Below are positions 1-64,000 of a stretch of DNA of 64,000 nt, one piece after another; positions within the stretch are counted from its first letter, which is position 1; each line of letters begins with the position of its first letter. The stretch lies in the IMG/VR virus record IMGVR_UViG_2061766007_000176; one strand, written 5' to 3'. The position numbers and the translations under genes are program-made. The notes under the pieces are model-generated. The model saw nothing but the letters and a program-made list of their open reading frames with translations, did not search any database and was not told the origin of the DNA. This stretch comes from an uncultured virus (IMG/VR IMGVR_UViG_2061766007_000176). Taxonomy: Duplodnaviria; Heunggongvirae; Uroviricota; Caudoviricetes.

Positions 1-77
1 GGGCCAGGATTTTATCCTGGCCTTATTGGCCGGCCCGCGCTTTAGTGCGCTAAAGTACTAAAGTATGATCGCATAAA

Positions 78-272
78 AGAAAGCCATCCTTTACGGGATG
101 GCACATCCGCACTTGAGGGACGTTTTCTTCAGCAGTTCGTGTCAGCGGTGCGGTTGCGATTCACTCGGTGGTGATTCGGACAGGGCCCTCCTCACCTCTG
201 AGGGTCTTACGTCGGCTACTTGTGCCTGTCGCCCCTCCGAGCGGTCTTGGGGGTTTTCCCCCCTTTGACACT
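78..272 (-). ncRNA. Putative small structured RNA
   Basis: Follows the 276-304 promoter; no RBS-linked ORF; ends in hairpin GCCATCC/GGATGGC plus a T-run (about 78-102). Confidence 0.45.
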
Positions 273-275
273 AAC

Positions 276-304
276 ATTATAACCCATTATAGATTATTTG
301 TCAA
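276..304 (-). promoter_or_regulatory. SigA/sigma70 consensus promoter (leftward)
   Basis: Reverse strand reads TTGACA-17nt-TATAAT; divergent from the promoter at 348-376. Confidence 0.85.
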
Positions 305-347
305 CCCCTTTTTTAAAAAAATTAAAAAAACTTTTTTGAAAAAACTG

Positions 348-376
348 TTGACAACCGATCCGGTTTGTGGTATTAT
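348..376 (+). promoter_or_regulatory. SigA consensus promoter
   Basis: TTGACA-17nt-TATTAT. Confidence 0.8.
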
Positions 377-517
377 AATCCTGCGAGAGGGAGAGAAACC
401 CCAACTCTCCCGAGGGACGCCCACCGCAGACAGGGGATCCAAGGGGCGCAAGCCTGGCGGTGGGAGTTCTCCCGAGAGCAAAGCGCCCAGACTTTGAAAA
501 AAAGTTTGGATGAACGC

Positions 518-546
518 TTGACAGATCCACCGGAAGGTGCTATAAT
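518..546 (+). promoter_or_regulatory. SigA consensus promoter with extended -10
   Basis: TTGACA-17nt-TATAAT with TG at -15/-14. Confidence 0.85.
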
Positions 547-549
547 AAG

Positions 550-812
550 ACCATCGAAAGGGGATGATTCCAAAGGGACGGGTGAGCGAGAGCGAGCAGG
601 TCGCGGTGGCTCGTAATCGCACAAATTGAAGCGACTGGGCGCGCCCACCGAGGCATGGGCGGTACTAAACCAGAGTCAGACTCTGGCGAGCGTACCAAGT
701 CCCACGAGGGAAGGGAGAGAGACCCGGAAATCGTGGGACGGGGTGGTAACCCCTCCAGACCCGAGGAAATGCGGGGAGCAATAGCCAAAACGGGCGCAAG
801 TGCGCCCATTTT
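550..812 (+). ncRNA. Putative structured RNA
   Basis: GC-rich hairpins (e.g. CCAGAGTC-A-GACTCTGG); terminator-like GGGCGCA/TGCGCCC followed by ATTTT; no convincing CDS. Confidence 0.45.
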
Positions 813-1047
813 CCACATCCGGGCCTGCGCGGGCCGGCTATATGTCATTCAAAATTCGCCATTACAGGCCCGATCTGGCCAATTCAACTGGCCGGCCGGC
901 CACACTTAATTCTGGCCCGTTAGAATGTGAATTACAGGCCAGAATTCAACCAGGCATCGGCCAGATAATAGGCCAGAATTATTAAGGCCGGCCACAGGCC
1001 AGGCCCGCTTTAATACGCTAAAGTATTAAAGTAGATAGATATTAAAT

Positions 1048-1200
1048 ATGCCCGCCCAATCGGACGGGTCTTACCGGTGCCACCCTCGGGCGACCTACCC
1101 TCAGTGGCTTGGGCGCTTGGTCTCGCCCGTTGAGTCCGCTTCGCGCCTGCCCGCGGACTCGGGGCTTGGGTTCCCACCGGAATCACCTCCCTTCGATGGT
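1048..1200 (-). ncRNA. Putative structured RNA
   Basis: Promoter TTGACA-17-TATACT at 1232-1204; consecutive hairpins GAGTCCGC/GCGGACTC, GGGCG/CGCCC, CCCGTCC/GGGCGGG. Confidence 0.45.
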
Positions 1201-1436
1201 TAAAGTATAGCACAGTCGCGCCGGTTTGTCAACAGTTTTTTTGAATTTTTTCAAAAAAAATTACGATCAAAATTTGCCTCTCCAGGCCCAAACTGGCCCG
1301 TCGGCATCGACCGGCCGGCCGTATGGTTCTGAAAATCGGCCTGTAGAGGCAAATTCCAACTGGCCGGCCTGCCGCCGAGTTAGTCTCGTCTAACTCTAAG
1401 GATGTAAAATTTGGTCTGACCAGATTTTACATTGTC

Positions 1437-1874
1437 TTATTTGGTCAGACCCTTGAGAACCTTCACGATGTCGGCGGGTTCGTAAGCGTTCTCACCCCAA
1501 GCCTTGCGGTTTCCTTCTTCATCATCGAACAGGATGTATCCGTTGGTAGCGGTTTTCTTATTCGTTCCGTAGGGAACAACCTTGATTTCGTTCCACTTGA
1601 CGGCGGGAAGGTGCTTGGCGAGCCAAGCGACCTTGGCTTTGGCGACCGCCTTGTGATAGGCGGGATTGTCAACCTTGGCGGTCCAAGTGATGACATTCAC
1701 GGTATAGCCGTTCTTCTGAACCTTGTTCAGCAGGCGGGCGATGTGGGCGAGATTTCCGATACCCTTAGCGATTTCGTAGGGGCGGGTCTCGCCGTTGCGG
1801 ATGGCGATCAGCCAATCAGCGACTCCGTAGAGGTCAGCGATTGTGCCATCCATGTCGAACCAGATACCCTTCAT
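1437..1874 (-). CDS. HAD-superfamily hydrolase (5'-nucleotidase-like)
   Basis: Motif I FDMDGT and C-terminal ILFDD; paralog of 8899-9348. Confidence 0.8.
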   Translation of the reverse strand: MKGIWFDMDGTIADLYGVADWLIAIRNGETRPYEIAKGIGNLAHIARLLNKVQKNGYTVNVITWTAKVDNPAYHKAVAKAKVAWLAKHLPAVKWNEIKVVPYGTNKKTATNGYILFDDEEGNRKAWGENAYEPADIVKVLKGLTK

Positions 1875-1963
1875 TCCTTAACTCCCCCTTTCTGATTATA
1901 TTATATACTATTGACACCGGATTACAATTGATTATTTGGGAAAATTTCATACCAGATTAACCA

Positions 1964-2467
1964 TCAGGCACACTGTGCTTCAAGCCAATTAATCATTTTA
2001 TTGGACGTTTTGCGAAAACGGATTGCGATATCAGTATGTTCACTATTATTACAAACCCTTGTAAACAGGGAAACAAACAGGCGAAACTCTTTTTTATTCA
2101 TTTGATATTCAGTAATCAATTCGGTTGCTCTATCCCACTCCATCCAAATAAACACTTTAGAAGGTGTATTTTTGAAGAAGGTTTTAATCTTATCTTCAGC
2201 CGAATTATACCGACCGCCAATACTCCGACCAAGACTTGCTTCAGAAGATTTAACGCTTGCCCTTTCGCTTTCAATATCAGAACCATTTTTCCAAGATGTC
2301 GCAGGATTAATATCAGTATAAATACCACGATAAGCCTTTGCGATACTTTCCAAAGTTTCACCCCTGTTTTTATATGCTTTCTGATAATTCGGACGATAAG
2401 GCGAATTGCGGTTAATTTCGGGTTCGTATGCGTAAGGCAGAGGATTTGTATAAGTTACCTTCTTCAT
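1964..2467 (-). CDS. Hypothetical protein, possibly a distant member of the 3684/5111/14187 family
   Basis: RBS GGGAG; NRGETLE...GSDI...SVK resembles NKGE.FE...GDI...QVK. Confidence 0.65.
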   Translation of the reverse strand: MKKVTYTNPLPYAYEPEINRNSPYRPNYQKAYKNRGETLESIAKAYRGIYTDINPATSWKNGSDIESERASVKSSEASLGRSIGGRYNSAEDKIKTFFKNTPSKVFIWMEWDRATELITEYQMNKKEFRLFVSLFTRVCNNSEHTDIAIRFRKTSNKMINWLEAQCA

Positions 2468-2739
2468 GGTCTTAACTCCCTTCCTTTGATAATACTATTA
2501 TAATAGCGGCATCTTCACAATACAATTGATAATATGGGAAAATTTCACACCAGATATGACATGAGCGGGCCGGCATAAAAAGGTCAAGAAAGGTCAAACG
2601 AAATTTGCCATTCTAAGCGTCTGAAAAATAATTCATCGTCTGGCCATACGATTATAATTCTTTCAGCGCCTTAGAATGGCAAATTTTGAATTTACCTTTT
2701 ATCAAATATAAATCCACTACTATATATGGTGGGAGACCC

Positions 2740-2961
2740 TTACAGGTCTCCCGCCATCTCGTAGTACCACTCAGCGAAAACCGGGTCGCGGTCGAGCAGT
2801 ACATCAAGCAGGTCGCCATCTTCGGGAGTCAGACCCTCAGCAGTGGCAATCTCGGTCATCACCGAATCAAACAGGTCAGAATCAAACAGTTCGTACCAAG
2901 CAAGGTCAAAGCGGCGGCAGTAGTCTTCGAAGAGTTCTTCCATCATTTCGCGAGTCATCAT
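2740..2961 (-). CDS. Small very acidic protein
   Basis: RBS AAAGGAAAG; D/E-rich 73 aa. Confidence 0.7.
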   Translation of the reverse strand: MMTREMMEELFEDYCRRFDLAWYELFDSDLFDSVMTEIATAEGLTPEDGDLLDVLLDRDPVFAEWYYEMAGDL

Positions 2962-3387
2962 TGTCTTTCTTTCCTTTCTTTGGGGTGGCTCTCTGTCCTC
3001 CCCGCACCATTATATTATCACAAACCGGCACAAAAAGCAACCCCTAAAATGAAATTTTTCTTTGTGAATTTTGGTAAAGTTTTCTACCAAATTATACATC
3101 ATTCAAAATTTGGCTCTACAGGCCCGATCTGGCCAGACCCATCGACCGGCCGGACGATGGATTAATTCCGGGCCTGCCTCAGAGGCAAATTTTGACGACC
3201 GGCCGGAAGGTCAAAGTCAGTCAAAGTCAAACTTTTCTGGCCCAAAGTTGTACGTACAACTGGCCAGGCCTGGCCCGCAGTTAGTCATGACTAACTTGTA
3301 CGTACAATTACTGCCGGCCCGGCGTGCTTTAGCACGCTAAAGTATTACATCGTTAAACCCACCTACATAATAGGTAGGCGGGTGAAA

Positions 3388-3455
3388 CAGGCGAGGTACC
3401 TCGGCAGGCGAGGTATCGGGGCAGCAGAGGTACCTCAGCAGGCGAGGTACTCTGG
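3388..3455 (+). repeat. Four tandem 17-bp repeats (consensus CAGGCGAGGTACCTCGG)
   Basis: Units read directly; bracketed by CTTTAGCACGCTAAAG palindromes at 3327-3342 and 3467-3482. Confidence 0.85.
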
Positions 3456-3683
3456 CTGCCGAGACACTTTAGCACGCTAAAGTGATAAAGCGTGAAAGTG
3501 TTACGAAAGTGTTACAACTATGTAACAAAATCGTCATACCGGCTGCCGAATGATTTAGACTTCCGTAACAGAAAAGCCGCAAAATCTTAACCGAATCTTA
3601 ACACTTTTGTAACAAAAACCCTTGACGGCTTCCGGCTTGCCATGCTATAATAAGCCATCGAAAGACGAAAGGGGATTTGACCG

Positions 3684-4154
3684 ATGACCACCTTCGACCG
3701 CGAAACCGCCCTGCGCCGGATGGCGCACGATTACAACGCGCTGAGCGCGTCCCATGTGTACGCTCTGGGCTTTGTCCACGCGCACGACCTGTATGTGGCT
3801 AAGCTGAGCTTCGCTGAGCTGAGCCGTTACTTCAAGCTCGACCGCGCGAGCCAGTCCCACGGCGGGATGCTGAAAATCCGCATCCGGATGACCGCCACCG
3901 CCAAAGCTGAGCTGAGCGCCAAAGCTGAGAAGCTCGGAGCTGAAACCCTGCTGACCCTCGACCCCAAGCACAACAAGGGCGAGAACTTCGAGCGGGAGCT
4001 GACCGAGCGGTGGACCGCTGAGACCTGGGTCAAGGACTCCATCCCCTTCAATGTGGCGGGTGACATTCGGGTGGATGGGATTGAGGTTCAGGTCAAGCTC
4101 GATGGGGCTGAGCTGACCAACGAAAAAATCCTCAGCAAGCTGATGGCTTGCTGA
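3684..4154 (+). CDS. Hypothetical protein, possible PD-(D/E)XK-like fold (family copy 1)
   Basis: KGENFERE...GDI...EVQVK; paralog of 5111 and 14187; own promoter TTGACG/TATAAT. Confidence 0.75.
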   Translation: MTTFDRETALRRMAHDYNALSASHVYALGFVHAHDLYVAKLSFAELSRYFKLDRASQSHGGMLKIRIRMTATAKAELSAKAEKLGAETLLTLDPKHNKGENFERELTERWTAETWVKDSIPFNVAGDIRVDGIEVQVKLDGAELTNEKILSKLMAC

Positions 4155-4222
4155 GGATGGGGTAAAAATACAACATCCCACGCAGTATAATGATTATGGA
4201 AAGAGAGAAAGGAGCTACTAAA

Positions 4223-4363
4223 ATGACTTTTCTGATTTGCTACCACGGCGAAAGCTACCACCTCGACATCGAGAGCCTCGACGAACTCCAGACCCTTGCT
4301 GACCGCTATGGTTGGGTCAAACTCGACGTCGACTTTAAGAACATGGTTATCACCATTCACTAA
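4223..4363 (+). CDS. Small hypothetical protein (46 aa)
   Basis: RBS AAAGGAG; MTFLICYHGESYHLD...; below the ORF-track cutoff. Confidence 0.65.
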   Translation: MTFLICYHGESYHLDIESLDELQTLADRYGWVKLDVDFKNMVITIH

Positions 4364-4375
4364 GGGGTGATAACC

Positions 4376-4459
4376 ATGACGACTACTGATCTCATCGCCC
4401 TGGCCCTGCCTGCCCTGTATATCATCGTGTGCTTAGTTGCCACCTTCAAACGGGGTTAA
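4376..4459 (+). CDS. Single-TM peptide (27 aa)
   Basis: RBS AAGGGG; MTTTDLIALALPALYIIVCLVATFKRG. Confidence 0.55.
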   Translation: MTTTDLIALALPALYIIVCLVATFKRG

Positions 4460-4614
4460 CGGGCCGGCCCAGGCGGCCAGTTAAAAAAATTGGCCGGCCT
4501 ATACAGGCCGGCCCGAGATTTAATAAAATTGTAACAATTTTATACTTGAAATTGTAACAACTCTTTGCTATAATAAGAGTGTCGAAAGGGACGAAAGAAA
4601 GGAAGGAAACCAAA

Positions 4615-4947
4615 ATGACTAAGACCATCGCAATCGCCACCGCCGTGACCATCGCCATTATCCTCGCTTGCTCCTGTGCTATCGCCGAAGTTCCGCAGGT
4701 GGATCGGCACACCATGCACTGCCAGGGCATGTATCCTCGGCTCGCCATCATCACCAAGCTGGATTACGAGCTGGATATCGTAACCGTAACTGACGCAGCT
4801 GGGTTCGATTGGCAGTTCGACTGCTGTGATGACTGGGTTATGGGCGACTATGTTACCATGATGATGTATGACAGCGAGACCCCCTACGAAATTGAGGACG
4901 ATGTAATAGTCCTCGCCTTCTGGGGCGGTTGGACCGCAAAAAATTAA
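4615..4947 (+). CDS. Secreted or membrane-anchored hypothetical protein
   Basis: RBS AAGGAAGG; N-terminal hydrophobic signal-like segment. Confidence 0.7.
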   Translation: MTKTIAIATAVTIAIILACSCAIAEVPQVDRHTMHCQGMYPRLAIITKLDYELDIVTVTDAAGFDWQFDCCDDWVMGDYVTMMMYDSETPYEIEDDVIVLAFWGGWTAKN

Positions 4948-5110
4948 CCTTCGGGGGGGGGGGNNNNNNNNNNNNNNNNNNNNNNNNNNNNNCTGGCCGG
5001 CCCGCAAATGTTACGAAAGTGTTACGATTAGTTCATAAATTGTTAACTTGACGGATGTACCGGATAGGTGTATAATTAAGGCACAGAAAGGGAAAGGAAG
5101 GTACTCAAGA

Positions 5111-5557
5111 ATGACTCGCAACGAAATGATCGACCGCTACAACGCTCTCTCCGCCGCCACTGCTTACATCGTTGGCTTCGTCCTCAACGGACTCCTGTAC
5201 TACACCATGTCCGCCCACATTGCGGATCAGTTCCTCAAGTTTGACCACATGGCTTCCAAACGTGGCGGTTGGGCAAAGATCCGTGTTCGGCTCTCTTCCG
5301 CAGATCGCAAGGCTCTTGTGGAGTGCGGACAGGCGGTGCTGATCGGCACTGCGGATCTCCTCACCGATGCGAAGTACAACAAGGGCGAGTGCTTCGAACG
5401 GGTAATCACCGAATCCCTCACGGGCGAACAGTGGGTGAAGGACTCCGTTCCGTTCAATGTCGCAGGAGATATCACCCTCAACGGCGAACAAGTACAGATC
5501 AAGTTTGACGGGGCGGAACTCACCAACGAAAAACTCCTCATGCGGATCTCCGCATGA
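5111..5557 (+). CDS. Hypothetical protein (family copy 2)
   Basis: MTRNEMI...; near-identical to 14187-14630. Confidence 0.8.
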   Translation: MTRNEMIDRYNALSAATAYIVGFVLNGLLYYTMSAHIADQFLKFDHMASKRGGWAKIRVRLSSADRKALVECGQAVLIGTADLLTDAKYNKGECFERVITESLTGEQWVKDSVPFNVAGDITLNGEQVQIKFDGAELTNEKLLMRISA

Positions 5558-5626
5558 GGATGCTGAAAAAATGTCGCATCCTATTTGATACTATATATAC
5601 AGAAAGAGGAAAGGAAGGTACTTAAG

Positions 5627-5821
5627 ATGGGTTACTTCGATGATTGGTTTGAGGGCGAGATGGAGTTGGACATTGACGAACTGTCTTACGGCGACAAGAT
5701 CCCCGATCCCTTTGACGGTGACACCGCGATCGACTCTTCCTTTGAGGAAGATTACTTCGACAACATCGACCTCTATCGGTTCAACACCGACCCGCACATG
5801 CGGATGTATAGGGATGAATAA
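5627..5821 (+). CDS. Small very acidic protein
   Basis: RBS AAGGAAGG; MGYFDDWFEGEMELDIDE... Confidence 0.7.
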   Translation: MGYFDDWFEGEMELDIDELSYGDKIPDPFDGDTAIDSSFEEDYFDNIDLYRFNTDPHMRMYRDE

Positions 5822-5964
5822 TTATTCATCCCGCCCGCGGGCCGGCCAGCCGAATTGTTACGAAACTGTAACAAATAGTTAATAAAAACTTAACAAATTT
5901 ATACTTGATTTTGTAACAAATTTGCGGTATAATACTTACAGAAAGAGGAAAGGAAGGTAACCCA

Positions 5965-6126
5965 ATGATGAACGTTAAGAATCTCCCCACCACCCACAAA
6001 GAATTTGTTGTCGCCCGCGCGGTCGAAGGTGACCTCTGGTACTGGGGTTCTTGGGATTCCGAAGAGACCGCCCACACTGTCGCCAATGACATCAACGGCA
6101 TTGTGGTCTATGAAGAGGAGGAGTAA
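5965..6126 (+). CDS. Small hypothetical protein (53 aa)
   Basis: Promoter plus RBS; MMNVKNLPTTHKEFVVARAVEGDLWYWGSW... Confidence 0.65.
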   Translation: MMNVKNLPTTHKEFVVARAVEGDLWYWGSWDSEETAHTVANDINGIVVYEEEE

Positions 6127-6129
6127 GCC

Positions 6130-6285
6130 ATGACTAACAACCAACTGTGTAACATCCTCGGAGTTATAGGTTGCGTAATTGCCTTCTTCGGTATGGGGTT
6201 AGTATTCTTCGGAATAACCTCTGCTGCTTGGGCAGTTGCCTTCGGTATTCTACTTAGTGGCATCGGGTTAGTTAATTACGACTAA
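6130..6285 (+). CDS. Small two-TM membrane protein
   Basis: RBS GGAGGAG; hydrophobic 51 aa. Confidence 0.6.
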   Translation: MTNNQLCNILGVIGCVIAFFGMGLVFFGITSAAWAVAFGILLSGIGLVNYD

Positions 6286-6392
6286 CCCAGCGGGCCGGCC
6301 CGCCAAAATTGTAATAAAATTGTAACAAATTTATACTTGATTTCGTAACAACTTTCTGCTATAATTAAACCATCGAAAGGGAGGAATGAAGA

Positions 6393-6542
6393 ATGACCCG
6401 CACCTACAAGAAGTCCGCAAGCTATCCGCACCCCACCAACTACCCGCACCACAACCGCCACACCAACTCCCGCGTCCTGCGGAAGCGCATGGATCGGCGT
6501 GACCGCCACCGCCTCAACCGCTTCTCTATGGAGGCGGACTAA
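6393..6542 (+). CDS. Basic His/Arg-rich peptide (copy 1)
   Basis: MTRTYKKSASYPHPTNYPHHNRH...; paralog at 14943-15095 with synonymous changes. Confidence 0.75.
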   Translation: MTRTYKKSASYPHPTNYPHHNRHTNSRVLRKRMDRRDRHRLNRFSMEAD

Positions 6543-6647
6543 GGCGGATGCGAGCTGGGAGCTGGCAAAAAAATTGTGAGCTGGGCTTGACAAACTGAGC
6601 AAGCCGTGATATAATGACACTGTAAGAAAGAGAAGGAGGATCTCAAG

Positions 6648-6785
6648 ATGGATTACGAACTGTACGATGGTGACTACGAATACGAAGATGGCGACTACCT
6701 CGATGACGAACCCGATTACGATTGGGGTTACAACGAGGACGAGGGTTTCGATCCCTACGCAGGTTGCTACACTTGGGACTGCTGA
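6648..6785 (+). CDS. Extremely acidic D/E/Y-rich peptide (copy 1)
   Basis: RBS AAGGAGG; ends GFDPYAGCYTWDC; paralog at 15196-15354. Confidence 0.75.
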   Translation: MDYELYDGDYEYEDGDYLDDEPDYDWGYNEDEGFDPYAGCYTWDC

Positions 6786-6794
6786 GAAGGAGGA

Positions 6795-7079
6795 ATGACC
6801 ATGACTGCTACTGTTACTTGCCACTGCCCTCTGTGCGGAAAAGTTTCCTTTGTCACTTGTGATGAGGACGCATACGATCGGTATGTGACCACCAGCACCC
6901 CGATTCAGGAGATCTTCCCCGATATGGATCTCCACACTCGGGAACTCCTCATCTCGGGGATGTGCCTTGATTGTCAGGCTTCCTTCTTCGTGGAAGATGA
7001 CGATTGCGATGGGAAATGCGATGTCTGTTGTGACTTCGATTGCCCCTCTAATGCCTCGCTCTTTGCTCCGCAGGAGTGA
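6795..7079 (+). CDS. Cys-rich zinc-binding protein (copy 1)
   Basis: CPLCG, CLDC and C-terminal Cys cluster; paralog at 15368-15632. Confidence 0.75.
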   Translation: MTMTATVTCHCPLCGKVSFVTCDEDAYDRYVTTSTPIQEIFPDMDLHTRELLISGMCLDCQASFFVEDDDCDGKCDVCCDFDCPSNASLFAPQE

Positions 7080-7193
7080 GCGGGCCGGCCAGCCGAAAAG
7101 TTAACAAAATTGTAACAAAATTATGCTTGATTTTGTAACAAATCTATGGTATTATAATAATGTCGAAAGGGACAAGAAAGGAAGGAAAGAACA

Positions 7194-7463
7194 ATGACAC
7201 GGAAATTCAAAGACCACCCCTACGCACAGGCTTGCGTTATCGAAACCCCGAACTACAAGGCTCTCCAGTCCTACAACACCATTGTTGTTGAGATTGACCA
7301 CGAAGGTTGGCTCCATGTCAACGGTCTGTATAGCATGACCACCATCCGCCATATAGGCTGGTTCATGCGGGAGCTGGGCTTCACGTACCAGCTGGCAAAG
7401 GCTCTGTATGTTGATAACAAGGAAATGAACATCTACACGGGAGAGGTGATTGATTGTGACTAA
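7194..7463 (+). CDS. Hypothetical protein
   Basis: Promoter and RBS; 89 aa. Confidence 0.7.
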   Translation: MTRKFKDHPYAQACVIETPNYKALQSYNTIVVEIDHEGWLHVNGLYSMTTIRHIGWFMRELGFTYQLAKALYVDNKEMNIYTGEVIDCD

Positions 7464-7611
7464 AGAAGAGTTTACAGAAGAATATAAAATCAGTATCTAT
7501 GCCCACAGGTGGTGGAATTTTGATGAACAACCGCCAGAAAAATATAAACAACAGGTTAAACAATACCTAATAGACCATCCTGAAGAATTCAAAGGCGCAG
7601 GTCCACAGTGA
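7456..7611 (+). CDS. Small hypothetical protein
   Basis: RBS GAGGTG, GTG start overlapping the previous stop. Confidence 0.5.
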   Translation: MTKEEFTEEYKISIYAHRWWNFDEQPPEKYKQQVKQYLIDHPEEFKGAGPQ

Positions 7612-7969
7612 CCTCGCGCCGGCCCGCTGATTTAACAAAATCTTAACACTTTTGACCTTGTTTTGTAACATATTTATGGTATAATAATCATGTCGAAAGG
7701 GAAGGGCGAGCCGAGAGGCGGACTCGAACGAGAAACGAAAAAAAGTTTCAGAAACCCCTTGACAAACCCCACAAAGTGTGGTACAATAAAAATGTCGGAA
7801 GGGAAGAGCGACTTCCGAAAGAACAGTGGGCAACGGACTCGCTCCCCTCGCAGTCGCAAAGCGATGTTGCCCAACTGAACGAAAAAAATGCTTGACATTC
7901 CCCACAAAATGTGGTAGAATGAATATGAAAAGAGGAAGGACACCTCACAAACCAGAAAGGCAAAAGGCT

Positions 7970-8305
7970 ATGAAGAAAGCCACCATGAACACCATCCTGT
8001 CCCTCATTTCCACCATCGACACTCCCGAAGCGGATGCTGTTCGGGCTGAGCTGAACGCTGAGCTGAACAAGGGCGAAGCTGTGAAAGCTGAGAACGCCAA
8101 GCTGTACGACTCCGCCAAGTCCATCGTGATGGACGAGCTGGGCAAGGCGACCGAAGCTGTGACCATCGGCGAGCTGTACGATGCCGTTGCGGATGCTCTG
8201 CCCGAAGGGTTCACGAAGGGCAAGCTCCAGTACGCTGTGACTCGCCTGTGGACTTCCGAGATTACTCGGATTGAGGGCAAGGTCAACTCCTATCGCAAGG
8301 CTTAA
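7970..8305 (+). CDS. Putative winged-helix DNA-binding protein (copy 1)
   Basis: VTIGELY...TKGKLQYAVTRLW...EGKVNSY; paralogs at 13096 and 15733. Confidence 0.7.
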   Translation: MKKATMNTILSLISTIDTPEADAVRAELNAELNKGEAVKAENAKLYDSAKSIVMDELGKATEAVTIGELYDAVADALPEGFTKGKLQYAVTRLWTSEITRIEGKVNSYRKA

Positions 8306-8449
8306 TGCCTTGCGACCCTCGGGGGGGGGGGGGNNNNNNNNNNNNNNNNNNNNNNCACTAACTCGCGGGCCGGCCCGCCATGTATTATTTGGGAAAAAAC
8401 TTTGCCATATTACTAATTGTTTTTCGCCAAATATCTGATATAATATAAT

Positions 8450-8790
8450 TGTTCCGAGGGAGTAAGGAAACTACCAAGGTGAGTAGGGTGCGCAACCGAA
8501 AGCGTTGGTCTTGGGTGTAAGCGGAGTAGTGAAACCGAGGAAAAGTGGTACTGACGAGTGCCCAATCAAATCCTTGCGAGGATGGGTGGGTAGGTGGTGT
8601 GTGTTGTTACACACTGTGTAGCAAGGTAGTGTTAAACCAAAGCACTATAATCTCAGGTGACTAAACTTCAAGAAGAAGTTACACAGGGATAGACCCTCTG
8701 GAGGTGAACTCCGAACGGAAGTCAGGATGTGTGTAATTCCAACACAGGAATGACTCAGGCAAGCGCCCCGCCTGTTAAGAAAGCGGGCGC
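8450..8790 (+). ncRNA. Putative ~340-nt structured RNA
   Basis: TGATATAAT -10 upstream; many hairpins; no CDS; terminal hairpin CCGC/GCGG. Confidence 0.5.
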
Positions 8791-8898
8791 ATCTTCGGGC
8801 CGGCCCGTAATTTAACACTTTTGTAACAAATTTGTGCTTGACTTTTAACAATTTCTTTGCTATAATAATTATGGAAAGAGGAAAGGAGAGTACGAACA

Positions 8899-9348
8899 AT
8901 GAGAACGATTTGGTTTGACATGGATGGAACGATTGCGAATCTGTACGGAGTTGAAAATTGGCTTCCGAAACTGCGGGCACATGATGCTTCGCCTTACGCT
9001 GATGCTGAGGTGATGCTGAACATGAGCCAGCTGGCTCGGTTGCTGAACCGCTTACAGGTCATGGGATACAAGCTGGGCATCATCAGCTGGCTCAGCAAGT
9101 GCCCCACTCCAGAGTATGACGAAGCTGTGAAACAGGCTAAGCTGGGCTGGCTGGGTCAGCATCTGGCGAGTGTGAGCTGGGACGAGGTTCGGATTGTCAA
9201 GCATGGAGTCCCCAAGGAGCTGTTCATGAAGTCGGAGGACGACATTCTCTTCGATGACGAGGAACTGAACAGAGATAACTGGCTCGGAGATGCCTACGAA
9301 CCCGACATGATTATCAAGGTACTGAAACATCTGCTTGGAATCTATTAA
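8899..9348 (+). CDS. HAD-superfamily hydrolase (copy 2)
   Basis: FDMDGT and ILFDD motifs. Confidence 0.8.
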   Translation: MRTIWFDMDGTIANLYGVENWLPKLRAHDASPYADAEVMLNMSQLARLLNRLQVMGYKLGIISWLSKCPTPEYDEAVKQAKLGWLGQHLASVSWDEVRIVKHGVPKELFMKSEDDILFDDEELNRDNWLGDAYEPDMIIKVLKHLLGIY

Positions 9349-9636
9349 AATCCGCCTTATGGGGGGGGAGGGTACCCTCCCCTCTTTTTTCGCATTTTTT
9401 CGGGGAGTGGNNNNNNNNNNNNNNNNNNNNNNNNNNNNNNNNNNNNNNNNNNNNNNNNNNNNNNNNNNNNNNNNNNNNNNNNNNTTTCAAAAAATTTTCT
9501 TGACAAAATTCAAAATTTATGTTATAATATATATGAAGTTGAGGGAGAGAAGATAAAAATTTTCCTCACCAAACCCCTTGACAACCACCCCTTGAAGTGC
9601 TATAATGTGTGTGTAAAGAGAAAGGAGAGATGCCCA

Positions 9637-10113
9637 ATGGCTAAACTGACCAAGGCTCAACTTGAAACCGCTATCCGTAACAACTTCCTGTCTTTCATCT
9701 CCCAGACCATTTCCCAGGAAATGGAAATTGACGTTCTGCCTGTGAGCGCAAGCGAACTCGCAGTGCCTTGCCTTGACGCAGAGGGCAACGAAAAGTGGGC
9801 GCTGATTAAGGTCAGCATCCCTCGTGGCACTCGGAATGGCGCAGGCGGTTACGACCCCTACGATGGCTATACTGCGAACGAAGATTACCTTGATGACCTC
9901 AAGGAAAAGGCGCAGAAGAAAGCCGATGCCGATGCGAAGAAACAGGCAAAAATCGCAAGGGATGAAGCAAAGCGCGCCGAAAAGAAAGCGGTCGCCGAAG
10001 CCAACAAGGGTCTGAAGGAACTCCGCAAGATTAAACTTGCGGAGTCCAAAGAGGACACTGACAATTACGCCAACGAATACGCACCGCACGAACTGACCGA
10101 TATGTTGAATTGA
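9637..10113 (+). CDS. Hypothetical protein with Lys/Ala coiled-coil tail
   Basis: MAKLTKA...; related to 16528-16875. Confidence 0.75.
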   Translation: MAKLTKAQLETAIRNNFLSFISQTISQEMEIDVLPVSASELAVPCLDAEGNEKWALIKVSIPRGTRNGAGGYDPYDGYTANEDYLDDLKEKAQKKADADAKKQAKIARDEAKRAEKKAVAEANKGLKELRKIKLAESKEDTDNYANEYAPHELTDMLN

Positions 10114-10123
10114 GGTGTTACGC

Positions 10124-10342
10124 ATGATTTTCAAGCAGGTAAAATTTCGGTGCCCCGATGTGGACACAGTGGAGCGCAAATCGGATGCTCTCGGTGGCAT
10201 CGCGGTTTATGAAGGCGACCTTGACAAAGACCCGCAGTATATAATTTGCGGATGTTGCGGTTGTCTGTTCGAGCCCGAAGATTTTGAACTCGTTCAGGTT
10301 ATGGAATGGATCCCCATTTCCGAAGCAATTCTGGGTGAGTAA
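10124..10342 (+). CDS. Small hypothetical protein
   Basis: RBS GAGGTG; IICGCCG motif. Confidence 0.7.
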   Translation: MIFKQVKFRCPDVDTVERKSDALGGIAVYEGDLDKDPQYIICGCCGCLFEPEDFELVQVMEWIPISEAILGE

Positions 10343-10473
10343 TCACCCAGTTTCTTTTGCGAAATTTGTACGTACAACGCGCCGGCACAATTTCATTTTC
10401 GTTTGCCGGCCCGCAAATTTAATACTTTTGTAACATTTAGGGGTTGACAACCCACCCCATATAGTGTATAATC

Positions 10474-11292
10474 TTATAACAGCGAATAACTCCAAATAAA
10501 CCCATAGGCTTTGGCTTGTGCCGAAGCCTTTTTTGCGAGATATTCTTTCTAATATCCAGTTTGTCGTGATGCTTCTGCAACACTAGGATATACTTTAACC
10601 AACTAATTATCTAAAGTATATTGATATAGTTCTTTATGAAAACCACGCTTGGCGCCTTTGGGTGCGATAGTCTCCAACTATTCTATAGACCATTGAAAGC
10701 CGCCAGCAGATTGTCGCTCACCCTATAAACAATGTGTTATATTACTATGTGGTATGCCGGTCGCTCTTTCAGCATCAGATAAACTTTTATATGTAGCAAT
10801 ATACTTACCATTTAAATCATATTGTGATATAGATTTCTATAAATACTCGCCAGCGGATCTTTGTATTCTTTCTTCCGCAGTTGTGCCAAAAGCATTTAAA
10901 GCATTACGTATTGCGGTTTCTCCATATCCAGTAATGTCGTGTATTTTCTACATATTATGACCAGCATACCATAAATCATATACTAATTGTCTGTCAGTAG
11001 TAATAGTACCTTCACCACCGTAAGTCTCATTATATCCATTCTTATAAGTATCATACAACTATATATAATACTTTTCCTTTTCTTTTGCTTCTTCAAATGT
11101 TAAACCATCTTCAAGTATTTCGGAAGTAAAATAATTAAAGCCATATTTTTCTATAGCTTTTCCAAAAGCAAATCCATCATTTACATATTTAATACCATTC
11201 TTGCCGGCCCGAAAATAGAGAGAATTACAAGTAATTCCAACATATTTTTTATTATTTTCTCCTGTATAACAGTAGACTTTCCAATCATTCAT
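10474..11292 (-). CDS. GIY-YIG homing endonuclease with NUMOD1-like repeats (TAG=Gln, 272 aa)
   Basis: KVYCY...KYVGIT, NGYNETYGG, QYDLNGKYIATYKS; 7 in-frame TAG, ends TAA; AT-rich insertion. Confidence 0.85.
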
Positions 11293-11444
11293 AATATCAC
11301 CTCAAAAATTTTTGATCTATAACCCTCTATATTATATGTGATACAAAAGCATCAAAAACCATATAAATTTTTCTTGACAATTTATTTTTTTTGATATATA
11401 ATAGTTACAGAAACAGAAGGAAAACTGTGTAAACCAGAGAGGAG

Positions 11445-12149
11445 ATGCCTATGGAAAAGGATAAATTTTTAGTGTTTGATACTGAGGTGTGTAATTGCCC
11501 AATGGTTGATGGGCAGTTGGATGTCGCAAATGGTCAGTTTTATGACCTTGGTTTACAAATCGTTGACAAAGATGGTTACGTTTATGATGAGTATTCCATT
11601 GTCAATGGTGATGTGTTCTGGGGTATGCCCGAAGCCATGAAAGAAGCGTACTTCGCAGACAAGCGACCGCAATATGTTGCGGATATTCTCGCAGGTAAAC
11701 GCAAGGTAATGAACACTTGGCAGATTTATAAACTGATTCGGCAGTTGTGTGCCGAGTGGAACGTAAAAGCGTGCGTTGCTCATAATGCGAGGTTCGACAT
11801 TAAAGTAACTAATGCGACCCTTCGGTATCAGACGAAAAGCAAGCGGAGATGGTTCTTCCCTTATGAAATGCCCATTTGGGACACCATGAAAATGGCGAAT
11901 GATACCATCTGTAAGCAGAAGCGTTACATTGAATTTTGTAAGCAGAATGGTTACATGACTAACCACGCAACTCCGCAAGTCCGCAAGACCGCAGAAGTCC
12001 TTTGGCGGTATATCACAGACGATGTAACTTTTGAAGAGGAGCATACGGGGCTTGCTGATGTAACTATTGAAGCACAGATTTTCGCCGAGTGTATCCGTCA
12101 GCATAAGAAAATGGAGCGTTTGGCAGAATTGGACGAAGGGGATATGTAA
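11445..12149 (+). CDS. DEDDh 3'-5' exonuclease
   Basis: ExoI VFDTE, ExoII AHNARFD, ExoIII EHTGLAD. Confidence 0.85.
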   Translation: MPMEKDKFLVFDTEVCNCPMVDGQLDVANGQFYDLGLQIVDKDGYVYDEYSIVNGDVFWGMPEAMKEAYFADKRPQYVADILAGKRKVMNTWQIYKLIRQLCAEWNVKACVAHNARFDIKVTNATLRYQTKSKRRWFFPYEMPIWDTMKMANDTICKQKRYIEFCKQNGYMTNHATPQVRKTAEVLWRYITDDVTFEEEHTGLADVTIEAQIFAECIRQHKKMERLAELDEGDM

Positions 12150-12278
12150 TATCCCCTTCGTCCCATGTAACCGCCATGTAACCGCGCCGGCCAGCGGATT
12201 TAATACTTTTGTAACAATTTTGTACTTGATTTGTAATATGATTTCTGCTATAATAATAGTGAAAGGAAGGTACAGAGT

Positions 12279-12821
12279 ATGCGGAATTACATTGAGAGAG
12301 CAAAGGATTTCATCGCCGAGATTTTCCCCTATATTGGGGAGTGGAATGACCCGTGGAACATTGGGTATGATGTTGCTGACTTCAACAAGCAGTGCCACCG
12401 CAAAGTTATTATGAAGCACGGCATTGCCCGTATTGCCCTTATCACTTCGGATTATGTGGTCAAGTATGACTTTGATAAGGATGAAGTCGAAGAAGTCGGC
12501 GGTTGCGAAGCCGAAGTCGAACTGTACGCCGAAGCAGTAAAAGACGGATTCAGCTATCTGTTCGCCGAGATTACCCATTATCCCTATCGTGGTCATGACT
12601 TTTACATCATGCCCCGCATCCGTGGCATCAATGGAGATAGTTGGGACCATGCCGATGTGTATATGACCGATGAGGAAAACGAGTGGTGCGACCGCCACCA
12701 TCTGTCTGACCTTCATTGTAACAACTATGGCTTCCGCAAGGGCAAGGTGTGTATCATCGACTACGCTTGTCACTTGTCCGAAGAATCTGAATCGGATTCT
12801 GAATCCTCAAGTTGGAGTTAA
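12279..12821 (+). CDS. Minimal protein-kinase-like fold protein
   Basis: VVK lysine, E..E helix, catalytic DLHCNN, metal-binding IIDY. Confidence 0.65.
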   Translation: MRNYIERAKDFIAEIFPYIGEWNDPWNIGYDVADFNKQCHRKVIMKHGIARIALITSDYVVKYDFDKDEVEEVGGCEAEVELYAEAVKDGFSYLFAEITHYPYRGHDFYIMPRIRGINGDSWDHADVYMTDEENEWCDRHHLSDLHCNNYGFRKGKVCIIDYACHLSEESESDSESSSWS

Positions 12822-13095
12822 CTCCAACTTTGGGCCGGCCCGCTCAATTGTATACAGTATACTTTGAAAATAATGCTTGACTTTAAGTAAAAATTCTGAT
12901 ATACTATATATGTCGAGAGGGAGAGGATACCGAGTGCCGAACTCCGATCAGCATGATCGCTCCCACCTTCTGACCGAAACTGATTAAAATCGGAGAAAAA
13001 AGTTTCGGAAACCTCTTGACAAAAACCAAAATCCATGATATACTAAATACGTAAAAAGGAGAAGGAAACTCCACAAACCAGAAAGGATAACCACT

Positions 13096-13428
13096 ATGAA
13101 GAAATCCACTCTGACCGCTATCGTTGCTCTGCTGAATGGCGAAACCGTTGACACCGAGGCTCTGAAAGTCGAAGTCGAAACCGAACTGAACAAGGGCGCG
13201 GAGAAAGCCCAGGCTAATCGCGACCTGTATGCGTCTGCCCACGATGTGGTGATTGACGCTCTGTCCAAGGTTACCTCTCCTGTGACCATTGGCGAACTGT
13301 ATGACGAAATCGCCAATGACCTCCCCGAGGGCATGACCAAGGGTAAGGTTCAGTATGCGGTGACTCGCCTGTGGGTAGACGAGATTGCCAAGACCGAGGG
13401 TAAGGTTAACACCTACTCCCTGCGGTAA
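13096..13428 (+). CDS. Putative winged-helix protein (copy 2)
   Basis: Paralog of 7970-8305. Confidence 0.75.
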   Translation: MKKSTLTAIVALLNGETVDTEALKVEVETELNKGAEKAQANRDLYASAHDVVIDALSKVTSPVTIGELYDEIANDLPEGMTKGKVQYAVTRLWVDEIAKTEGKVNTYSLR

Positions 13429-14186
13429 TCCTCTAAAGGGATAGGGTTCGCCCTATCGCCCTCCCTGCCTGTATGGGAGGGCTTTCCTTATTTCATTTTA
13501 CTTTAGCGCTTTAGCGTAATGAAGCGGGCCGGCACATGACAATCCTAAAACCGCACCGGCCCGCGATTGTATACAGTATTCTTCAAATTTAGGTATTGAC
13601 TTTTAGTAAAATTTCTGATATACTATAATTGTTCCAAGGGGAGAGGATAGTGCGAGCAGTATTCTCCTTGCTAACGCTCACTGACGAGTGAGATTCAGAA
13701 CTAAAAAATAAAAAAAGTTCTGAAAAAACCCTTGACAACAAGCAAATCCTGTGCTATAATAAGGATGTAAGGAGAGAAGAGCGATGGAGTTCCGTTAGGG
13801 CAACAACACTGTCACGGGGTGAGCCACTCCACCGNNNNNNNNNNGGGAAGCAAGGTGATAACTTGAGCGGAGTAAACGAAGGTCAACAGACCGTGGCGGA
13901 AACGCAACAAAGGGAAACCTCCCCTTGGGGGAAAACCCCTTGACATTAAGCACAAAATGTGCTATAATAGGGGTAAGAGAGAAGAGCGGTGGAGAACCGT
14001 TATGGCACAAAGTTGTTCGGGACGAGCCACTTCACCGCTCTTCAAAAAACACTTGACATTAAGCACAAAATGTGCTATAATGTATATGAAAAGAGGAGAA
14101 GNNNNNNNNNNGAAAAAAGTGTTGACAAACCGCACCGGATGTGATAATATATAGTCACAGAGAGGAAGAAAGGAAGGTAACCCACC

Positions 14187-14630
14187 ATGACACGCAACGA
14201 AATGATCGCCCGCTACAACGCACTGTCCGCCGCCACCGCCTACATCATCGGCTTTGTCCTCAACGGCATGATCTACTACACCATGTCCGCCCACATCGCA
14301 GACGAGTTCCTCAAGTTCGATCGGATGTCCTCCAAGCGGGGCGGTTGGGCAAAGATCCGCGTGAAGCTCAGCTCCGCCGATCGGAAAGCTCTGGTCGAGC
14401 TTGGCAAAGCGGTTCTCCTCGGATCAGCTGAACTGCTTCTCGATGAGAAGTACAACAAGGGCGAGTGCTTCGAACGGGTCATCACCGAAACCCTTACGGG
14501 CGAAACTTGGGTGAAAGATTCCGTCCCCTTCAATGTAGCGGGTGACATCACGCTGAACGGTGAGCAGGTGCAGATCAAATTCGACGGGGCAGAACTCACC
14601 AATGAAAGAACTCTCATGCGGATCGCATGA
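14187..14630 (+). CDS. Hypothetical protein (family copy 3)
   Basis: Near-identical to 5111-5557. Confidence 0.8.
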   Translation: MTRNEMIARYNALSAATAYIIGFVLNGMIYYTMSAHIADEFLKFDRMSSKRGGWAKIRVKLSSADRKALVELGKAVLLGSAELLLDEKYNKGECFERVITETLTGETWVKDSVPFNVAGDITLNGEQVQIKFDGAELTNERTLMRIA

Positions 14631-14681
14631 GAGTTTGACAGGGGATAAAATTCGTGATATAATATAGAAGGGTGAAAGAAG

Positions 14682-14825
14682 ATGGAAAAAATCGTGATGA
14701 TGACAGGATTTGGAATTATGTATCTGTGCTTTCTGTGCATGATTTGTATTGGTCCACAGTTCCTTACAGGTGTGCTTGTGGGCATGGCAATTACTATATT
14801 TGGTTATTATTTCCTCGATGAATAA
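14682..14825 (+). CDS. Small two-TM membrane protein
   Basis: Own promoter; hydrophobic 47 aa. Confidence 0.55.
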   Translation: MEKIVMMTGFGIMYLCFLCMICIGPQFLTGVLVGMAITIFGYYFLDE

Positions 14826-14942
14826 GCGCCGGCCGGCTAAAGTTCAGCCGGCCGCCAAATGTTACGAAAACTTAATAAATTTATCTATTGATTTGTAACA
14901 AATTATATGCTATAATAAGACCATAGAAAGGGAGGATGAAAG

Positions 14943-15095
14943 ATGACCCGCACCTACAAGAAGTCCGCAAGCTACCCGCATCCCACCAATTATCCCCACC
15001 ACAACCGCCACACGAACCACCGCGGACTCCGCAAGCGGATGGATCGGCGCGACCGCCGCAGGCTCAACCGCGAGGCGGCGAGCTGGGGCGCCTAA
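14943..15095 (+). CDS. Basic His/Arg-rich peptide (copy 2)
   Basis: Paralog of 6393-6542. Confidence 0.75.
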   Translation: MTRTYKKSASYPHPTNYPHHNRHTNHRGLRKRMDRRDRRRLNREAASWGA

Positions 15096-15195
15096 TGCGA
15101 GCTGGGAGCTAGCAAAAAAATTGCGAGCTGGGGCTTGACAAACTACGCAAGCTATGATATAATCAACCTGTAAGAAAGAGAAGGAGGATTTGAAG

Positions 15196-15354
15196 ATGGA
15201 TATGCACGAATACGAGGACAACTACTGGGACGATTACGATGCGTCCATGCCCGATCCCGAGGATGATTACCCCGAGGATGACTACTACGAGGATTGGGAT
15301 AACCTCGACATGGGCTTTGACCCCTACATGGGTTGTTACTCTGACGACTGCTAA
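15196..15354 (+). CDS. Extremely acidic peptide (copy 2)
   Basis: Ends GFDPYMGCYSDDC. Confidence 0.75.
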   Translation: MDMHEYEDNYWDDYDASMPDPEDDYPEDDYYEDWDNLDMGFDPYMGCYSDDC

Positions 15355-15367
15355 GGAGGAATGAATT

Positions 15368-15632
15368 ATGACAACTGTTATCTGCAACTGCCCGCTGTGC
15401 GGAAGGGTTTCCGAGGTCAACTGCGATGAGGTGGCATATTTTAAGTATGTAACNNNNNNNNNNNNNNNNNNNNNNNNNNNNNNNNNNNNNNNNNNNNNNN
15501 NNNNNNNNNNNNNNNNNNNNNNNNNNNNNNTTCTTTGTTGAGGAAGACGATGACGGGTGCGATGGCGAATGCGACGTCTGTTGCGATTTTGATTGCCCCT
15601 CCAATGCCTCACTCTTTACACCGCAGGAGTGA
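15368..15632 (+). CDS. Cys-rich zinc-binding protein (copy 2, spans an N gap)
   Basis: Both ends match 6795-7079. Confidence 0.7.
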
Positions 15633-15732
15633 GCGGGNNNNNNNNNNAACCCTTGACAACCACCCCAAAATCTGATATAATAAATACGAACAAAGGGAAC
15701 GACACCCTACAAACGAGAAAGGATTCACCACC

Positions 15733-16062
15733 ATGAAGAAAGCCACTTTCGAAGCCATCAAGACCGCTCTGACCAACTTCGGCTATACCGATACTGATGT
15801 CCTCGCCGAACTCGACAAGGAAATCAACAAGGGTGCCGAGCAGAAGGCGAAGAACGCCGAAGCCTACGATGCCATCCATGACATCGTGATGGGTGCCCTG
15901 ACCTCTGCTCCTGCGACTGTCGCGGAGATTTGGGAAGCCATCGAGAATGAAGTTCCCGAAGGCATCACCAAGGGCAAGGTTCAGTATGCCCTGACCCACC
16001 TCTGGGGCGATGAAATCGTCAAGGTGGAAGGCAAGCCGAATGGCTATCGGAAAGCGGTCTAA
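15733..16062 (+). CDS. Putative winged-helix protein (copy 3)
   Basis: TKGKVQYALTHLW...EGKPNGY. Confidence 0.75.
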   Translation: MKKATFEAIKTALTNFGYTDTDVLAELDKEINKGAEQKAKNAEAYDAIHDIVMGALTSAPATVAEIWEAIENEVPEGITKGKVQYALTHLWGDEIVKVEGKPNGYRKAV

Positions 16063-16134
16063 TCCGCTTTCCCCTCACCACGAGGGTTTCCGAGGGTCTT
16101 TCAGTGTGGTTAAACAACATAAGCCCTCCTTTAT

Positions 16135-16237
16135 GGGACGAAATGATGACAGTGGCAAGTCATCCGCCGAAGCGAAAGCAATAGCGATAGGTGTGCAAAA
16201 TGCCTATGGATGGGTTCAATTCCCACTCGTTCCACCA
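16135..16237 (+). ncRNA. tRNA-like RNA with alanine identity (G3.U70, A73, encoded CCA) and a non-canonical core
   Basis: Acceptor GGGACGA/TCGTTCC plus ACCA; T-arm GGG-TTCAATT-CCC; 6-bp D-like stem; two central arms with no canonical anticodon loop. Confidence 0.65.
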
Positions 16238-16238
16238 T

Positions 16239-16311
16239 ACCCCACTAGCTTAATTGGTAGAGCAACTGACTCTTAATCAGTAGGTTCAGGGTTCAAGTCC
16301 CTGGTGGAGTA
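16239..16311 (+). tRNA. tRNA-Lys(CTT)
   Basis: Cloverleaf: ACTGA-CTCTTAA-TCAGT anticodon arm, CAGGG-TTCAAGT-CCCTG T arm; one acceptor mismatch; CCA not encoded. Confidence 0.9.
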
Positions 16312-16527
16312 CACATCCCCTATTCCCTTCTTTCCTTTCTAGCCCTGCCTTACGGCAGGGCGCTTTCTTTATTCACATACTTTAATCCGCTAAAGCGGGC
16401 CGGTATATTCGTGCCGGCCCGCCAGTTGTACGTACAAATTTTCAAAATTTTAATTTCAAAATTTACTTGACAAAAATCAAATTTTAGATTATACTATATA
16501 TGTAATAAGAAAGGAATGGTGATTGAG

Positions 16528-16875
16528 ATGCCGAAACTGACTAAAACCGCAATCGACAAGGAACTCCGTACCCGTGTGCTTGATAGCATCTACAACGCAA
16601 AAGATGACCTCGACTTTCATGCTATTAATGAGCGTCAGTTGGGTCTTTTGCTAACTGACCTTAATGACCATCAGCGGTATGTCCGCATCAGCGTAATCGT
16701 TGCTGAGGAACGGGAAGATATCTCTGCCGAAGAACTGATGGCGATGGAGTGCGAAGCCTTCAATGCTAAACAGGCAGAAAAAGCCGAAAAGGCAAAGAAG
16801 AAAGAAGCCAAAATCGCCAAGGATAAGGCTCGGCGTGAAGCCGAAGCCAAAGCAAAGGAAGGCGAACAGGCATGA
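16528..16875 (+). CDS. Hypothetical protein, related to 9637-10113
   Basis: MPKLTKTA... and a KKEAKIAKD tail. Confidence 0.75.
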   Translation: MPKLTKTAIDKELRTRVLDSIYNAKDDLDFHAINERQLGLLLTDLNDHQRYVRISVIVAEEREDISAEELMAMECEAFNAKQAEKAEKAKKKEAKIAKDKARREAEAKAKEGEQA

Positions 16876-17299
16876 AAAAGTTCTGGGTTCACTTCGATGG
16901 TTACTGTGTAGTTGAAGGAGAGAACGAAGAACAAGCCGAATGGAGCTTCTTTGAGCATATTTACCCACCTGTAGATGAACCAGTATATAATGAAGTCTAT
17001 ACCATTACCAAGATTGAAGAAGTGGAGGAACAGAAATAATGCGTATCGGCAAGATCATTTTTGACACTGATAACATGACCTATGAAGAGGTCGACCAGTT
17101 GGTACAGGAACTGCGGGAAGTCCGCAAGCGGAAGGGCGAGGCAAGGGATTGTAAAATCCGTATGCGGAATATGGTTGAGTCATCCCTTGATCAGGGCTTC
17201 CGCTATATCAACCGCTATACGGGCGAACTGTTCAACGCAGACGAATGGTTTGTCTATGACGAAAGACAGAATTGTACTCACGGCGAAGAGGTAGATTAA
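16872..17299 (+). CDS. Two small hypothetical proteins (16872-17039; 17039-17299)
   Basis: Translationally coupled ATGA/TAATG overlaps. Confidence 0.65.
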
Positions 17300-17394
17300 T
17301 CTACCTCTTTTGTCCGTACAACTCGCGCCGGCGCAAGTTATGCTTGACTAACTCATTCATATTTGATATAATAATAGCGAAAGGAAGGGATAAT

Positions 17395-17811
17395 ATGGAT
17401 AAGATTAAACTGATTCGTGACTTCGCAAGCCTTGTCGCAGGTGAGCGTGTAATTATTCCTCGCAAGCGTGATTGTTGGAGTTTAAGCATGGCAGACGCAA
17501 AACCGCGTCTGATTCTCCCGCCCGACCCCGACCAAAATGATGAAGAAGATAAAGCCTTTCGCAAAGACTTTGTTCAGCGTTGCCTTATGGCAAGGGGATT
17601 TGCCAATGTAACTCTTTCTATCCTTCATGAAATCGGTCATCATTTCAATCGTGAAGCATATATATTCAGCGATGTGAATGAAGATGAATATGAATCCCAT
17701 TTCACCCTCCCGTATGAAATAGTAGCAACCGATTGGGCGATTGCGTGGCTTCAAGACCCTAAACACCGTAAACAGGCTAAAGCCTTTGAAAGACAATACT
17801 TTCAAGGCTAA
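17395..17811 (+). CDS. Zinc metallopeptidase-like protein
   Basis: HExxH motif in SILHEIGHH. Confidence 0.65.
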   Translation: MDKIKLIRDFASLVAGERVIIPRKRDCWSLSMADAKPRLILPPDPDQNDEEDKAFRKDFVQRCLMARGFANVTLSILHEIGHHFNREAYIFSDVNEDEYESHFTLPYEIVATDWAIAWLQDPKHRKQAKAFERQYFQG

Positions 17812-17906
17812 CGCGCCGGCCAGAATTAACAGAATTGTAATAATTTTGTAGTTGACTTTTAACATTTATTCTGCTATAATAAGAGTGTGAAAGGGAGGAA
17901 TGAAGT

Positions 17907-19246
17907 ATGAAGAAAGTTAAAGTGAAGTCCAATGTTGAAATCTTTATGGGTCAGCGGAAGTCTTGGGGTAATGTAAATCCCGTGACCAAAGTGATTCCCG
18001 ACAAGCGGTTTAAGAAACCGAAGTACAAGGGAAAGGAATGGGATTAATGAAAGTGATTCCTCGTTATAAACTTAATTGGGTAACTGAAGAAGAACCTGAC
18101 GAAGAATGGCTTCCTGGCGAACAGATTCCTCACTTCTGTTATTGTAATAACAAGACAGAATTGGAAAATCGTCATCAGCAAGCCGTGACCGAAGGTGGTT
18201 ATAATTTCTCTGTTGATGTGTGGTATTGGAATCAATATATGGCTTCTAATATTGGGAGGGATTGGGAATGAAATTTATACAAAAAACTACCTATGACCTT
18301 GGAAGCCTTGACTACTATCGTGATGAACTCGGATGGAATGTTGATTCCATCGAAGATGTGGTCGAACGCATTAAGGATTGGAATGATGAGGAATTGCGTA
18401 CACTTTTGGGATATGCTACTGACTATGAATGTTGGGCAGAAGAAACCGAAGTATAAAGGAAAGGAGTGGGACTAATGAACCTTAATTTCGCATTGTTCAA
18501 TCTGAATGTGGCTTTGCCGTGGTGGGCATACATACTGATTATCGCATCGCCCTTTATTCTTTCGGCAATTATTTCCCTTGTAGTTTACTTTATCAACCGC
18601 TATTTTTAAGGAGGTAACCGCTATGATGAACTATTGCCCCGTATGTAAATCGTCTCTCATTTGGATATCCAGCGATGAGGATACCAATGGCAACGAACTG
18701 TTTTACACCAGTACTTCCGAGTGTACAGAATGTGGTCTGGTAGTACATGAAACCGAAACTTACACCCGCACCAAGGTCGAAGCAACTTTCGAATTTAAGG
18801 AGGAAGACTAATGGATATTTATCCGAAGTGCCCTTATTGTAAATGCGACATTGACTACCATGATAAACTCAGTGATGACTATGACGATGCTTACTATTTT
18901 GTAAGTTGGTCTGGTTTTTGCCCTCGGTGTCAGCGCACCTTCTCGTTTTCTGAAACATTTAAACTTGTAGAAAGGCGGTTCCTTGATGAAAAAGATTCTG
19001 ATTAAACGTCTCGTATACTCCGATGGTCAGGGTAATACCCTCATCGGCGCAGAGGAATATAGCGGTCATCTCGACGACTTCAATATTCTTGGGGCCATCC
19101 ATGAAGTAGGTAAAACCGCGTGGATCGGGCAGTCCCTTTGGGCACTCCATCGCGGTGTTCCTGCGTATCGTATCACCGTAGGTAAATTCTATCAGTATCA
19201 GAAGCGGTGGTATGAAAACGTTTTTGATGCGCTTCGGCGCATCTAA
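17907..19246 (+). CDS. Operon of seven small hypothetical proteins (17907-18047, 18047-18271, 18268-18456, 18475-18609, 18623-18811, 18811-19005, 18986-19246)
   Basis: RBS-linked, overlapping start/stop codons; two carry CxxC pairs, one is a TM peptide. Confidence 0.65.
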
Positions 19247-19346
19247 AACGGGCCGGCCGCAATTTAATACTTTCTTAACAATTTTCCTATTGACTTTTAC
19301 CATAAATCTGTTATAATATATATAGAAAAGGAAAGGAGATTGCCCC

Positions 19347-19821
19347 ATGAACTACGATTTCGACCTTAACCAAGCCATTGAAGATTTCCACGCGATGTGT
19401 GAGTGGTACGGCGACTACCCTCTGAAATACGAACATTACATTGAATATGCGGTACACGCACAACTCGATTACTTCCCCACCGATTTCCGCTTTCAGGATG
19501 CGGTTCGGCGGTTGAAACTCGCCCTTGGTGGGTATCAGTTGAAAATGGAGTTAGATTAATATGGAAAAAGTAAAATCTTTCTTCAGTATTGAAATGCCCT
19601 ACCGCTTTGAATGGAATGACTTGCGGTGCGGGATTACCATCCTCAACGTAATACTCATTATGTTATTTGGACTCCAAGTATCGTGGTTCGGTCTTGCGGT
19701 CGCAGTATTCGGCGTGTGTAAAGACTTCTCACAGCATCGACATATCAATGATATACTCATGCATATGTCAAGCGTGGTCCTTAACATATACTTCCTTTCC
19801 CTTCTCTATAGCGGGACTTGA
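19347..19821 (+). CDS. Two hypothetical proteins (19347-19559; membrane protein 19561-19821)
   Basis: Own promoter and RBS; terminator hairpin AGCGGGAC/GTCCCGCT. Confidence 0.7.
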
Positions 19822-20057
19822 CGTCCCGCTTATTTTCTGGCCGGCCATACTCATACCGGCCTGCCCAACGCCTTATACTCCCCCACGCTAACATAATACC
19901 ATAAATCCCGCAAGATGTCAAGCCCCTACAAATATTAAATTTCTGTTACAATTTCATTACAATTCTATTACATCGGCGTCGCCTTATACCACAAGGCGTG
20001 ACGCCTATTTTGTTACCCCTATATACCACGTACTGGCCCGCGCCTTATACGCACTGG

Positions 20058-20320
20058 CCAGCTGGAAAAGCTGGATGAGCTGGGAGCTGGAAAGGCACCG
20101 GCCAGCTGGATACTGTATACAAGCTGCGACTGGCCAGCTGGGACACCACCCAGGAGCTGGGCGAGCTGGGACAAGCTGGAACTCCGTCGACGAGCTGGGA
20201 AAGAGCTCGAAAATTTTCCAATTTATCAAGCTTCGAAAGCTGGGTCCCACGAATCATCCACACCAATTTTTGGCTTGCCATAAGCTGCGATATCTGGCTT
20301 AAAATCGTGAGCAGCTGGAT
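20058..20320 (+). repeat. Strand-polarised AGCTGG cluster (about 12 copies)
   Basis: Counted by eye in a non-coding stretch. Confidence 0.85.
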
Positions 20321-20623
20321 TGGCCGCAAGCCGAAGTTCCGTCGTCGTGAAAATTCGGAGCAAATTCTGGAAAACCCAAAAAATTTTTTCAAAAATTTTT
20401 TCTCAAATATTTGACTTCAAGTAAAATTTCGTGTATAATAAATGTGTAAGAGGGAGAGAGATATAAAATCTCCTACCAAAAGTTTGAGTTTAAGAAACTA
20501 ATACTTGACTCAAAATGAAATTTAGTGTATAATATGTATGTAAGAGGGAGAGATCCCCTACAGAATAAATTTGTGCGGTTAGCGGTCCGCCGTAAATCAA
20601 AATCGTGTGTAAAAGGAGTACAT

Positions 20624-21109
20624 ATGAATAAGAATGATGTCCTGTCCACTATCCTCGCTCTGGAAGGTGCCACCATGTGCCGCCAGAACAAGACCAACTT
20701 TATTGCCATCCCTACTGAAGATGGTGTTGTGAAGGTTACTATTGGTACCGCTCTGGCGGAAGATACCAAGAACCACAAGGCTTTCAACTTTGAAGCTGCT
20801 AAAGCTGACTACAAGGCTTGGGAAGCTGAAGGTGCCCTGCGTGCGGCCGAGCGCGCTAACAAGCCTGTAAAGGTTAAGGGTCCTAACCCCGAAGCTCAGG
20901 CCCGTCGGGACGAGCTGGATGCCAAGGTAATGGCTCTGCCTTCCTTCACTGATTGCACCGCGACCGACATTATGAATGCTCTGGCTGGCCAGATCGCTGA
21001 GAATGTCACCGTCATGGCAGTTGGTTCCAGCGCTATGCGTCTGGTTGAAAAGGGTGTTCTCACCATGACCCTGGATGAGAAGAAAAAGAAGCACTACACG
21101 AAGGCTTAA
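20624..21109 (+). CDS. Hypothetical protein with C-terminal wHTH-like segment
   Basis: RBS AAAGGAG; TATDIM...AMRLVEKGVL; terminator GGGCGG-GAAA-CCGCCC plus T-run. Confidence 0.75.
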   Translation: MNKNDVLSTILALEGATMCRQNKTNFIAIPTEDGVVKVTIGTALAEDTKNHKAFNFEAAKADYKAWEAEGALRAAERANKPVKVKGPNPEAQARRDELDAKVMALPSFTDCTATDIMNALAGQIAENVTVMAVGSSAMRLVEKGVLTMTLDEKKKKHYTKA

Positions 21110-22056
21110 TCCTTCGCGGGCGGGAAACCGCCCTTCTTTTTTTTACCTGCGAATTGTATACAGTATACACCAAAATTTTCTAATATCTGACTTTAATAAA
21201 CTTAATATTTGACTTTTTTTGAAATTTCTGTTATAATATATATGTAAGGAGGGGAAAAGAGAAAAAAGGCTAACCACCTCACCCACTCTGAACCGTGCCC
21301 TTCCTTACATCTTGGGGCGTCCCTCGTAACGTGTTGGTTGCGAGGGACATTTTTTATGCTTTTCTAAAATTGTATACAGTATACTGTATACAATCGCAGC
21401 GCCGCGAAAAAATTTTTTTGTAATACCCTATCCCCTTTTTCAGACGCATTTGATCTTTTCACCAATTGCGCTTATTCTGGGGTATTAGCTGTACTAGACG
21501 CATTTTCCTTAGTTCCACTTCCTGCTGTTCTTGCTACATTAACCTGATCATTATACCAGAATAAGTTACCTTAAGCTGGATAAAATATATATGTACCTAA
21601 GCTGGTCGCAAGCCATTTCCATGTCATCTCCCCCCTAGCAGACGCATATTCTATATATATAATAAACGCGTCTGTTCCGGGGTATTTTTTTAACGAACCA
21701 TTACATTGTAATGATTTTTTTGGTACAATCAAATATTTGACAAGCTGGCCTACTATATGTTAAAATATAAAAAAAGAAAAAATAAATTTAAATAAAANNN
21801 NNNNNNNNNNNNNNNNNNNNNNNNNNNTATATTTTATTAAAAAAAATACTTGACAAGAGTCAAATTTTGGGCGCACCTACCTAAAACATAGCCCCACGCC
21901 CCATTTTTTCAACGAAATGCTACTCGTAATACTTTGTTCCCTCTATTTCCAACACCACACCCGTTTTACTACTACTTTTATCCTTCTCTTTTACTAACTA
22001 CAATGTATTTGTTATGTAAGATTGAATATACCAATTATTTCTAGGAGTGAAAATTT

Positions 22057-22290
22057 ATGGCATTTATTATTGATAGGTATAATAAGTATGATACGTGGGA
22101 TCGCACACATCAATGTAAAACCTTTGAAATAAATGAGTAGTGGTATGCGGTTTATGAGGTATAGTTGGAGTGGGGATTACCAGTGTTGCCAATGCGCACT
22201 ACCTATGATTAGGATCCGAAATAGTATTTTATTTATGATAAGATAGAGGACGCAATACGATTTGTTTAGTTGATGAAGGGACTTAATTGA
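22057..22290 (+). CDS. Hypothetical protein (TAG=Gln, 77 aa)
   Basis: RBS AGGAG; 5 in-frame TAG, ends TGA. Confidence 0.6.
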
Positions 22291-22706
22291 GTATAGAGCA
22301 ATTTTATTTCATTTCATTTTAAAGTGCGCCTACACCTACCAAATATGGTAGTCATGTATTATTTTCCGAAACTATACTCACTATATGTTGTAATTTCATT
22401 TTCATTTGCGACGATTCATACATAATATAGTAGTCGCGCAATAAAACCCAAAACCCCTCCCGCTATATATTGTAATTTCATTTTCATTTTGAAAATTTCA
22501 TACTATATATCAAATTTTATCACCATATCCCATAACCTCACCCTCTCGTAAGAGAGCCAGACCGCCGCAGGCGGGCTGGATCTCGCACGAAAACGAATTT
22601 TGAGGGACAGACCCGCGTAGCGGGGCTGTGCCGAATAAATTCGTAACCACAGTTAACTATTGACAAATATATTATTTTATTATATAATAAAAGAAAAGGA
22701 GAAAAT

Positions 22707-23081
22707 ATGAAAATTACATTTTATAATCCCAAAACTAAAATGTTGTATACTCAAGATTACGATAAACCGTGGTATTATATATTAAAATTACGCTGTGATT
22801 GTTTTCGTGTATCTAAATATAATAAATATGGTAGTAAATTTTCACGCGAAATATTAAAACAAGGTGGATTAGAAAAAATATCTTATATTGTATCTGACTC
22901 TATTCCATTTTGTAATAATTATAATAATGAATTTATTAGTTATGCGGGACAAATATCTATAGAGCAATGGATTGATACGCATCCAGGAGAATCAACAATT
23001 CCTATACAATCATTTGAAGAATTAAATTTAGCTGTATCGCATAAGCATGATTGGGATACTAGACAAGATATGTATCCATAA
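22707..23081 (+). CDS. Hypothetical protein
   Basis: SigA promoter at 22660-22688, RBS AAAGGAG; no TAG. Confidence 0.7.
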   Translation: MKITFYNPKTKMLYTQDYDKPWYYILKLRCDCFRVSKYNKYGSKFSREILKQGGLEKISYIVSDSIPFCNNYNNEFISYAGQISIEQWIDTHPGESTIPIQSFEELNLAVSHKHDWDTRQDMYP

Positions 23082-23428
23082 TAAGTTCAGTTCCGAAAAT
23101 GCGTCTGATACGGCGCAATTTCATTTTCATTTCCTGTATGTGCGGCCGACCTCGATATGCGCCCTGAAAGACCTGAAACTATACCCCTTTCACTACTTGT
23201 ATCTATGTTCGACCGCATCACATTTTCTCATATACTAAATCTATGGTAACAAAATTTTTAGTTGCCATACATTTTGTAATTTCATTTTATTTCAAAAAAT
23301 TTTATATCTCTACAGCGATACACCCGCCATATCCCAAAACCACCCCATTATTTGACATCTGAAGAAATTTATGGTATATTTTTAGTATAGAAAAATATAC
23401 CTTATTTTTGTATGGAGGTGTATCTGCA

Positions 23429-23590
23429 ATGAATGTTATAGAAAAAGAACAAATGGAAATGCGCCGTAAGCTTGTAAGACAAATTCAAAAAACTATGGAA
23501 AACTACTACGCAAGTATAAATCCAGAAAAATTAGAAGAGATAAAAAATATTATCAAGGGGTATACATTATGCGACAACACGAACAAGTAA
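23429..23590 (+). CDS. Small hypothetical protein
   Basis: RBS GGAGG; promoter at 23352-23380. Confidence 0.6.
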   Translation: MNVIEKEQMEMRRKLVRQIQKTMENYYASINPEKLEEIKNIIKGYTLCDNTNK

Positions 23591-25221
23591 AAGAATTTGC
23601 GGTTGAGGATATTATTAGACTTGTACGCGAAACCGACCTCTCCGACCTTAACACTTTTCTAGTGTTAAATGGCGGCACAGGCGTAGGTAAAACAACCGCT
23701 ATTATGAATAATGTGCTTGCGGAACTTGACCATAAATTTGGTCATCTTCAAACAATGTTAGTGGTAGAAAGCCGCAGCATCACAGTTGAATAGCTACGTC
23801 ATAAGTATGGTGAAGCAGATGTTTGTCAGCGCCTGGGTTTTGCTAACATGATTCGCAAAGGCACTGTAGATTATGATTGGGTAGTAATTGATGAGTGTCA
23901 TGGTCTCTTTAGCGAAGCCTCTTTCGCAGAAGACACAACTATTATAGGAGATTGGATTAAGAATTCGCGCAAAAACACCCACATTATCTTCATTACTGCT
24001 AATGATGAATACTTTGAAGAATTATCAAAACAATTCTTCTCCGATGAATCATCATTTATATATTTGTTTCCCGACTTTACTAAATACGTATCAAATACGT
24101 ATGTAAAGGAAATTCAGTTCCTTAAAACAAAAAATACCAATGATTCACTTCAATACTTCTTGGATCAATAGGAAGGAAAGCGCGGTATTGTATTTCTTAA
24201 AAGCGCAAGTAAAGTAAAAGATTGGTACTTTAAATTGCTTGATTAGAAGAAAGGTGTTGCGATGCTAGTTTCGCGCGCGAATCAAACCGCACTTACTTTA
24301 GATATCACATAGGCACAAATTGCAGCAAAAGACCTATTGCTTGAACTAAGTGATGGTCAGTCTGGTTTAACATTAGCAGACCTACAAGATATGGCAGATA
24401 AGCAACGTATTGCGGATGGAAAGGAATCATTATTTGAAGCATTACGCAACGAGCATTTACCAGATGATATTTCAATTTTGATTGTAACAGATACACTTCA
24501 AGAAGGTATGTCTCTTACATTTCCCAAAATTGACTATATGATTATTGATGGGTATGGGGAAGTTGAAATTAGGCAAAAGGTAGGACGGTTCAGGGGCAAC
24601 TTAGACCAGCTTTTCATTATCTTTAACCCCAATAATGCGCGCCGTGATTTTCAAATTCAATCCGATATGTTCGCGCATTTTCGCAAACTTCAAGCTGAAG
24701 GTAATCAAGTAGAGTTAGCAAAACAATTTGGTATCCTTAAGGGCGCACGCTTTAAAGTAAAATATATTCAAGAACGTATTACTGATAAAGGCGAGAAAAT
24801 GTATGAAGTAAATGAGCAAGCCTATTTACACTTACTCAAAGATCATAAAGATTATTTACATTTAATGGGTAATACAGAGGAAGCGGTTAAAGAAATGTAT
24901 AGTTATTTAGGCGCAACTCCAAAACTTATAGACCCTAATATAATTCGAATTTCAAATTAGAAAGAACTCTTATTAGAAATAGCAGAAAGATGGCGTGGAA
25001 TTCCCTTAAAGGGCCCCGCCCAAGAAGCTTTATTACAAGACTTCAAAGCTATGGGAATAACAGATAAACAGCGACATTCCGTTAATTCATTGCGCGGATG
25101 CACTACACTTTTTATTGACGCAGGAATAACAATTACAGAAAAATAGGCGTCTCTTAAAGACTTAGAACAATGGCCCCAATATTTAACTAAAATACGCGAA
25201 AAATATCGCGTTATTATATGA
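23569..25221 (+). CDS. Superfamily 2 (DExH) helicase (TAG=Gln, 550 aa)
   Basis: GGTGVGKT, IDECH, ITAN, QEGMS, QKVGRFR lie in one frame separated only by TAG (6 in total); ends TGA. Confidence 0.9.
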
Positions 25222-25230
25222 GGTGATTAT

Positions 25231-25788
25231 ATGGCAACATATACACTATATTTTAACCCTGATGCTGCAAATGGTACTCCAAATAACTGGTATACTGGTA
25301 CTACAAAAAATAATACTACTAGTAGCGCCATACCCCCGGGTGAACGTATTACATAGATTGTAATTAACGCGACCGCGCAGGGTTCTAAAAATGAAACCTT
25401 TACTTTTAAATTAGTATCTAATGCTTCAAATGCAAATTCAATTACTATTGGTACACATAAAAAAACCAATGCATCCACTTCATCATAGCAATTTACCCTT
25501 ACTAAGAATTTTACCACTACTGAAGGTAATACCTATGCAGGAAAAAATGTATTCCTTAATTTAACCACAAATGCTAGCGGCGCTTCAATTTGGGGTAGAG
25601 TTACTATGACAGTTACTACAGGTCCTAAATTAACCGCAGTTGTCGCAGGCAATAAGATATATAAGACAGACTTAACACAAACAGGAGCCACCGCGGATGA
25701 TGCTACCTATATCAAATATCGTTCTGTATTCTCCTCTGGTACAAAGTGCGAAGCTTCTACTTTTAATAGTCAAGTACTTGGACTTTAA
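25231..25788 (+). CDS. Thr/Ser-rich hypothetical protein (TAG=Gln)
   Basis: RBS GAGGTG; 2 in-frame TAG. Confidence 0.7.
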
Positions 25789-25848
25789 TATTTGACTTTT
25801 ATCTTAATTTAATTTATAATATAAGTAGTAAGAGAAGGAGGATTTAGT

Positions 25849-26409
25849 ATGAATAAAAATCCCTTATCCGTATGGACATATTCATATCGTAAATCATATT
25901 ATATTTTACATCCTTGGAAATGGTTTTATGATACTTACTGGAATCTTCGTAATTGGATACATAGAGCAAATCGAGGTTATGCTTATGTAGATGTTTGGAA
26001 CCTCGGTAATTGGGCGCCTCGTGTAATTGCTGAAGCTCTTCGTTATCTTGCTAAACATCATTGTGGATATCCTGGTCATGTACCGTGGGAAACTCCAGGA
26101 AAATGGACTGAGCATCTTGAGTATCTTGCTAATCAGTTCCAGCGTTGCGCCGATTTTATGGATGGTGAATGTGAAACTGACGAACGTAATGAATATAAAG
26201 ATGCCTTCTATGAAATGTGTGATCGTACTCATCGTGAATATAAGGATGAAAATGGCAATATCGTTTGGGACTCTGAACGCACTCCTGAAGATGATGAGTT
26301 AAGAGATAAATATTTTAAGCGTTGTGCCGAACTCGCAAAAGTCGATGCGCAATACGCGCGTGAAGTATTTGGTTTCTTTGGAGAACACCTAGGTCATTAT
26401 TGGGACTAA
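25849..26409 (+). CDS. Hypothetical protein
   Basis: SigA promoter; no TAG. Confidence 0.75.
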   Translation: MNKNPLSVWTYSYRKSYYILHPWKWFYDTYWNLRNWIHRANRGYAYVDVWNLGNWAPRVIAEALRYLAKHHCGYPGHVPWETPGKWTEHLEYLANQFQRCADFMDGECETDERNEYKDAFYEMCDRTHREYKDENGNIVWDSERTPEDDELRDKYFKRCAELAKVDAQYAREVFGFFGEHLGHYWD

Positions 26410-26484
26410 ATTTTAAAAATTTTTGGGACTAAATATAATGATTTTATTGTTTCATAATCACCTAATGATATGGAGGTGATGAAT

Positions 26485-27165
26485 ATGATTGGTATTTATA
26501 AAATTGAAAATCAATTAAATCATCATATTTATATAGGACAAAGTACAAATATTTAGAGTAGATGGACAAATCATAAGTGGAATTATAAAGCAAATAAAAC
26601 TGATACTACTTTATATAAAGCTTTTCAAAAATATGGCATTGATAATTTTTCTTTTTCTATAATAGAAATATGCAAAGAAGAAGAATTAGATGAAAAAGAA
26701 ATTTATTGGATAAGTTATTATGATAGTTATAATAATGGTTATAATGAAACACCAGGAGGTCAATTAGGAAAGCCAAGACCAATAGTACAATATGATTTAA
26801 ATGGAAATAAAATTGCCACATATGCCAATAGTCGAATTGCGGCTGGTTTATTAAATTTAGCTTATGGAAATTTAACTACCTGTTGTCAAGGAAAACAAAA
26901 AAGTTATGGTGGTTATTTATGGACTTATGAAGGAGAGCCAGCCCCAGAACCATATGTTGATAATCGTATTGGGCATAAAACAAGTTCATCTAAAAGAATT
27001 ATTCAGTAGTATTCTAAACAAAATGAATTTATAAAAGAATATGAATCAGCGCATGAAGCGGCTCGACAAATAAATAAACCAACTTGTGCTAATCATATTA
27101 CTGAATGTTGTCAAGGAAAAAGAAAAACTTGTGAAGGATATATATGGAAATATAAGGAGAATTAA
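26485..27165 (+). CDS. GIY-YIG endonuclease with two NUMOD1-like repeats (TAG=Gln)
   Basis: MIGIYKI...IYIGQSTNI*SRW; PIVQYDLNG aligns with IIQ*YSKQN. Confidence 0.9.
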
Positions 27166-27166
27166 A

Positions 27167-27400
27167 ATGATTAGTACATTAAAAGAAAAGCCAAGTGGCG
27201 GCTTCTACTGTAGTGAATGTCGTATGAGCACAGCAGAACCTGTAGAAACATGCCCTTTTTGCGGCAGTATTATATCAAATTGGATGGATGTTATTATAAA
27301 GCAAGAAAATGATAAAATACATCGTATTTATGATGTGGATCCCATAACTGGTAAGATAAGGAGTGATAAAGATGAAAGTGACATTTATGGAAGAAATTGA
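27167..27400 (+). CDS. Zinc-ribbon protein
   Basis: CSEC and CPFC. Confidence 0.7.
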   Translation: MISTLKEKPSGGFYCSECRMSTAEPVETCPFCGSIISNWMDVIIKQENDKIHRIYDVDPITGKIRSDKDESDIYGRN

Positions 27401-27599
27401 AGCACGTCATGCTTGGCGTGAATGTATGTATTGTCCACAGTGTAATGAGGGCAAATATAAAATTCATCATCAATTAAAACCCGAAGTATCAAGTGCATGG
27501 TGGCTTGAATGTGAAAATTGCGGCTTTGAGTCATATCCATCTCCTACAAGAGAAATTGCCATTGCGCGATGGAAGCAAGCGAGGAATACCAATGTCTAA
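27372..27599 (+). CDS. Zinc-ribbon protein resembling the Lar restriction-alleviation family
   Basis: CPQC...ECENCG...EIAIARW. Confidence 0.55.
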   Translation: MKVTFMEEIEARHAWRECMYCPQCNEGKYKIHHQLKPEVSSAWWLECENCGFESYPSPTREIAIARWKQARNTNV

Positions 27600-27975
27600 A
27601 ACTAATTGTAAAAATTGTGGCGCTGCATTAGATATATGGTCACCCAAATGCGAATTTTGTGGGACTAAAAATGTAAATTTAACCGCGCTTGATTTAGCTA
27701 GCGGTGAACCCGCGAATTTCATTTTCAAAATGCCTTCAAATATGCGAGTGGTTGATAAGAATGGCGCTGATGTTTATCTATCCATCCTTGCTATTCCTTC
27801 ATTAGAAACTATTACCATGATGTCTGAACCGACTTATTGTTATGGAGGGTTTGGTAATAAACCATTAGCATATATTAATAATTATTCAATGGATATGCAA
27901 CTTAAACTAACGACAGTTAGTCATATTGAAAATGATAAAGAAACTTTATATACAATAAGGTATGGTGATGAATAA
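27592..27975 (+). CDS. Zinc-ribbon protein
   Basis: CKNCGA...CEFCG. Confidence 0.7.
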   Translation: MSKTNCKNCGAALDIWSPKCEFCGTKNVNLTALDLASGEPANFIFKMPSNMRVVDKNGADVYLSILAIPSLETITMMSEPTYCYGGFGNKPLAYINNYSMDMQLKLTTVSHIENDKETLYTIRYGDE

Positions 27976-28643
27976 TGTTAACAATGTTTACTGCGCTAGA
28001 GGCACGCGCAACCGCATATCTTGTATCACCAGAAGATTATTCTATTTATTAGCATATTGAGGTCAGAATTATAGATAGTGTTCAACATGGTGGTACTTCA
28101 GTACTTTATGGTGGAAAAATTACTCATCCTGTAATTGATGCCTTACGCGCGCTTGGCTATGAGGTAACACATCTTCAATATGAAGGTAAAGATGAAATGA
28201 TTAGAATAGATTGGTCACATATTATGTGCCCTGATAGTTTAATATGTCCAAAGGAGATAAAGAAATGAGTACAAATAAAGAGAGAATTTTGAGAGATATT
28301 GAATATATAAGTGGTGGTATTACTACATTTAAAGCTATGTGTAAACAGGCTGGAGAAAAATTTGATCCTTATTATGCCGTATTTGATGAATGGCAAGATA
28401 CACTTTGTTCTATGATTGATATGATTGAGGAGGATTATGAAAATGCCGCATACCATTGAAGAACTTGCTGAAATGATTGCCAAACGAGATGATATTGATT
28501 ATGAAGATGCGCTTGAATTGGTGAGGGATACCGCAGCGGAAATGGAATATGCTTTCTATAATGGTAAATTATTTGAAGCGGAAGATATTCTCGCAAGCAA
28601 TTTACACTTGGAACCGGACTATTTGGATTTATTTATATTTTAA
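27975..28643 (+). CDS. Three small hypothetical proteins (27975-28268 with 1 TAG; 28265-28459; 28437-28643)
   Basis: Coupled overlaps; terminator AAGCCGC-GAAA-GCGGCTT follows. Confidence 0.65.
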
Positions 28644-28751
28644 ATTAAGCCGCGAAAGCGGCTTCTTTTTTTATTTACCAAAATAAAAACCATTGTTTTT
28701 ATTTTTAAATTCTACCTAATTCTTAGGAATATGTGTAAAGGAGGGATAACT

Positions 28752-29249
28752 ATGTCCATTAATTATAATTTACCGCCAGACCCGTAGAATGCGGTACTTA
28801 AACGTATTTATCCCTGGGATGAATATGATATTACATTAGTAATGTAGTGGCTTTTTGCGCAAGCACAAAAAACAGGATTTACTGGCACTTTTGAAGATTT
28901 TAAATAGAGATATGGAAATTATGTTGAAGCATCTGATCCATAGGATATTTATGATTTAATAAATAACTATACGGGCGCGTATCATATTACTCCACTTGTT
29001 AGCATTGAACAAACGCTTAAAACAAAAAATAAAATATTAAATGAGAATATTATAATCGATCCAATACCAGATTATTTACTTGGAGCAAATAAAACATATA
29101 CAGGTGAATATCAAGTAACACCGCTACCTAATACAAGTTAGGTCTTACGTACTGAAAATAGAATATTGGAGGAAAATATTATAATACAAGAAATACCTAT
29201 GCATTAGATAGATAATGATGCTGGCGGCAGAACCGTCACAATAGGATAA
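28752..29249 (+). CDS. Putative virion-associated protein (TAG=Gln)
   Basis: RBS GGAGG; GFTGTFEDF motif shared with 54500-54979. Confidence 0.7.
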
Positions 29250-29261
29250 GGAGGAGATTTT

Positions 29262-29873
29262 ATGGCAAATAATACTTATATTAATAAAGTAATATTTGGC
29301 GGCGACACACTAATCGATCTAAGTAGTGATGATGTCGCAAGAGCATCAGTATTAAATGGTAAATATTTCCATTTACCGACAGGTGAGCGTACCACGGGTA
29401 CTTGTACATATGATGCTGATACTAGTGATGCGGATGCTGCGACCGATGATATTTTAAGCGGTAAAACCGCATATAAAAATGGTTCTAAATTAGTTGGTAC
29501 CATGAATAATTAGGGCGAAAAGCATTTAACTATTAGCGCACGTGATACTGCGGTAACTATTCCCGCGGGTTATCATGATGGATCTGGTGATGCGGGTTTA
29601 GGCTCAGCGGATAAAGCCGCATTAATTTCTACTAATATTCGTAGTGGTGTTACCATTCTTGGTATTGAAGGTAGTATGAGTGGTAGTGAAAATGTTAAAG
29701 CAACAAGTACTACACTTACTCCATATACTACATCACAAACAATTCAACCATCAGATTTAGGTGATTATAATAGTTTTAGTGCGATTACAGTTAGCGCAAT
29801 TGCTTATACTGAAACTGATAATATTGCTGGTGGAAAAACCGCAACAATTGGTACTGTCGCGCCAACTACCTAA
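29262..29873 (+). CDS. Putative tail-associated protein (TAG=Gln)
   Basis: Joins two ORF-track pieces in one frame; INKVIFGGDTLIDL, IPAGYHDGSG. Confidence 0.75.
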
Positions 29874-29887
29874 GGTGGTGACCGCGC

Positions 29888-30304
29888 ATGGCAAATAATC
29901 AATATATAAATAAGGTAGTGTTTGGGAATAATACATTAATTGATTTAAGTAGTGATACTGTTAATCCTGGAGTTTTAGTAACAGGATATACTGCACATGA
30001 TCAAACAGGTGCTTCTATTACTGGTACTGTGCCATATGGTACTCCAAATATTGGATTTGATAGCGGTACATTTAAAATATAGTTTTCATATGGATTATAT
30101 AGCGGTTCATTAACTGTTCCAAATATATCTATTCCAGTTCCTTCCAGCGGGACGAATAGTATTATAATAAAAGTGCCAAATGGTACTACGACGCCAAGTT
30201 CGTCTGATGAGGGCGATTGGATTCCAATAACATTTACAGTAGATTCTTCTGGTAATTCAGAATTAATCGAAGATATAAGTAATGCAACAGGGGTGAGTTT
30301 CTAA
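29888..30304 (+). CDS. Paralog of the preceding N-terminus (TAG=Gln)
   Basis: INKVVFGNNTLIDLSSD; ends TAA overlapping the next ATG. Confidence 0.75.
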
Positions 30305-31089
30305 TGGCAATTTATAGAACAACAACAGCAGAATTGACAAGTATTGCTGATGCTATTCGCGCGAAAACCGGTGAAACTTCATCTTTAATATATCCTACTG
30401 GATTTGTAAGTGCTATTGAAGGAATTACAGCTGGCTCATCTGCACCATATAGCTATCTGGGTGAAAATGCTGAACTTATAGATACACTTTATGAGCATAC
30501 TTTTAAATTAAGTGATACTAATTTTAATGCTTCATCAATAACAACAAGTAATGCTACAATTTTAAATTATCAATCTCTCGGATCTATACAATTATCGGCA
30601 GATTATGATTATATAATAAAGAATAGTGCATACGTTTTATATGAATATACAGGAACAGTTACAGCATCACGATTTCTCGAAATGTATTACGCTGGACTCA
30701 TGCCATTTGGAAGAAAACCATCAGTACTAAATGACTTTACTAATAATACGGTTTCAACTGTAAGTACAGGAATTAGTACAGGATTATATAATGGTTTAAG
30801 GCATAATAATACTTGGACAGCTAATTCAGCCGGAATTACATTTAGTACTTATGGACCAACCTTTAGTAATAATACATCCAGTACTTTTGGAGCAACTCCA
30901 TATACATTAACAATACGTGCCAATTCTAATAGTACATATATGGCGGCAGATGCAATTAATGCTATAGATACAGATAAAACAACTATTTATATGAAAATAG
31001 AATTATATCGGTGTAATTAGAATGATATATGGCACGGTTTAAATGAAGAAACAGTTAAATTGTACTAGGCAGTACATAACTTAACATAA
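30304..31089 (+). CDS. Putative tail/virion protein (TAG=Gln)
   Basis: LTSIADAIRAKTG N-terminal motif. Confidence 0.75.
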
Positions 31090-31103
31090 GGAAGTGATTT
31101 ATA

Positions 31104-31796
31104 ATGGCTAATATAAGCTATGGAGTTAATATAATTCCAAAAACAAATAATACCTATACATTAGGTAATAGCGATTATAAATGGTCCAATATATATACAG
31201 TTTAGATTAATGGAACAAATGTTTCTAATTTAGCTACTAATACCACTGCCACAACATCCACAGCTGGCCTAATGAGCGCAGCAGACAAAACCAAGTTAAA
31301 TGCATTTGACGCACGAGAATGGGAAGTAATTAGAGAAGATACTTTTACTAATGCCGAAGAAGCAGATCATACAATTACAGTAGATGGAAATGGTAATGCA
31401 TTTGATCTTACTGATGTATTTTTTATGTTTGAAACCCCTCGTTCTGCTACCGTCGCATCAGCTAAAGGACGTTATGGGTAGATTCATTTTTATTATGATG
31501 CTACCAATTATTTTGCATCTGAATCTGGTGCTTGGACACAAGCTGCTGATACGGTATCCCATGGATTTGTAGTAAAAATTACATAGGAATTAGGTGGATT
31601 ATTTTTATGCTAGGAAACATAGCAGACAACCAGTACTAATAGCGCCGCTTGGAGAACAAGATATTATGGCGGTTTTACTGGCAACGGTCAAGGCGCGCAA
31701 AGGTTGACCGTAACAAGACATATTAGTAAAATAGTCATTCCAAGTGTAACTGGATTAGGCCATTATATATTAATAGGTAAACGAGCAGCATCTTAA
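31104..31796 (+). CDS. Tail-fibre-like protein (TAG=Gln)
   Basis: LGNSDYKWSNIY and AGLMSAADKTKLN motifs. Confidence 0.7.
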
Positions 31797-31810
31797 TGGA
31801 GGTAATTATT

Positions 31811-32107
31811 ATGGGAAGAACAATTCTTGAAGTAGATGCAACGATTGTGGATGCGACTGGTGCATTTAATCATATTACAAATTATCCAAAACGTTTTGAT
31901 TCTAATAGCTATTAGGGAGATTTAGAAGGTACCATGAAACGCGCAAAAGCCGAATATCATAGCACATTAAGTGCTATGTATGCAAATCAGGCTGGGCGCC
32001 AAATTCAAACTGTTAGATTAACTAATGTTAAAGGAGAAACAATTCTTCGTGAAAGCATTGGTGATTTTATTATAGCAAACGAAGAAGAGGAAGAAGAGGG
32101 TGCGTAA
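31811..32107 (+). CDS. Hypothetical protein (TAG=Gln)
   Basis: RBS GGAGG; 1 TAG; terminator follows. Confidence 0.65.
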
Positions 32108-32181
32108 GCACCCTCTTTTTTTATTTGACTTTTTATTAAAATTTTAGTATAATATATATAGAAATAGATGGAGGAAATTTT

Positions 32182-33357
32182 ATGATTAAATGTCCATATT
32201 GCGGCGAATCATATTACGCTGAAAACTATAGAGTCTCTACATCAATGTGGTGGACACCAATTTATAAAAATGGTGTTTTAGTAAATGATAATCCGAATAG
32301 TTCTACAGTACATTGCACTTGTATAAATTGCCATAAAGACTTTTCATATAATACTAAGGAGATAGCTGATGAAGATAATATCCGCCCTCTCTAAACTATT
32401 GTGCCACCATTCGTGGTACGTTCTATATCGTGGCAATCTTCAAAAATTATGTAGATGTCGTCTATGTGGAAAAGAGCAATGGTTTAAAACTTGACTTTTT
32501 TCAAAAATTATACTATAATAAATATAGAAAGAAATGGAGGACATTCTAATGAAACGTATTTTACGCCTTGATGAAGACGATATTATAAGAATTTTAACTA
32601 AATGTTATAAAGTTCAACCTGATCAGGTACGTGCATTTTATGCCGACCAAGAAGATAAGGATACAGAAGAAATAGAAACCAAATTCTTTGTGGAGATTGA
32701 AGAAAATGCACGATAATGTTGATAGAATGGCCGATATTATACTTATTGGCGCGGCTTTAACTATAATTATACTAAAGATTACTAATATTATTACAATATC
32801 ATGGTTTTGGTTGTTTAGTCCTATAATTTTTTTATTTGGTTTTGGAATTATACTTGCGATTGGATTAACAATAGCTTGCTTAATTAATATGTATATAGAA
32901 AATAAAAGGAGAAACAAAGATGAAAGGTATTAAGATGTCAGATTGTCGGTTTTATGTAGATGAAACCGCGCGAGTAATAGTATGCGTAATCCCGAATACG
33001 GAATATATGGTAGAAGATTTTATCAGAGATAATTTCGAATATCCAGAAATGGATTTTACCGCTTATGGTAGACTGCGTAATATGATTAAAATGCCATATT
33101 CTTTTATGGGGAAAGCGACTTGCGCGCCCGAAGATGAATGGAATGAAGAACTCGGCAAAAAAATTGCTTTTGCGAAGGCAAAAGATAAGTGTTATAAGAG
33201 TTTCTTTAAGCGGGCAAATGTATATGTTCAGTGTGTCGATCGCCGGTTAGGTGATATGATCAGTGCTTTCAATGATTTCGGCCTTAAACTATCGGTGAAG
33301 CGCGAAGCACTCGAAAAAATTATTGAAAGTGCAACAAAAAAAGAGGGAGATGCTTAA
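32182..33357 (+). CDS. TAG-free island of five small genes (32182-32394, 32369-32494, 32549-32716, 32706-32933, 32920-33357)
   Basis: Two SigA promoters (TTGACT...TATAAT / TATACT); intact in the standard code. Confidence 0.7.
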
Positions 33358-33998
33358 AGCATCTCCCCAATTTCTTTTAGAGCCTATTTAACAACCTATT
33401 CTACCTCTTTTATTATATCAATATAATCTTCCTATTTCATTTCAATTTGTTTTAAAGTCGTATAAGGATAATAGAAACTTAAAATATCCCTAAACCCAGT
33501 ACCTTGTTTAGCCGCTGTGATAGCACCAGACTAGGACATGCCAACACCATGTCCATTCTTTTTTTCTGTTGTCCAATTATCTTTGCGCGCGATTAGATAA
33601 TTACGTTTACCGCCCCAAACTTCTTCACTTGAATAAGTGCGACCACCATTAGACTAACAAAAATATGTTGACGCGTATTTACCACCATACATTAGGACCT
33701 AATTAATAGTAGCTTTTGCAGCGGATTGTGCATTTTTATATGTATAACGAGGTGCGCGAAAAGCTTGCGCTTTGCTTGCGCTATCACTAATAATCTTTCC
33801 ATCAAGCACTCCTTGTGCGCAAGCGTATGTACGTGAAGCGATCGCCTATGCTTTTAAAGCTTCTGCAGGCGCATTTCCCATCTCGCTTGCTACAACAATC
33901 GCAACATAATCTTCAAGTTCTATTTCTTTTATAGTATTTTTCTCACACCCATAGAACTTCATATTTTCATTAGTTGTAATTTTAACTTTAATTTTCAT
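33354..33998 (-). CDS. SpoIID/LytB-family peptidoglycan lytic transglycosylase (TAG=Gln, 214 aa)
   Basis: LEDYVAIVVASEM...EALKA*AIASRTY and GHGVGMS*SGA...ILSFYYP; absent from the ORF track. Confidence 0.9.
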
Positions 33999-34071
33999 AT
34001 AGCATCACCTCTAAAATTTAGTATTTGACAAATCCCAAAATTATGGTATAATTTTATTATGAGGTGAGAAT

Positions 34072-34491
34072 ATGAAGGAAAGATATTTTAAGTTTGCAAA
34101 AGAAGCGGCGCAATGGGCTGATTATCAAGGAACGAGATCCGCGCCAGCTATTGGTGCAATTGCTGTCTATAAAGGTTCTATTGTAGCAGATGCTTGGAAT
34201 ACAAACAAAACTTCACCGCTTCAAGCACGCTATAATGTTTATAGATACGCGCCCGCGGATACGCCATGTAAAGCACATTGTGAAACTCAACTCATTCAAA
34301 AATTACGTTGGAAATTTGGAGATTCTATAGATTGGATGAAAGTTCATATTTATTTATATAGAGAATATAAGGACGGTTCATTAGCACCATCGCGCCCATG
34401 CCCTTCCTGTATGGCGATGCTCCGAGATTTGAATATTAAAAAAATAATGTATACTACTGAAGATGGCTTTGCCGAGGAGAAAATTAAATGA
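34072..34491 (+). CDS. Zinc-dependent cytidine/dCMP deaminase-fold protein
   Basis: HCE and PCPSC motifs; SigA promoter; no TAG. Confidence 0.8.
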   Translation: MKERYFKFAKEAAQWADYQGTRSAPAIGAIAVYKGSIVADAWNTNKTSPLQARYNVYRYAPADTPCKAHCETQLIQKLRWKFGDSIDWMKVHIYLYREYKDGSLAPSRPCPSCMAMLRDLNIKKIMYTTEDGFAEEKIK

Positions 34492-34697
34492 GATATGACA
34501 CTAAGCATCTGTCATTTTTAAATCCTCATATTATAATATGTGATAGATGTGGTAAAGAACAATTTGATCATAAACATTTTTTAAAGATAATCACTGAAAG
34601 TAGTGAAGGATATGGACACGTGTCATATGAAATATGTCCTAAATGTGAAAAAGCATTTGAAGAGTGGATAACTAAAAAAGAAATTGCGTCTAAATGA
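34488..34697 (+). CDS. Small zinc-finger protein
   Basis: CDRC and CPKC. Confidence 0.65.
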   Translation: MRYDTKHLSFLNPHIIICDRCGKEQFDHKHFLKIITESSEGYGHVSYEICPKCEKAFEEWITKKEIASK

Positions 34698-34811
34698 CGC
34701 GATTTTTTTTATTTATTAAAAACTAAAACTATAATTACTGAATTGCGGCAATACTAATCTGTTAGAAAGAAGTTTATGCTTCTTTAACAAAATCTGAGAA
34801 AAAGGAGGTAA

Positions 34812-37800
34812 ATGGTTATGGCGTTACATACGTATAATAAGACGACATGGAAGGTCGGCGATCCAATTACGCAAGAGTTAATGAATCATATTGAAACTGG
34901 TATTAAAGATGCTTATACCGATATATCAACAATTGATTCAACTGTTGGAACCCATATCACCGCTATTAGTGAGATAAATGGAACTTTAAGTGGTATAGAT
35001 AGTGATATTGATAGACTAGAACGTGATGTAGCTAATATTGGTGTATATGGTAAAGAAGGCGATGCGGCCTGGAACCAAGTTGCTGCTGTAGTTCAAATAG
35101 CAAGTGGTACTGTGGAACAAGGTAATTTAGTTTACACTAAAACCTTAAAACAAATTATAGATACAATTGATGCTAAGGCTGGTAGTACTGCTAACGAAGT
35201 TTCTGCCGCGCGTAAGGGACAATCGACTTTAGCCGATAAGATAGATGCGATAGATACTACACTTACTAGCTTATCTGGTGGTATCACTACTATTAATGAT
35301 AAATTCGCTTCTGCTAAAGTTAGTCCTTATTATGGTGATCGTAATTCTATAGATCAACGTTTATCGGAAGAAGAAGCAAGAACCAGAGATGTAATTACTG
35401 AAGTATCTAATGCTCATGAATCTACTACATTTAATAAGATTAATGAGAATAAATATGCTTCATTAGATGATCGTTTTGAAGCTGATGAAGTTCGTATTCA
35501 AAATATATAGACTGAATTAGCTAATGCTCACGAATCCACTGCTTTAAGTAGAACTGGAATTAGTGCTTTCGGATCTATTGATGCGCGTTTTGAAGCAATT
35601 GAAGAAGAATTGGTCGGTACAAATGCTATTAGTTCTCGTATTGATACATTAGCTGGTGATGTTAGCGATTTATCTACTAACAAAATTAATACTTCAGCTA
35701 TCGCAAATAATCTAACTACTGATACTGCTGGAAAAGTATTAGATGCTCGTCAAGGTAAAGCATTAAATGATGCTAAAATTAATTATACTGATATAATTGA
35801 TGATGTAACTCATACTGATACTGATAAACCATTAAGCGCCAATCAAGGTAAAGTATTAAAAGATGCTATTGATACTATCAGTAGCGGATTAAATACAGCT
35901 GAAACTGGATTAGTAGCAAGAGTTAGTGCGCTAGAAACTGAAGTAGATATGACCTCTGCTAGTAGTCGTATTGATAGTGCCTTATCACGTCTAGATGCGA
36001 TTGATGATAGTAGCACTGGCGCGATTAAGGGTATTAATGATAAGATCGATACTATCGCGGGTGAACTTGGTATGACCGATACTAATGGCTTAAAAACATT
36101 AGGTACTCGTGTTGATGAATTAGAAGGTAATATTGAAACCGTAGCTACTGAATTAGGTATGGTTCAGAGCGGTGAAATCGTTAATACTAATACACGTATT
36201 GATACATTAGATGCCACTATTAATGATGCTTCTACTGGTTTAGCAGCAACAAAGGCTATTGCTGACGCGGCCGCGACCGCAAGCGATCTAACTGCTTTAG
36301 CTGGTCGTGTTACTACATTAGAAAATAATCCACAATCTTCTACATTAGTTGTAGAACAAGTAACATACAATAATGATGGTATTCCTACTAATATAAGTAG
36401 TCCTTCCGCTGATATTGATTATCTATTAAAGAAAGATAATGATTATTACTATTGGAAATATATTAATAATACTTGGAAACTTATTAGTGGAGGCGGCGGA
36501 AGTGGGACTTCTTCTGCTGAGTTCTATTCTACTTTACCTATTACTGGTGAAGAAACAGTTGATTACTTTATTGGATCTGGTACTAATTATATTCACTATC
36601 GTTATTTAAATAATACATGGGTACAAATTCTACCAGAAGGACTTATCAATAATGTATCTGTTGATACCTCTTCAATTACTGTTGGAGAAGGTGCTAGTGC
36701 TATTACTACAAATAAGAGCAGACCAATTATTACAGCTATTGGTAGTGAAACTAACTTATTAGCTGGTTTTAATGCTATTCAATCTTTCACCGCTGAAGCA
36801 CTTCAAGATAATGCTGGATATAAATTAACTTGGGTTAATATAGATGGCGAATCTAATGATATTACTATTACGGGTGGCGGCGGATCAGCATCCGCGGCAA
36901 ATGCGACTATTACCCGTATTACTGATGGTAATATTACAACCATTACAGGAGAACCATGTAATATTAGTTTTAAATATATCGCTACTGAAGCAGACGGATC
37001 TCTCGCGGCAACAACAGCAACTGCTACATGGTATGTTAATAGAGTGCGCGTTGCGACATCTCCTGTTACTATAAATCAACCTAATGATGAACAAGTTCCA
37101 TCAACATTAACTGATTATAATACATTTAATATTGCTTCTTATTTACAAACTGGTGTAAATAGTATTACATTAAGTGTTAGTATTGTTCTTGATGATGAAA
37201 CAATTACTCGCACTAAAACATGGTCTGTTGATGTTAAAAATTTCTCATTAGAATGGGAATATGATGAAAGTACTGTTAATAGTGATGATAATATTGTATT
37301 CTCTTGTGTCCCATATGGTATTGATCTTACAAAGACACTATATTTAAAAGTGGGCGCGAATACACAAACTCAAACTGTTACAACAAGTGGTATTCCTACA
37401 ACTGTAACATTAGCTAATAATTTTAATCATGGTGTGTATACTGCGGAGATGTGGATGACAGCTACAATTAATGGTTAGTTAAAAGAAACTACTCCTCATA
37501 TTTTCCATGATTTTCTTGTAGTTGAGGCAGGTAATACTGCTCCGATTATTGCTGCGACTTTACCAGCCACTACTATTAATCAATATGATACTATTACTAT
37601 TCCATTTGTAGTTTATAATCCAACATCCACGACTTCAACCATTACTTTATCAGAGGGTGTAACAGTAGTAGATACGCGCGAAAATATAGGAAGAACAACT
37701 CAAAGATGGTATTATACTCCTATGACTTCCGGCGCGAAAACATTAACAATTACTTGTGGTACATCTACTAAAACATTAAATCTCACTGTTAATAGTGTAA

Positions 37801-40800
37801 ATATTAATAATGAAGAAATTGGTGGATATGCTTTTAAACTAAAGGCTAGTGAATTACCAAGTAATAATGCTTTATAGAATTGGTATTATGGTAATCCAAA
37901 TACAACTAAACTACAATTCTCTAATAATTTTGACTGGATTAATGGTGGTATTCAGACTGAATTGGATGAAAATAATCAAATTCGTCAATATATTCGTATT
38001 AAATCCGGTACAACGATGACAATTCCATATAAGATGTTCGCAACTGATCCTCGTAGTAATGGCGCGAATTTCAAAATTATTTTTAAAGTAGATAACTGTC
38101 GTGATTATGATGCTAATGTATTATCTAACATGGATCAAATTACTAATGAAAATGAAGACTTAATAGATAATATTGGTATTAAAATCAATGCTCATAATGC
38201 TATATTTAAATCCACAACTACTGAAATTAAGACCCAGTATGGTGAAGATGAATATACTGAACTTGAATTTGAAGTATATAAGGCAACTGATAATCAAGGT
38301 AATGAAGTTGCTGGATAGTATATGATGGCATGGATTGATGGTGTTATGACAACCGCGCGCAAATATGGCGGTAACTTTGTATAGGATGACAATAATCGTA
38401 AAGACATCGTTATTGGATCTATGGCTTGTGATATTTGTATTTATTTAATTAAATATTATGCGAAAGCATTAACTCGTAATGATCATATTACAAACTTTAT
38501 TGCCGATGCTCCAAATGCCGCAGAAATGGTTGCGCGTTATAATAGAAATGATATTTTAGACGCCGATGGAGAAATTAGTTATGAAAAACTTGCTCATAAC
38601 AATCGTGATTGTCGTGTTTGGTTATATGATATTTCTCGTATGACTAAGGCAAAAGACGATTCCGTTGATGTTTATAATTTCCAACAAATTTGGGAAAATG
38701 GTGATGATTATTATCAATTACAAGGTACTAATGCGAAAATGAAGATTCAGGGTACATCTTCTGTTAACTATCGTTATGGTGCGGCAAATACTGATATTGA
38801 TTTTGGTAAAAAGAAAGCACCAAATGCTACATTAGTAGATGGACGCGGAAATAATCTATTAGATGATAATCTTGAATATCCTGGATTTAAAATTAATGAT
38901 AACTCTTTACCAATTACATATTCAAATACAAAAGTTAACTTTGCTTCTTGTGAACAAGTTAATAATATGTGTAATGCTGAGTGGTATCAACGTTATCAAC
39001 CATTCCCAAGCTTATCCGCGCGTGACTGTATGGAATTCGCGATGGGCGTTCAATTTATTAAAGACAGACATGAAAGTGAACCATCTGATGGTATTCCTCT
39101 ATTTACAGAAAAAACCAATTTCAATTCTGAAAAATACTATATGTATTCTATCGCAAATATGGGAACTTCCAAAAAGAATACTCATATTTTCCACTCTGAA
39201 GATGAATGCTGTATTGAAATTAAAGAAAATACATCTAATGCTCAAAAAATGAAATCTTTCGACAGTGCCTGGACCGATAATGATGCGAATGTTTAGAACT
39301 ATGAAATGCGTTATCCAGACGTTAAGAATACTAAAGTTCCAAATGATATTAGAGATGGTTGGGCACGTTTTGTACAGTGGATGGTCGCTAATGATCCTAA
39401 TGCAGCAACCGACGCAGTGTTAGACAGTGCAGTAACATTTGCACCTTATACATTCCGTGGTCATAATCGTACTGTTACAGAAACTGAAGGGCGTAACTTT
39501 AAATAGGTATTACGTGGAGTTACAGTATCTTAGTATGCTGGCACTTATGATCATGATACATTCGAATATCGTATGGCAAAAATGCTATCAGAATGTGAAG
39601 ATTATATGGCAATGGACTCTATTATTTACCATTTCTGCTTTATCGAGCGTCATACAATGGTTGATAATGTAGCTAAAAATACATTCTGGTCTTCTTTAAA
39701 AGAAGTTGGCGGTCCAAATGATGAAGAAGGATACTGGATCTGGGATTTAAGTAAAAACTATGATAATGATACTTCTGATGGTAATAATAATAATGGCCTA
39801 TTAGTATTTGATTATGGTAACGAGGCAACCGATACTCGTGAAGGCACTCCAGTCTTTAATGGTAGTGACGCAGTTTGGTTCGTATTCGCAAGTAATCTAT
39901 ATGAAGCTTGCCGCGCGATGTTCATAGATCGTGAAGCAATAGGTGCTTGGAATAGTACTAATTATCATAATTACTTAACTACTGAACAGAAGAAAGTACC
40001 AGAACGTGTATGGAATGAATGTTATTGGTATGATTACTTACGTACTTATGAAGCAGCAGTAGCTGATCCAGAGAATGAAAATCTTGATCCACTCTGGATT
40101 GGTTTCCTCGATGGCGGTCAAAAGATACATCAACGTAATCATTATGAAACATATGAAGAAATTTACGATTCTTCTAAATATAGAGGCGGTTTTGCTCATA
40201 ATCAAGCAGTTGTTCTCCGTGGTGAGGCAATTGATTATTAGACATTAGGACTACCCGCGCAAGAAAGTAAATTTACTATCACGATGTTTAATAAATGTTA
40301 TTTAACAATTTGGATCGGTACAAACTATCAGACAGTTAAATGTCAGAAGGGCGTTCCTGTTACATTATATTTCTATGAAGATAATGATCCAAACCAAGGC
40401 TATATGTCACTTTCTAACTCTGTTATTGAAATTGACTCTGGATCAATGATTCAAACAATTGGTGACTTATCACTAATTTATCCAAGTAGCGGTCAATTTG
40501 CACCAGCAAAGAGATTACGTTCATTACAAATTGGTTCAGATGTTGCAGGATATTATAATCCTAATATGAATACTAATACAGTATTAACATTCAATAATAG
40601 AATGCTAGAGTACTTATATGTATAGAATCTACCACAAGCAACTTATGATCTAGATTTAAGAAATTGTCCAGAATTAAAGTATATTAATGCGGCTGGTTCT
40701 GGTTTTACTGGTTTCACATTTGCTAATGGCGGATTATTAAATGAAGCATATATTAATGCTCCTACAAGCTTAATTATGCGTAATCTTGACTATTTAACTA

Positions 40801-43316
40801 ATGCTAATTTCCATCTTGCTACTCCAACAGCAGTAACTTCATTACGTTTAGAAGGATGTAAGTTATTTAATAACTATACTTTCATTAATCAATTAACTAA
40901 CTTAAATGTATTACGCTTAACTAATATTAATTGGTCATTAGATAATAATACATTATTAGATAGATTACTTAATCTAATGGGTATTGATGAATCTGGATAT
41001 ACAGTGTCTCAATCTTATTTAGCTGGTAATGTTGAATTAATCGGTACTGTATATGGTGGAGATTATAATGATTATCTAAGCGCTTGGAGTCCTGACTTAG
41101 TAATTGATGTTTCTCACGCAAGTCAATTTATTGCTTAGCATTTAGTATCATATTATGATGAAGACGGTACACTTTTAATGAGTAAATACATCAATCATGG
41201 TAATAATATTGTTGATATTGTTAATACTCAAGAATTAGCAACTCCAACTAAAGCAGCAGATATCCAATATCAATATATTTTTGGTAGCTTACAATATAGT
41301 TAGTATTTACCATATTCTGGTTGGCGCCTTTCTTCTGATTCTCAATCTATTAGAGAAACTTACGGCGCGAATCCGAATGTTCCTGTTAATGGAGATACTA
41401 GTGTATATGCTGTTTATACTACTACACCATAGCAATATGTTGTGCGCTGGGTTGTTGGCAATAAGATAATCACAACCACTGAGCCACAAAATTATGGTGG
41501 CGGTTATAACTTATCTGCTCCAACTATTAAAGATGTACAAAACGCGGGCGCTAGCACTTGCTCCTTTACTGATAACGGTAATGGTACTTGTAGTTATCGT
41601 ATCATGACAGGTTGGGAAAAATTACCTACTAATATTTCTCCTACAAGCGCAACCGGTCCATATGATATTAATGCGACTTGGTTAGAGCGCACAAATGTTA
41701 ACTGTAATACAGTATTAACTAGTAATGAGTATAGTGTAGAAGAAAAATTGTTAGTGCTGAAAAATATTTAGAGTATGAGAGCTAATCTCGAAATATAGGA
41801 TGTATTCCCAGTAACCCTAGGTTATGATGGTATTAAACCAGGAATTACATTATTAGCTTCGCCAAAGCGTTATACTGGTACAGCGGATGCTCCAATTACA
41901 ACTTACAGTCCATTTAGCGCGGATAAGAGTTTTACATTAGCAATCGATTATCGTTTTGAACACGTTGTTAATGATTCAGCAAATGAAGCTGTATTAATGT
42001 CCTGTTATAATGATTCTGAAGGTAGTATTCAAGGATTTAAACTTTTCTATAATCCAAGATCTACTAATAGTAATCCTGTACCTCAAATTAGTTTTGGTAG
42101 TACAGCAACAATTAGTGATACAAATGTATATACTATTGGTTCTACTATTAATAATCGTGGCATGCTTGTATTAAGACACATTGCTGGAGAACCAATGTTA
42201 TATGTGTATTCTGGTTCTAATACAGGTGGATTAATTACAGAATATGATGCTAATACTTTCCGTAAAGTATTAACAATTGAGAATTTTGTAGCATCCAATG
42301 CGAAGATTATTCTCGGTGGTATTAATTCCAGTAGTTCTTCTTCTGCTAATGCCAGCGGTACAATTTATTCTGTTAAATATTGGGAAGAAGATTTAGGTAA
42401 TGGTGAATGTATGTAGTTAGCTAATTGGTGTCATGAAACAATGAACTTTGCGGTTCAAGATTTTACTGAAACAGCTGCGCATAGCGCATTACCAATTCAA
42501 AATACCAATATTATACTTCATACATTAAATGCTTCATAGATGGGTACTATCACAGACGCATTAATTGATACTTCTACAGAATCTTCTGTTGGTTGGGATC
42601 CTTCTACTATTAGAACATTCTATAATAATCGTCTATATAATGCTTTACCAATTAAATTATAGAGTATTATGGCGCCAGTAGCAATTAAGCATGTAAAGGC
42701 TCCTAAAGGAGATGCGGGTTATAGTATTGGTAACAATGACTCTACAACACTTGATTATGTATTCGCACCAAGCTATCGTGAAATTGGTATGTAGGCTGGT
42801 GATAATGAGAATTATCTAAATGAATCTTCTGGTAAGTTTGTTTGGTCTGGATTAAAGATTCTATAGTATTCTAATGGACAATTTGTTCAGTAGTCCAATG
42901 CTAATTATATTAATATCAGATTCCCATATCAACCAATAATTATTAATAGTAATACTAAAGTTTTCTTAGATTATCCGTCTACTAGCGGTAGTTTTGAATC
43001 ATATGCTAGCAATCAAGCTTTAGGATTAAGAACCGGTGATATATTAATTCCTAGCAATCATGCTGCAGCTTATATTTATATTAGTGGTACTGATGTAATT
43101 AATGGTGCGCCATTCTCATTAAATACTGCTAATTATTTAACTACTTCAACAGGTGCCTGGATTGAATCTACTTCTTGGTGGACTCGTTCTGTTTCAACAG
43201 GCACGATGGCTGGACGTAATAATTCTAGATTTATTTCTATTAATAATATTGGCACAGCACAATCTGGTACATCTAATATTAGAACTAATGGCATTGTTTA
43301 TTCAATAGCACTATAA
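34812..43316 (+). CDS. Giant virion/tail protein, 2,834 aa (TAG=Gln)
   Basis: Ten ORF-track fragments share one frame, broken only by about 20 TAG; coiled-coil N-terminus, beta-rich middle, CotH-like segment, LRR-like segment, WWTRS near the C-terminus. Confidence 0.85.
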
Positions 43317-43331
43317 TAGAGGTGAGCATTT

Positions 43332-44060
43332 ATGACATATTATAAAATTATATTAAATGATTAGATTATTGGTGTTACAACCTCTGATTATTGCTTTTAT
43401 TTTCAAACAAAGCACTCTATGTTACAGCGCACCAATATTGCGAATGCTGAATATATTGAATGTTCTAATGCTTTATATCATGCTTCATGGATGTAGCCAA
43501 TAAAAACTGATTTATATAATTATGAAATGGCGGAGATTATTTCTATCGGGGAACAAGAATATAACATTCTTGTTCCCGCGGTGGAAACCGCTCCTGTTCC
43601 AATAGAGGAAGAAGAAGAACCTGTAATTGAAATTCCTACTAATCCTGTAGATGAAATTACATTAGAATATGTACGTGCTTCTAAAATTAATCAAATGAGT
43701 ACGGCTTGTCGTACTATTATAGAAAATGGTTTTGATCTTGAGCTTCGCGGTGAAACTCGTCATTTCTCTTTAGATACACAAGATCAACTTAATTTAATAA
43801 GTTTAAGCGCGATGGCACAAACTCAACAATTAATTCCATATCATGCTGATGGTGAGGCATGCGTGTTTTATACAAATGAAGAAATTAATGAAATTGTTGA
43901 AACAGCTACCGCATTTAAAATTTATCATACAACATACTATAACGCACTAAAAGGTTATATCAATGTTTTAGATACAATTGAGGCTATTGCCGCAATTGAA
44001 TATGGAACTCCAATTCCAGAAGAATATAAATCTGACGTATTAAGAGCGCTTGAACAATGA
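43332..44060 (+). CDS. DUF4376-like tail-assembly-associated protein (TAG=Gln)
   Basis: FSLDTQDQLNL...YHADGEAC. Confidence 0.7.
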
Positions 44061-44467
44061 AAACATTCTTTAAGAACTTAATATTATTTATAGTATTCGG
44101 GGCCATTTATTTTGGCCTCGAATGCTTATATAAAGGACATATTACTCATTGGAGTATGTTTGTTCTGGCTGGTGGAATTGGAGTACTTATTGGCGGTATT
44201 AATGAATTTATACCTTGGGAAATGCCGTTTATAAAATAGTGCTTTATAGGTATGTGTTTAGCTACAATAGGTGAATTTTTTACAGGTATAATAGTTAATA
44301 TTATATTTGAATTAAATGTATGGCATTATAATATACTAGCATTTGGATGGGGCTAGTGTAGTGTAATATTTTGTGCGATTTGGTTTTTACTCGCGGGCGT
44401 TTGTATAGTAATAGATGATCTAATACGATGGAAATGGTTTGGGGAGGAAAAGCCAGTCTATTATTAA
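44057..44467 (+). CDS. Four-TM membrane protein (TAG=Gln)
   Basis: HWSMF, EFFTG, VWHY...G*CS. Confidence 0.75.
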
Positions 44468-44482
44468 AGGGGTGAAACGGTT

Positions 44483-44791
44483 ATGAAAGTTATAGAATGT
44501 ATATCTGAAGACATTGAAGCTACAATGGATTTAGCTGAAAATAACATTAAGAAAGCGATTATGTTTAAAGAGGATTATCCTCTCGCGGCAAAATCCTATT
44601 ACTCCAAGTCAGTAGTTTTAATGGATAGTATTAAACCACAACATGATGCTGCGGTCGCCTTAATTGAAGCATATCGTAAAGAAAATGGCGAACCACCAGC
44701 ACCAATGATGGCAATTTATAATTATATGCATGGGCGGCACATCAGTAAGGCCGCAGCAATTAAAAACTTACAAGATATGTATGTAAAATGA
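44483..44791 (+). CDS. Hypothetical protein
   Basis: Intact ORF with RBS. Confidence 0.7.
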   Translation: MKVIECISEDIEATMDLAENNIKKAIMFKEDYPLAAKSYYSKSVVLMDSIKPQHDAAVALIEAYRKENGEPPAPMMAIYNYMHGRHISKAAAIKNLQDMYVK

Positions 44792-44801
44792 GGTGATGCT
44801 T

Positions 44802-45209
44802 ATGGCAAAAAGAAAGGGCCGTACCGCAGCTGCTGCGTTACAATACAGTAAAAAGATGAGTAAATTCATCTGTTGGGTTTGGGCGCTATACAGGTTTGGA
44901 GTTTTAATTGCTTCTACTTATTAGCCTGCGTCGGCCTCGGCCTTAGCATCAACATTAGCTAATTTAGATTGGATTATGTTAGTAAATGAAGGCACATATT
45001 TAATTAACTCCTTAGGTGAAAAGTATATATTCAGTGATAAGTTCATATTGAGATGGATTGATAAAGGAGGAGTTAGTGATATGATTGCTCGTCTTAGTGC
45101 AGTGGGCGAAGCTGTAAAGACACAAGACGAATAGGCAGAAGAAGAATTGGGTATAGAAGATGAAGAAGTAACTGGAGGTGAGGAAGATGGCGGAGATTCT
45201 TGCGGCTGA
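44802..45209 (+). CDS. Putative membrane or holin-like protein (TAG=Gln)
   Basis: Basic N-terminus, hydrophobic segments, acidic tail; overlaps the endolysin start; 2 TAG. Confidence 0.55.
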
Positions 45210-45975
45210 TTTAATAGCTAAATTCCAATATGCCTTAGATAATAAGTGGGGCTATATTCTTGGTACTTGGCATACTAAATGGACACAATCATTACAAAAC
45301 CAAAAAGTAAATTATATGGTTAATAAATATGGTAGTGGCTGGAAAACTAGTGAAAGTGCTAAAAAAGACGATTATTATTATGGTGCTTTATATGGCGCGA
45401 AATGGATTGGATAGTGGGTAACAGATTGTTCTGGTTTATTCTACTGGGCATTCAAGGAACTTGGCGGCTATATGTATCATGGTTCTAATACTATGTGGAA
45501 TAAGTACTGTAATAGTAAGGGTAAACTTAATAAGGGTAAACGCGCAGATGGCTAGCCTTTAAAACCAGGAACCGCTGTTTTTGTATTAAAAAATGGTACT
45601 AATCGTTCTCACGTGGGCCTTTATATTGGTAATGATACAGTGATTGAAGCTTCTGGTACTCAATCTGGTGTTATTACTACTAAAATTACTAATACCAAAT
45701 GGTCAGAATGGGGCGAGCTTAAGGGTGTTATTTTTATATCCACTACCACTACTACGACCCCTTCAACTCCTACAACTTCTACTCCTACAACTACAAAGAG
45801 TGCTTTAGTAATTGGAACACGATTGGCTTTACGTTCGGCGCCATCCACCGACGCAACAATTCTCACCCGTGTTAATACAGGCGAGCGCGTTCAATTGCTT
45901 GATGACACAGAATGGGTTAAAGTTAAATATTAGGGTAAAACCGGATATATGATGGCTAAATACCTACAATTTTAA
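45187..45975 (+). CDS. Endolysin: NlpC/P60 peptidase plus SH3b (TAG=Gln)
   Basis: DCSGL and HVGLY catalytic motifs, Thr/Pro linker, LALRSAPST...WVKVKY*GKTGY; 3 TAG. Confidence 0.9.
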
Positions 45976-46096
45976 TACAAGGGCGCATTTGCGCCCTTAT
46001 TTTTTTTATACTTTCAAATAAAAATTGTGGTTTCTCTATAATGTAATTACCTATAAAATAGGGAATGTCCCAATTTAATATGAGGATGTGATAAAC

Positions 46097-46315
46097 ATGG
46101 CATATAAAATGACAAAACGTGGTGCTTTAGATAATGAAACTACTAATGAATTTTTCTGTGATACAACTGATGATTTGGCTAATATTCCATCCAGTGATGT
46201 AAATCTTGGATCTATCGCTGTAGTATTAGACGGAATGTAGGTTTTTATTGCTAATAGTAAAAAACAATGGTAGAGTATGACTCCTATTACGGATGACGAA
46301 ACTACTTCAGTATAA
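46097..46315 (+). CDS. Small hypothetical protein (TAG=Gln)
   Basis: EFFCDTTDDL...GSIA; 2 TAG. Confidence 0.65.
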
Positions 46316-46328
46316 GAGGTGAGCATAT

Positions 46329-48158
46329 ATGGATATTATTGATATTATGCTCGCTAGAGCAATGACTCCACAAGGTTAGACAGAAACTTATGTAAGTATT
46401 GCTAATTCTGCCGCGGCGAAAGCAGAAAAGGCAAAAAATGATGCTGAAGATGCTGTTGCTACTCTTGAGGCTGCCGCCGATGAAGTGGCTGCTGCTAAGA
46501 GTGAGGCATCTGATTTATTATCTAATGCACGTGAAGCTCTTGAAACCGCTCAAGCCGCACAAATTAATTTACCAGAATCATATTCTACTACAGGACAAAA
46601 TACTGATGGTTATATGACTCAAAAAGCTACTACAGATGCGCTCGCACTTAAAGCAGATGCTAGTGCGTTGGCGGCGAAAGCAGATGCAAGCGCGCTTGCT
46701 GGAAAAATGGATAATTTTAACCTAAATGACTATGCTTCTAAATCATATGTTAGTCAGTAGATTAGTAATATTAATATTAATGGTGGTGCAGGGATTCCTA
46801 AATTAAGCGCAGATGACGCTGGTCATTTAGTTAAAATAGATGATGATGGCAGCTTAATTCCTAGCATAGCTACTGATGAAGCTATCATAGAAGCACTTCT
46901 TCAAACAGGTACATATGCGGCACAGGATGCAGTAGGCTTAGATATTGATTATGCTAATCGTTCATTTACTCGTGTTCAAGAAGCAATTGGTAAATCAATG
47001 GGCAATGATTTTAATGCTTATACTATGTATGGTGGCCGTACTCGTTGTAATGTTGCAGATGATGGTACTATCAATGCTTTCTATGGAGATAATAATTATA
47101 CAGAAGATGGTTCTAATGGTCAGGTTATGATTTATCAACCAAAATTCTATTATAAGCGTATTATTAGAGTATCTGATGAATTAACCAAAGGTCGTGCAGT
47201 ACGTCATGAAACATTAATTATTTCCGCTACCGAACAATTAGGTTTCAAACTAGCTCCAATCTTTAAAGGTGACTTAGACTATGTATTATTACCAGCATTT
47301 GATGCAGGATTAGTTAATAGTAAATTAACTTCTATCGCAGGCGTAACTCCAATTAACAATTTAACAATTACTTAGGCAGAAGCTTATGCTAATGCTCGTG
47401 GCACAGGCTGGCATATTATGAATATGGCGGCCGAATCTGCTAATTAGATGTTAGAAATTGTTGAGTTTGGTACTATGAATGGATAGGCCGCAATTGAAAG
47501 TGGTATTACTTATACTCCAGACGGTACGAACGGATAGTGCTTATTCATTACTGGATCTACTTCTAGTTTAGGTAATACTACAGGTCATGCTACGAGTACT
47601 CAAATTAATACTAATGGTACAATCAGTACTATGACAGAAAATGGCAAACGCGCTATTAGCTATCGTGGTATGGAAAATCCTTGGGGTAACTTCTGGTCTA
47701 TGATTGGTGGTATTAATGTTTATGGTAATTCCTATCAAGCGGGCGGAACTCCATATATTTGTACTGACTTCAATTATACTCCAACTACTGTTGGTAATAA
47801 TTATGAAGAAATTGGATTTAACCTTCCATCAGTTTATGGTTGGATTAATGCAATGGGTTATGGTAATGATAAATATGACTGGGTATACATGCCAGCGGAA
47901 TGCTCTACAAACGCGAATAGTTTATTACCAGTTGGTGATGCTCTATGGACTCTTCCAAACTTAAATACAACTACTGTTGTAGCAACGGGTGGTAGCTTTG
48001 GATTTAAAGAAGAGTGTGGACCATTCTATTACGCGGCAGATAGGACTTCTAGTGAAAGCGCGCGCACTAATTATGGCGCAAAATTACTATTTATTCCTAC
48101 AAAAAATGCGATTTATACAGCTAATATTGCTAAATGGAATACTTATATGGGAGAGTGA
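46329..48158 (+). CDS. Tail/receptor-binding-like protein (TAG=Gln, 609 aa)
   Basis: Three fragments in one frame; QVMIYQPKFYYK, SYRGMENPWGNFW. Confidence 0.75.
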
Positions 48159-48163
48159 TTAAT

Positions 48164-48397
48164 ATGAAGGTAAGAAGCACAGTATCGCCACAAGCGATTG
48201 AAATTACTCCTAATTATGTATTAATTGCTTCTAATATCACTCCATATGAAGAAACTGTAGATGGAAGAACAAGTTCGGGTTATGAGTATGAATGTACTCA
48301 ATATACTAAAGATGAATATTTAATTTATCAAAGTCAGTTAATTTCATCTTTATCTCAAGAACTTGCTGCTGCAAAAATCTTATTGGGAGTTGATTGA
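48164..48397 (+). CDS. Small tail-associated hypothetical protein
   Basis: YTKDEYL motif; follows the tail gene. Confidence 0.7.
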   Translation: MKVRSTVSPQAIEITPNYVLIASNITPYEETVDGRTSSGYEYECTQYTKDEYLIYQSQLISSLSQELAAAKILLGVD

Positions 48398-48399
48398 CG

Positions 48400-48804
48400 A
48401 TGACATTAATTGAATTAGCGCGTAAGTTACGCCCCTATATAGAGAAAGCGGCCGCATCTTTATCAGATGAAGATGCGCTTGAAGCAGTAAATTTATTTCC
48501 ATCTTGGGATTCAAACGAAGAAATTTATAGTGTAGGAGATAGAGTATTATATAATGATATTTTATATAAATGTTTACAATCTCATACACCGCAATCTAAT
48601 TGGAATCCTGAAACTGCAACTAGTTTATGGGCAAAAGTTTTAATTCCGGATGCCAATGTTATTCCAGAATGGGAACAACCAAATAGTACTAATGCCTATT
48701 AGATTGGAGATAAAGTAATGTTTGAAGGTCAAGTATATGAAAGTGTTATTGCTAATAATATATGGAGTCCTGCGGCTTATCCAGCAGGATGGCAAGCTAT
48801 TTAA
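48400..48804 (+). CDS. Carbohydrate-binding (CBM5/12-like) protein (TAG=Gln)
   Basis: Two W..Y.VGD.V...Y repeats. Confidence 0.75.
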
Positions 48805-48987
48805 ACATTTGACAAATTACAATTTTAATGATATAATATTATTATAGTATCGGGCTGATGCTTCGCGCCGGTGGTAGATACTATAAAAGTAAGGGGTTGC
48901 CTAATAAGCACCCCTTATTCTTTTTATTTGACTTTCTTTAATTAAATGTGTTATAATATAATTAGAGAAAAATAGGAGGTGAGTTAA

Positions 48988-51984
48988 GTGGCTTCTGGAA
49001 GCTTTGATTTAACTACCTATTATGCAAAACGAATTATTGGTGATGCTAACGCTAATACCGCGGCAACAGCATTATTATAGACTGGTACTGGAGTAACTGC
49101 AGATACGTGGATTATAAGCAGAACTAATAGGTCTACGGATTATGGTATTTTTTATAATTATGATGCGACCGATGGTGATACTATTGAGTTTGTAGGAGGA
49201 GATCCTACTAGTACTACTACAGCTTGGATTAAATTAGATGATGGATCAGCTTCTTTTAGTGGAAATACTTTAATTGGTGGAACATTAGAAGTAACAGGAG
49301 CAACTAGTTTAAGTGGTCTTAGTATAAGTGGAAACGCAACTATTGGAGGAACATTAGGTATTACTGGTGCCACGAGTCTTAGCAGTTTAACTACATCTGG
49401 AAATACAGCTGTTCAAGGGACATTAACTGTAACAAGTACAACAATATTAAATAATACATTATCAGTTAGTGGTAATGCTACATTTAATGATATATATTTA
49501 AATAGTGATAAAGATATATATATGAATTATAATAGTACTAATTACTTAGTATTATTAAATGATAATAATGGTAATATTGGATTATAGGCCGCGACCGGAA
49601 CATTAAAAATAGGATATTTAAATACATCTACTATAGCTTTATATTCATCTAATACATCAACACAAACTGAATTTTTTGAAATTAATTCTAATGGCGCTTA
49701 TGCTCTTACAAGATTTGGTGTTAATGGATAGGATACGGGTTATACATTATATGTTAATGGAACAGCCAATATTACAGGTAATACTACTATTGGTGGAACA
49801 TTGGGAGTAACTAGCGCGACTAGTTTAAGCAGTTTAAGTACATCAGGAGATACAACTATTGGTGGTACACTTGGTGTCACGGGCGCGACTTCTCTAAGTA
49901 GTCTTAGTACATCAGGTAGTGCTATTATTGGTACTACATTAAGTGTAACAGGAGCAGCTATATTAAGCAGTACTTTAGATGTTACTGACACAACTACACT
50001 AAACAGTACATTAGACGTATCTGGAGCCACTACAATCTCCAATGATGTTTATATAGCTCAAATTACAGATGTCAGTAGTACTAATAAAGCTGGCTCATTA
50101 ATCATTGGTTCAAAAAATAGTAAGAATTTAGCTTTTGATAGTGATGAAATTATGGCACGCGATGGTGATGCCAGTAATGGGTATACATCTAATTTAAATT
50201 TAAATATAGACGCAAGTAGTGATACTGATCATTTAGCTACAGTTACTATAGGTAATGATTCAGATAGTAATGCTTATGTAAATATAAGATATGTAACAGC
50301 AATAGACAATTCTACTTCTACCGGTTTAACCGGCGCACTTTAGGTCGCAGGAGGAGCAGGATTTGCTAAAGATATTATTATAAAAGGATGGGCGCGATCT
50401 ATAGGAGAAACAGGTTGGTATAATCAGACTTATGGCGGTGGATGGTATATGCCAGAGACCGATACGACTAATCACACTGGCGCATATGTAAAAATGTGTG
50501 GTAATAAACAATTATTGATTAGTTCCAATCATACAACTAGTTCTGATAATTTATCAAGTCAATTAATTGTTAGTTCAATTTCATATTCGAGTGCTCTTGC
50601 GACAACGAGCGGTCAAGCAGTGGGTATTGAATTGTGGAGAGGAAGTAACGCTTCTTGGCAAATTATTAATGATGGTGGTAATTTACATTTTAAAAATAAT
50701 TATACTACTTCAAAACAGTCCACTTATACTCAAGATAGTGTAACTATTGCATATAATACGGGTAATACAACTATTGCAGGTACATTAACTACAAAAGATA
50801 ATATTATTATATAGACTGAAGGCGCAACCGCAGATAATGTATATGCTGGTATTAGTCTTCGTGTTAAAGACACAACAACCAATCAAAATTAGACTAGTAG
50901 TTATATTCGTGCTTACAATAAACACCTTACAAATAATGATGGTATGAATTTACTTATATAGTCAGGCGCGGCAATAATTATTGGCGCGGGTGAGTCGGCT
51001 GGGGACTATTATTCTGAAAAATATACAGCTAGTAGTACTTGGGGTCCTGAAAGTTTATATTTATTAGCAGATACATCAATCTTTTTATATGCTGGCGCCA
51101 ATACTATTACTAATCGTGCCGGTATAGCTATTGGTAGCACTGGTAATATATTACCATATAAAAATGATGCCGCCAATAATAATGCACAAAATCTAGGTGC
51201 TTCTGATAATAAATGGGCAAACGTTTATGCTACTACATTTACTGGAGATCTTAGTGGTAACTCTGCTACTGCGACGGCATTAACAACCAATGCCGGTGAT
51301 GCAAACACTCCAGTTTACTTCACGGGAGGTAAACCATCGGCATGTAATGCTAAACTGGGCGCGAAAGAAGCAAATAGTTATTGGGGTATGTGTTCTGGAG
51401 CAAATTCAGATACAGTTTATATCAGAACCACTACAAAAGGTTTACTTCCTTATGAAAGCGGTGGATCTGGTAGTGGCCATGGTAATATTGGTACATCTTC
51501 ATGGCGCTTTTCCGCAGCTTATATAGATACTGTTACTACGAATAAAACTTATGGTGCTGTTTGGAACGATATTGCAGAATGTCGTAAAGCTACCATTACA
51601 GAACCTGGACGCGTAGTAGTAGAAAATAAATTTGGTGCGATGGAGTTAGCTTCTCAACGATTACAGCCTACTGGTAGAATTATATCGGATACATATGGTT
51701 ATTGTATGGGTGATCCATCAATCAATGATGTGCCAATAGCCATTGCAGGTCGTGTTCTTGTATATCCATATCGTGATCCTAGTAAGTATTCATTAGGCGA
51801 TTGCGTCTGCGCCGCGCCAAATGGAACTGTTGATATTATGACAAGAAAAGAGATTCAAAAATATCCGGACCGAATTATTGGTATAGTGAGTGAAATTCCA
51901 AATTATGAAGTGTGGTCTGGTGGCGCGCAAAATGGTAATGATGATATTCAAGTTAAGGATCGAATTTGGATTTATATTCGCTAA
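48988..51984 (+). CDS. Tail fibre, 998 aa, with repeats and a probable C-terminal intramolecular chaperone (TAG=Gln)
   Basis: GTG start after GGAGGTG; GGTLGVTGATSLSSLSTSG repeats; GAVWNDIAE. Confidence 0.8.
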
Positions 51985-52413
51985 TGTTTGACTCTTATAA
52001 TCTAATATTTGACTTTTTCTAAAATTTGGTGTATAATAAATATGTAAGGAAGAGAAAAAGAATAAAAAAGAAGTTAAAGATTAACTTCAATTAACTATGG
52101 CTCCAAGATTTCACCTGCCCCGGTGAAAAAACACGGTTTGGGTGGAACGGTATATATTTGGGTGAAAAGGTTATTCCTGGGAAGATAAGTGCGATTTAAA
52201 AATCGCACTTATTTTTTTTACCTGTACGAAAAAAATTATATGATTTTATTGAGATTCTTCTACATATTCTATGTTAAGAGGATTCTAAAAACTTATTACG
52301 TTCTACTCCCCAAGAAGAGCGTGTAAGGATCCGACACGGTTTAGTAATATTTGCGTAGAAATAATAGGTTGTTATTTCATCTTAACAAATATTATATTTA
52401 TGAGGTGATACAC

Positions 52414-53037
52414 ATGGGTGAAAACGGTTTAACAGCATCTGATGTTGCCTTAATGTCTCGCGATGGCGATGGCTGGGGTAACGGCTGGGGCGGAATGATT
52501 TGGCTTTTCGCTATCTTAGCTATGATGGGCGGTGGTTTCGGCTGGAATAATGGCGGTAATGGTAATGCTATTNNNNNNNNNNNNNNNNNNNNNNNNNNNN
52601 NNNNNNNNNNNNCACGTGATATTCTTGCGGCAGTAACGGCCGGAACCGCGCAAGCGGTAGCAACGACTAATCAAGTATATCATGATGTAGTTGGCTATGT
52701 AGGTGATAAGTATGATGAACTTCAGCGTGATATTGCTGGTCTAGCAGTTGGTCAAGCCAATCTTTTAGCACATTAGAATGAATGTTGCTGTGGCATTTCC
52801 CGTCAGTTAATGTAGAATAATTATGATGCTGCTCTTCGTGATGCAGCAACCAATGCTAACTTTACGGCACAAATCCAGGGTGTTAAAGATCTAATTGCTC
52901 AGGATAAGATGGAAGCAATGCAGAATCGCATTAATCAACTTGAGCTACAGAATGCCCTCGCGGGCGTAGTCCGCTATCCGAATGGATGGACTTACAATGC
53001 CGGAAATTCTCCTTTCTGTGGAGGATGTAATATGTAA
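52414..53037 (+). CDS. Gly-rich membrane/coiled-coil hypothetical protein (TAG=Gln; N gap)
   Basis: RBS GAGGTG; reads through H*NECC to TAA. Confidence 0.75.
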
Positions 53038-53116
53038 TCCGAGTGTATTGAGTACACCAAACATATGAGAGGACGTACTTAGTACGTCCTCTTTTTTTAT
53101 TATAGGAGGAATGGTT

Positions 53117-53530
53117 ATGTTACAAATTTATTCTAATAATTTAACGGTTGCTGCCAATACAGTATTTCCTTTTAATAATGTAGTATTAGATAAAGGATGT
53201 GCAGAAGTACTTAGCGCGCCAGCAACTATTCAATTAAATTAGCGTGGTGTTTACTTAGTAGAAATGGATGGTTTTGCTACTCCAGAAGCAGCGACAGAAG
53301 TATCTGTTCAACTAATAGTTAATGGAGTTCCACAACCACAGGCAATTTCTAGCTTTGTTCCCGCATCAGTAACAGATACTCGTACATTTGGATTTAAAAC
53401 TTTTGTACGCGTACTTGAAAATAATTGTAATTGTAATTGTTTAACAAGTCCAACAACTTTACAATTTATGAATGGCAGCACAGAAATTAGTGATGCCCAT
53501 ATTAATGTAGTTGTAACCAAAATTAGATAA
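53117..53530 (+). CDS. Beta-rich hypothetical protein (TAG=Gln)
   Basis: RBS AGGAGG; 1 TAG. Confidence 0.7.
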
Positions 53531-53575
53531 CATGGGCGGGCGCAAGCCCGCCTTTCTTTTTAAGGAGGAATTGTT

Positions 53576-54127
53576 ATGACAATTGAAGAGATTTTTAATA
53601 AATTAGCTTCTCATATGTGCGAAGGAGTAAGATTTCATGATGAGACGGCAAAAGCATATGATTATTTAAATTTTGAAGGTTTATATAAGTGTCATATATA
53701 TCATGCAACAGAAGAAAAACATGGTTTCTTGCTTCTATCTCATTATTATATGACTCACTATTTTAAATTATTATAGTTAGAAAATATACCTGATTCTAAA
53801 TTAATACCTGACACTTGGTATAAATATACAACTTAGGTTGTAGATGGTGGCACAAAACGTAATGCCATTAAAGAATTAATGGAAAAATGGATTAAATGGG
53901 AACAAGAAACTAAAAAATTATATGAACAAATGCGGCGCGAACTTTATGAATTAGGTGAAACTGCCGCGGTTTTATATATAGATACATACATCGATGATGT
54001 TGATAAGGAACTAGTTGATGCTCAAAAGAAATTAAATCGACTAGAAACTATAGGATATGATCTCATAGAGATTACAAACTGGTAGGAACATTTATATAAA
54101 AAATATACTAAAAAACTTGGGTGGTGA
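53576..54127 (+). CDS. Ferritin-like fold protein (TAG=Gln)
   Basis: HATEE.H, WEQETKKLYE, DVDKEL; 3 TAG. Confidence 0.6.
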
Positions 54128-54132
54128 TACCT

Positions 54133-54513
54133 ATGATTAGATTAATACAGCGTCGCTTGATTATACCGCAGGGAGACACTGGCACTTTTACTATTCCTAT
54201 TTAGGGTACAATGGGTGAAAATGATAAGGCAATACTATCTATCTATGATCCATTAACATAGAAAACTCTACTTAATAAATTGGGTACTGTAGATAGTAAT
54301 AACAATGTTCTTAATTTCAATTTCATTCCAGAAGATACTCTTCAAATCGAACCAAGTAAAAGATACCTTTGGGATATTACAATCTATCGTAACGCATTAT
54401 ATGATTCTGAAAATCAAAAAATAAATCATGCGGATATAGTAGATTCCTATTATGCGGCATTTAAGCTTCCGACCTGCGAAATAAGGGCGGTGACTTCAGA
54501 TGTTCAAAAGTAA
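54133..54513 (+). CDS. Baseplate-upper-like hypothetical protein (TAG=Gln)
   Basis: IPQGDTG...PEDT...YLWDI. Confidence 0.6.
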
Positions 54514-54979
54514 TAGAGAGCGCACACGCGACTTATTATTAGAATACGATATTCGTATTATGCCGCCTCGTCCGCGCGCAGCAGGACTGGCGATGGTGTA
54601 TCCTTGGTTAAACAGTAATACTGCTGACCAAGGCTGGGTAGATATTCCACCAATTCCAGATACTCCAGAATTCCAAGTGGTATATCCTTGGGAATCTATT
54701 GGACTTAGTATTCTCGGAGATTAGATTTATATGCTGGCTGCGAACAGTGGTTATACTGGAACTCGTGAAGATTTCCATCGTTATTTTGGCACATATCTTA
54801 ATGATAATAAGTGGGAAATTCTATTTGAAAGTTATAACAATTTCCCAGAAATTGGTGCAATAGATAAATTATATTTTGATTTAGATGAAAATATATTATA
54901 TTATTGGGATGAAACTGAATATAAACCCGTTAATGCTATGCTAATTACTAATACCATTTTAAATGGAGGTGACGCTTAA
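54500..54979 (+). CDS. Virion-associated hypothetical protein (TAG=Gln)
   Basis: Two fragments joined by one TAG. Confidence 0.7.
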
Positions 54980-55689
54980 TGGCAACTAATTCTGTAAAAG
55001 TTACATTATAGATTCGTCACGATGAAGCGGCAGATTGGGTAACAAGAAATCCAATTTTAGCATAGGGCGAATATGGTTTGGAAACTAATACTTTTCTTAT
55101 TAAAGTAGGTGATGGAGTTCGTGATTGGACACATTTACCCTATCTAAATAAATTAGATAGTACATATTTCAAATGGAATACTGATGGTACAATTACTTTT
55201 AGCGATGAATTTGCTCAAACCATTAGTAATATTATAATAAATGCTGGTGGGTCTACAAAGATTGTTATATCAGATGATCCTGTAGAAGAAACCGATCCAA
55301 TTAATTTACGCTATTTATAGGAAGCAATATAGACAGCCATTCTTAACGCGCATCATCTTAAACGATAGGTTGTAGAATATTTACCATCTGCCGCAAGCGC
55401 TGATGTAGATACCCTATATATGGTTCTCGCGCAATCCGGAGATCATTATGAAGAATATATGGCTATTAATGGTGTTTGGGATATGGTAGGTTCTACAGGT
55501 GATGGAGGCTCTGGTATTTTTCAACTAGAGGTTGCAACGGAAGCTCGCTTAGGCGGAGTTCGAGCGTCTCAATTAGCTGATCAAATTAATGTAAATGCTG
55601 AAGGTATTATGACATTAAATTAGGTTGCAACAACTAAATTATACGTTCCAACAGGAGATACTTTTATTATCTATGGCGGCAGTGCTTAA
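54979..55689 (+). CDS. Mtd_N-like domain tail protein (TAG=Gln)
   Basis: L*IRHDEAADW..NPILA*GE...KVGDG...W..LPY. Confidence 0.75.
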
Positions 55690-55703
55690 AGGAGGTGAGC
55701 TAA

Positions 55704-57527
55704 ATGGCGGAACATATGATTGAATCTAGAATTTTGTTACGCTATGACACCTTGGATCATTGGATGAACAGTACTGTTATTCTAAAGCAGGGAGAAGCAG
55801 CTATTGCCGCGTCCACTTTTGATTATACTATTGAAGATACAAATCATCGACCAGCACATACTCCACCTGCTATTGGTATTAAAATTGGTGATGGATATCA
55901 TTATTTTTCAGAATTGCCTTGGGTTCAAGCAGTTGCTGGTGATGTATATAATTGGGCTAAACAACAAACAAAACCGCAATATACCGCAAATGAAATTTCT
56001 GGACTAATATCACTTATATAGTAGTGTATATAGGAAGCAGGCGGCGGAAGCGGTTCTGGCTCTGGTCCAGTTACTGTTGAGGCTCGTGCCTATCGTTTAA
56101 CATAGGGAACTGGTAGTAATACTAATAAATATTACTTATAGTCTAAGGGTGCGAATGATGAAGATTGGGTTACAGATGAATTACATTATGTAGATTTAAC
56201 CCAGTTAGCTAATGTTTTAGAATGGCTAGGGCCTGGTATCGATGATTATTGGAATATTACTGGTTTTACTGTAGATAAATTAAATGCGCGCTTATAGCAA
56301 TTAAATTACACAGATAATACAACTAATAATACAGTGGTTACTGCTGTTAATCAAATAAATGGCCAAATTAGCGTTTCTCGTGGATCAGTTAATACTAATA
56401 TGATTGATGGCGTTTTAGATGTTGAACATGGAGGCACCGGTAAAAGTTCATTAGAATATGATTCTATATTAGTAGGTAATGGAACCGGCGCGATACAAAC
56501 TCGACCTATTGAAACTATTTTAATCAATGATAATAATTTTGCTACTAATCGTGCTATTATTAATTATATTGAAAACGCTACAGCTGGTCTTACCGGTGCT
56601 ATGCACTTCATAGGTGAAGCTACTGTAGAAATAACGAATGGTTCCCCCGTCAATCCTCGCATTGAGGGATATAATTTTTCTTTAGCGGAATTAGGAGATG
56701 TTATTTTATTTAATTCAGCTGAATATGTTTGGACCGGAGTAAATTGGCGCTTACTAGGTGATGAAGGTAGTTATGCGATTAAAGGCTCAATACGTAATGT
56801 TGATATTGCTGATGATGCTAATATTTCTCCTTCTAAAATTGCTAATTTAGTTACAACTTTAGATTCTAAAGTAGATAAACAAGATGGAAAATCATTAAGT
56901 ACAAATGATTTTACCAACGATTATAAAAATAAACTTGATAATATTGAAGATGAAGCCTAGCGTAATATTATTGAGCACGTATATGTAAATGGCACTGAAG
57001 TACTTCCATCTACTATTGATGGAAATCCTAATTCTTTAGGATTACGTGTGAGTGCCTTAACGCCAGAAGAAGAAGAAAAAATCGCTGGAATTGAGGCCCA
57101 CGCGCAAGTAAATAAAATTGAACATATATTTCTAAATGAAAATGAATTAAATATAGGTACAGTAAAAAATTTAGCTAAATCTGTAAATATTTAGTTAAAT
57201 GAATTTACTAATGCTGAAAAAGAAAAACTAGCTGGAATAGAAAATGGCGCTCAAGTTAATAAAATTGAGACTATTAATATTAATGGTACAGATTATACTC
57301 CTAATAATAATAAAGAAATTTAGATTACTATTGACTAGGCCGCTTTAAATCTAAATGTTCTTGAAGGCGCGAGATATCCCTCTGGAAATAATCAATATAC
57401 TGATGTAGATATTACAAATAAGAAATTAGAATTAAGTAAAGTTGCGGCAACAGGCAATATTAATGATCTAGTACAACCTTCTGGCTATGTTATATTTAAT
57501 TGTGGTAGTAGCACAGAAGTTATTTAA
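55704..57527 (+). CDS. Mtd_N-like domain tail protein (TAG=Gln, 607 aa)
   Basis: KIGDG..FSELPW; KVDKQDGKSLSTNDFT; AQVNKIE repeats. Confidence 0.75.
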
Positions 57528-57546
57528 ATAATAAGGAGGAATGAAT

Positions 57547-58053
57547 ATGCCACAATATAATACACGCATATAGTTAAAAAGCGATACTGAGGCGAATTGG
57601 AATAAAGTTCCAAATTTCGTTCCTCTTGATGGGGAATTTATTATTTATTCAGTCGATAATGAGCATTCTTATTGTCGTTTAAAAGTTGGCGATGGCACAA
57701 CAACAATATCAAATTTATCTTTTATAGATTCGGGTACTATTAATGGTGAAGAGGTAGAAATAGTTAAAAAAGTAACTTTTAGTCAATTTCCATAGCCTGG
57801 ATCATCAGATAAATTATACATAGATTTATCAACTAATCGTATTTATCATTATGATACCTATAATGGATATGCACAACTATCAAATTTTTCTTTTGAAGTT
57901 ACAAAAACAGCGACATCTATTATTAATAGATGGAGTGCCGGTACTGTTACTACGGCGTCGGTTAATGATAATATATTAAGTATAAAAAATGGCTTAATAC
58001 CAGAATTATCTTATCAAAATATATAGGTAGTAAGTGATATACAAAGGGAGTGA
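57547..58053 (+). CDS. Mtd_N-like domain protein (TAG=Gln)
   Basis: RI*LKSDTEANW...PLDGE...KVGDG. Confidence 0.7.
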
Positions 58054-58058
58054 GTTAA

Positions 58059-59024
58059 ATGGGAACATATGTGGGTAAATTACAAATAGGCAATGATAGC
58101 AATAATTTAATTGCTTTTGGTGATATTTTATATGGTACTTGTACTACCGCAGCATCAACCGCGACAAAAGAGGTTTCAATAGCAAATTTAGATAGAGTAC
58201 TATAGGGTGTTCAAATACGTGTTAAATTTACCGCAGGTAATAGCGCAACATCGAGCGTAAAATTAACTTTCCCTGGAACCTCTATTACTGAACACTTTGT
58301 ATAGGGTGATTGCGTGTGCTCAGCCGATAGCGTGATTAGCTTTACTTATGATTATGATGGAACTAATGGATATTGGCGCGTAACCAGTGGTGGTATTAAT
58401 CAGGCAATTAGAGATTATATAACTGGGGTAACTAGTGGAGCTATTAATGCTGTAGATGCTTTAGTATTTAAAGGAACTTTAGGCAATGGTGGTAATATTA
58501 CTGCTGTACCAGATGGTACTTCTGGGCATACTTATAAAATTGGTGAAACCTATAGAATTATTACTCCAGGAACTTATGCTGGACAGGCATGTGAAAGTGG
58601 TGATTTATTAATTGCTATTGCTAATTCAATAGAAAACTAGACTCAAGTTAATAATGATCACTGGACTGTGGCATAGACTAATATAGATGGCGCAGTTATA
58701 GGCCCAGCTGCGGATAATAATTTAGGAAATCATGTTGCTATTTTTAATGGCACTACAGGTAAATTAATTAAAGATAGTGGTTTTACTATTGGTAAGTCAG
58801 TACCATCCGATGCTGTTTTTACAGATCATGAATATCATTTAGATACCACCAATGTATCGCCATATACCGCTAGTGAAGCAATGACATCTGATTCTGATGG
58901 TAATGGAACTGTCCTAGTTACTGTAGAAGCTGGTATATTAAAACTAGCAAATGGTATAAAATTTACAACTAGTACAGCAGTGGGAACCGCTGTATTAGAT
59001 GCTGGAGCAACCCATTCAAGTTAA
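58059..59024 (+). CDS. Tail-fibre-like protein (TAG=Gln)
   Basis: YGTCTTAASTATK, FTYD, FKGTLG, WTVA*TNIDGAV. Confidence 0.75.
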
Positions 59025-59041
59025 TTAAGGAGGTGAGCTAA

Positions 59042-61165
59042 ATGGCTGCTACAATAGGAAATTTTATTGATCGAATCTAGCTGGGTACCGATGATACCCA
59101 TCAAATAGCCATTGGCTCTTCAGCTTATGCCGTATGCGAAACTATCGCATCAACCCAAGTAAAAGAAATTACAATTCCAGGTTTTACTTTAAACACTGGT
59201 ACCACAATTCATGTTAAATTTATATATGAAAACACTGCTACAGATCCATAGTTAAAAATTGGAACTGGCACACCACAATATATTGTACAATATGGTATTG
59301 AAAAAGTTGGAACAAATAGTGAAACTGCCGGATGGTAGGCGGGTGCAGTTTTAACTTTAACATATGATGGTACAAATTGGGTAAGGGATTAGGGTTATAA
59401 TACTAATACAAGTTATACACATCCAACCACTTCTGGTAATAAACATATTCCATCTGGTGGATCGGCCGGAAAAATACTTGGATGGGCTAGTGATGGTACA
59501 GCTGAATGGATTGATTATTCAGGTAATGATGGAAATACTTATAAACCTAAACAGACAGCTTTTACTGATAGTACCGGTACTCCCGATGGTAATAATACCG
59601 CTACAGCTTTTATTTACTCATTCTCATAGAATGAAAATGGTGTCGTCCAAGATATAATAACTCGCGCATTACCAGTAGCATCAACTACCGCTCCAGGTAT
59701 TATTCAAATAGGAACTGAGTCAACGCATGCATTAGCCGGTGACACCGTTGTAACTAATGTATCTTTTACTAATATAACTTCCTCCAATGATGAGTATCCC
59801 GTATTATTTAAAAATACTACTGGTACCACTAATAGTGATGGTGGCGTTTGTTTTATTTCTGCAAACGAGAAAAATGTAACTATTAATGGTAGTACCGGCA
59901 AATTAAGTGCAGAAGCAGGGTTTATTGGAAATGTTACTGGTGATTTAACTGGAACCGCGTCCTATGCAACTGCGGATTCATAGGGAAATACTATTCATAC
60001 CACCTATGCTCCAATAAATAGCCCTGAGTTTACAGGTACACCATTAATTACAACGACCCCAACCGATGGTGATAGTAGTCATAAAATTGCTGACACCGCT
60101 TTTGTAATGAATACATTAAAATATGTTGATGCAATGTTATTTAAAGGAACTATTGGTGATATAGATGATAATCCTACTGTAACTTCTTTACCAATAATAC
60201 ATGAAGCAGGCTGGACATATCGTGTTGTCACTGCCGCTACATATAGTATTACAGATTCTACTGGTCGATATTGTGAAGAAGGCACTCTAATTATTTGTAC
60301 AACCGATGGAACAGCAAGTAATCCTGCTGATTGGACAGCTATAGAAACTAATGAAGACGGCGCGGTTATAGGACCTACTAGTAGCACTAATAATGATATT
60401 GTAACATTTTCTGCAACCTCTGGTAGAGTTATACAAGATAGTGGAAAGACATTTTCTACAGCTACTCCAACTACCTCATCAACTGATAATTAGATTCCAA
60501 CATCTAAAGCTGTATGGGCGGCGATTAATGGTTTAGATACTATTATAAGTGGTTGTGGAGCAGAAAAAACTCTTGCAACATTAACTGAATCTGATGGTAT
60601 AATTAGTGCAACATTTTAGAATGTTGCTATTTCACTGACCGCCGCAGCAGAGAGTAGTTATTGGAATTTTACAGGTTCTAACAATAATGAAACAAATAAA
60701 GTAAAATATTCATTAGCACCATATAGTTCTAAATAGAATGGAGCTAATTTTTATACTGGGACAACAGCTCCAGATGGCACTGACCGTTTAAATTATAATG
60801 GTTATTTTTATGCAACAAATTTATACTCAAGTAAAGTATATCCAGGAACTAATACCAGTTATGGTAATGCATATACTCCAATTTATTGGAATGATGGCGT
60901 TCCTGCTGAAGTTACCATAATAAAAAAATATACATTTAGTTTTGCTGATTCGGGCGCGACAACTACAGTTGTTACGCCAGATAATATTAATATTGGAACT
61001 CATATAGTAACAGAAATTGTAGTTGATACCGGTATATCACATCTAAATGGATCAATTAGCTGGAATGTGCCAACTACTGGTGATAATGCAAATAAAATTG
61101 TATTAACTACTATAGCTACATCAGGTACTGTAAGTGGTTATATTTTAGTTTCTACAGGATCTTAA
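59042..61165 (+). CDS. Tail-fibre-like protein (TAG=Gln, 707 aa)
   Basis: YTHPTTSGNKHIPSGG, APINSPEFTGTP, FKGTIG; shares modules with 58059-59024. Confidence 0.75.
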
Positions 61166-61223
61166 ATACTTGACAACTTATTATAAAATATGTTATAATA
61201 AAGAAAAAAAGGAGGTAATTCCT

Positions 61224-61559
61224 ATGGATGCCACTCAAATTTTACTTGGTATTATTTTAATTTTAGGTGGTATAGCGACGCTAATCGTCTGGCCTTACAT
61301 TAAAACTCATGTTTCTGCTGAATAGCTTTCTATATTAGCAGGAATTGCATAGACTGTGGTGTATGCAGCTGAAAAGATCTTCGGCGCAAAAATGGGTGAA
61401 GATAAATTAGCCTATGCTTTAAACCTAGCAAAGAAACTACTTGAAAAGAAAGGTGTAACTTTCGACGAAGAAGTAATCCGTGCGGCAATCGAGGCACAAG
61501 TACAAGAATTAGATTTAAATCAGCAAGTCCTTGAAGAACCCGAGGAAACGGAAGAATGA
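61224..61559 (+). CDS. Holin, LL-H-like (TAG=Gln)
   Basis: N-terminal TM helix, then VYAAEK...GEDK...IRAAIEAQV; 2 TAG; SigA promoter at 61170-61199. Confidence 0.8.
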
Positions 61560-61831
61560 AAGCTTACGTAAGTACTGCTAATAAGGGATCAGTAAATTTG
61601 CGCGAATCCACTAGTAAATCTAGTAAGGTTCTCGCGCAGATCCCTTATGGCACTGCTCTCGAAATTGAATATGTAGATAATACATGGTCACGCACGGGAT
61701 ATAATGGAAAAGTAGGTTATGTAATGACCGAATTCTTATCAAATGGAAAATCAATTACAAAAAATGATTTACAACAAGTATATGATAGTCTTAAGAAAGC
61801 TCTTGAGACTATTGAAAAAATATTAAAGTGA
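61556..61831 (+). CDS. SH3b domain protein
   Basis: VNLRE...W...YNGKVGYV..EFL. Confidence 0.8.
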   Translation: MKAYVSTANKGSVNLRESTSKSSKVLAQIPYGTALEIEYVDNTWSRTGYNGKVGYVMTEFLSNGKSITKNDLQQVYDSLKKALETIEKILK

Positions 61832-61838
61832 GGTAACT

Positions 61839-62891
61839 ATGGACGAATTTGGATGCCCATATTGTTGGGACTCAAAGAAAGAAAAAGAAAAAGAGCTGTA
61901 CTTCTTTGATGCAGCAAATAATTTTAAACTATGCGACTACTGCCCCAAGTGTGGTCGTAAGTATGGGGAGGAAACGGTTAATGAATACATGGAATCAAAA
62001 CAACGTAATGATGGGGTAGACACCGCAATATAACCCCTATCTACAAAGATTGCCAGTTTATTCTGCGGCACCAATACATGGAGAAAATGCAGCATGGCAA
62101 TTTCCAATGGGCTCTAATAGTGAAATATATTTACCAGATGCAGATGAAGATATAATTTGGTGGATACGTACAGATGCTACGGGCAATAGAAGTGTCTAGC
62201 CTTTTGATGTGTCACCGCATAAAAAGCCAGAACCTATTGATATGAATAATATATTAGAACGTTTGGGTGCAGTGGAGGAATGGATAAATGGCAAGTAGAA
62301 TAAGTCAAATGCGAAACGAGCTACCACAACAGTAGCTCCCGCAACAACTGTCACAGCAACAGTTGAATGATTCAATCGCGCGAACTCGCGCACTCATGGA
62401 ACAATATAAGGTAATAAACAATAAAGAAGCCGTTATAATGAATTTATTACAAAATAATCCATAGTTGGGATAGCTCTCAAGCATGTTACGTTAGGGCAAT
62501 AATTTAGAAAATATTGCAAAAAACATGGCACAAATGGGTGGCTATAATATAAATGAAATTCTTCGCGGCTTGGGAGGTCCTTAATATGAATGTTATTAAA
62601 TTCAATAACTCTGAATTTGAAGTTGAATCTTATACTAAAAATACCTATTTTACTCAAGAGGGCATAATTAGTAATGCAAATTGTTCTTTAAATACCAATA
62701 ATATTGAGGCAGTAAATGCTTTAGCTGAAGGCGCTATTACATCAATTGTAATTGAGCATGATCATTTAGTTATCTATAGTTTAACCGATGTTAATGCTAA
62801 AATTGACAACATTAATGAATATTTAAATGGCAATAGAATGAATATTAGTTTAACTTTAACATTTACTAATGATACGATAGCAGATGCTTAA
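61839..62891 (+). CDS. Four hypothetical proteins (61839-62033; 61981-62370 and 62288-62584 with TAG=Gln; 62586-62891)
   Basis: RBS-linked; PQQ*LPQQLSQQQL shows TAG inside a Gln tract. Confidence 0.65.
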
Positions 62892-62986
62892 TACTTGACA
62901 TTTTATTAAATTTCAAGTATAATATAAGTAGAATATGAGGGTAAGGAACCTCATTTCTAAATAAAATTTCATAACATAGGGAGGTT

Positions 62987-63337
62987 ATGATTATGGCTAT
63001 TCGTGTTTATTCGGATAAAACCAAACAGTTCTATAACACAGTGGAGGAAGCAAACCGCGCTGAGTTTGAACTAAAAGAGAAAGAGAATCTTGAAAAGATT
63101 CAGAAAGAGCGCGAGCTTGCACTCGCAAAAGAAAAGAAGGAAAAGGCGCTAGCAGAACGTAAGGCCGCTGCTGAAAAGGTAGAAGCCGCACGTAAAGCAT
63201 TCAATGAAGCGAGAAAAGCATATCATGCTGAACTTGAAACCTTCTGTAAGAAGTACGGCACTTATCATTATACCACTGATGGTAAAGATGATGTTCCATC
63301 TCTATTCGATCTCTTTGATAACATTTTCAAGTTCTAA
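62987..63337 (+). CDS. Coiled-coil hypothetical protein
   Basis: SigA promoter at 62895-62923; no TAG. Confidence 0.8.
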   Translation: MIMAIRVYSDKTKQFYNTVEEANRAEFELKEKENLEKIQKERELALAKEKKEKALAERKAAAEKVEAARKAFNEARKAYHAELETFCKKYGTYHYTTDGKDDVPSLFDLFDNIFKF

Positions 63338-63366
63338 GGCTTAGGGCTGAGCCCATCAGCCTTTCT

Positions 63367-63459
63367 AGCCCCTTAGTTCAACGGTAGAACACCGGTCTCT
63401 AAAACCGTTATATCCCTCTGAAGGAGGTAGTCAGGGTTCGAATCCCTGAGGGGCCGCCA
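63367..63459 (+). tRNA. Amber suppressor tRNA (anticodon CTA), probably Gln
   Basis: D arm GTTC/GAAC; CGGT-CTCTAAA-ACCG anticodon arm; CAGGG-TTCGAAT-CCCTG T arm; G73 plus CCA. Confidence 0.9.
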
Positions 63460-63533
63460 CACATCGGCACTTGCAGCAAATTCCTTTTATCGCCATATAA
63501 AGATACTTGATAATTATCGAGGTGCCGAGATTT

Positions 63534-63604
63534 GCGCTTATCGTATAAAAGTAGTATACCGTCCTTCCAAGTCGGTGGTGCGGTGGCAGAATCCGCTAGG
63601 CGCT
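63534..63604 (+). tRNA. Atypical tRNA-Gly(TCC)
   Basis: Acceptor GCGCTTA/TAGGCGC, U73, loop CTTCCAA; D-loop GG and T-loop TTC missing. Confidence 0.65.
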
Positions 63605-64000
63605 CTTCCCAGCCTCTTCCTTGCTGGGCGCGAAAAAGGGAAGGAAGTGAGCAGACTACTTTTAAATGTCGCCAGGAGCCATAACCCTGTAGAGTCTATC
63701 CTAGGTGGACAGAATTGCGTGCTTCTTGTTGGGTACGTTAGGCATACGCAAGAGGTGGGCTACCTACCGAGGCAACAGGCTAGCAGTGAGACTACACTTA
63801 AAACCGCATCCTTCACAGCGAAATGTGCGGGCGTAAAGCGACACGTGACATCGCTAGCACAAACAGGAGTTGCGAACCTGCGCGTGCGATTCCCGCAGTT
63901 CTGAACACCTAGCGCAATTAGCTTAGTAAGAATTGCGGGAATTTTTATTATTTGACTTTTTCTTAAATTTCATGTATAATATATATGTAAGATAAAGAAA

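Follow-up and report, generated by a model that had tools for sequence, protein, structure and literature searches.

The cassette layout with which the present locus is best compared is that of the PeSL (promoter-early stem-loop) units in the hyperplastic ORFan region of the T4-type phages RB49/phi1 (PMC2839356). There, each unit combines a stem-loop with AT-rich upstream DNA and a strong promoter of host type, and units are gained and lost via short homologies between regulatory elements without a dedicated recombinase; the stem-loops are described as terminating alone, with no cognate protein known, and the paper does not settle whether junctions of this kind have a protein reader. A repeated intergenic element that does have a reader is SPBRE, which exists at promoters of the Bacillus phage SPbeta and is read by MrpR (PMC10516654), a protein of tyrosine-recombinase fold that has lost catalysis and maintains lysogeny. 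In phage T5, the first-step region, a terminal repeat of 9.7 kb, has to be free of restriction sites (PMC10644984).

The locus studied here lies in a 64,000-nucleotide window from the genome of a large, TAG-recoded cattle-gut phage, whose full record (133,352 bp, 71% complete) shows no end repeat. A palindrome-marked island of ~27 kb stands out by its divergent promoters, high GC content (~47% versus 34%), and small genes. Its center and right arm, both GC-rich and dense in promoters, occupy positions 1–20,340, and its left arm, on the minus strand, covers about 55,400–62,000 of contig G000:C1. The array that a first-pass annotation had placed at 27–19,870 is real, but it consists of two divergent arms and begins 6.6 kb to the left of the window. 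The record has 72 near-consensus sigmaA-type promoters, and 53 of them fall between −6.6 and +23.4 kb, that is, 53 promoters in 30 kb and at least one for each unit; the units comprise 1–7 small genes or non-coding stretches, much as the annotation had described them. Strong host-sigma promoters preceded by AT-rich DNA, standing before ORFans in a variable region, are shared with PeSL cassettes, and the island is probably a modular, early/host-takeover region. A central divergence zone (830–3,210) contains GGCC/CCGG-rich quasi-palindromic elements of ~85–110 bp (about 850–1,000, 1,269–1,355, 2,601–2,686, and 3,100–3,205; repeat families D20 and I3), of which three further copies are located left of the window. 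The right border (20,040–20,340) has 18 AGCTG/CAGCT words in 300 bp, and several relatives have similar clusters (13–20 words in 400 bp). The terminase is nearest to those of phages such as Kirov (29% identity; 284-bp repeats) and also matches the SPbeta YonF group. This kinship leaves the idea of a sacrificial duplicate of the island unsupported.

The window contains 18 copies of the palindrome GGCCGGCC, as against 0.24 ± 0.49 expected from 100 dinucleotide shuffles, and GCCGGC, which includes these 18, occurs 33 times against 6.74; all are found between 28 and 19,846, and the annotation, too, had the sites essentially vanish beyond ~20.3 kb. Of the 23 positions listed in the annotation, 22 are within 3 bp of GCCGGC, while that at 13,556 is ACCGGC and shares only the CCGG core. 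In the whole record, 29/29 GGCCGGCC and 50/55 GCCGGC sites exist inside the single GC-rich island, where 29/29 and 49/50, respectively, are intergenic, and the proposed enrichment holds against an order-3 Markov background built from non-coding island DNA, which predicts 4.0 and 15.6. What is conserved is CCGG rather than the whole of GGCCGGCC. Its flanks vary by lineage between GCCGGC and CCCGGG, and in distant phages both flanks change together to CCCGGG, as would be predicted for a dyad DNA site in which the CCGG core stays fixed; about 9 of the 32 examined loci with distant homologs have no clear CCGG-centered intergenic hexamer. The motif behaves like a protein-recognition site, as had been surmised. 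The restriction of the sites to junctions was confirmed in that they are intergenic, but those at 28–3,313 belong to the central divergence zone rather than to simple junctions. They do precede −35 boxes, by 11–77 bp in the right arm and with many at 31–37 bp; the annotation had many at 35–60 bp.

CCGG is avoided within the genes of the island. The 35 native right-arm genes (9,468 nt) contain none, versus 32 expected and a minimum of 22 in 500 synonymous-codon shuffles, and it is the most depleted 4-mer in the island genes of 15 motif-bearing records (89 versus 330 expected). The observed/expected ratio is 0.78 in flanking core genes and 1.15 in the island genes of seven motif-less records; in called island genes, the depletion of GCCGGC itself is only mild (15 versus 22.5). 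Of the 30 CCGG between 4,400 and 20,000, 28 are intergenic and two are located in a GIY-YIG/NUMOD homing endonuclease gene (10,474–11,292, minus strand) with TAG=Gln codons, the sole CCGG-containing gene of that range, which is consistent with its recent insertion.

Hairpins often precede the sites. In the type-example junction (6,262–6,365, plus strand), the stop codon is inside a hairpin without a U-tract, and a 14-bp palindrome around GCCGGC (6,294), 11-bp TGTAAC-type repeats, and a promoter with a weak −35 (6,337) and an extended −10 follow. In that at 12,805–12,905 (plus strand), the hairpin abuts the site (12,834), and a TGTATACA box precedes the promoter at 12,877. Hairpins are present at 104/124 site junctions, a stem-loop beside the promoter as in PeSL units, but 61 of these 104 are U-poor (≤2 T in the next 8 nt) versus 6/76 in motif-less relatives, whose terminators are U-rich. 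The annotated position just after a stop codon or terminator is correct as to the former, several sites being 2–8 bp past a stop, while the preceding hairpin usually lacks a U-tract. When a site is ≤25 nt from a stop, the hairpin ends within 12 nt of it in 87/117 cases (against 8% both in shuffles and in 324 coding controls), and TTTT accompanies 31 of these 117 near-stop sites versus 72 of 93 distant ones. CCGG often occupies the place where the U-tract of a terminator should be.

Several different motifs occupy the slot between site and promoter that the annotation called the operator. A 65-bp promoter family (repeat family D1) has nine copies downstream of sites (4,517–19,325, plus strand), most of which carry TTAACA/TGTAAC direct repeats with an 11-bp period overlapping the −35. 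TGTWAH-N5-TGTWAH, presumably a WalR/OmpR-type pattern, is found nine times in the island and never outside. The 14-bp consensus TGNCGCCGGCGNCA, which we take to be that of the centromere-like ram site of RacA, had no match in the record.

A family of 147-aa proteins (133–156 aa, multicopy, phage-encoded; 569 clusters at 50% identity) is the candidate reader of CCGG. Its genes come first in the right arm and last in the left arm. Three paralogs are encoded on the plus strand of the window, i.e., the first right-arm gene (3,684–4,154, 156 aa; −35 at 3,622, CCGG at 3,632), a second one (5,111–5,557, 148 aa; −35 at 5,048, CCGG at 5,060), and a third one whose structure was modeled (14,187–14,630; promoter at 14,120–14,148, CCGG at 14,135; this nearest promoter was read by eye, while the promoter script chose a more distant one). 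A fourth is located left of the window (G000:C1 56,154–56,603, minus strand). As in these three promoters, CCGG is located between the −35 and −10 in 37/40 promoters of the family, and in 122/148 of a wider set overlapping the 40. Its position inside the spacer varies. Among motif-bearing records, spacer CCGG occurs in 58/539 major-arm and 111/223 minor-arm promoters, versus 1/191 promoters of motif-less records. The family is present in 19/19 motif-bearing and 0/9 motif-less records, although 11 of the 19 were found via the protein itself and several are near-duplicates; among records found via an unrelated border gene, the figures are 8/8 and 0/9. When mapped on two core-gene trees, the two island types require 5–6 changes, and shuffling the labels does not raise this number. 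Gene and motif travel in one island, so that their co-occurrence may be linkage. A 110-aa family with a weak DUF6958 match has three paralogs here (7,970–16,062, plus strand, starting at 7,970, 13,096, and 15,733) and exists in both island types, and therefore is not a motif-specific factor.

The 147-aa protein is predicted to have a circularly permuted PD-(D/E)xK-type nuclease fold. G92, E96, D120, and K131 are invariant in 138/138 sequences (29–86% identity) and Q129 is conserved in 98%, which gives the acidic-acidic-(D/E/Q)xK motif of the superfamily, and E96, D120, and K131, likewise invariant in 21 permutants, are on the basis of this motif the putative catalytic residues. The permutants are natural homologs with swapped halves (L117 and L010; hhalign 93%, E 2.5e-7; other half, E 7.5e-5). 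A permutant model (pLDDT 91.7) matched HhaI (Z 6.2, 108 aligned, rmsd 3.4), NhoI (6.1), HinP1I (5.3), I-Ssp6803I (5.3), and MspI (4.2) at the top of 48,161 chains, with Z values of 4–6 being middling by the tool's own note; ranks 1–15, judging from their titles, are presumably all restriction-endonuclease-fold nucleases. Foldseek gave no match under E 0.001, and the model of the window protein (14,187–14,630) gave nothing above Z 2.8. An embedding search matched the ThaI, SmaI, and PvuII families. The predicted permutant fold, the E...D...QxK arrangement, and the GC palindrome of 4 bp are reminiscent of HhaI, HinP1I, MspI, and ThaI; the QxK motif is found in HinP1I, and CCGG is the site of MspI. 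Unlike type II enzymes, the phage proteins are very small, permuted, and multicopy, and the CCGG sites are concentrated in the family's own regulatory DNA. Nor was a cognate C5 methyltransferase (PF00145) found in the five records searched, three of them complete.

From these features, we consider it quite possible, if slightly short of an even chance, that the CCGG sites are recognized by the phage's own endonuclease-like protein, which would nick or cut them. More tentatively, the system might be one of programmed self-restriction, in which DNA breaks at CCGG terminate transcripts and irreversibly shut off the nuclease and first-wave genes, with the host chromosome being shredded by the same enzyme. 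Host RNA polymerase would first transcribe the 147-aa family genes, and their product would then attack CCGG, leading to degradation of host DNA. Cleavage between −35 and −10 would silence the family's own promoters and those of the left arm, and right-arm transcripts would acquire a defined 3′ terminus immediately past a protecting hairpin, while every unit would retain its own promoter on the downstream side of the break. A point against cutting is that the core genome has 96 CCGG in 105 kb, some of them in the genes for DNA polymerase, ribonucleotide reductase, and tape measure; the core would have to escape through timing, flank preference, modification, or nicking of a single strand followed by repair. 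Early genes that destroy host DNA, phage-made nicks in the phage's own genome (here proposed), and a distinct early region whose restriction sites are handled differently from the rest would be shared with T5-like phages (PMC10644984; PDB 9qgx); the differences from T5 are that the sites are enriched at joints and that this incomplete record is without an end repeat.

The same protein might instead bind CCGG without cutting, as a switch from pre-early to early expression that represses promoters with spacer CCGG and activates or insulates those with a phased upstream GCCGGC, which we regard as unlikely yet deserving serious weight. The spacing of sites from the −35 follows an 11-bp period (n = 225, R 0.34), with centers near −51, −61, −72, and −83, positions typical of class I activators, and perfect TTGACA is less frequent downstream of sites (150/226 versus 328/390); such phasing and weaker −35 boxes suit a bound activator better than a cut. 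In motif-less relatives, a different palindrome keeps a constant distance of 10 bp to the −35 (69/79), and binding would also entail no lethal breaks in the core. Reuse of an enzyme fold as a regulator has a precedent in MrpR, which resembles the present case (PMC10516654) in combining a repeated intergenic promoter element with a phage protein of DNA-cleaving enzyme fold. The predicted fold here is, however, of the restriction type, the core is 4 bp, which is too frequent for a selective regulator, and the putative catalytic residues are kept, whereas MrpR lost its own. In addition, a roadblock would halt polymerase before a hairpin forms. With hairpins ending 0–12 nt before the site, it would act too early, whereas a strand break fits the geometry.

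It is improbable that a host factor, whether a restriction/methylation enzyme or a transcription factor, reads CCGG, with the phage protein being a linked counter-measure or unrelated. Island genes of both types also avoid GGCC, GATC, TCGA, and CTAG, a usual sign of host restriction, and island motifs other than CCGG resemble host regulator boxes. Host restriction, however, would explain the absence from genes but not the strict junction enrichment, CCGG specifically marks the family's own promoters, and between the sister genomes G025 and G026, motif and gene change jointly.

Slightly less credible still is the integron-like view of the annotation, in which the palindrome is a dedicated site of cassette recombination, possibly via compatible ends after cleavage. 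The array is indeed shufflable, with units gained, lost, and reordered among relatives to the point of scrambled gene order. In 52/424 cases, mostly at module 5′ ends, alignment ends fall within 15 bp of a site, versus 5.1% of positions, but a conserved motif by itself anchors alignment ends. Comparison of close motif-bearing sequences yielded 24 clean cassette indels (one event being listed twice), of which three cross over at CCGG, one of them at exact GCCGGC, whereas 12 do so in promoter elements or A-tract micro-homologies and 15 have micro-homology of at least 8 bp, as in PeSL indels bounded by element homology; under stricter identity, 1 end in 12 events is within 5 bp of CCGG. Distant pairs break slightly more at site intervals (0.89 versus 0.83), but the expected excess of breakpoints at palindromes is absent from the closest pairs (80/163 with a site, 72/131 with a promoter only, 41/91 with neither), and motif-less islands are shuffled as much. 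Crossovers are not at a fixed point of the junction motif, and every unit has its own promoter instead of a single promoter serving mostly promoterless cassettes. The attC site of integrons is 57–141 bp long with R/L boxes; the junction motif here measures 4–14 bp. No integrase/recombinase family was detected among 46 island and border proteins (Pfam and PHROGs), and such a site would leave promoter-spacer CCGG unexplained. In assembled contigs, any joints of excised circles would be indistinguishable from co-occurring related phages. Cassette shuffling seems to be a separate process of short-homology recombination between promoters. Cleavage of transcripts at CCGG by an endoribonuclease behind a protecting hairpin appears equally improbable, since the hairpin-then-site geometry and coding purge fit RNA processing just as well but a promoter does not transcribe the CCGG between its own −35 and −10, and the symmetric flank swaps and the structural matches to DNA endonucleases point to double-stranded DNA.

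The cassette layout is of the known PeSL type, here joined by a candidate protein/site pair, the 147-aa protein and CCGG. What sets the island apart from PeSL cassettes (PMC2839356) is an invariant 4-bp core that is purged from genes, stands in selected spacers and in the place of U-tracts, and is tied to a phage-encoded family of predicted nuclease fold. If the protein cuts, DNA breaks would replace terminators and repressors, a principle of gene control without a match in the literature searched, and the family would represent very small permuted restriction enzymes. If it only binds, a restriction fold would have turned into a transcription factor. No matter which applies, the pair would explain why the sites accumulate between early genes, and are purged from the genes themselves, in a widespread group of ruminant-gut phages.

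The palindromes and the GC-rich, promoter-dense island of small genes that carries them are real, and they compose an early-gene array of the PeSL type, i.e., that of the promoter-early stem-loop cassettes of T4-type phages, with a candidate nuclease-like reader that is open to experimental test. GGCCGGCC occurs 18 times in the window and GCCGGC 33 times, against 0.24 and 6.74 expected, respectively, and in the whole virus record, G000, all 29 copies of GGCCGGCC and 50 of the 55 GCCGGC lie inside the island. Starting 6.6 kb to the left of the window, the island reaches ~20.3 kb and has two arms, the left one on the minus strand and the right one on the plus strand; it contains 53 of the 72 near-consensus sigmaA-type promoters of G000. 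Of the 23 sites listed in the first-pass annotation, 22 were found within 3 bp, and 49 of the 50 island GCCGGC are intergenic. Between site and -35 box, the island carries 11-bp TTAACA/TGTAAC repeats, TGTATACA, TGTACGTACA, and GTTAG-N6-CTAAC.

The comparison of G000 with 27 related virus records indicates which part of the site is constant. The promoter island is present in every related record with enough sequence, with G020 falling short of the promoter-density rule used for island calls. GCCGGC stands at junctions in 19 records including G000, with outer flanks that differ by lineage (GG..CC, CG..CG, and TG..CA), and CCCGGG is the top intergenic hexamer in more distant phages (L110, L113, L115, L117, L118, and L121). 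Therefore, the invariant unit is CCGG, and GGCCGGCC is only one lineage's version of it. In the distant homologs at L127, L128, and L129, a loop near the conserved S-x-x-x-GG segment is changed, the junctions of L127 carry CCCGT/ACGGG, and ACGG is avoided in L128 genes (0 versus 11), which possibly reflects a shift of site specificity. GCCGGC is missing from 8 related records, where a TTAG(G/A)TGT-N3-ACA(C/T)CTAA palindrome is found at 10 bp from the -35 box in 69 of 79 cases; it spans 21-23 bp, 5' of the -35 box, in G012, G013, G016-G019, G021, and G026 (e.g., L046, L041, and L049). On two core-gene trees, one of them a quick tree only, the two island types are interleaved, with 5 and 6 changes against shuffled means of 5.3 and 6.3, and thus islands pass horizontally between phages.

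The CCGG core has been purged from island genes. In window 4,400-20,000, 28 of the 30 CCGG are intergenic and two lie in a homing-endonuclease gene, while the 35 native genes contain none against 32 expected. The island genes of 15 motif-bearing records hold 89 CCGG against 330 expected, the lowest ratio of any 4-mer, whereas the ratio is 0.78 in the flanking core genes of such records and 1.15 in the island genes of 7 motif-less records, as calculated for called genes with a homolog after exclusion of near-duplicates. GGCC, GATC, TCGA, and CTAG are depleted in both island types and hence are not motif-specific.

Clustering of 1,979 called proteins across the related records revealed one family, of 147-156 aa, that occurs in all 19 motif-bearing records, at 1-4 copies each, and in none of the others. 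Eleven of those 19 records had been retrieved via the 147-aa protein itself, but among records retrieved via the border gene the family is likewise present in 8/8 motif-bearing and 0/9 other records. Its genes stand first in the right arm and last in the left arm, and 37 of its 40 promoters have CCGG in the spacer from -35 to -10, versus 0/51 and 0/40 in other frequent island families and 1/191 promoters of motif-less records. In a wider, overlapping set of 177 distinct sequences, spacer CCGG was found in 122 of the 148 family genes with a promoter call. Half of the minor-arm promoters (111 of 223) also carry it. The family comprises 569 clusters at 50% identity. Judged from promoter sequence, such an arrangement is the pattern of a putative negative autoregulation. 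Most motif-less islands encode at their border a 200-aa protein containing a D...ExK motif; this protein is absent from the G021 and G026 sequence examined, and a 108-aa family is confined to the motif-less group. Profile comparison detected no homology between the 200-aa and 147-aa families (0.7% and 1.9%) and thus gives no support for the former as the counterpart of the latter.

Searches of Pfam, PHROGs, PDB sequences, and INPHARED assigned no family to the 147-aa protein, in which G92, E96, D120, and K131 are invariant among 138 sequences and Q129 is kept in 98%. An embedding search pointed to the ThaI, SmaI, Bsp6I, and PvuII families (best 0.91), as a lead only. The model of the copy at 14,187-14,630 (+) reached a pLDDT of 97.7, and structure searches with it returned nothing above Z 2.8, which is explained by the inclusion of natural circular permutants in the family. 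Homologs with reversed halves are encoded by two related phages (L117:7109-7507 and L010:5820-6284, the latter with CCGG in its promoter spacer), and the permutant model (pLDDT 91.7) matched HhaI best (Z 6.2, 108 aligned, rmsd 3.4), followed by NhoI (6.1), HinP1I (5.3), I-Ssp6803I (5.3), MspI (4.2), and then PvuII, MutH, Hjc, and others sharing the fold. Foldseek gave weak rows only, with Eco15I as the best (E 0.13). Although the Z values are middling, the ranking is coherent and consistent with the residue motif. The restriction enzymes matched recognize 4-bp GC palindromes, and the site of MspI is CCGG itself.

The 147-aa protein is probably the reader of the CCGG sites, whether it cleaves or binds them. 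Where a site lies ≤25 nt after a stop codon, a hairpin ends within 12 nt of it in 87 of 117 cases (8% for both shuffled and coding control sequences), and TTTT is present at 31/117 such sites versus 72/93 distant ones; motif-less relatives terminate with U-rich terminators. The near-stop site thus occupies the place of the terminator U-tract. A DNA break there would yield a run-off transcript whose end is shielded by the hairpin, while a protein bound as a roadblock would halt the polymerase 5' of the hairpin. The position of the site, together with the invariant predicted catalytic residues, leads us to favor cleavage, tentatively, even though the core genome keeps 96 CCGG, a C5 methyltransferase was not found in the 5 records searched, and a long terminal repeat lacks support in G000. 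Also against cleavage, the sites are helically phased to -35 boxes of lower strength, in a pool of sites from related genomes that are not independent; such phasing suits an activator. Binding without cutting is considered less likely than cleavage. Nicking would reconcile much of the conflict. According to PMC10644984, T5-like phages have specific nicks in their own DNA, and a structure of a T5 endonuclease with GCGC is on record.

The first-pass annotation regarded the island as a shufflable array, integron-like in logic but not in sequence. Units are indeed reordered, gained, and lost among relatives, and homology often begins at a site and continues through the downstream promoter and gene, and of 424 alignment ends, 52 lie no more than 15 bp from a site (background 5.1%). 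The suggested role of the palindrome as a recombination site was not supported, however, because 12 of 24 clean indels cross over in promoter micro-homologies and only 3 at CCGG, a stricter set of 12 events gave a comparable picture, and in close pairs site intervals break no more than other intervals. Unit shuffling is accordingly the PeSL mechanism, described for gain and loss in T4-type phages in PMC2839356, and not that of an integron. Contigs from four runs cover 30/30 bins of window 1-20,000, with joints inseparable from those of related phages in the same samples. RacA ram sites (0 matches) and an RNA tetraloop reading of the sites (no site-by-site co-variation of flanks) were rejected.

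Several other features accompany the island. About seven quasi-palindromic elements of 85-110 bp lie at the divergence point, close to the GC-skew switch (window 850-1,000; 1,269-1,355; 2,601-2,686; and 3,100-3,205; plus G000:C1 58,780-62,030), and could serve as an origin, a genome end, or a signal for entry. The right arm is closed by an inward-facing promoter at 19,921 (-), and a dense AGCTG/CAGCT cluster at its border (20,040-20,340) recurs at relatives' island borders. A block composed of the 147-aa gene, an Arg/His-rich 50-aa gene, an acidic 45-52-aa gene, and a Cys-rich gene is duplicated within the right arm at ~80% identity (3,684-7,800 versus 14,187-15,632), with assembly gaps (N) nearby. 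TGNCGAA, which we take to be the Spo0A-box pattern, occurs 21 times inside the island and 19 times elsewhere, often immediately 3' of -10 (window 4,550-14,930), where sporulation-linked control is possible. Tandem TTATCCACA/TGTGGATAA, presumably the DnaA-box pattern, immediately precede promoters at L011:7,290-7,340 and L012:9,880-9,935, the latter that of a 147-aa family gene. Rfam matched only tRNAs and cow-rumen-4, and no family for the non-coding island units; promoter-driven, non-coding stretches with hairpins at 400-830, 8,450-8,790, 13,620-14,050, and 16,060-16,240 stay below the gathering score, the last showing a weak tmRNA-model match (E 0.0009) and adjoining a downstream tRNA-Lys.

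G000 is a 133,352-bp record estimated to be 71% complete, and the window spans its bases 62,001-126,000. G000 encodes a portal protein, a terminase, DNA polymerase, and NrdD, and its terminase shares 29-35% identity with those of Geobacillus E3, Kirov, PBC2, 949, and the YonF group; these genes mark G000 as a large, tailed phage whose hosts are probably Firmicutes. It may come from a bovine gut metagenome, as the best-matching runs are labeled; five matches in binned genomes labeled Acutalibacteraceae, Bacilli, Erysipelotrichaceae, and Clostridia all look like phage contigs. Reading TAG as Gln raises coding density to 0.9-1.0 from 0.3-0.8 across most of G000, which has a tRNA with a CTA anticodon. 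None of the 35 native right-arm genes uses in-frame TAG, in agreement with the early expression proposed for recoded phages in 10.1101/2021.08.26.457843, and early timing of island expression is inferred. Window 62,928-62,990 and 63,367-63,459 and G000:C1 127,741-132,305 hold a cow-rumen-4 RNA, an amber-reading tRNA, a PAPS-reductase gene, and two genes that by eye are probably glycosyltransferase-like, with no PHROG match; a DNA modification encoded there could possibly shield the core genome.

In a literature search that reached few subscription papers, we found no paper describing such a system, no CCGG endonuclease of a phage that targets the promoters of its own genes, and no paper on T5 SciA. 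What is new here is the CCGG core and its purge from genes, with a motif-less control group, the spacer CCGG in the 147-aa family's own promoters, and the apparent replacement of the U-tract by the site together with a predicted permuted restriction fold. If the phage does cleave its own sites, the system would be categorically new.

Follow-up and report, generated by a model that had tools for sequence, protein, structure and literature searches.

What do the many strong promoters at one end of a rumen phage genome express when no gene follows them? The question arises for a stretch of 64,000 nucleotides from an uncultured virus of the class Caudoviricetes (IMG/VR record IMGVR_UViG_2061766007_000176; hereafter, the window). 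The first-pass annotation had listed 13 intervals between positions 78 and 21352 as promoter-driven, mostly GC-rich and hairpin-forming non-coding cassettes, and had read them as a small-RNA arsenal or as sinks for host RNA polymerase. A promoter does precede every interval: 11 lie directly behind a site scoring at least 10/12, and the remaining two (7690-7740 and 8450-8790) follow a promoter whose −10 is TG-extended and whose −35 is weak. None of the 13 contains a conserved RBS-linked ORF; in 10 of them no SD-linked ORF of at least 25 aa starts inside, the three exceptions being 1048-1200(−), 13970-14045 and 7690. Three more ORF-less units (9535-9577, 10479-10535 and 14088-14121) could be added. 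GC content is at least 0.50 in 10 of the 12 intervals folded (13766-13930, which contains N, was left out) and lower in 13630-13700 (0.41) and 20445-20500 (0.32). Folding is similarly uneven: of 15 folded stretches, 10 have an MFE z-score of −2 or below and the rest weaker values, over a range of −1.0 to −5.1.

A promoter-dense early block

Positions 1-21.4 kb make up the block for early functions and host takeover in a large rumen phage that is TAG-recoded and has a host of Gram-positive type. The block uses the standard code and is GC-richer; the late region is TAG-recoded (a 2834-aa frame contains 21 TAG) and encodes tail fibres, NlpC/P60+SH3, SpoIID and holin. A cow-rumen-4 motif (Rfam match) lies in the same window at 62928-62990. 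Two 5′-deoxyribonucleotidase homologs encoded in the block were counted as support for its identity, whereas we infer early expression solely from the host-type promoters. There are 73 sigma-70-like sites in 1-20000, 13 of them perfect (12/12), compared with 28.1 ± 6.1 in 50 shuffles, and 21 in 20000-22500, where 5.9 ± 2.7 are expected. A second scan of 1-22500 yielded 41 sites of at least 10/12, 36 on the plus and five on the minus strand. A 181-kb relative likewise has a single promoter-dense, GC-raised block of ~25 kb.

The block is built from repeats of one cassette plan. Its parts are a palindrome or stem-loop rich in GC, an AT-rich UP region, a consensus promoter of host type, and either a purine-rich, SD-like leader or a 5′ hairpin. 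The leaders had been described as the same as those of coding units, and indeed the TCGAAAGGG, GTAAGAGGGAG and TTGTTCCAAGGG types head both. Moreover, all 18 copies of GGCCGGCC are intergenic and within the first 20 kb, which indicates that RNA cassettes and protein genes have the same cassette boundary.

Stand-alone RNA cassettes

Five units, U1, U3, U4, U7 and U16, comprise a promoter, a leader, a GC-rich folded RNA body of ~105-344 nt with no ORF, and, at the end, either a GC hairpin or a terminator. Contigs of other rumen phages contain relatives of U1, U3, U4 and U7; these four are real RNA genes whose families are absent from Rfam. U3 (553-812, plus strand; ~260 nt) lies behind a 12/12 promoter (518-546) and ends in a GC hairpin (793-808) followed by AUUUU. 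It has nine homologs, and its conserved core (553-740) is pseudoknotted. In the MAFFT alignment A3 (10 sequences), the 47 pairs are 94.7% paired, versus 81.5% in shuffled and 27-40% in slid alignments; 23 of the 47 changed on both sides, and one pseudoknot is included in this covariation. G-U pairs fall on the promoter strand, e.g. U3 pair 47-92, which is GU in all 10 sequences. U4 (1050-1197, minus strand; ~148 nt) has an 11/12 promoter (1232 to 1204), a called terminator (1068 to 1051) and six distinct homologs; in alignment A4, its 31 pairs are 97.2% paired versus 89.9% in shuffles, and eight of the pairs are compensatory. As a coding candidate, U4 offers an SD with GTG and a 55-aa frame; it was rejected because the reading frame is not kept among the seven members (3, 25, 25, 40, 52, 55 and 61 aa), although the 5′ SD plus [AG]TG is conserved.

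U7 (8449-8792, plus strand; 344 nt) is a composite of module M1 (8449-8564), a variable middle and module M3 (8682-8792), preceded by a TG-extended −10 at 8436-8444. In M3, aligned from six sequences, 10 of the 25 pairs are compensatory, and 94% are paired versus 86%. For A3, A4 and M3 alike, the observed result was reached in 0/500 shuffles, a control that overstates significance, since each of these small alignments has 6-10 sequences, all from related phages. The 17 distinct members of M1 have a common hairpin, GAAAAGUGGURC-UGACGA-GUGCCC, and the M1 alignment contains 13 predicted pairs with just one compensatory change; the alignment of U11 (see below) contains four predicted pairs. The case for M1 and U11 is built on motif scans and on hairpins identified by eye.

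U1 (83-268, minus strand; ~186 nt, F1 family) runs from a 12/12 promoter (304 to 276) to a called terminator (102 to 83), with a GC content of 0.60 and z of −3.5. Its 3′ module is kept in contigs L007, L031 and L038, and its outer stem CCGCAC/GUGCGG is GGGAUC/GAUCCC in four relatives. U16 (21244-21352, plus strand; ~105 nt), at the early/late border, has an 11/12 promoter with TG (21209-21237) and a terminator of 12 pairs plus AUUUUUU (21319-21348). Its 5′ GUAAGGAGGGG is predicted to pair with CCCUUCCUUAC (z −4.4), and its sole homolog is a piece of 32 nt where contig L032 is cut off; the structures of U16 and of the spacer U15, and likewise that of U2 with its one homolog, are models from single-sequence folding.

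Structural conservation across relatives is thus evident from covariation in U3, U4 and the M3 module of U7, and several cassettes are new conserved RNA families. Since promoter-to-terminator RNA genes with relatives, most of them with covariation in all or part of the RNA, are not what a pure promoter sink would leave, that reading fails for 83-268(−), 553-812, 1050-1197(−) and 8449-8792.

Spacers of tandem-promoter arrays

The picture of independent RNA cassettes throughout breaks down elsewhere. Approximately 8-11 units (7691-7757, 7794-7890, 9535-9577, 12912-13015, those in 13629-14121, 20446-20504 and 383-497) are spacers in tandem-promoter arrays with no terminator before the next promoter, and therefore would be transcribed as 5′ parts of longer, downstream transcripts. 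Some of them bear conserved hairpin-loop modules. All units of this section are on the plus strand.

Upstream of the winged-helix gene 7970-8305 lie U5 (7691-7757), with a TG-extended −10 at 7677-7685, no terminator before the promoter at 7759 and 10 blastn HSPs in relatives (z −1.9), and U6 (7794-7890), between an 11/12 promoter (7759-7787) and the next one (7892-7920), with eight HSPs (z −2.8). A leaderless 62-aa frame in U5 was discarded, as it extends across the promoter that follows and other units headed by this leader do not keep its ATG. The winged-helix paralog 13096-13428 is preceded by U10 (12912-13015; promoters at 12877, 10/12, and 13016, 11/12; four homologs, z −1.6). In this gene family, 112 of 142 upstream regions have at least two promoter-like sites. 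U2 (383-497), a folded 115-nt spacer between promoters at 348 (348-376, 11/12) and 518, upstream of U3, has a z of only −1.0 and a single distinct homolog, at 1848-1940 of L007 (identical to contig L034), in which GGGAGAG/CUCUCCC is exchanged for GGAGGGG/CCCCUCC and CCCACCGC/GCGGUGGG for CCCACAG/CUGUGGG. The 43-nt U8 (9535-9577), upstream of gene 9637-10113, is flanked by two 12/12 promoters (9500 and 9578) and has five HSPs in three distinct contigs (z −2.6).

Four successive spacers precede gene 14187-14630. U11 (13629-13731; promoter 13596-13624, 10/12; 21 HSPs) forms three hairpins, among them a C-UGACGA-G hexaloop whose stem varies between CUCAC/GUGAG, CCUAC/GUAGG and CCCGC/GCGGG; overall, the UGACGA loop occurs in 39 distinct contexts with at least 11 stem variants. 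U11 is 89-98% identical in six loci, compared with 70-93% for neighbouring genes (70-83% in 14 of 15 gene comparisons), although recent cassette transfer instead of selection could account for this. U12 (13767-13939; promoter 13732-13760, 12/12; 10 masked N at 13835-13844) has a 5′ half 95-98% identical in L067, L072, L030 and L035 and a 3′ half 88% identical in L002. It is a paralog of U13 (13975-14052; promoter 13940-13968, 12/12), a long hairpin with five homologs and a z of −5.1; a 50-aa frame from 14002 in U13 was rejected, its ATG being absent from U12. The fourth spacer, U14 (14088-14121; promoters 14053-14081, 12/12, and 14122-14150, 10/12), is very short and includes 10 masked N.

U15 (20446-20504; GC 0.32, z −1.2), between 11/12 promoters at 20411 and 20505 and upstream of gene 20624-21109, ranks as the weakest of all units, with no homolog among the relatives. 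Behind it, the leader 20540-20623 is conserved in 10 loci. Finally, U9 (10479-10535) is a 12/12 promoter (10444-10472) with an immediate terminator (called at 10506-10529), lacks a shared leader and a homolog among the relatives, adjoins the TAG-recoded homing endonuclease gene 10563-11292(−), and is probably an orphan.

Possible roles of the cassettes

We favour an explanation that merits about half of our credence: the units would provide stable early RNAs that bind proteins, together with 5′-UTR modules. Host RNA polymerase would fire from the cassette promoters once the DNA enters, and the shared leader, by analogy with known 5′ stabilisers, would guard the 5′ end against 5′-to-3′ decay, either through a hairpin or through a ribosomal subunit that it recruits. 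The stand-alone RNAs could then accumulate as stable molecules and act in trans as sponges or RNP scaffolds during takeover, binding host or phage proteins via invariant loops, for which the candidates on covarying stems are UGACGA, GAAGGCGCCAAAU, GUAAUCCCAAC and GACAGGUAAGACCG; these loops match no nameable motif. Through the spacer modules, the mRNAs of a small number of early genes with heavy expression would acquire sites of this kind for binding or processing, and recombination between repeated promoter cassettes would shuffle RNA modules along with genes; shuffled modules are indeed seen among related phages. In favour of this explanation, 64 of 125 distinct TTGTTCC-leader units are ORF-less. 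On the other side, neither U3 nor U4 has a constant protein neighbour by synteny, and just 17% of 231 spacers have a 5′-3′ closing stem at z below −2. For the transcripts of the units, we infer ends, abundance and processing throughout.

A possible, though rather doubtful, alternative is that all units act only in cis, as 5′ or 3′ UTR pieces, terminators, insulators or RNase processing sites that tune neighbouring early mRNAs, none being a free RNA. The terminator-less spacers fit this well, as do the conserved 5′ UTR at 20540-20623, the location of the GUAAGACC loop within terminator hairpins, and M3 in L082 and L095, where it stands directly behind a gene stop as 3′ UTR plus terminator. Non-coding spacers between tandem early promoters are, besides, ordinary in phage T7. 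However, U1, U3, U4 and U16 each run from a promoter to a terminator of their own, with no ORF beside them on the same strand, and the ~190-nt pseudoknotted core of U3, with its 23 covarying pairs, far exceeds what a terminator or stabiliser needs. U3 also moves between different neighbours.

We consider it improbable that the units are by-products of cassette recombination, i.e. orphan promoters and leader remnants kept at most to soak up host RNA polymerase. Gene order does differ among close relatives, and 284 of the 357 tandem-promoter spacers in 100 sources are ORF-less. U9 is just a promoter and a terminator beside an inserted homing endonuclease gene, U14 (with its masked N) and U15 are short, AT-richer and without homologs, and the make-up of the cassettes (sigma-70-like promoter, AT-rich upstream part, G/C stem-loop, SD) fits the recombining PeSL cassettes described in PMC2839356. 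Yet remnants should decay, whereas U3, U4 and M3 keep their pairs through compensatory changes, U11 is better conserved than most adjoining genes, and the same loops recur on differing stems.

Equally improbable in our estimate is mimicry directed against host defence, whether by decoys for systems that sense RNA, by RNA anti-CRISPRs that mimic CRISPR repeats, or by repeats resembling type III antitoxins. Early position, strong promoters, fast shuffling and large numbers would be typical of counter-defence loci, and the elements appear to be phage-restricted, two conserved 22-23-mers having 0 matches in 185,579 species genomes by exact-pattern search. Within the limits of that search, the same result means that no copied host sequence was found. 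No unit matches Rfam, where families of antitoxin RNAs and of CRISPR repeats are represented; tandem repeats are absent from all units, and complementarity to the rest of the window does not exceed 13-14 nt. The proposed small-RNA arsenal is thus partly supported: structured RNAs exist, but nothing ties them to a function as antitoxins, anti-CRISPRs or decoys. The least probable products are very small or leaderless proteins: an SD plus [AG]TG at ideal spacing is kept in U4 and six relatives, U5, U6 and U10 start with ATG at about the transcript start, and U13 has an SD-linked frame, but U4 frames are frameshifted between relatives, GTG or CCA stands in place of the leader ATG where further units share that leader, the U13 start is missing from its paralog, and substitutions in U3 and U4 track pairing, not codons.

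Comparison with known systems

Phage T7 has tandem early promoters (A1, A2 and A3) with non-coding spacers, and SPO1 and T5 have host-takeover or pre-early regions, that of T5 including a 5′-deoxyribonucleotidase. The present block resembles these systems in having several very strong host-type promoters in a row, uninterrupted by terminators, ahead of the first early genes and, as in T5, in small takeover genes including 5′-deoxyribonucleotidase. Unlike theirs, its spacers hold conserved hairpin modules, and its arrays recur before several paralogous genes, not once at the genome end.

Similar in architecture are the PeSL (promoter-early plus stem-loop) cassettes of T4-type phages, which combine a sigma-70-like early promoter with an AT-rich stretch, a stem-loop of G/C tracts and an SD (Arbiol et al. 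2010, PMC2839356). PeSLs are, like the present cassettes, repeated intergenic composites in variable early regions, with neighbouring cassettes shuffled between close relatives; the matching parts here are the GGCCGGCC palindromes, polyG...polyC hairpins, UP-like A/T tracts, consensus promoters and purine leaders. PeSLs flank ORFan protein genes, whereas many of the present cassettes hold long covarying RNAs instead, and the host type is Gram-positive-like, in contrast to that of the T4-type phages.

The leaders recall the 5′ mRNA stabilisers of Bacillus, namely STAB-SD, the SP82 polypurine sequence and the aprE 5′ stem-loop; in Bacilli, even RNA that is not translated becomes more stable if it has a strong SD or if its 5′ end is occluded (review PMC3997798). 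The likeness, an SD-like polypurine run or hairpin at the extreme 5′ end, also on untranslated RNA, is one of sequence. The RNA bodies themselves can be compared with GOLLD, ROOL and the cow-rumen motifs, structured RNAs associated with phages or prophages (Weinberg et al. 2017, PMC5737381; 10.1101/2024.12.08.627333). A model search matched the present RNAs to none of the GOLLD, ROOL and cow-rumen models. Like them, the present RNAs are covarying, GC-rich and ornate, were found in metagenomes, often from rumen, and have no known role; they differ in being smaller (~105-344 nt), modular and carried in early promoter cassettes.

A probable early block in a large recoded phage

The first 21.4 kb of the window have a GC content of 37-54%, use the standard code and carry small genes, two of which encode 5′-deoxyribonucleotidase homologs. 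From ~21.4 kb to the window end, GC content is 30-39% and long genes emerge only when TAG is read as sense; one 2834-aa frame contains 21 TAG. Products of this late region include tail-fibre repeats, an NlpC/P60+SH3 lysin, SpoIID, a holin and GIY-YIG homing endonucleases. The region also holds a cow-rumen-4 RNA (62928-62990, 80.5 bits), a tRNA with a CUA anticodon and a long insertion (63367-63459) and a further tRNA (63534-63604). TAG recoding is avoided by the early block, and the CUA-anticodon tRNA adjoins the recoded late region. Of two GIY-YIG/NUMOD homing endonuclease genes, one (26470-27162, plus strand) lies in the late region, and the other (10563-11292, minus strand), AT-rich and TAG-recoded, sits within the standard-code early block. 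A complete 181-kb relative has one promoter-dense, GC-raised block of ~25 kb. In our reading, the span that bears the ORF-less units is an early block for host takeover, and the phage is large, recoded and associated with a Gram-positive-type host. DNA of the phage or its close kin turned up in 20 DNA sequencing runs, spread over 10 studies of bovine or gut metagenomes; the matches of the 4.9-kb query included no RNA run, and a query of that length can miss runs with a small RNA. The early block further includes a duplicated gene block (5048-8305 and 14122-16062, in the same order) with paralogs of 148-aa, 49-aa arginine/histidine-rich, 45-aa acidic, 92-aa cysteine-rich and 111-aa winged-helix proteins.

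Promoters and leaders of the ORF-less units

Promoter-like sites are strongly enriched in the early block: 73 were found in window 1-20000 against 28.1 ± 6.1 in shuffles, 13 of them perfect TTGACA-17-TATAAT, and 21 in window 20000-22500 against 5.9 ± 2.7. The first-pass annotation had listed 13 intervals in which a near-consensus promoter precedes GC-rich, hairpin-forming sequence with no RBS-linked ORF, and this description was confirmed. A site matching at least 10/12 positions stands ahead of 11 of the 13, and a TG-extended −10 ahead of the other two; no RBS-linked ORF is conserved in any; GC is at least 0.50 in 10 of 12 foldable intervals, and the MFE z-score is −2 or lower in 10 of 15 folded stretches. 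Three ORF-less units were added to this set, U8 (9535-9577), U9 (10479-10535) and U14 (14088-14121), giving U1 to U16. The best ORF candidate is the family of U4 (1050-1197, minus strand), in which an SD plus [AG]TG is kept in 7/7 members; the frames that follow are 3, 25, 25, 40, 52, 55 and 61 aa long, with register shifts.

Leaders said to be common to ORF-less and coding units are real and head both. The leaders GAAAGGGGA, GAAGGGAGGUGAU and GUAAGGAGGGG and the hairpin UGUUCC-AAGA-GGAACA place an SD-like polypurine or a hairpin within the first ~20 nt, where no start codon is served. Judged at the sequence level, they qualify as putative 5′ stabilisers of the STAB-SD or 5′-hairpin type. In Bacilli, a review states, even long RNA that is not translated is stabilised by a strong SD or by occlusion of its 5′ end (PMC3997798). 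The TTGTTCC leader heads 125 distinct units across 100 sources, 61 of which run into an ORF and 64 of which do not. In coding units it is self-folding (UGUUCC-AAGA-GGAACA); some ORF-less units instead carry a complementary 3′ stretch with which it pairs across a variable insert. As a general rule, a 5′-3′ closing stem was rejected, being significant in only 17% of 231 spacers.

Relatives and conserved RNA structure

Relatives were collected by protein-anchored scans (16 loci from IMG/VR and 73 from metagenomes). Searching 99 loci with blastn yielded homologs for 13 of the 16 units and none for U9 or U15 (20446-20504); U16 (21244-21352) matched a truncated 32-nt piece only. IMG/VR contained four contigs with the core of M1, the 5′ module of U7, and one genuine extra variant of U3; the other of its two matches to the U3 core (L100) was spurious. 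Window 1-8000 had no DNA match in GenBank phages, neither of two conserved 22-23-mers occurs exactly in any of 185,579 bacterial species genomes, which leaves no host clue, and DNA searches of five large relatives with window 60-1240 returned promoter/UP-region matches only.

Structural conservation was borne out by compensatory changes in three RNAs, aligned by plain MAFFT, not model-fitted, in small sets from related phages. The core of U3 (553-812; 10 sequences, 47 pairs) has 94.7% of cells paired, against 81.5% when shuffled and 27-40% when slid, and 23 pairs changed on both sides. The corresponding values for U4 (7 sequences, 31 pairs) are 97.2%, 89.9% and 30-52%, with 8 such changes, and for M3, the 3′ module of U7 (8682-8792; 6 sequences, 25 pairs), 94.0%, 86.1% and 29-50%, with 10. 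The shuffle count, 0/500 for all three, is not a probability because the alignments are small and the phages related. RNAalifold predicted 35 pairs in U3 and counted 14 as compensatory. The hand-drawn structure of U3 also has a pseudoknot, 47-52/87-92, between the loop that helix 40-45/57-62 closes and columns 87-92; one of its positions shows GC, UA and AU. G-U pairs sit on the promoter strand, which fits RNA made from that strand.

Two units with few relatives have exchanged whole stems, U1 (83-268, minus strand) CCGCAC/GUGCGG for GGGAUC/GAUCCC and U2 (383-497) GGGAGAG/CUCUCCC for GGAGGGG/CCCCUCC. On heterogeneous MAFFT alignments of M1 (8449-8564) and U11 (13629-13731), RNAalifold gave 13 pairs with one compensatory and 4 pairs in all, respectively; the automatic consensus is poor for both, and the structural evidence is a recurring hairpin. 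The Rfam comparison proposed in the first-pass annotation came back empty: no unit reached the gathering score in Rfam 15, relaxing the limit to E≤5 (1-22000) or E≤10 (60-1240) brought no unit match, and eight related loci gave tRNAs only. Literature searches on recoded phages with early-gene RNAs and on phage-encoded structured rumen RNAs likewise turned up no account of these families. Several of the RNAs are new structures, and clearly under selection.

Stand-alone cassettes and tandem-promoter spacers

The units are of two main kinds. U1, U3, U4, U7 (8449-8792) and U16 consist of a promoter, a leader, a folded body and then a terminator or GC hairpin, and each occupies a whole cassette slot. 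Both promoter and terminator were called by the scan in U1, U4 and U16; the 3′ ends of U3 and U7 are GC hairpins not called by the terminator scan. With their own promoter, their own terminator or GC hairpin and no conserved ORF, these five are built as candidate stand-alone sRNA genes. The GGCCGGCC-type boundary behind them is also the one found behind protein genes. The window has 18 copies of GGCCGGCC, from 28 to 19839, all intergenic and in the first 20 kb, none later. Each copy immediately follows a stop codon or an RNA unit, and the palindrome GCGGGCCGGCCCGC is a frequent form; the motif is absent from the more distant 181-kb relative.

The second kind are spacers, located between same-strand promoters without a terminator and 5′ of a gene, and therefore predicted to be 5′ extensions of the downstream transcript. 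U5 and U6 (7691-7757 and 7794-7890) precede the gene at 7970, U8 that at 9637, U10 (12912-13015) that at 13096, U11 to U14 (with U12 at 13767-13939 and U13 at 13975-14052) that at 14187, and U15 that at 20624; U2 lies upstream of the U3 RNA. Masked N runs interrupt U12 and U14. U5/U6, U8, U10, U11-U14 and U15 thus form tandem early promoter arrays. At least two promoter-like sites occur in 112 of 142 distinct upstream regions of the 111-aa winged-helix gene family. The 111-aa neighbour protein itself has a confident model (pLDDT 93.8) with a long helix plus a winged helix; solved structures gave weak winged-helix matches only (best E 0.025), and its fold was set aside as a functional clue to the RNAs. 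U9, a bare promoter plus terminator beside the inserted TAG-recoded homing endonuclease gene, looks like an orphan.

Modules and shuffling

Short hairpins and longer modules recur in changing combinations. The hexaloop UGACGA, closed by C-G, was found in 39 distinct contexts on stems of at least 4 bp, with at least 11 stem variants listed. Loops GAAGGCGCCAAAU and GUAAUCCCAAC recur on changing stems, as does GACAGGUAAGACCG, often within a terminator hairpin. U7 is composed of M1, a variable middle and M3, and M3 alone stands directly behind a gene stop in two related loci (L082 and L095). A conserved RNA module of ~230 nt, which starts with GCAGUAAGAAGCCUGCG and contains GGCAUCGGUCAACAAUUUCCGUCCGAUGAAGUGCC, is absent from the window and joined to M1 or a bare leader in relatives (L003, 2631-3030; L007, 6700-6976; L041, 4790-5000; L080, 6440-6660); it has no Rfam match. 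Of U3, locus L101 contains the pseudoknot core alone, joined to a different leader. The order of genes and RNAs varies among close relatives, and modules recombine. Across six loci, identity is 89-98% for U11 and 70-93% for its flanking genes (70-83% in 14 of 15 comparisons).

Two ribozyme readings were set aside. A hammerhead reading of CUGACGAG was rejected, since its flanks form a hairpin by pairing with one another and Rfam gave no ribozyme match; theta ribozymes, which are tRNA-adjacent, do not account for the units (PMC10879173).

A tRNA-like element and other intergenic features

A tRNA-like element of ~100 nt (16138-16237, plus strand) lies directly 5′ of tRNA-Lys(CUU) (16239-16312). 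Its 7-bp acceptor stem, GGGACGA/UCGUUCC, contains a G3:U70 wobble; a T arm and an encoded ACCA end are also present, but a normal anticodon arm is lacking. In relatives L077 and L084 the acceptor stem covaries, and G3:U70 is present in 3/3. ARAGORN made no call at this position; the Rfam tmRNA model scored 18.1 bits (E 9.4e-4), below the gathering score of 47. The element could be a mini tmRNA-like or tRNA-Ala-like RNA.

Several other elements are scattered between genes. TGTAACAA and its variants (3521-14894; 13 of 14 copies in the early block) flank and invade promoters and are operator-like; palindromes TGTATACA and TGTACGTACA and CTTTAG..CTAAAG-type dyads occupy other intergenic spots. GAGCTGG occurs 16 times in the window against 4.07 ± 1.9 expected, with clusters at 6552-6584 and 15080-15131, just upstream of promoters at 6587 and 15135, and at 20077-20198 within non-coding 20060-20320. 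A 17-nt repeat, CAGGCGAGGTACCTCGG (3.7 copies, 3388-3450), and dense short GGCC-rich repeats (820-1050, 1240-1436 and 3100-3350) fill ORF-free stretches around divergent early promoters and are conserved in locus L008. A 5′ UTR (20540-20623) upstream of gene 20624-21109 is conserved in 10 loci, and a 3′ element (16076-16138) behind the winged-helix paralog 15733-16062 is also conserved (16 HSPs).

Possible roles of the early RNAs

We propose that host polymerase would transcribe the early block at once, that the SD-like or hairpin leaders would serve as 5′ stabilisers, and that the stand-alone RNAs would accumulate and bind proteins via their invariant loops. A few early genes would have the same sites in their mRNAs, supplied by the spacer modules, and the repeated cassettes may drive recombination, as PeSLs (promoter-early plus stem-loop cassettes) do in T4-type phages. 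Taken as a package, we hold these steps to be evenly balanced between right and wrong. Promoters, cassette build, lack of conserved ORFs, terminators, covariation and shuffling are all observed, and that real structured RNAs exist is far surer than the trans-acting, protein-binding step.

A broader reading is tentative, and we think it unlikely. According to it, recoded rumen phages would run part of host takeover with RNA, drawing on a library in which small folded RNAs and hairpin-loop modules are shuffled combinatorially, and which comprises at least four unrecorded families and one pseudoknotted core. Made from consensus promoters in the first minutes of infection, these would titrate host proteins, for instance RNases, defence sensors or translation factors, and the tRNA-like element at 16138-16237 would belong to the same toolkit.

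The small-RNA arsenal suggested by the first-pass annotation stands in part: the units do include conserved paired RNAs, and the particular kinds named found no counterpart in antitoxin or CRISPR-repeat Rfam families, tandem repeats or long antisense matches. Type III antitoxin RNAs (ToxI-like) consist of ~34-36-nt direct repeats in tandem beside an endoribonuclease toxin gene; no unit has a tandem repeat, and a Pfam scan of 34 early proteins detected no toxin family. As to RNA anti-CRISPRs, the comparison covered the Rfam families, and no CRISPR-repeat family among them matched. The same annotation had offered promoter sinks for host polymerase; as the sole explanation this fails because the pairing is conserved, which sinks leave unexplained. 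Antisense control of phage genes was rejected: across the 64-kb window the longest matches, of 13-14 nt, are at chance level.

The early regions of phages tend to be treated as inventories of small takeover proteins. Here, RNA rather than protein is the predicted product of a tenth of the early region and, clade-wide, of about half of one leader class (64/125 units). Should host factors prove to be bound by the RNAs, natural RNA inhibitors would be available here in compact form, and phage-host conflict in the rumen would gain a new layer. The hairpin-on-scaffold modularity, with a shared leader and closing stems around variable inserts, is also of interest to RNA engineering. On an ordinary reading too, the units provide several candidate RNA families that are new, and their alignments can go to curation.

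Comparison with known systems

T7, T5 and SPO1 offer parallels for the early block. A 5′-deoxyribonucleotidase is encoded in the pre-early region of T5, and A1-A3 of T7 are a tandem early promoter array, which the arrays at U5/U6, U8, U10 and U11-U15 resemble. The polyG runs at gene ends (4953-4992, 8322-8355 and 9361-9382), two of which enter masked N and one of which forms a G8...C-rich hairpin followed by a T tract, resemble the polyG/polyC stem-loops of PeSLs. The cassettes of the window combine a repeated AT-rich region, a sigma-70-like promoter, a G/C stem-loop and an SD in a variable early region, composite features that they share with PeSLs of T4-type phages, whose repeated cassettes are reported to drive recombination (PMC2839356).

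What the first reader, a model, noticed from the sequence alone, without database searches (positions are those of the whole stretch)
16135..16237. Alanine-identity tRNA mimic with a rearranged core
Seen: a 7-bp acceptor with G3.U70, A73 and encoded CCA, a T arm, and a 6-bp D-like stem (GATGAC/GTCATC). Next comes an extra GAAA-capped arm, then an ATAGGTG/TGCCTAT arm whose loop begins TGC (the Ala anticodon) out of register. It abuts tRNA-Lys. Known: G3.U70 is the main determinant for AlaRS charging, as in tmRNA. Inference: a chargeable RNA that may not decode, such as a decoy for anticodon nucleases, a mini-tmRNA-like factor, or an Ala donor.
Basis: partly seen in the sequence, partly recalled or inferred. 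Interest (0 to 1): 0.7.

Follow-up and report, generated by a model that had tools for sequence, protein, structure and literature searches.

The report
Anticodon-less alanine tRNA mimic in phage
A large cattle-rumen phage carries a small, conserved gene for a tRNA-shaped RNA that keeps every signal for being loaded with alanine but has no anticodon, so it most likely acts as a decoy in the host's translation or ribosome-rescue machinery rather than reading codons.

Summary
Window 16135-16237 (+) folds into a 7-bp acceptor stem with G3:U70, A73 and an encoded CCA. It also has a 6-bp D arm, a T arm and two extra hairpins, and ends 1 nt before tRNA-Lys(CUU). It is one of 29 distinct sequences of a family found in related large, TAG-recoding rumen phages. 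G1-C72, G2-C71, G3:U70, A73 and CCA are invariant in all 29, while acceptor pairs 4-7, the D stem and the extra arms change by compensated substitutions. No member has a 7-nt anticodon loop. ARAGORN and the Rfam tRNA model do not call it. The Rfam tmRNA model matches only weakly (18.1 bits, cut-off 47). One relative carries a normal tRNA-Ala(UGC) as well, so this is not a decaying tRNA-Ala. The closest known thing is the "TLD-only" tmRNA of mycobacteriophage DS6A, and a similar molecule is reported to inhibit tmRNA. This family differs from it by a true D stem, mostly 8/4 acceptor/T geometry and extra arms. The likely role is an AlaRS-chargeable, non-decoding competitor, for example against trans-translation. 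That role is inferred, not shown. I rate it a new variant of a known kind.

The parts
15653..15681 (+). Sigma-70-type promoter (TTGACA, 17 nt, TATAAT, with TG) that starts the small operon holding the element
   Evidence: Consensus scan, 12 of 12 hexamer matches. This is a consensus match only; function was not tested.
15733..16062 (+). 109-aa ORF of unknown function (weak DUF6958 match), first gene of the operon. Its homologues were used to fetch related loci.
   Evidence: ORF list. Pfam DUF6958 scores 23.3 bits, below the cut-off of 27. Homologues of 57-94% identity occur in 88 loci. PHROGs and PDB gave nothing.
16078..16128 (+). Conserved ~50-nt leader motif (CCACGAGG...TTCAGTGTGGTTAAACAAC...AAGCCCTC) that ends 6 nt before the element
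   Evidence: Found in 44 places in the loci scanned, a few nt upstream of Ala-like elements, of ordinary tRNA 5' ends, or of neither. The hairpin has modest support: 3 pairs with changes on both sides and 83.5% of cells paired in that helix. The other helix is invariant. Role unknown.
16135..16141 (+). Acceptor stem, 5' strand GGGACGA (G1, G2, G3)
   Evidence: Pairs with 16227-16233. Positions 1-3 are invariant and positions 4-7 covary across the family.
16145..16164 (+). D arm: 6-bp stem GATGAC/GTCATC with loop AGTGGCAA, which contains GG
   Evidence: Minimum-energy fold. In relatives the D stem is paired in 100% of cells, with 3 of 5 pairs showing changes on both sides. RNAalifold predicts it independently.
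16165..16186 (+). Arm 2, in the anticodon-arm position: CGC/GCG base, 4x4 internal loop, GC/GC, GAAA tetraloop
   Evidence: The homologous arm in 19 long relatives has a C-GNAA-G cap (C-G closing pair in 19 of 19) and covarying distal pairs: AU 9 / GC 8 and UA 14 / CG 5.
16187..16207 (+). Arm 3, in the variable-arm or tmRNA-P2 position: ATAGGTGT/ATGCCTAT with loop GCAAA
   Evidence: The basal stem ATAGG/CCTAT recurs in L247 and is replaced by GTGGG/CCCAC in L001. The loop motif YGCAAA is conserved.
16211..16225 (+). T arm: TGGG / TTCAATT / CCCA
   Evidence: The T loop is TTCRANT in the 8/4 clade. The only difference from L069 is A to G at the purine position of the loop.
16227..16237 (+). Acceptor 3' strand TCGTTCC (U70 at 16229), discriminator A73 (16234), encoded CCA (16235-16237)
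   Evidence: A73 and CCA are present in 15 of 15 members and in all 19 long forms. The phage's ordinary tRNAs (tRNA-Lys here, tRNA-Ala in G001) do not encode CCA.
16239..16312 (+). tRNA-Lys(CUU), an ordinary tRNA in the same transcription unit
   Evidence: ARAGORN. Rfam tRNA 66.9 bits.
16342..16371 (+). Intrinsic-terminator-like hairpin GCCCTGCC-TTAC-GGCAGGGC plus a T-rich tail, closing the unit
   Evidence: Consensus scan. In relatives without the tRNA-Lys, a similar terminator follows the CCA directly.

Best explanation
Window 16135-16237 is a real phage gene for a small, stable, tRNA-shaped RNA. It is not a decoding tRNA and not a decayed tRNA.

Shown: it belongs to a conserved family of 29 distinct sequences. 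Every member keeps the full alanine acceptor identity (G1-C72, G2-C71, G3.U70, A73), an encoded CCA, a D arm with a GG-containing loop, and a T arm. Together these give a tRNA-like acceptor/T stack of 12 bp (8/4 or 7/5) and an elbow. The anticodon region is replaced by one to three hairpins with GNRA-type caps.

Shown by consensus scans only: in the window it sits in a short early operon of promoter, small ORF, leader motif, this RNA, tRNA-Lys(CUU) and terminator.

Inferred: it is cut out by the host's tRNA-processing enzymes, charged with alanine by host AlaRS, and bound by factors that read only the upper half of a tRNA, but it cannot read a codon.

Most likely mechanism (inferred, about 1 in 3): it works like the TLD-only tmRNA of mycobacteriophage DS6A. 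It would compete with host tmRNA for SmpB, EF-Tu or stalled ribosomes. That would blunt trans-translation tagging while the phage expresses late genes full of in-frame TAG codons.

The broader claim, a chargeable non-decoding competitor or decoy in an Ala-tRNA or tmRNA pathway, is what the confidence figure refers to.
For: - **Fold and detection.** The fold is better than all 200 shuffles. A model built without the window finds it at 37.6 bits.
- **Acceptor identity.** Across 15 distinct members, pairs 1:72, 2:71 and 3:70 are GC, GC and GU in 15 of 15, with A73 and CCA in 15 of 15. Pairs 4-7 take 3-4 different Watson-Crick types each, giving 10 distinct acceptor stems. In the 19 long forms G3:U70 is 19 of 19. 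L280 has it too.
- **Covariation.** In 8 sequences, 150 of 150 cells are paired, 9 of 20 pairs change on both sides, and 0 of 500 shuffles reach the observed pairing or covariation score. Slid controls pair in 43-60% of cells. RNAalifold on 19 sequences independently gives an 8-bp acceptor, 5-bp D stem, GNRA-capped arm and 4-bp T stem, with 9 of 20 pairs compensatory.
- **No anticodon loop.** None appears in any fold. ARAGORN calls none of the elements scanned. The Rfam tRNA model gives no reported hit, and tmRNA is the best model in the tRNA clan: 18.1 bits for the window and 19.6 for L009.
- **Not a substitute for tRNA-Ala.** Relative G001 has this RNA and also a normal tRNA-Ala(tgc) among 23 tRNAs.
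- **Independent gene.** It has its own TTGACA/TATAAT promoter in L009 and L280 and a terminator right after the CCA in several relatives.
[quoted passage not shown] I located that DS6A element at L223:28478-28560, tmRNA 43.2 bits. Four more TLD-only-like RNAs turned up in unrelated viral contigs.
- **AlaRS determinant.** G3:U70 is described as the main AlaRS determinant, and 8/4 tRNAs with G3:U70 insert Ala in E. coli (passage of PMC5389517).
- **TAG recoding in the window.** A 2834-aa ORF contains 21 in-frame TAG codons, and the window has a CTA suppressor tRNA.
Against: - Charging, processing, and SmpB or EF-Tu binding were not tested.
- The tmRNA model score (18.1) is far below the cut-off (47) and below DS6A (43.2). 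The D region is a real stem supported by covariation, whereas tmRNA has no D stem and SmpB occupies the D-stem/anticodon-stem space. Arm 2 of the long forms might therefore clash with SmpB bound in the tmRNA manner (structural knowledge recalled, not tested).
- The body differs greatly between members (83 to 119 nt, one to three hairpins). This argues that only the upper half matters and leaves the target open.
- The window subtype is known from only two sequences, identical at 102 of 103 positions (window and L069). It has A.C where 21 other 8/4 members have G8-C, which may be a slight weakening.
- The model R1 does not find the 7/5-clade members L004, L008, L009 and L032. The unity of the two clades therefore rests on shared ends, on position and on one weak hit (L031, 22.1 bits).
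- One covariation measure, further pair types, was not above the shuffles (98 of 500).
- The RNA is absent from a 98%-complete relative (G004) and from 67 of 83 informative loci at this site, so it is dispensable.
- No phage SmpB, RF-1-domain protein or tmRNA was found in five relatives.
- The link to TAG recoding is my inference alone.
Confidence: 0.55

Rival explanations
1. It is a non-ribosomal alanine donor or an AlaRS-directed RNA. Once charged, it would feed alanine to an aminoacyl-tRNA-dependent transferase (cell-wall cross-bridge or lipid aminoacylation enzymes of Firmicutes), or it would simply bind or titrate AlaRS. This would parallel the non-proteinogenic tRNA-Gly of staphylococci (recalled knowledge).
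For: The full alanine identity and CCA are invariant while the body is free to vary. That fits users that read only the acceptor end. The absence of an anticodon would keep the RNA out of translation. The lysis genes suggest a Firmicutes-type host: NlpC/P60 plus SH3, SpoIID and an LLH holin.
Against: No transferase of that kind (Fem, MurM, MprF-like) appeared in the Pfam scan of 93 window ORFs. There is no precedent in phages. The conserved D and T elbow is not needed by enzymes that accept minihelices (recalled knowledge).
Confidence: 0.13
2. It is a decoy or sponge against a host defence that attacks tRNAs, such as toxins that modify or cut the acceptor or CCA end, or nucleases that recognise the tRNA elbow. 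It would be deployed next to a phage tRNA-Lys that could itself replace a cleaved host tRNA.
For: The distribution is accessory and patchy: 16 of 83 informative loci, and absent from a 98%-complete relative. It is placed early, behind a consensus promoter, and is adjacent to tRNA-Lys in the window, L010, L015 and L018. Phage tRNAs as counter-defence are an established theme (recalled knowledge).
Against: There is no anticodon loop, so it cannot mimic the substrate of anticodon nucleases. A generic acceptor-end decoy would not need G3.U70 to be invariant in 29 of 29 members. Most members are not next to tRNA-Lys.
Confidence: 0.12
3. It is a processing or stability element. A tRNA-shaped structure would serve only as an RNase P / RNase Z punctuation mark or as a protective 3' end for the upstream mRNA, with no role for aminoacylation.
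For: It lies between an ORF and a tRNA, or right before terminators. The 12-bp acceptor/T stack is what RNase P measures (PMC4919913 seen in a search listing only; otherwise recalled). A conserved leader motif precedes it and also precedes ordinary tRNAs.
Against: It stands alone with its own promoter in L009 and L280, with no ORF to process. A wobble G3.U70, A73 and CCA kept in 29 of 29 members while pairs 4-7 drift is not explained by processing alone. The phage's ordinary tRNAs do without an encoded CCA.
Confidence: 0.1
4. It is a working but unorthodox decoding tRNA, for example an 8/4 'allo-tRNA' with alanine identity whose arm 3 loop (YGCAAA, containing UGC) reads GCN or another codon.
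For: 8/4 and 9/3 tRNAs with G3:U70 exist and insert alanine in E. coli, and 8/4 tRNAs occur in phages and rumen Clostridia (PMC5389517 passages). The relatives have 8/4 geometry: G8-C in 19 of 19 and a 4-bp T stem. The loop motif with UGC is conserved.
Against: The loops are 4-6 nt and closed by pairs (GCAA, GCAAA, GCAAAA). The 83-nt forms have GTAAA and L046/L261 have ATGA instead. The arm sits in the variable-arm position, directly before the T arm. ARAGORN and the Rfam tRNA model do not accept any member. G001 already has a normal tRNA-Ala(UGC).
Confidence: 0.06
5. It is a decaying tRNA-Ala or tmRNA pseudogene, or a phage attachment-site fragment of such a gene.
For: The window subtype has an A.C at the eighth pair and a 4-bp T stem. 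A canonical tRNA-Ala(ggc) with the same unusual T arm as the 7/5 clade exists (L270), so descent from tRNA-Ala is plausible. Many uncalled matches in the broad viral scan lack a 5' partner and look like 3' fragments.
Against: Both strands of every helix are present and change in a compensated way: 150 of 150 cells paired, and 9 pairs with changes on both sides. There are 29 distinct, intact variants across many contigs. Some have their own promoters and terminators.
Confidence: 0.03

Closest known systems
TLD-only (CDS-less) tmRNA of mycobacteriophage DS6A, with similar CDS-less tmRNAs reported in some plastids
   Same: It is a phage-encoded small RNA of about 80-120 nt with a G3:U70 acceptor stem and T arm, and with no anticodon and no tag reading frame. 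The tmRNA model is the best-scoring model of the tRNA clan for it. The reported activity of a similar molecule, inhibition of tmRNA perhaps by titrating SmpB, is the best available functional lead (passages).
   Different: The DS6A element (L223:28478-28560) scores 43.2 bits on Rfam tmRNA and has the tmRNA-type unpaired D-loop plus one closed P2 hairpin. The window element scores 18.1 bits, has a covariation-supported D stem, usually 8/4 geometry, and one to three GNRA-capped arms. DS6A ends in ACUA in the genome, while this family always encodes ACCA. No sequence similarity was detectable by blastn.
tmRNA (Rfam RF00023)
   Same: Alanine-identity acceptor stem, A73, CCA and T arm. The 5' region aligns loosely to the tmRNA D-loop consensus.
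   Different: It has no mRNA-like domain, resume codon, tag or pseudoknots, and is 103 nt against about 350. It scores below the gathering score. It has a D stem instead of an open D-loop.
tRNA-Ala
   Same: Complete acceptor identity set, D arm with GG and a T arm. The 7/5 clade shares its unusual T arm (GTGGG-TGCGACT-CCCAT) with a canonical phage tRNA-Ala(ggc), L270, which suggests descent from tRNA-Ala.
   Different: It has no anticodon stem-loop, has extra arms and always encodes CCA, which the phage's normal tRNAs lack. It is not called by ARAGORN or Rfam tRNA.
allo-tRNAs with an 8/4 acceptor/T branch and G3:U70 (Mukai et al. 2017, PMC5389517)
   Same: A 12-bp branch split 8/4, G3:U70, a long arm before the T arm, and occurrence in phages and rumen Clostridia.
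   Different: allo-tRNAs have anticodon arms and decode. This family has a GNRA-capped hairpin there. In the window itself the eighth pair is A.C.
Small stable non-tRNA RNAs in the phage T4 tRNA cluster (recalled from memory, not checked here)
   Same: Non-decoding small RNAs encoded and processed among phage tRNA genes.
   Different: I made no sequence or structure comparison, and I do not know of alanine identity being claimed for them.

Membership tests
tRNA (RF00005) / tRNA-Ala | Cloverleaf accepted by tRNA detectors, with a 5-bp anticodon stem and a 7-nt anticodon loop | tested here: not met
   ARAGORN gives no call on the window element or on relatives. Rfam tRNA reports no hit at E<=10 in 401 nt. 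The folds show tetra- to hexaloops only.
tRNA (RF00005) / tRNA-Ala | Alanine identity set: G3:U70, A73, G1-C72, G2-C71 | tested here: met
   15 of 15, 19 of 19 long forms and L280.
tRNA (RF00005) / tRNA-Ala | Aminoacylation by AlaRS | not testable with these tools
   Needs an in vitro or in vivo charging assay.
tmRNA (RF00023) | Score at or above the Rfam gathering threshold (47 bits) | tested here: not met
   18.1 bits for the window and 19.6 bits for L009. Other members gave no hit at E<=1.
tmRNA (RF00023) | mRNA-like domain with resume codon, tag reading frame and pseudoknots | tested here: not met
   Only 37 nt lie where the model has 300 positions. ARAGORN finds no tmRNA or tag. I saw no resume codon or stop by eye.
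tmRNA (RF00023) | Open D-loop without a stem, followed by a long-range P2 helix | tested here: not met
   A local D stem is paired in 100% of cells, with 3 pairs changed on both sides. RNAalifold predicts it independently. The tmRNA-style P2 alignment contains several non-standard pairs.
TLD-only / CDS-less tmRNA (DS6A type) | Short RNA made of acceptor stem, T arm, tmRNA-type D-loop and one closed P2 hairpin, scoring near the tmRNA threshold | tested here: inconclusive
   DS6A scores 43.2 bits. Look-alikes L137, L153, L168 and L146 score 61.0, 46.2, 43.3 and 33.8. The window scores 18.1. The 83-nt members (L033, L034) share the topology but have a D stem.
TLD-only / CDS-less tmRNA (DS6A type) | Inhibits tmRNA function / binds SmpB | not testable with these tools
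   Known only from passages citing Mao et al. 2009. That paper is not held.
allo-tRNA (8/4) | 12-bp acceptor branch split into an 8-bp acceptor stem and a 4-bp T stem | tested here: inconclusive
   Met in relatives: G8-C in 19 of 19 and a 4-bp T stem in 19 of 19. In the window and L069 the eighth pair is A.C. Five members are 7/5.
allo-tRNA (8/4) | Anticodon arm that decodes | tested here: not met
   See the tRNA row.
Bacterial Y RNA / YrlA | Ro-binding stem formed by the 5' and 3' ends, with an internal tRNA-like module | tested here: not met
   No Rfam hit to any Y RNA family at E<=10. Here the ends form an acceptor stem with a free ACCA tail.

The most novel reading that the evidence does not exclude
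These RNAs are a distinct, previously undescribed class of phage-encoded, AlaRS-charged, anticodon-less tRNA mimics. RNA arms fill the space that SmpB fills on tmRNA. They enter or block stalled host ribosomes, or sequester SmpB or EF-Tu, and so switch off trans-translation tagging. This would protect late proteins whose genes are full of in-frame TAG codons during the window when host RF1 and the phage suppressor tRNA compete. The DS6A-type TLD-only RNAs found in unrelated viral contigs would be a second, convergent solution to the same problem.
Probability: 0.25. Interest if true: 0.85.

Novelty: new variant of a known kind. Interest (0 to 1): 0.68.

Why it matters
If the RNA is charged and acts on ribosome rescue, it would show that phages routinely deploy tRNA-shaped decoys against host translation quality control. 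So far the only support for that idea is one mycobacteriophage RNA and a 2009 experiment.

It would also give a natural, compact scaffold that AlaRS should recognise but ribosomes cannot decode. That is useful for studying AlaRS, EF-Tu, SmpB and RNase P recognition. It would provide a testable link between stop-codon recoding and trans-translation.

Even without the mechanism, the family is a clean new structured-RNA family: 29 variants, strong covariation and an invariant G.U pair. Current tRNA, tmRNA and Rfam annotation misses it. Together with the TLD-only look-alikes seen in a small sample of viral contigs, this suggests the class is under-counted in phage genomes.

Tried and rejected
- **Exact-match scans.** Scans of viral contigs with two stretches of the element found nothing. 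blastn against 50,697 phage records gave only T-arm-level matches to ordinary tRNAs, none covering 80% of the query. blastn of the L137 TLD-only RNA against phages found no match.
- **Searches not available.** The window's own genome is not held. Metagenome records cannot be searched whole, so I used the IMG/VR records instead.
- **Expression.** Contigs of four bovine metatranscriptome runs laid on 15700-16500 cover parts of the ORF and the tRNA-Lys, mostly from relatives or other organisms, but not 16135-16237. Contigs cannot show absence, so this gives no verdict.
- **Neighbouring proteins.** Pfam on 93 ORFs, PHROGs on 6 ORFs and a PDB profile search of the upstream ORF gave no AlaRS-, SmpB-, Fem- or RNA-binding-like lead.
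- **Rescue factors in relatives.** No SmpB, RF-1-domain protein or tmRNA was found in five relatives' records.
- **Tiny tag reading frame.** I read the body by eye and found no convincing resume codon plus stop, so I rejected this.
- **attP fragment.** Rejected because both acceptor strands are present and covary.
- **Intron-containing tRNA.** Rejected because no anticodon loop would remain after removing any arm.
- **Anticodon-nuclease decoy.** Judged unlikely for the same reason.
- **MAFFT alignments that include the window subtype.** These misalign the 5' end (A2, A6). I therefore made the pair counts on alignments without it (A4, A7) and tested the window by the covariance model instead.
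- **Bacterial and archaeal genomes.** A scan of 185,579 species genomes with the 8/4-type 3' end returned 35 loci. One is a family member (L280, in a 24-kb contig of an Acutalibacteraceae MAG), which is only a weak hint at the host. The rest are mostly Rokubacteria tRNA-Phe and its repeats.
- **Literature.** Five searches found no description of this family. Mao et al. 2009 is not held.
Full report
**1. What is there**

- a 7-bp acceptor stem GGGACGA/TCGTTCC with G3.U70, followed by A73 and an encoded CCA
- a 6-bp stem GATGAC/GTCATC around the loop AGTGGCAA
- a hairpin with a 4x4 internal loop and a GAAA cap
- a second hairpin
- a T arm TGGG-TTCAATT-CCCA

ViennaRNA gives exactly this five-helix shape as both the minimum-energy and the centroid structure. 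The energy is -34.9 kcal/mol, z = -3.07, and none of 200 dinucleotide shuffles folds as well.

tRNA-Lys(CUU) begins one base after the CCA.

There are three small corrections. The T stem has four clean pairs plus an A.C. The last hairpin is best read as 8 bp with a GCAAA loop. 'TGC' is therefore part of a loop cap, not a displaced anticodon.

**2. Context**

No whole genome is held for the window. The window is a phage.
- Bases 23.5-63 kb form a + strand block of tail-fibre, holin, NlpC/P60+SH3 and SpoIID-type genes.
- That block has GC of about 0.34 and many in-frame TAG codons. Reading TAG as sense opens a 2834-aa ORF with 21 such codons.
- A CTA suppressor tRNA lies at 63367-63459.
- The first 22 kb have GC of 0.39-0.52 and hold small ORFs, including paralogous cassettes.

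The element lies in a short unit in this early part. A perfect TTGACA-17-TATAAT promoter sits at 15653-15681. It is followed by a 109-aa ORF (15733-16062), a conserved leader motif (16078-16128), the element, tRNA-Lys, and a terminator-like hairpin at 16342-16361. The next promoter is at 16467-16495.

DNA runs that hold the stretch are bovine gut or rumen metagenomes.

**3. Relatives**

Homologues of the upstream ORF brought in 8 IMG/VR loci and 80 metagenome loci.

A script looked for a 7-bp acceptor, a T arm and CCA, followed by folding. It found the element's relatives just downstream of the ORF in 16 of 89 loci. In 67 loci with at least 330 nt of downstream sequence it is absent, and 6 loci are too short to tell. 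Some loci are the same contig held in two collections.

Two further pattern scans of viral contigs added 13 new distinct sequences in other genomic contexts. One scan of 185,579 species genomes added a single one, in a 24-kb contig of an Acutalibacteraceae MAG. The total is 29 distinct sequences.

They fall into two groups.
- **The '8/4' group** has 24 sequences of 83-119 nt, including the window. It has an 8-bp acceptor stem, a 4-bp T stem, the D loop ATCAGGGNA and the T loop TTCRANT.
- **The '7/5' group** has 5 sequences of 84-107 nt. It has a 5-6-bp D stem with a small loop and, in four of the five, the T loop TGCRACT.

The relatives are phages of about 130-180 kb with 11-27 tRNA matches each.

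**4. Evidence that it is a selected structure**
- In 15 distinct members, pairs 1:72, 2:71 and 3:70 are G-C, G-C and G.U without exception, and A73 and CCA are also invariant. Pairs 4 to 7 take three or four different Watson-Crick types each, giving 10 different acceptor stems.
- On an alignment of eight 8/4 members, all 150 cells of a 20-pair structure are paired. Nine pairs show changes on both sides. None of 500 shuffles reaches the observed pairing, double-change counts or covariation score. Sliding the partners drops pairing to 43-60%. One measure, further pair types, is not above the shuffles (98 of 500).
- RNAalifold on 19 long members predicts an 8-bp acceptor, a 5-bp D stem, the distal part of arm 2 with its tetraloop, and a 4-bp T stem, without any structure supplied by me. 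Nine of its 20 pairs are compensatory and G3:U70 is 19 of 19.
- A covariance model built from eight relatives finds the window element at 37.6 bits (E about 1e-5 in 366 kb) and its near-twin L069 at 34.1 bits. Neither was used to build the model. The model finds only one 7/5 member, weakly, and misses four.

A wobble pair held fixed while its neighbours drift is the signature of selection on the G.U itself. G3:U70 is described as the main AlaRS determinant (passage of PMC5389517).

**5. Evidence that it does not decode**
- No member has a 7-nt loop on a 5-bp stem.
- Arm 2, which follows the D arm directly as an anticodon arm would, ends in C-GNAA-G (GAAA, GCAA, GTAA or GGAA).
- Arm 3, just before the T arm, ends in GCAA, GCAAA or GCAAAA. 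The 83-nt forms have GTAAA and two members have ATGA.
- ARAGORN calls none of the elements scanned. Rfam's tRNA model reports nothing for them.
- Relative G001 carries the element once and also an ordinary tRNA-Ala(UGC) among its 23 tRNAs. That tRNA-Ala and the window's tRNA-Lys lack an encoded CCA, whereas every family member has one.
- The element is absent from a 98%-complete relative, so it is an accessory gene.
- In L009 and L280 it has its own consensus promoter. In several relatives a terminator follows the CCA at once.

It is therefore a gene in its own right, transcribed on the + strand.

**6. What it resembles**

In Rfam's tRNA clan the best model for the window is tmRNA. This is a global match with the 300-position middle deleted, at 18.1 bits against a gathering score of 47. 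L009 gives 19.6 bits, and other members gave nothing at E<=1.

The literature holds a direct precedent. Hudson, Lau and Williams list mycobacteriophage DS6A as 'TLD only'. [quoted passage not shown] A 2025 database paper repeats this and adds CDS-less tmRNAs of about 65 bp in some plastids (passages of PMC11915505). Mao et al. 2009 itself is not held.

I located the DS6A element, which is unannotated in its GenBank record, at L223:28478-28560. It scores 43.2 bits on tmRNA.

In the 80 loci fetched it gave 85 matches: 47 tRNAs (20 of them Ala), 12 tmRNAs and 26 uncalled. Four of the uncalled are 74-82-nt G3:U70 RNAs of the DS6A kind, scoring 61.0, 46.2, 43.3 and 33.8 bits on tmRNA. TLD-only RNAs are therefore not a DS6A oddity.

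The window's family is further from tmRNA than those are. It has a true, covarying D stem where tmRNA has an open loop, and it has extra arms. The 7/5 group shares its odd T arm with a canonical phage tRNA-Ala(GGC) (L270). This points to descent from tRNA-Ala rather than from tmRNA. The 8/4 geometry recalls the allo-tRNAs of Mukai et al. Some of those carry G3:U70 and insert alanine in E. coli, and they occur in phages and rumen Clostridia. However, those have anticodon arms.

**7. How it most likely works**

- *Shown:* a conserved, independently transcribable RNA gene with the shape of a tRNA's upper half, the alanine identity set, and no anticodon.
- *Inferred from established knowledge of tRNA processing and AlaRS recognition:* release by RNase P and 3' trimming, then charging with alanine.
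- *Inferred from the DS6A precedent and from the phage's biology:* competition with tmRNA for SmpB, EF-Tu or stalled ribosomes. This would reduce tagging and degradation of phage proteins when ribosomes pause at the many in-frame TAG codons of late genes.

I put about one chance in three on that specific mechanism. I put about 0.55 on the wider statement that it is a chargeable, non-decoding competitor in an Ala-tRNA or tmRNA pathway.

Several points count against the specific mechanism.
- The tmRNA score is weak.
- The D stem and arm 2 occupy the space that SmpB takes on tmRNA (recalled structural knowledge).
- The body is very variable.
- There is no phage SmpB, RF-1-domain protein or tmRNA in five relatives.
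- There is no expression or binding data.

The rivals are an alanine donor for a non-ribosomal transferase or an AlaRS sponge (0.13), a decoy for tRNA-targeting defences (0.12), a mere processing or stability element (0.10), an unorthodox decoding tRNA (0.06) and a pseudogene or attachment-site fragment (0.03).

**8. Novelty and verdict**

Five full-text searches found no description of this family, and Rfam 15 has no model for it. The kind of thing, a phage-encoded anticodon-less alanine-acceptor RNA, is known from DS6A. I therefore rate this a new variant of a known kind.

Interest is 0.68. This is a clean, strongly covarying, unannotated RNA family in recoded phages, and it makes an old, thinly studied idea directly testable: that phages interfere with trans-translation through tRNA-like decoys.

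Noticed in passing
window 23500-63400 (+), e.g. 34812-43316: The late-gene block has many in-frame TAG codons. Reading TAG as sense gives a 2834-aa tail-fibre-like ORF with 21 TAGs. GC is about 0.34 here against 0.39-0.52 in the first 22 kb. The phage appears to recode TAG in late genes only.
   Followed up: partly
window 63367-63459 (+): A 93-nt tRNA with anticodon CTA (an amber suppressor, which ARAGORN labels 'Pyl'). It has a long variable arm, G73, an A.C first pair and an encoded CCA, which makes it class II and Ser/Leu-like. TAG may therefore not be read as Gln here. Relative G001 has a similar one at L091:3076-3164.
   Followed up: partly
window 62928-62990 (+): A strong match to the Rfam cow-rumen-4 RNA (80.5 bits, cut-off 48.5), lying just upstream of the suppressor tRNA.
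   Followed up: no
window 63534-63604 (+): A third tRNA-like match found by Rfam only (35.8 bits). ARAGORN does not call it and its fold is poor.
   Followed up: no
window 16078-16128 (+); 44 places in the loci, e.g. L021:1762-1824, L070:868-930: A highly conserved ~50-nt motif (CCACGAGG...TTCAGYGTGGNTAAACAAC...AAGCCCTC) ends a few nt before the 5' end of Ala-like elements or of ordinary tRNA genes, and sometimes before neither. One hairpin shows some compensated changes and the rest is invariant in sequence. It could be a promoter, a processing signal or a structured leader. There is no Rfam match.
   Followed up: partly
L137:451-530(-), L153:393-474(+), L168:451-524(-), L146:395-474(+): Four 74-82-nt G3:U70 / ACCA RNAs in unrelated IMG/VR contigs look like TLD-only tmRNAs of the DS6A kind. 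They score 61.0, 46.2, 43.3 and 33.8 bits on Rfam tmRNA with the whole middle deleted. ARAGORN calls none of them.
   Followed up: partly
L223:28478-28560 (JN698994, phage DS6A): The published 'TLD only' tmRNA of DS6A is not annotated in the GenBank record. It lies between gp33 and gp34 and ends in ACUA rather than ACCA.
   Followed up: yes
L010:2188-2280 and L011:about 2362-2459: An odd 93-nt tRNA-like gene sits right after tRNA-Lys. It has a normal acceptor, D arm and T arm, but a 9-nt loop (ACCGATCAC / ACTGATCAC) on the anticodon stem and a long extra region. Rfam tRNA scores 27.1 bits, just under the cut-off.
   Followed up: no
L270:401-476(-): A canonical tRNA-Ala(GGC) has an unusual T loop, TGCGACT (G where the conserved U55 normally is), and a D loop without GG. 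Four of the five 7/5-type Ala-like RNAs have the same loop type (TGCRACT), and L009 has the identical T arm.
   Followed up: partly
window 7826-8302, 13096-13425, 15733-16059; 3684-4151, 5048-5554, 14187-14627; 1440-1874(-), 8899-9345: The early region holds repeated paralogous cassettes. There are three copies of the DUF6958-like ORF, three of a ~150-aa ORF ending ...FDGAELTNE..., and two NT5C-like nucleotidases. Masked N stretches, for example 8334-8355 just after one paralogue, prevent checking for more tRNA-like genes there.
   Followed up: no
window 10474-11292(-), 26470-27165(+): Two homing-endonuclease-like ORFs: NUMOD1 / I-HmuI-like, and GIY-YIG plus NUMOD.
   Followed up: no
L271-L305 (genome contigs): Rokubacteria / Methylomirabilota MAGs carry many copies of the 3' part of a tRNA-Phe gene without a 5' partner, beside intact tRNA-Phe genes. 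This may reflect repeated island integration or a mobile element.
   Followed up: no

Follow-up and report, generated by a model that had tools for sequence, protein, structure and literature searches.

TAG as a glutamine codon, and a candidate two-arm amber suppressor tRNA, in an SPbeta-like phage from cattle gut

Which amino acid should be placed at the TAG triplets that interrupt the frames of this phage DNA, and which molecule would place it there? The window (the whole 64,000-nucleotide stretch analysed) belongs to a 133-kb SPbeta-like contig from cattle gut (G000), which is ∼71% complete. The initial annotation proposed that TAG specifies glutamine across the replication, virion and lysis genes of positions 22057–62584. 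The genes concerned are the following.

4223..21109, plus strand: early-type region of high GC content; 19 small genes preceded by strong ribosome-binding sites
10474..11292, minus strand: GIY-YIG/NUMOD1 homing endonuclease, 7 TAG; recoded island beyond 22057–62584
22057..62584, plus strand: late-type low-GC block, code 15, with tail-fibre, virion accessory, lysis and homing endonuclease genes
23569..25221, plus strand: accessory gene, SF2 helicase-like, 6 TAG; its Pfam DEAD match is weak and under the cut-off
26470..27165, plus strand: GIY-YIG/NUMOD homing endonuclease, 2 TAG
33354..33998, minus strand: SpoIID-like gene, 7 TAG; Pfam SpoIID
34812..43316, plus strand: tail-fibre-repeat protein, 2834 aa, 21 TAG
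45178..45975, plus strand: cell-wall hydrolase, NlpC/P60 + SH3, 3 TAG
61134..61559, plus strand: holin, LLH family, 3 TAG if the first start codon is used (the true start may lie downstream)

TAG as a glutamine codon

Under code 15, ORFs of at least 100 aa covered 0.890 of positions 22057–62584, compared with 0.417 under code 11, in agreement with the gain that the initial annotation had expected. When TGA or TAA was read through instead, as controls, coverage was 0.473 and 0.763, respectively. With ORFs of at least 150 aa the values were 0.230 (code 11), 0.753 (code 15), 0.246 (TGA read-through) and 0.486 (TAA read-through). Since coverage rose in the TAA control as well, coding density by itself is no proof; this was provided by alignments. 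The 137 in-frame TAG codons are spread over 35 of the 45 ORFs of positions 22057–63337. In three relatives that use the standard code, the residue facing TAG was Gln in 23 of 77 cells (30%), similar to the share of Gln facing CAA (26%) or CAG (36%) in the same comparison; Ser was found in 5 cells, Leu in 3 and Tyr in 1. Across 69 loci, the 2050 cells facing TAG included 754 Gln and 467 TAG, and a separate alignment of TAG cells gave Gln in 192 of 489. By sequence comparison, these alignments confirm TAG as a glutamine codon in this phage.

Most of the motif positions at which Gln had been predicted held up. In the SpoIID-like gene (minus strand; Pfam SpoIID, E 1.8e-15), TAG provides the x of EALKA-x-A (33846–33848) and of GHGVGMS-x (33531–33533); it also provides that of the NUMOD motif IIQ-x-Y, at 27007, and interrupts a Gln tract at 62333–62335. 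For the Mtd_N motif 'IQ.R' a TAG is indeed present at 55009, in L-TAG-I-R, but it sits one residue ahead of the Pfam match.

The scope claimed for the reassignment was too wide: it stood for low-copy virion, lysis and homing endonuclease genes, but not for replication genes. The core replication genes are located on the contig outside the window and all lack TAG, DnaE, RecJ, Nrd and dUTPase having none among 107 Gln codons. The sole replication-like gene of the window is the accessory SF2 helicase-like one, found in one of six relatives. Early-type genes had no TAG among 40 Gln codons; in six virion genes TAG made up 203 of 424. The tape measure shows a TAG:CAA:CAG ratio of 140:126:24, no enrichment is seen in the lysis genes (holin 3/4/2, NlpC 3/7/0), and the major virion genes avoid TAG (0/33 in the most abundant late proteins). 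Recoding reaches past 22057–62584, being found also at 10474–11292 and at contig positions 17030–55431. In the high-GC region, genes were called by their ribosome-binding sites; longest-ORF calls there were opposite-strand shadows with no Pfam match and were discarded.

Code 15 itself is already known from gut phages (Borges et al., bioRxiv 10.1101/2021.08.26.457843; Peters et al., PMC9523058), and the relevance of the recoding here is for annotation alone. As described in the accessible text of these reports, such phages share with G000 the use of TAG as Gln in structural and lysis genes, the sparing of replication genes, a phage-encoded CUA tRNA, the lack of a phage synthetase and close relatives on the standard code; the major virion genes of G000 are an exception to this likeness. 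The tie to them made at the outset was right for virion, lysis and homing endonuclease genes, and coding density, aligned residues, CUA tRNA and gene classes agree with it.

The placement of TAG in late genes, a matter separate from the tRNA, might have been selected as a timer of lysis or assembly rather than being tolerated drift, as put forward in the accessible text of bioRxiv 10.1101/2021.08.26.457843. The counts of 0/107 in replication and 0/40 in early genes against 203/424 in virion genes would suit such a timer. However, the tape measure ratio is what would be expected of AT-biased drift, the lysis genes show no enrichment, TAG is absent from the most abundant late proteins and a host-type consensus promoter precedes the tRNA, which leaves the timer possible but doubtful. 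TAG is probably excluded from genes needed before the tRNA accumulates, or in very many copies, because RF1 would compete with suppression.

A CUA tRNA with two anticodon-like arms

The new part lies just outside 22057–62584, ∼800 bases downstream: it is a two-arm CUA tRNA, the recoding being of a known kind. No paper describing a natural two-arm suppressor tRNA was found in the literature. The tRNA unit comprises the following.

62895..62923, plus strand: sigma-70/sigma-A-type promoter consensus (12/12) 5′ of the tRNA unit; a consensus match alone
62928..62990, plus strand: Rfam cow-rumen-4 RNA motif, leader of the tRNA unit
62987..63337, plus strand: 116-aa ORF without TAG preceding the tRNA; standard-code relatives have it too
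63367..63459, plus strand: amber suppressor tRNA, 93 nt, two anticodon-like arms
63392..63408, plus strand: arm 1, anticodon arm, tRNA-Trp-like; loop 63397–63403, CUA 63399–63401
63411..63427, plus strand: arm 2, Gln anticodon-like hairpin; loop 63416–63422, CUG 63418–63420

The tRNA has a class I D arm (4-bp D stem), A1.C72, G73 and an encoded CCA. The loop of arm 2 reads CU-CUG-AA on a stem of three firm pairs plus A.G and U.G, the two outer pairs being poor; a 4-nt variable loop follows on its 3′ side, and the spacing from arm 2 to the T-loop is that of ordinary tRNA-Gln. The minimum-energy fold differs from the cloverleaf. A reading of arm 2 as a Shine–Dalgarno sequence was rejected because the run varies among relatives. 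The su7 (supU) type, the amber tRNA-Trp suppressor of E. coli, was rejected as well: arm 1 does resemble that of tRNA-Trp, but the G000 tRNA has an additional arm, and its acceptor stem is unlike that of the relatives' tRNA-Trp. One RNA-library contig covers 63366–63459, including both arms, a weak observation given that it may derive from DNA or a precursor; no arm-skipped form was listed among these contigs. The sequencing runs consist of contigs only, and the fact that two RNA runs have no tRNA cover proves nothing.

An unbiased scan yielded 104 CUA tRNAs, 56 of them single-arm; the two-arm set comprised 37 distinct tRNAs with a 19–24-nt variable region. All 37 have YUG in the arm 2 loop, and U33 was found in 35, Y32 in 36 and A37 in 33 (chance ∼0.11 each), these tRNAs being kin and not independent. 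Three of the five stem pairs change on both sides (covariation), and C and U exchange at the wobble position of YUG while stems and bodies diverge. A two-arm CUA tRNA was present in 5/6 near-complete recoded relatives versus 0/3 standard-code relatives; in G003, which is recoded and 98% complete, no CUA tRNA was found. In all extra-arm matches (13/13 viral and 1/1 genome), the anticodon next to the extra arm was that of a stop codon. No GluRS/GlnRS-type or release-factor gene was found in G000 (∼71% complete) or G001–G005, and no TrpRS/TyrRS-type gene (PF00579) in five records.

An opal mirror of this design exists: 25 of 34 matches were UCA tRNAs with a Trp loop (a first opal search pattern, with 3/64 parts scanned, was too loose, only 2/120 loci being tRNA-like). 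TerL contains TGA in 8/10 phages bearing such tRNAs and TAG in 17/18 amber two-arm phages, and in the TerL alignment TGA aligns to Trp and TAG to Gln, respectively. G066, G036 and G038 have two-arm tRNAs, yet their TerL lacks in-frame stops. Codes 11, 15 and 4 are mixed among the relatives.

A crossed case was found in the relative G074, the tRNA of which has CUA in arm 1 and CCA in arm 2. Trp was predicted before the alignment was made, and TAG faced Trp at 30/45 positions and Gln at 0/45, which indicates at the sequence level that G074 reads TAG as Trp. Equating TAG read-through with Gln would mis-annotate some phages, G074 among them. The design is limited to one genome (1/57 viral matches), and a metagenome scan for CUA tRNAs with a CCA arm gave 0/68. 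Acceptor stems shift along with the amino acid, the G074 and opal tRNAs having Trp-like bodies; since acceptor stem and arm 2 change together, G074 does not isolate the effect of the arm.

Charging of the suppressor tRNA

Borges et al. (bioRxiv 10.1101/2021.08.26.457843, accessible text) pose as an open question how recoded phages that encode no synthetase get their suppressor tRNAs charged. Across phages, the second loop matches the inserted amino acid (YUG with Gln, CCA with Trp, also beside a CUA arm 1), and it is likely that the phage's own CUA tRNA reads TAG through arm 1 and that arm 2 is the handle for Gln loading by a host synthetase. In the ribosome, the CUA of arm 1 would base-pair with the UAG codon; arm 2, of glutamine type, would serve as the anticodon handle, and no phage synthetase would be required. 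Charging would go through host GlnRS and not through GluRS/GatCAB, because the tRNA has A1.C72 instead of U1-A72, the mark of the latter route. The D stem of a single class I core may stack on either arm, with arm 2 used in charging and arm 1 in decoding. We lean, by a little, towards a natural tRNA class that separates decoding (arm 1) from identity (arm 2), the arms swapping the anticodon position and a swap of arm 2 rewriting the code. If true, this would directly answer the charging question, break the rule of one anticodon for ribosome and synthetase, make the meaning of a recoded stop predictable from the tRNA alone, allow a new code to arise by an arm 2 swap with no new enzyme, as in G074, and offer a modular suppressor-tRNA route for code expansion.

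Arm 2 is unlikely to be a passive relic of duplication or recombination, with charging as in E. coli su7/supE via U35 of CUA and the acceptor stem. GlnRS can charge amber tRNA-Trp as well as further CUA tRNAs (accessible text of PMC9976931), and the acceptor stems suit the amino acid. Many single-arm CUA tRNAs are also active in E. coli extract, ∼72/139 compared with 18/23 two-arm ones (p 0.02; classes assigned by eye), five of the 23 two-arm tRNAs being weak suppressors (accessible part of PMC12636597). A relic, however, is at odds with YUG in 37/37 despite the diverging stems and bodies and with the change of the loop to CCA where Trp is inserted. In the same source, most single-arm UCA tRNAs do not suppress unless their own TrpRS is present, and UGA suppression in extract was recorded for 13/13 two-arm UCA tRNAs and 2/18 others (supplement table).

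Less probable again is a role of arm 2 for another reader of anticodons, in CAG/CAA decoding, as a T-box leader signal or as an anticodon-nuclease decoy. All anticodon-loop hallmarks are conserved, as any such reader would require, and no separate tRNA-Gln was found in the incomplete G000 contig; but relatives with two-arm tRNAs encode ordinary tRNA-Gln or tRNA-Trp as well, and the arm occurs only beside stop-codon anticodons and follows the inserted residue. That one arm is excised from a precursor to give an ordinary tRNA-Sup or tRNA-Gln is very improbable: a normal cloverleaf remains with either arm alone, but the RNA-library contig has both arms and two-arm transcripts are active as suppressors at full length in E. 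coli extract (accessible part of PMC12636597).

Scarcely credible are TAG as Ser, Leu, Tyr or Pyl via a class II or Pyl tRNA, suggested by the long variable region and the ARAGORN label under code 11 (tRNA-Pyl) but opposed by the residues facing TAG, and broken genes, opposed by one 4736-codon frame that holds 140 TAG and a like pattern in 51/69 related loci. Class II tRNAs have a class II D arm; here the 4-bp class I D stem, together with TAG facing Gln, ruled out tRNA-Ser, -Leu and -Tyr. A tRNA-Pyl was ruled out by the 23-nt variable region and the presence of GG and TTC, since tRNA-Pyl has a 3-nt variable loop and lacks G18G19 and TPsiC (accessible text of PMC7609411).

The proposed dual use of the two arms has partial parallels, described here from the accessible text of each source. 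The E. coli amber tRNA-Trp charged with Gln (PMC9976931) resembles the G000 tRNA in its Trp-like CUA arm, G73 and insertion of Gln, but is a laboratory mutant with one anticodon arm. In engineered pseudo-anticodon V-arm tRNAs (Mukai 2020, PMC7590224), a second arm in the variable position of an amber tRNA boosts charging; these are synthetic, the effect is modest and the synthetase must have a further anticodon-binding domain fused to it, whereas the G000 tRNA is natural and apparently works with unmodified host enzymes. Anticodon-mimic arms engage a synthetase in the brome mosaic virus tRNA-like structure (host enzyme, with a large rearrangement; bioRxiv 10.1101/2020.09.18.302638) and in the E. 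coli thrS operator (PMC9976931), but neither decodes codons on the ribosome as proposed for the G000 tRNA. The code-15 papers name only TAG-Gln and TGA-Trp and do not mention a second arm, while G074 would be a case of TAG-Trp.

Phage phAss-1 (OQ749652; Babkin et al., PMC10607447, accessible text) shares with G000 an SPbeta-like terminase family and code 15. Its 88-nt tRNA-Sup-CTA has the two-arm design (88.6% over 70 bases), and it additionally has single-arm suppressors; the words 'variable', 'arm' and 'anticodon' are absent from the accessible text of that paper. The TerL proteins are 31.4% identical in amino acids, which places G000 outside the proposed genus Phassvirus (>80% nucleotide identity to phAss-1), and the G000 terminase is not of the crAss type. 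Phages with an opal tRNA like that of the Agate representative have TerL proteins 32–35% identical, which a rapidly built tree with long branches separates by one of these. Among the TerL matches listed, the best 25 comprise Bacillota phages (Geobacillus E3, Enterococcus, Bacillus, Lactococcus) together with phAss-1 and one further record.

TAG decoding in the phage and its relatives

The window corresponds to bases 62001-126000 of a linear virus record (G000) of 133,352 bases, ∼71% complete (its close relatives measure 167-188 kb), whose best holders among sequencing runs are bovine gut metagenomes. Its terminase matches those of SPbeta-like Bacillota phages (Geobacillus E3, 35%; phAss-1, 31%). 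GC content falls from ∼0.47 to 0.34 near window position 22000; the region before it (1-22000) is GC-rich, with small genes and duplicated blocks (6393-7079 resembles 14943-15541, and 3555-4181 resembles 5105-5797). Locus L002 of the same record (G000:C1:17030-23257) encodes a 2075-aa tail protein with a C-terminal Hint/intein-like domain.

The initial annotation had TAG read as Gln in the replication, virion and lysis genes of positions 22057-62584. Coverage of this region by ORFs of at least 100 aa rose from 0.417 under the standard code (code 11) to 0.890 with TAG as Gln (code 15). Since a control allowing TAA readthrough was also high (0.763; TGA readthrough, 0.473), coding density alone is insufficient proof of TAG recoding. 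Between 22057 and 63337, TAG occurs in 35 of 45 ORFs, with totals of 137 TAG, 265 CAA and 53 CAG. In alignments with three standard-code relatives, TAG faced Gln in 23 of 77 cells (Glu and Lys came next, with 7 each), resembling both CAA and CAG, for which the Gln share was 26% and 36%, respectively; the assignment to Gln was borne out. When 11 genes outside the window were compared with 69 related loci, of which 18 form a standard-code sister group with 0-1 TAG each, the 2050 cells opposite TAG included 754 Gln, 467 TAG and 251 Lys; when the entire contig was aligned with five non-amber genomes, 192 of 489 cells were Gln. TAG recoding in this phage is real, and of a kind already known. The in-frame TAGs reported at 33846, 33531, 27007 and 62333 are present; at the Mtd_N site TAG lies near the claimed motif, which is matched only approximately.

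A suppressor tRNA with a second anticodon-like arm

Three RNA features lie at the end of the window:
62928-62990: cow-rumen-4 motif (Rfam)
63367-63459, + strand: CUA tRNA, 93 nt (ARAGORN and Rfam)
63534-63604: tRNA-Gly(UCC)-like gene whose T loop is non-standard (matched by Rfam, not by ARAGORN)

Ahead of the CUA tRNA come, in order, a 12/12 match to the promoter consensus, the cow-rumen-4 motif and a TAG-free ORF. The motif directly follows the promoter and overlaps the start of the ORF; it may control the suppressor unit. The tRNA-Gly(UCC)-like gene follows the suppressor in several relatives too. An Rfam scan of the GC-rich non-coding stretch at 63605-63940 returned no match; RNA-library contigs partly cover it.

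The CUA tRNA combines a class I D arm with a Trp-like anticodon arm (arm 1); its variable region, 23 nt long, contains a hairpin (arm 2) with the loop CU-CUG-AA. Among the matches listed in a scan for this hairpin plus the T loop, ordinary tRNA-Gln predominated (92 of 120 from viruses, 97 of 122 from genomes), mostly with the hairpin-to-T-loop spacing of arm 2; CUA tRNAs with an extra arm accounted for 13 viral matches and one genome match. A scan on arm 1 alone, covering 37 of 64 parts, rendered 104 distinct tRNAs, the variable region being short in 56, of 14-18 nt in 11 (mostly Ser/Leu/Tyr-like) and of 19-24 nt in 37. All 37 of the last class have YUG at the anticodon place, 35 have U33 and 33 have A37. 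Across 49 aligned arm-2 sequences the three inner pairs covary, while the two outer pairs are poor. Two-arm CUA tRNAs were present in five of six near-complete recoded relatives, in none of three standard-code relatives, and in phAss-1, a code-15 phage. In the sixth recoded relative (G003, 98% complete), neither ARAGORN nor the two-arm model found a CUA tRNA. The two-arm design of the suppressor is real, conserved and apparently unpublished. In one of the three standard-code relatives, CUA occurs within the atypical loop of a short gene resembling a tRNA (G023:C1:91293-91369).

In the simplest mechanism proposed, a single class I core would be maintained by the D stem together with the short loop that precedes the T arm, and either arm could stack beneath it. 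With arm 2 stacked, the tRNA would be charged by a host synthetase; with arm 1 stacked, it would decode on the ribosome while arm 2 stood out as a class II arm does. The two hairpins are compatible with each other, and we infer a switch between them. Arm 2 likely has a role in charging; Gln determinants include U35 and G36 of the anticodon as well as pair 1-72 (PMC9976931). Neither a GluRS/GlnRS-type synthetase gene nor a release-factor gene was found in G000 (∼71% complete) or in five relatives, and five records showed no gene of the TrpRS/TyrRS type. The literature considered included the Borges preprint, PMC10607447, PMC12386605, PMC7609411, PMC9976931, PMC7590224, PMC9523058 and the BMV preprint. 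Searches of the open literature turned up no description of a naturally occurring tRNA with two anticodons, nor of a phage that reads TAG as Trp; the closest precedent there is an engineered pseudo-anticodon arm (PMC7590224).

Opal and crossed counterparts and their activity

In an opal scan whose search pattern included the CU-CCA-AA loop, UCA tRNAs with that loop made up 25 of 34 matches (20 distinct), 24 of them on stems of 5-8 pairs. A TerL match was found in 10 of 18 opal two-arm records, with TGA in eight of the ten and TAG in none, and in 18 of 24 amber two-arm records (picked by length), with TAG in 17 of the 18 and TGA in none. The leading residue in the TerL alignment was Trp in TGA columns (104) and Gln in TAG columns (347). 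One genome, G038, has an opal two-arm tRNA, yet its genes give little indication that TGA is read as Trp; it may represent a state before or after recoding.

A table in PMC12636597 lists tRNACUA-44 as a CUA plus CCA tRNA, which prompted a scan for such tRNAs. One of 57 viral matches and none of 68 metagenome matches qualified:
G074:C1:10262-10354 (locus L869): CUA tRNA with a Trp arm, next to tRNA-Trp, in a 146-kb relative

That TAG is Trp in G074 was predicted from this tRNA before alignment. Trp lay opposite TAG in 52 of the 108 cells; counted by position, TAG faced Trp at 30 of 45 and Gln at none. In the controls (G068, G000 and G001) it faced Gln. Because the acceptor stem is likewise Trp-like, arm 2 and tRNA body are confounded in G074.

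In PMC12636597, 213 suppressors from phages were assayed in E. coli extract (references: no tRNA, 5,403; wild type, 69,124); its available text never uses 'variable' of an arm. We classed its tRNAs by eye as two-arm or other, with a cut-off of 20,000 units for UCA. At least this value was reached by 13/13 two-arm UCA tRNAs versus 2/18 others (2/12 plausible); two single-arm UCA tRNAs are reported there to require their own phage TrpRS. Half of wild type was reached by 18/23 two-arm CUA tRNAs versus ∼72/139 others (a count based on the paper's total of 90). Since many of the latter are active, E. coli does not require arm 2 to suppress amber codons. Three of the two-arm CUA tRNAs have no A37 in arm 2 (tRNACUA-60, -83 and -86); all three were weak in E. 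coli extract, a hint that arm-2 sequence matters.

Distribution of TAG among genes

The recoding proposed for virion genes held for portal, TerL, tape measure and three tail genes (TAG 203/424). Its extension to replication genes was wrong: RecJ, DnaE, NrdD, NrdG and dUTPase showed 0 TAG against 107 Gln codons, and 19 early-type genes, picked by strong ribosome-binding sites (seven with homologues in relatives), 0/40. In three recoded relatives DnaE, RecJ, NrdD and NrdG also lack TAG, and dUTPase has two in one. The presumed major capsid, tail tube and decoration genes, labelled by gene order and size in a stretch with assembly gaps, showed 0/33, and none in relatives either. Avoidance of TAG thus extends to early genes as well as to those with the highest output. 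At locus L004 (G000:C1:45002-49313) the presumed capsid and decoration genes form repeated, gap-broken copies, likely a misassembly.

TAG placement might be a selected timer. This seems to fit less well than tolerance, because the tape measure's TAG:CAA:CAG ratio (140:126:24) agrees with the one expected from AT-biased drift, and the lysis genes show no TAG enrichment. Within the TAG-free early region, a low-GC homing endonuclease gene (window 10474-11292, minus strand) contains seven TAG.
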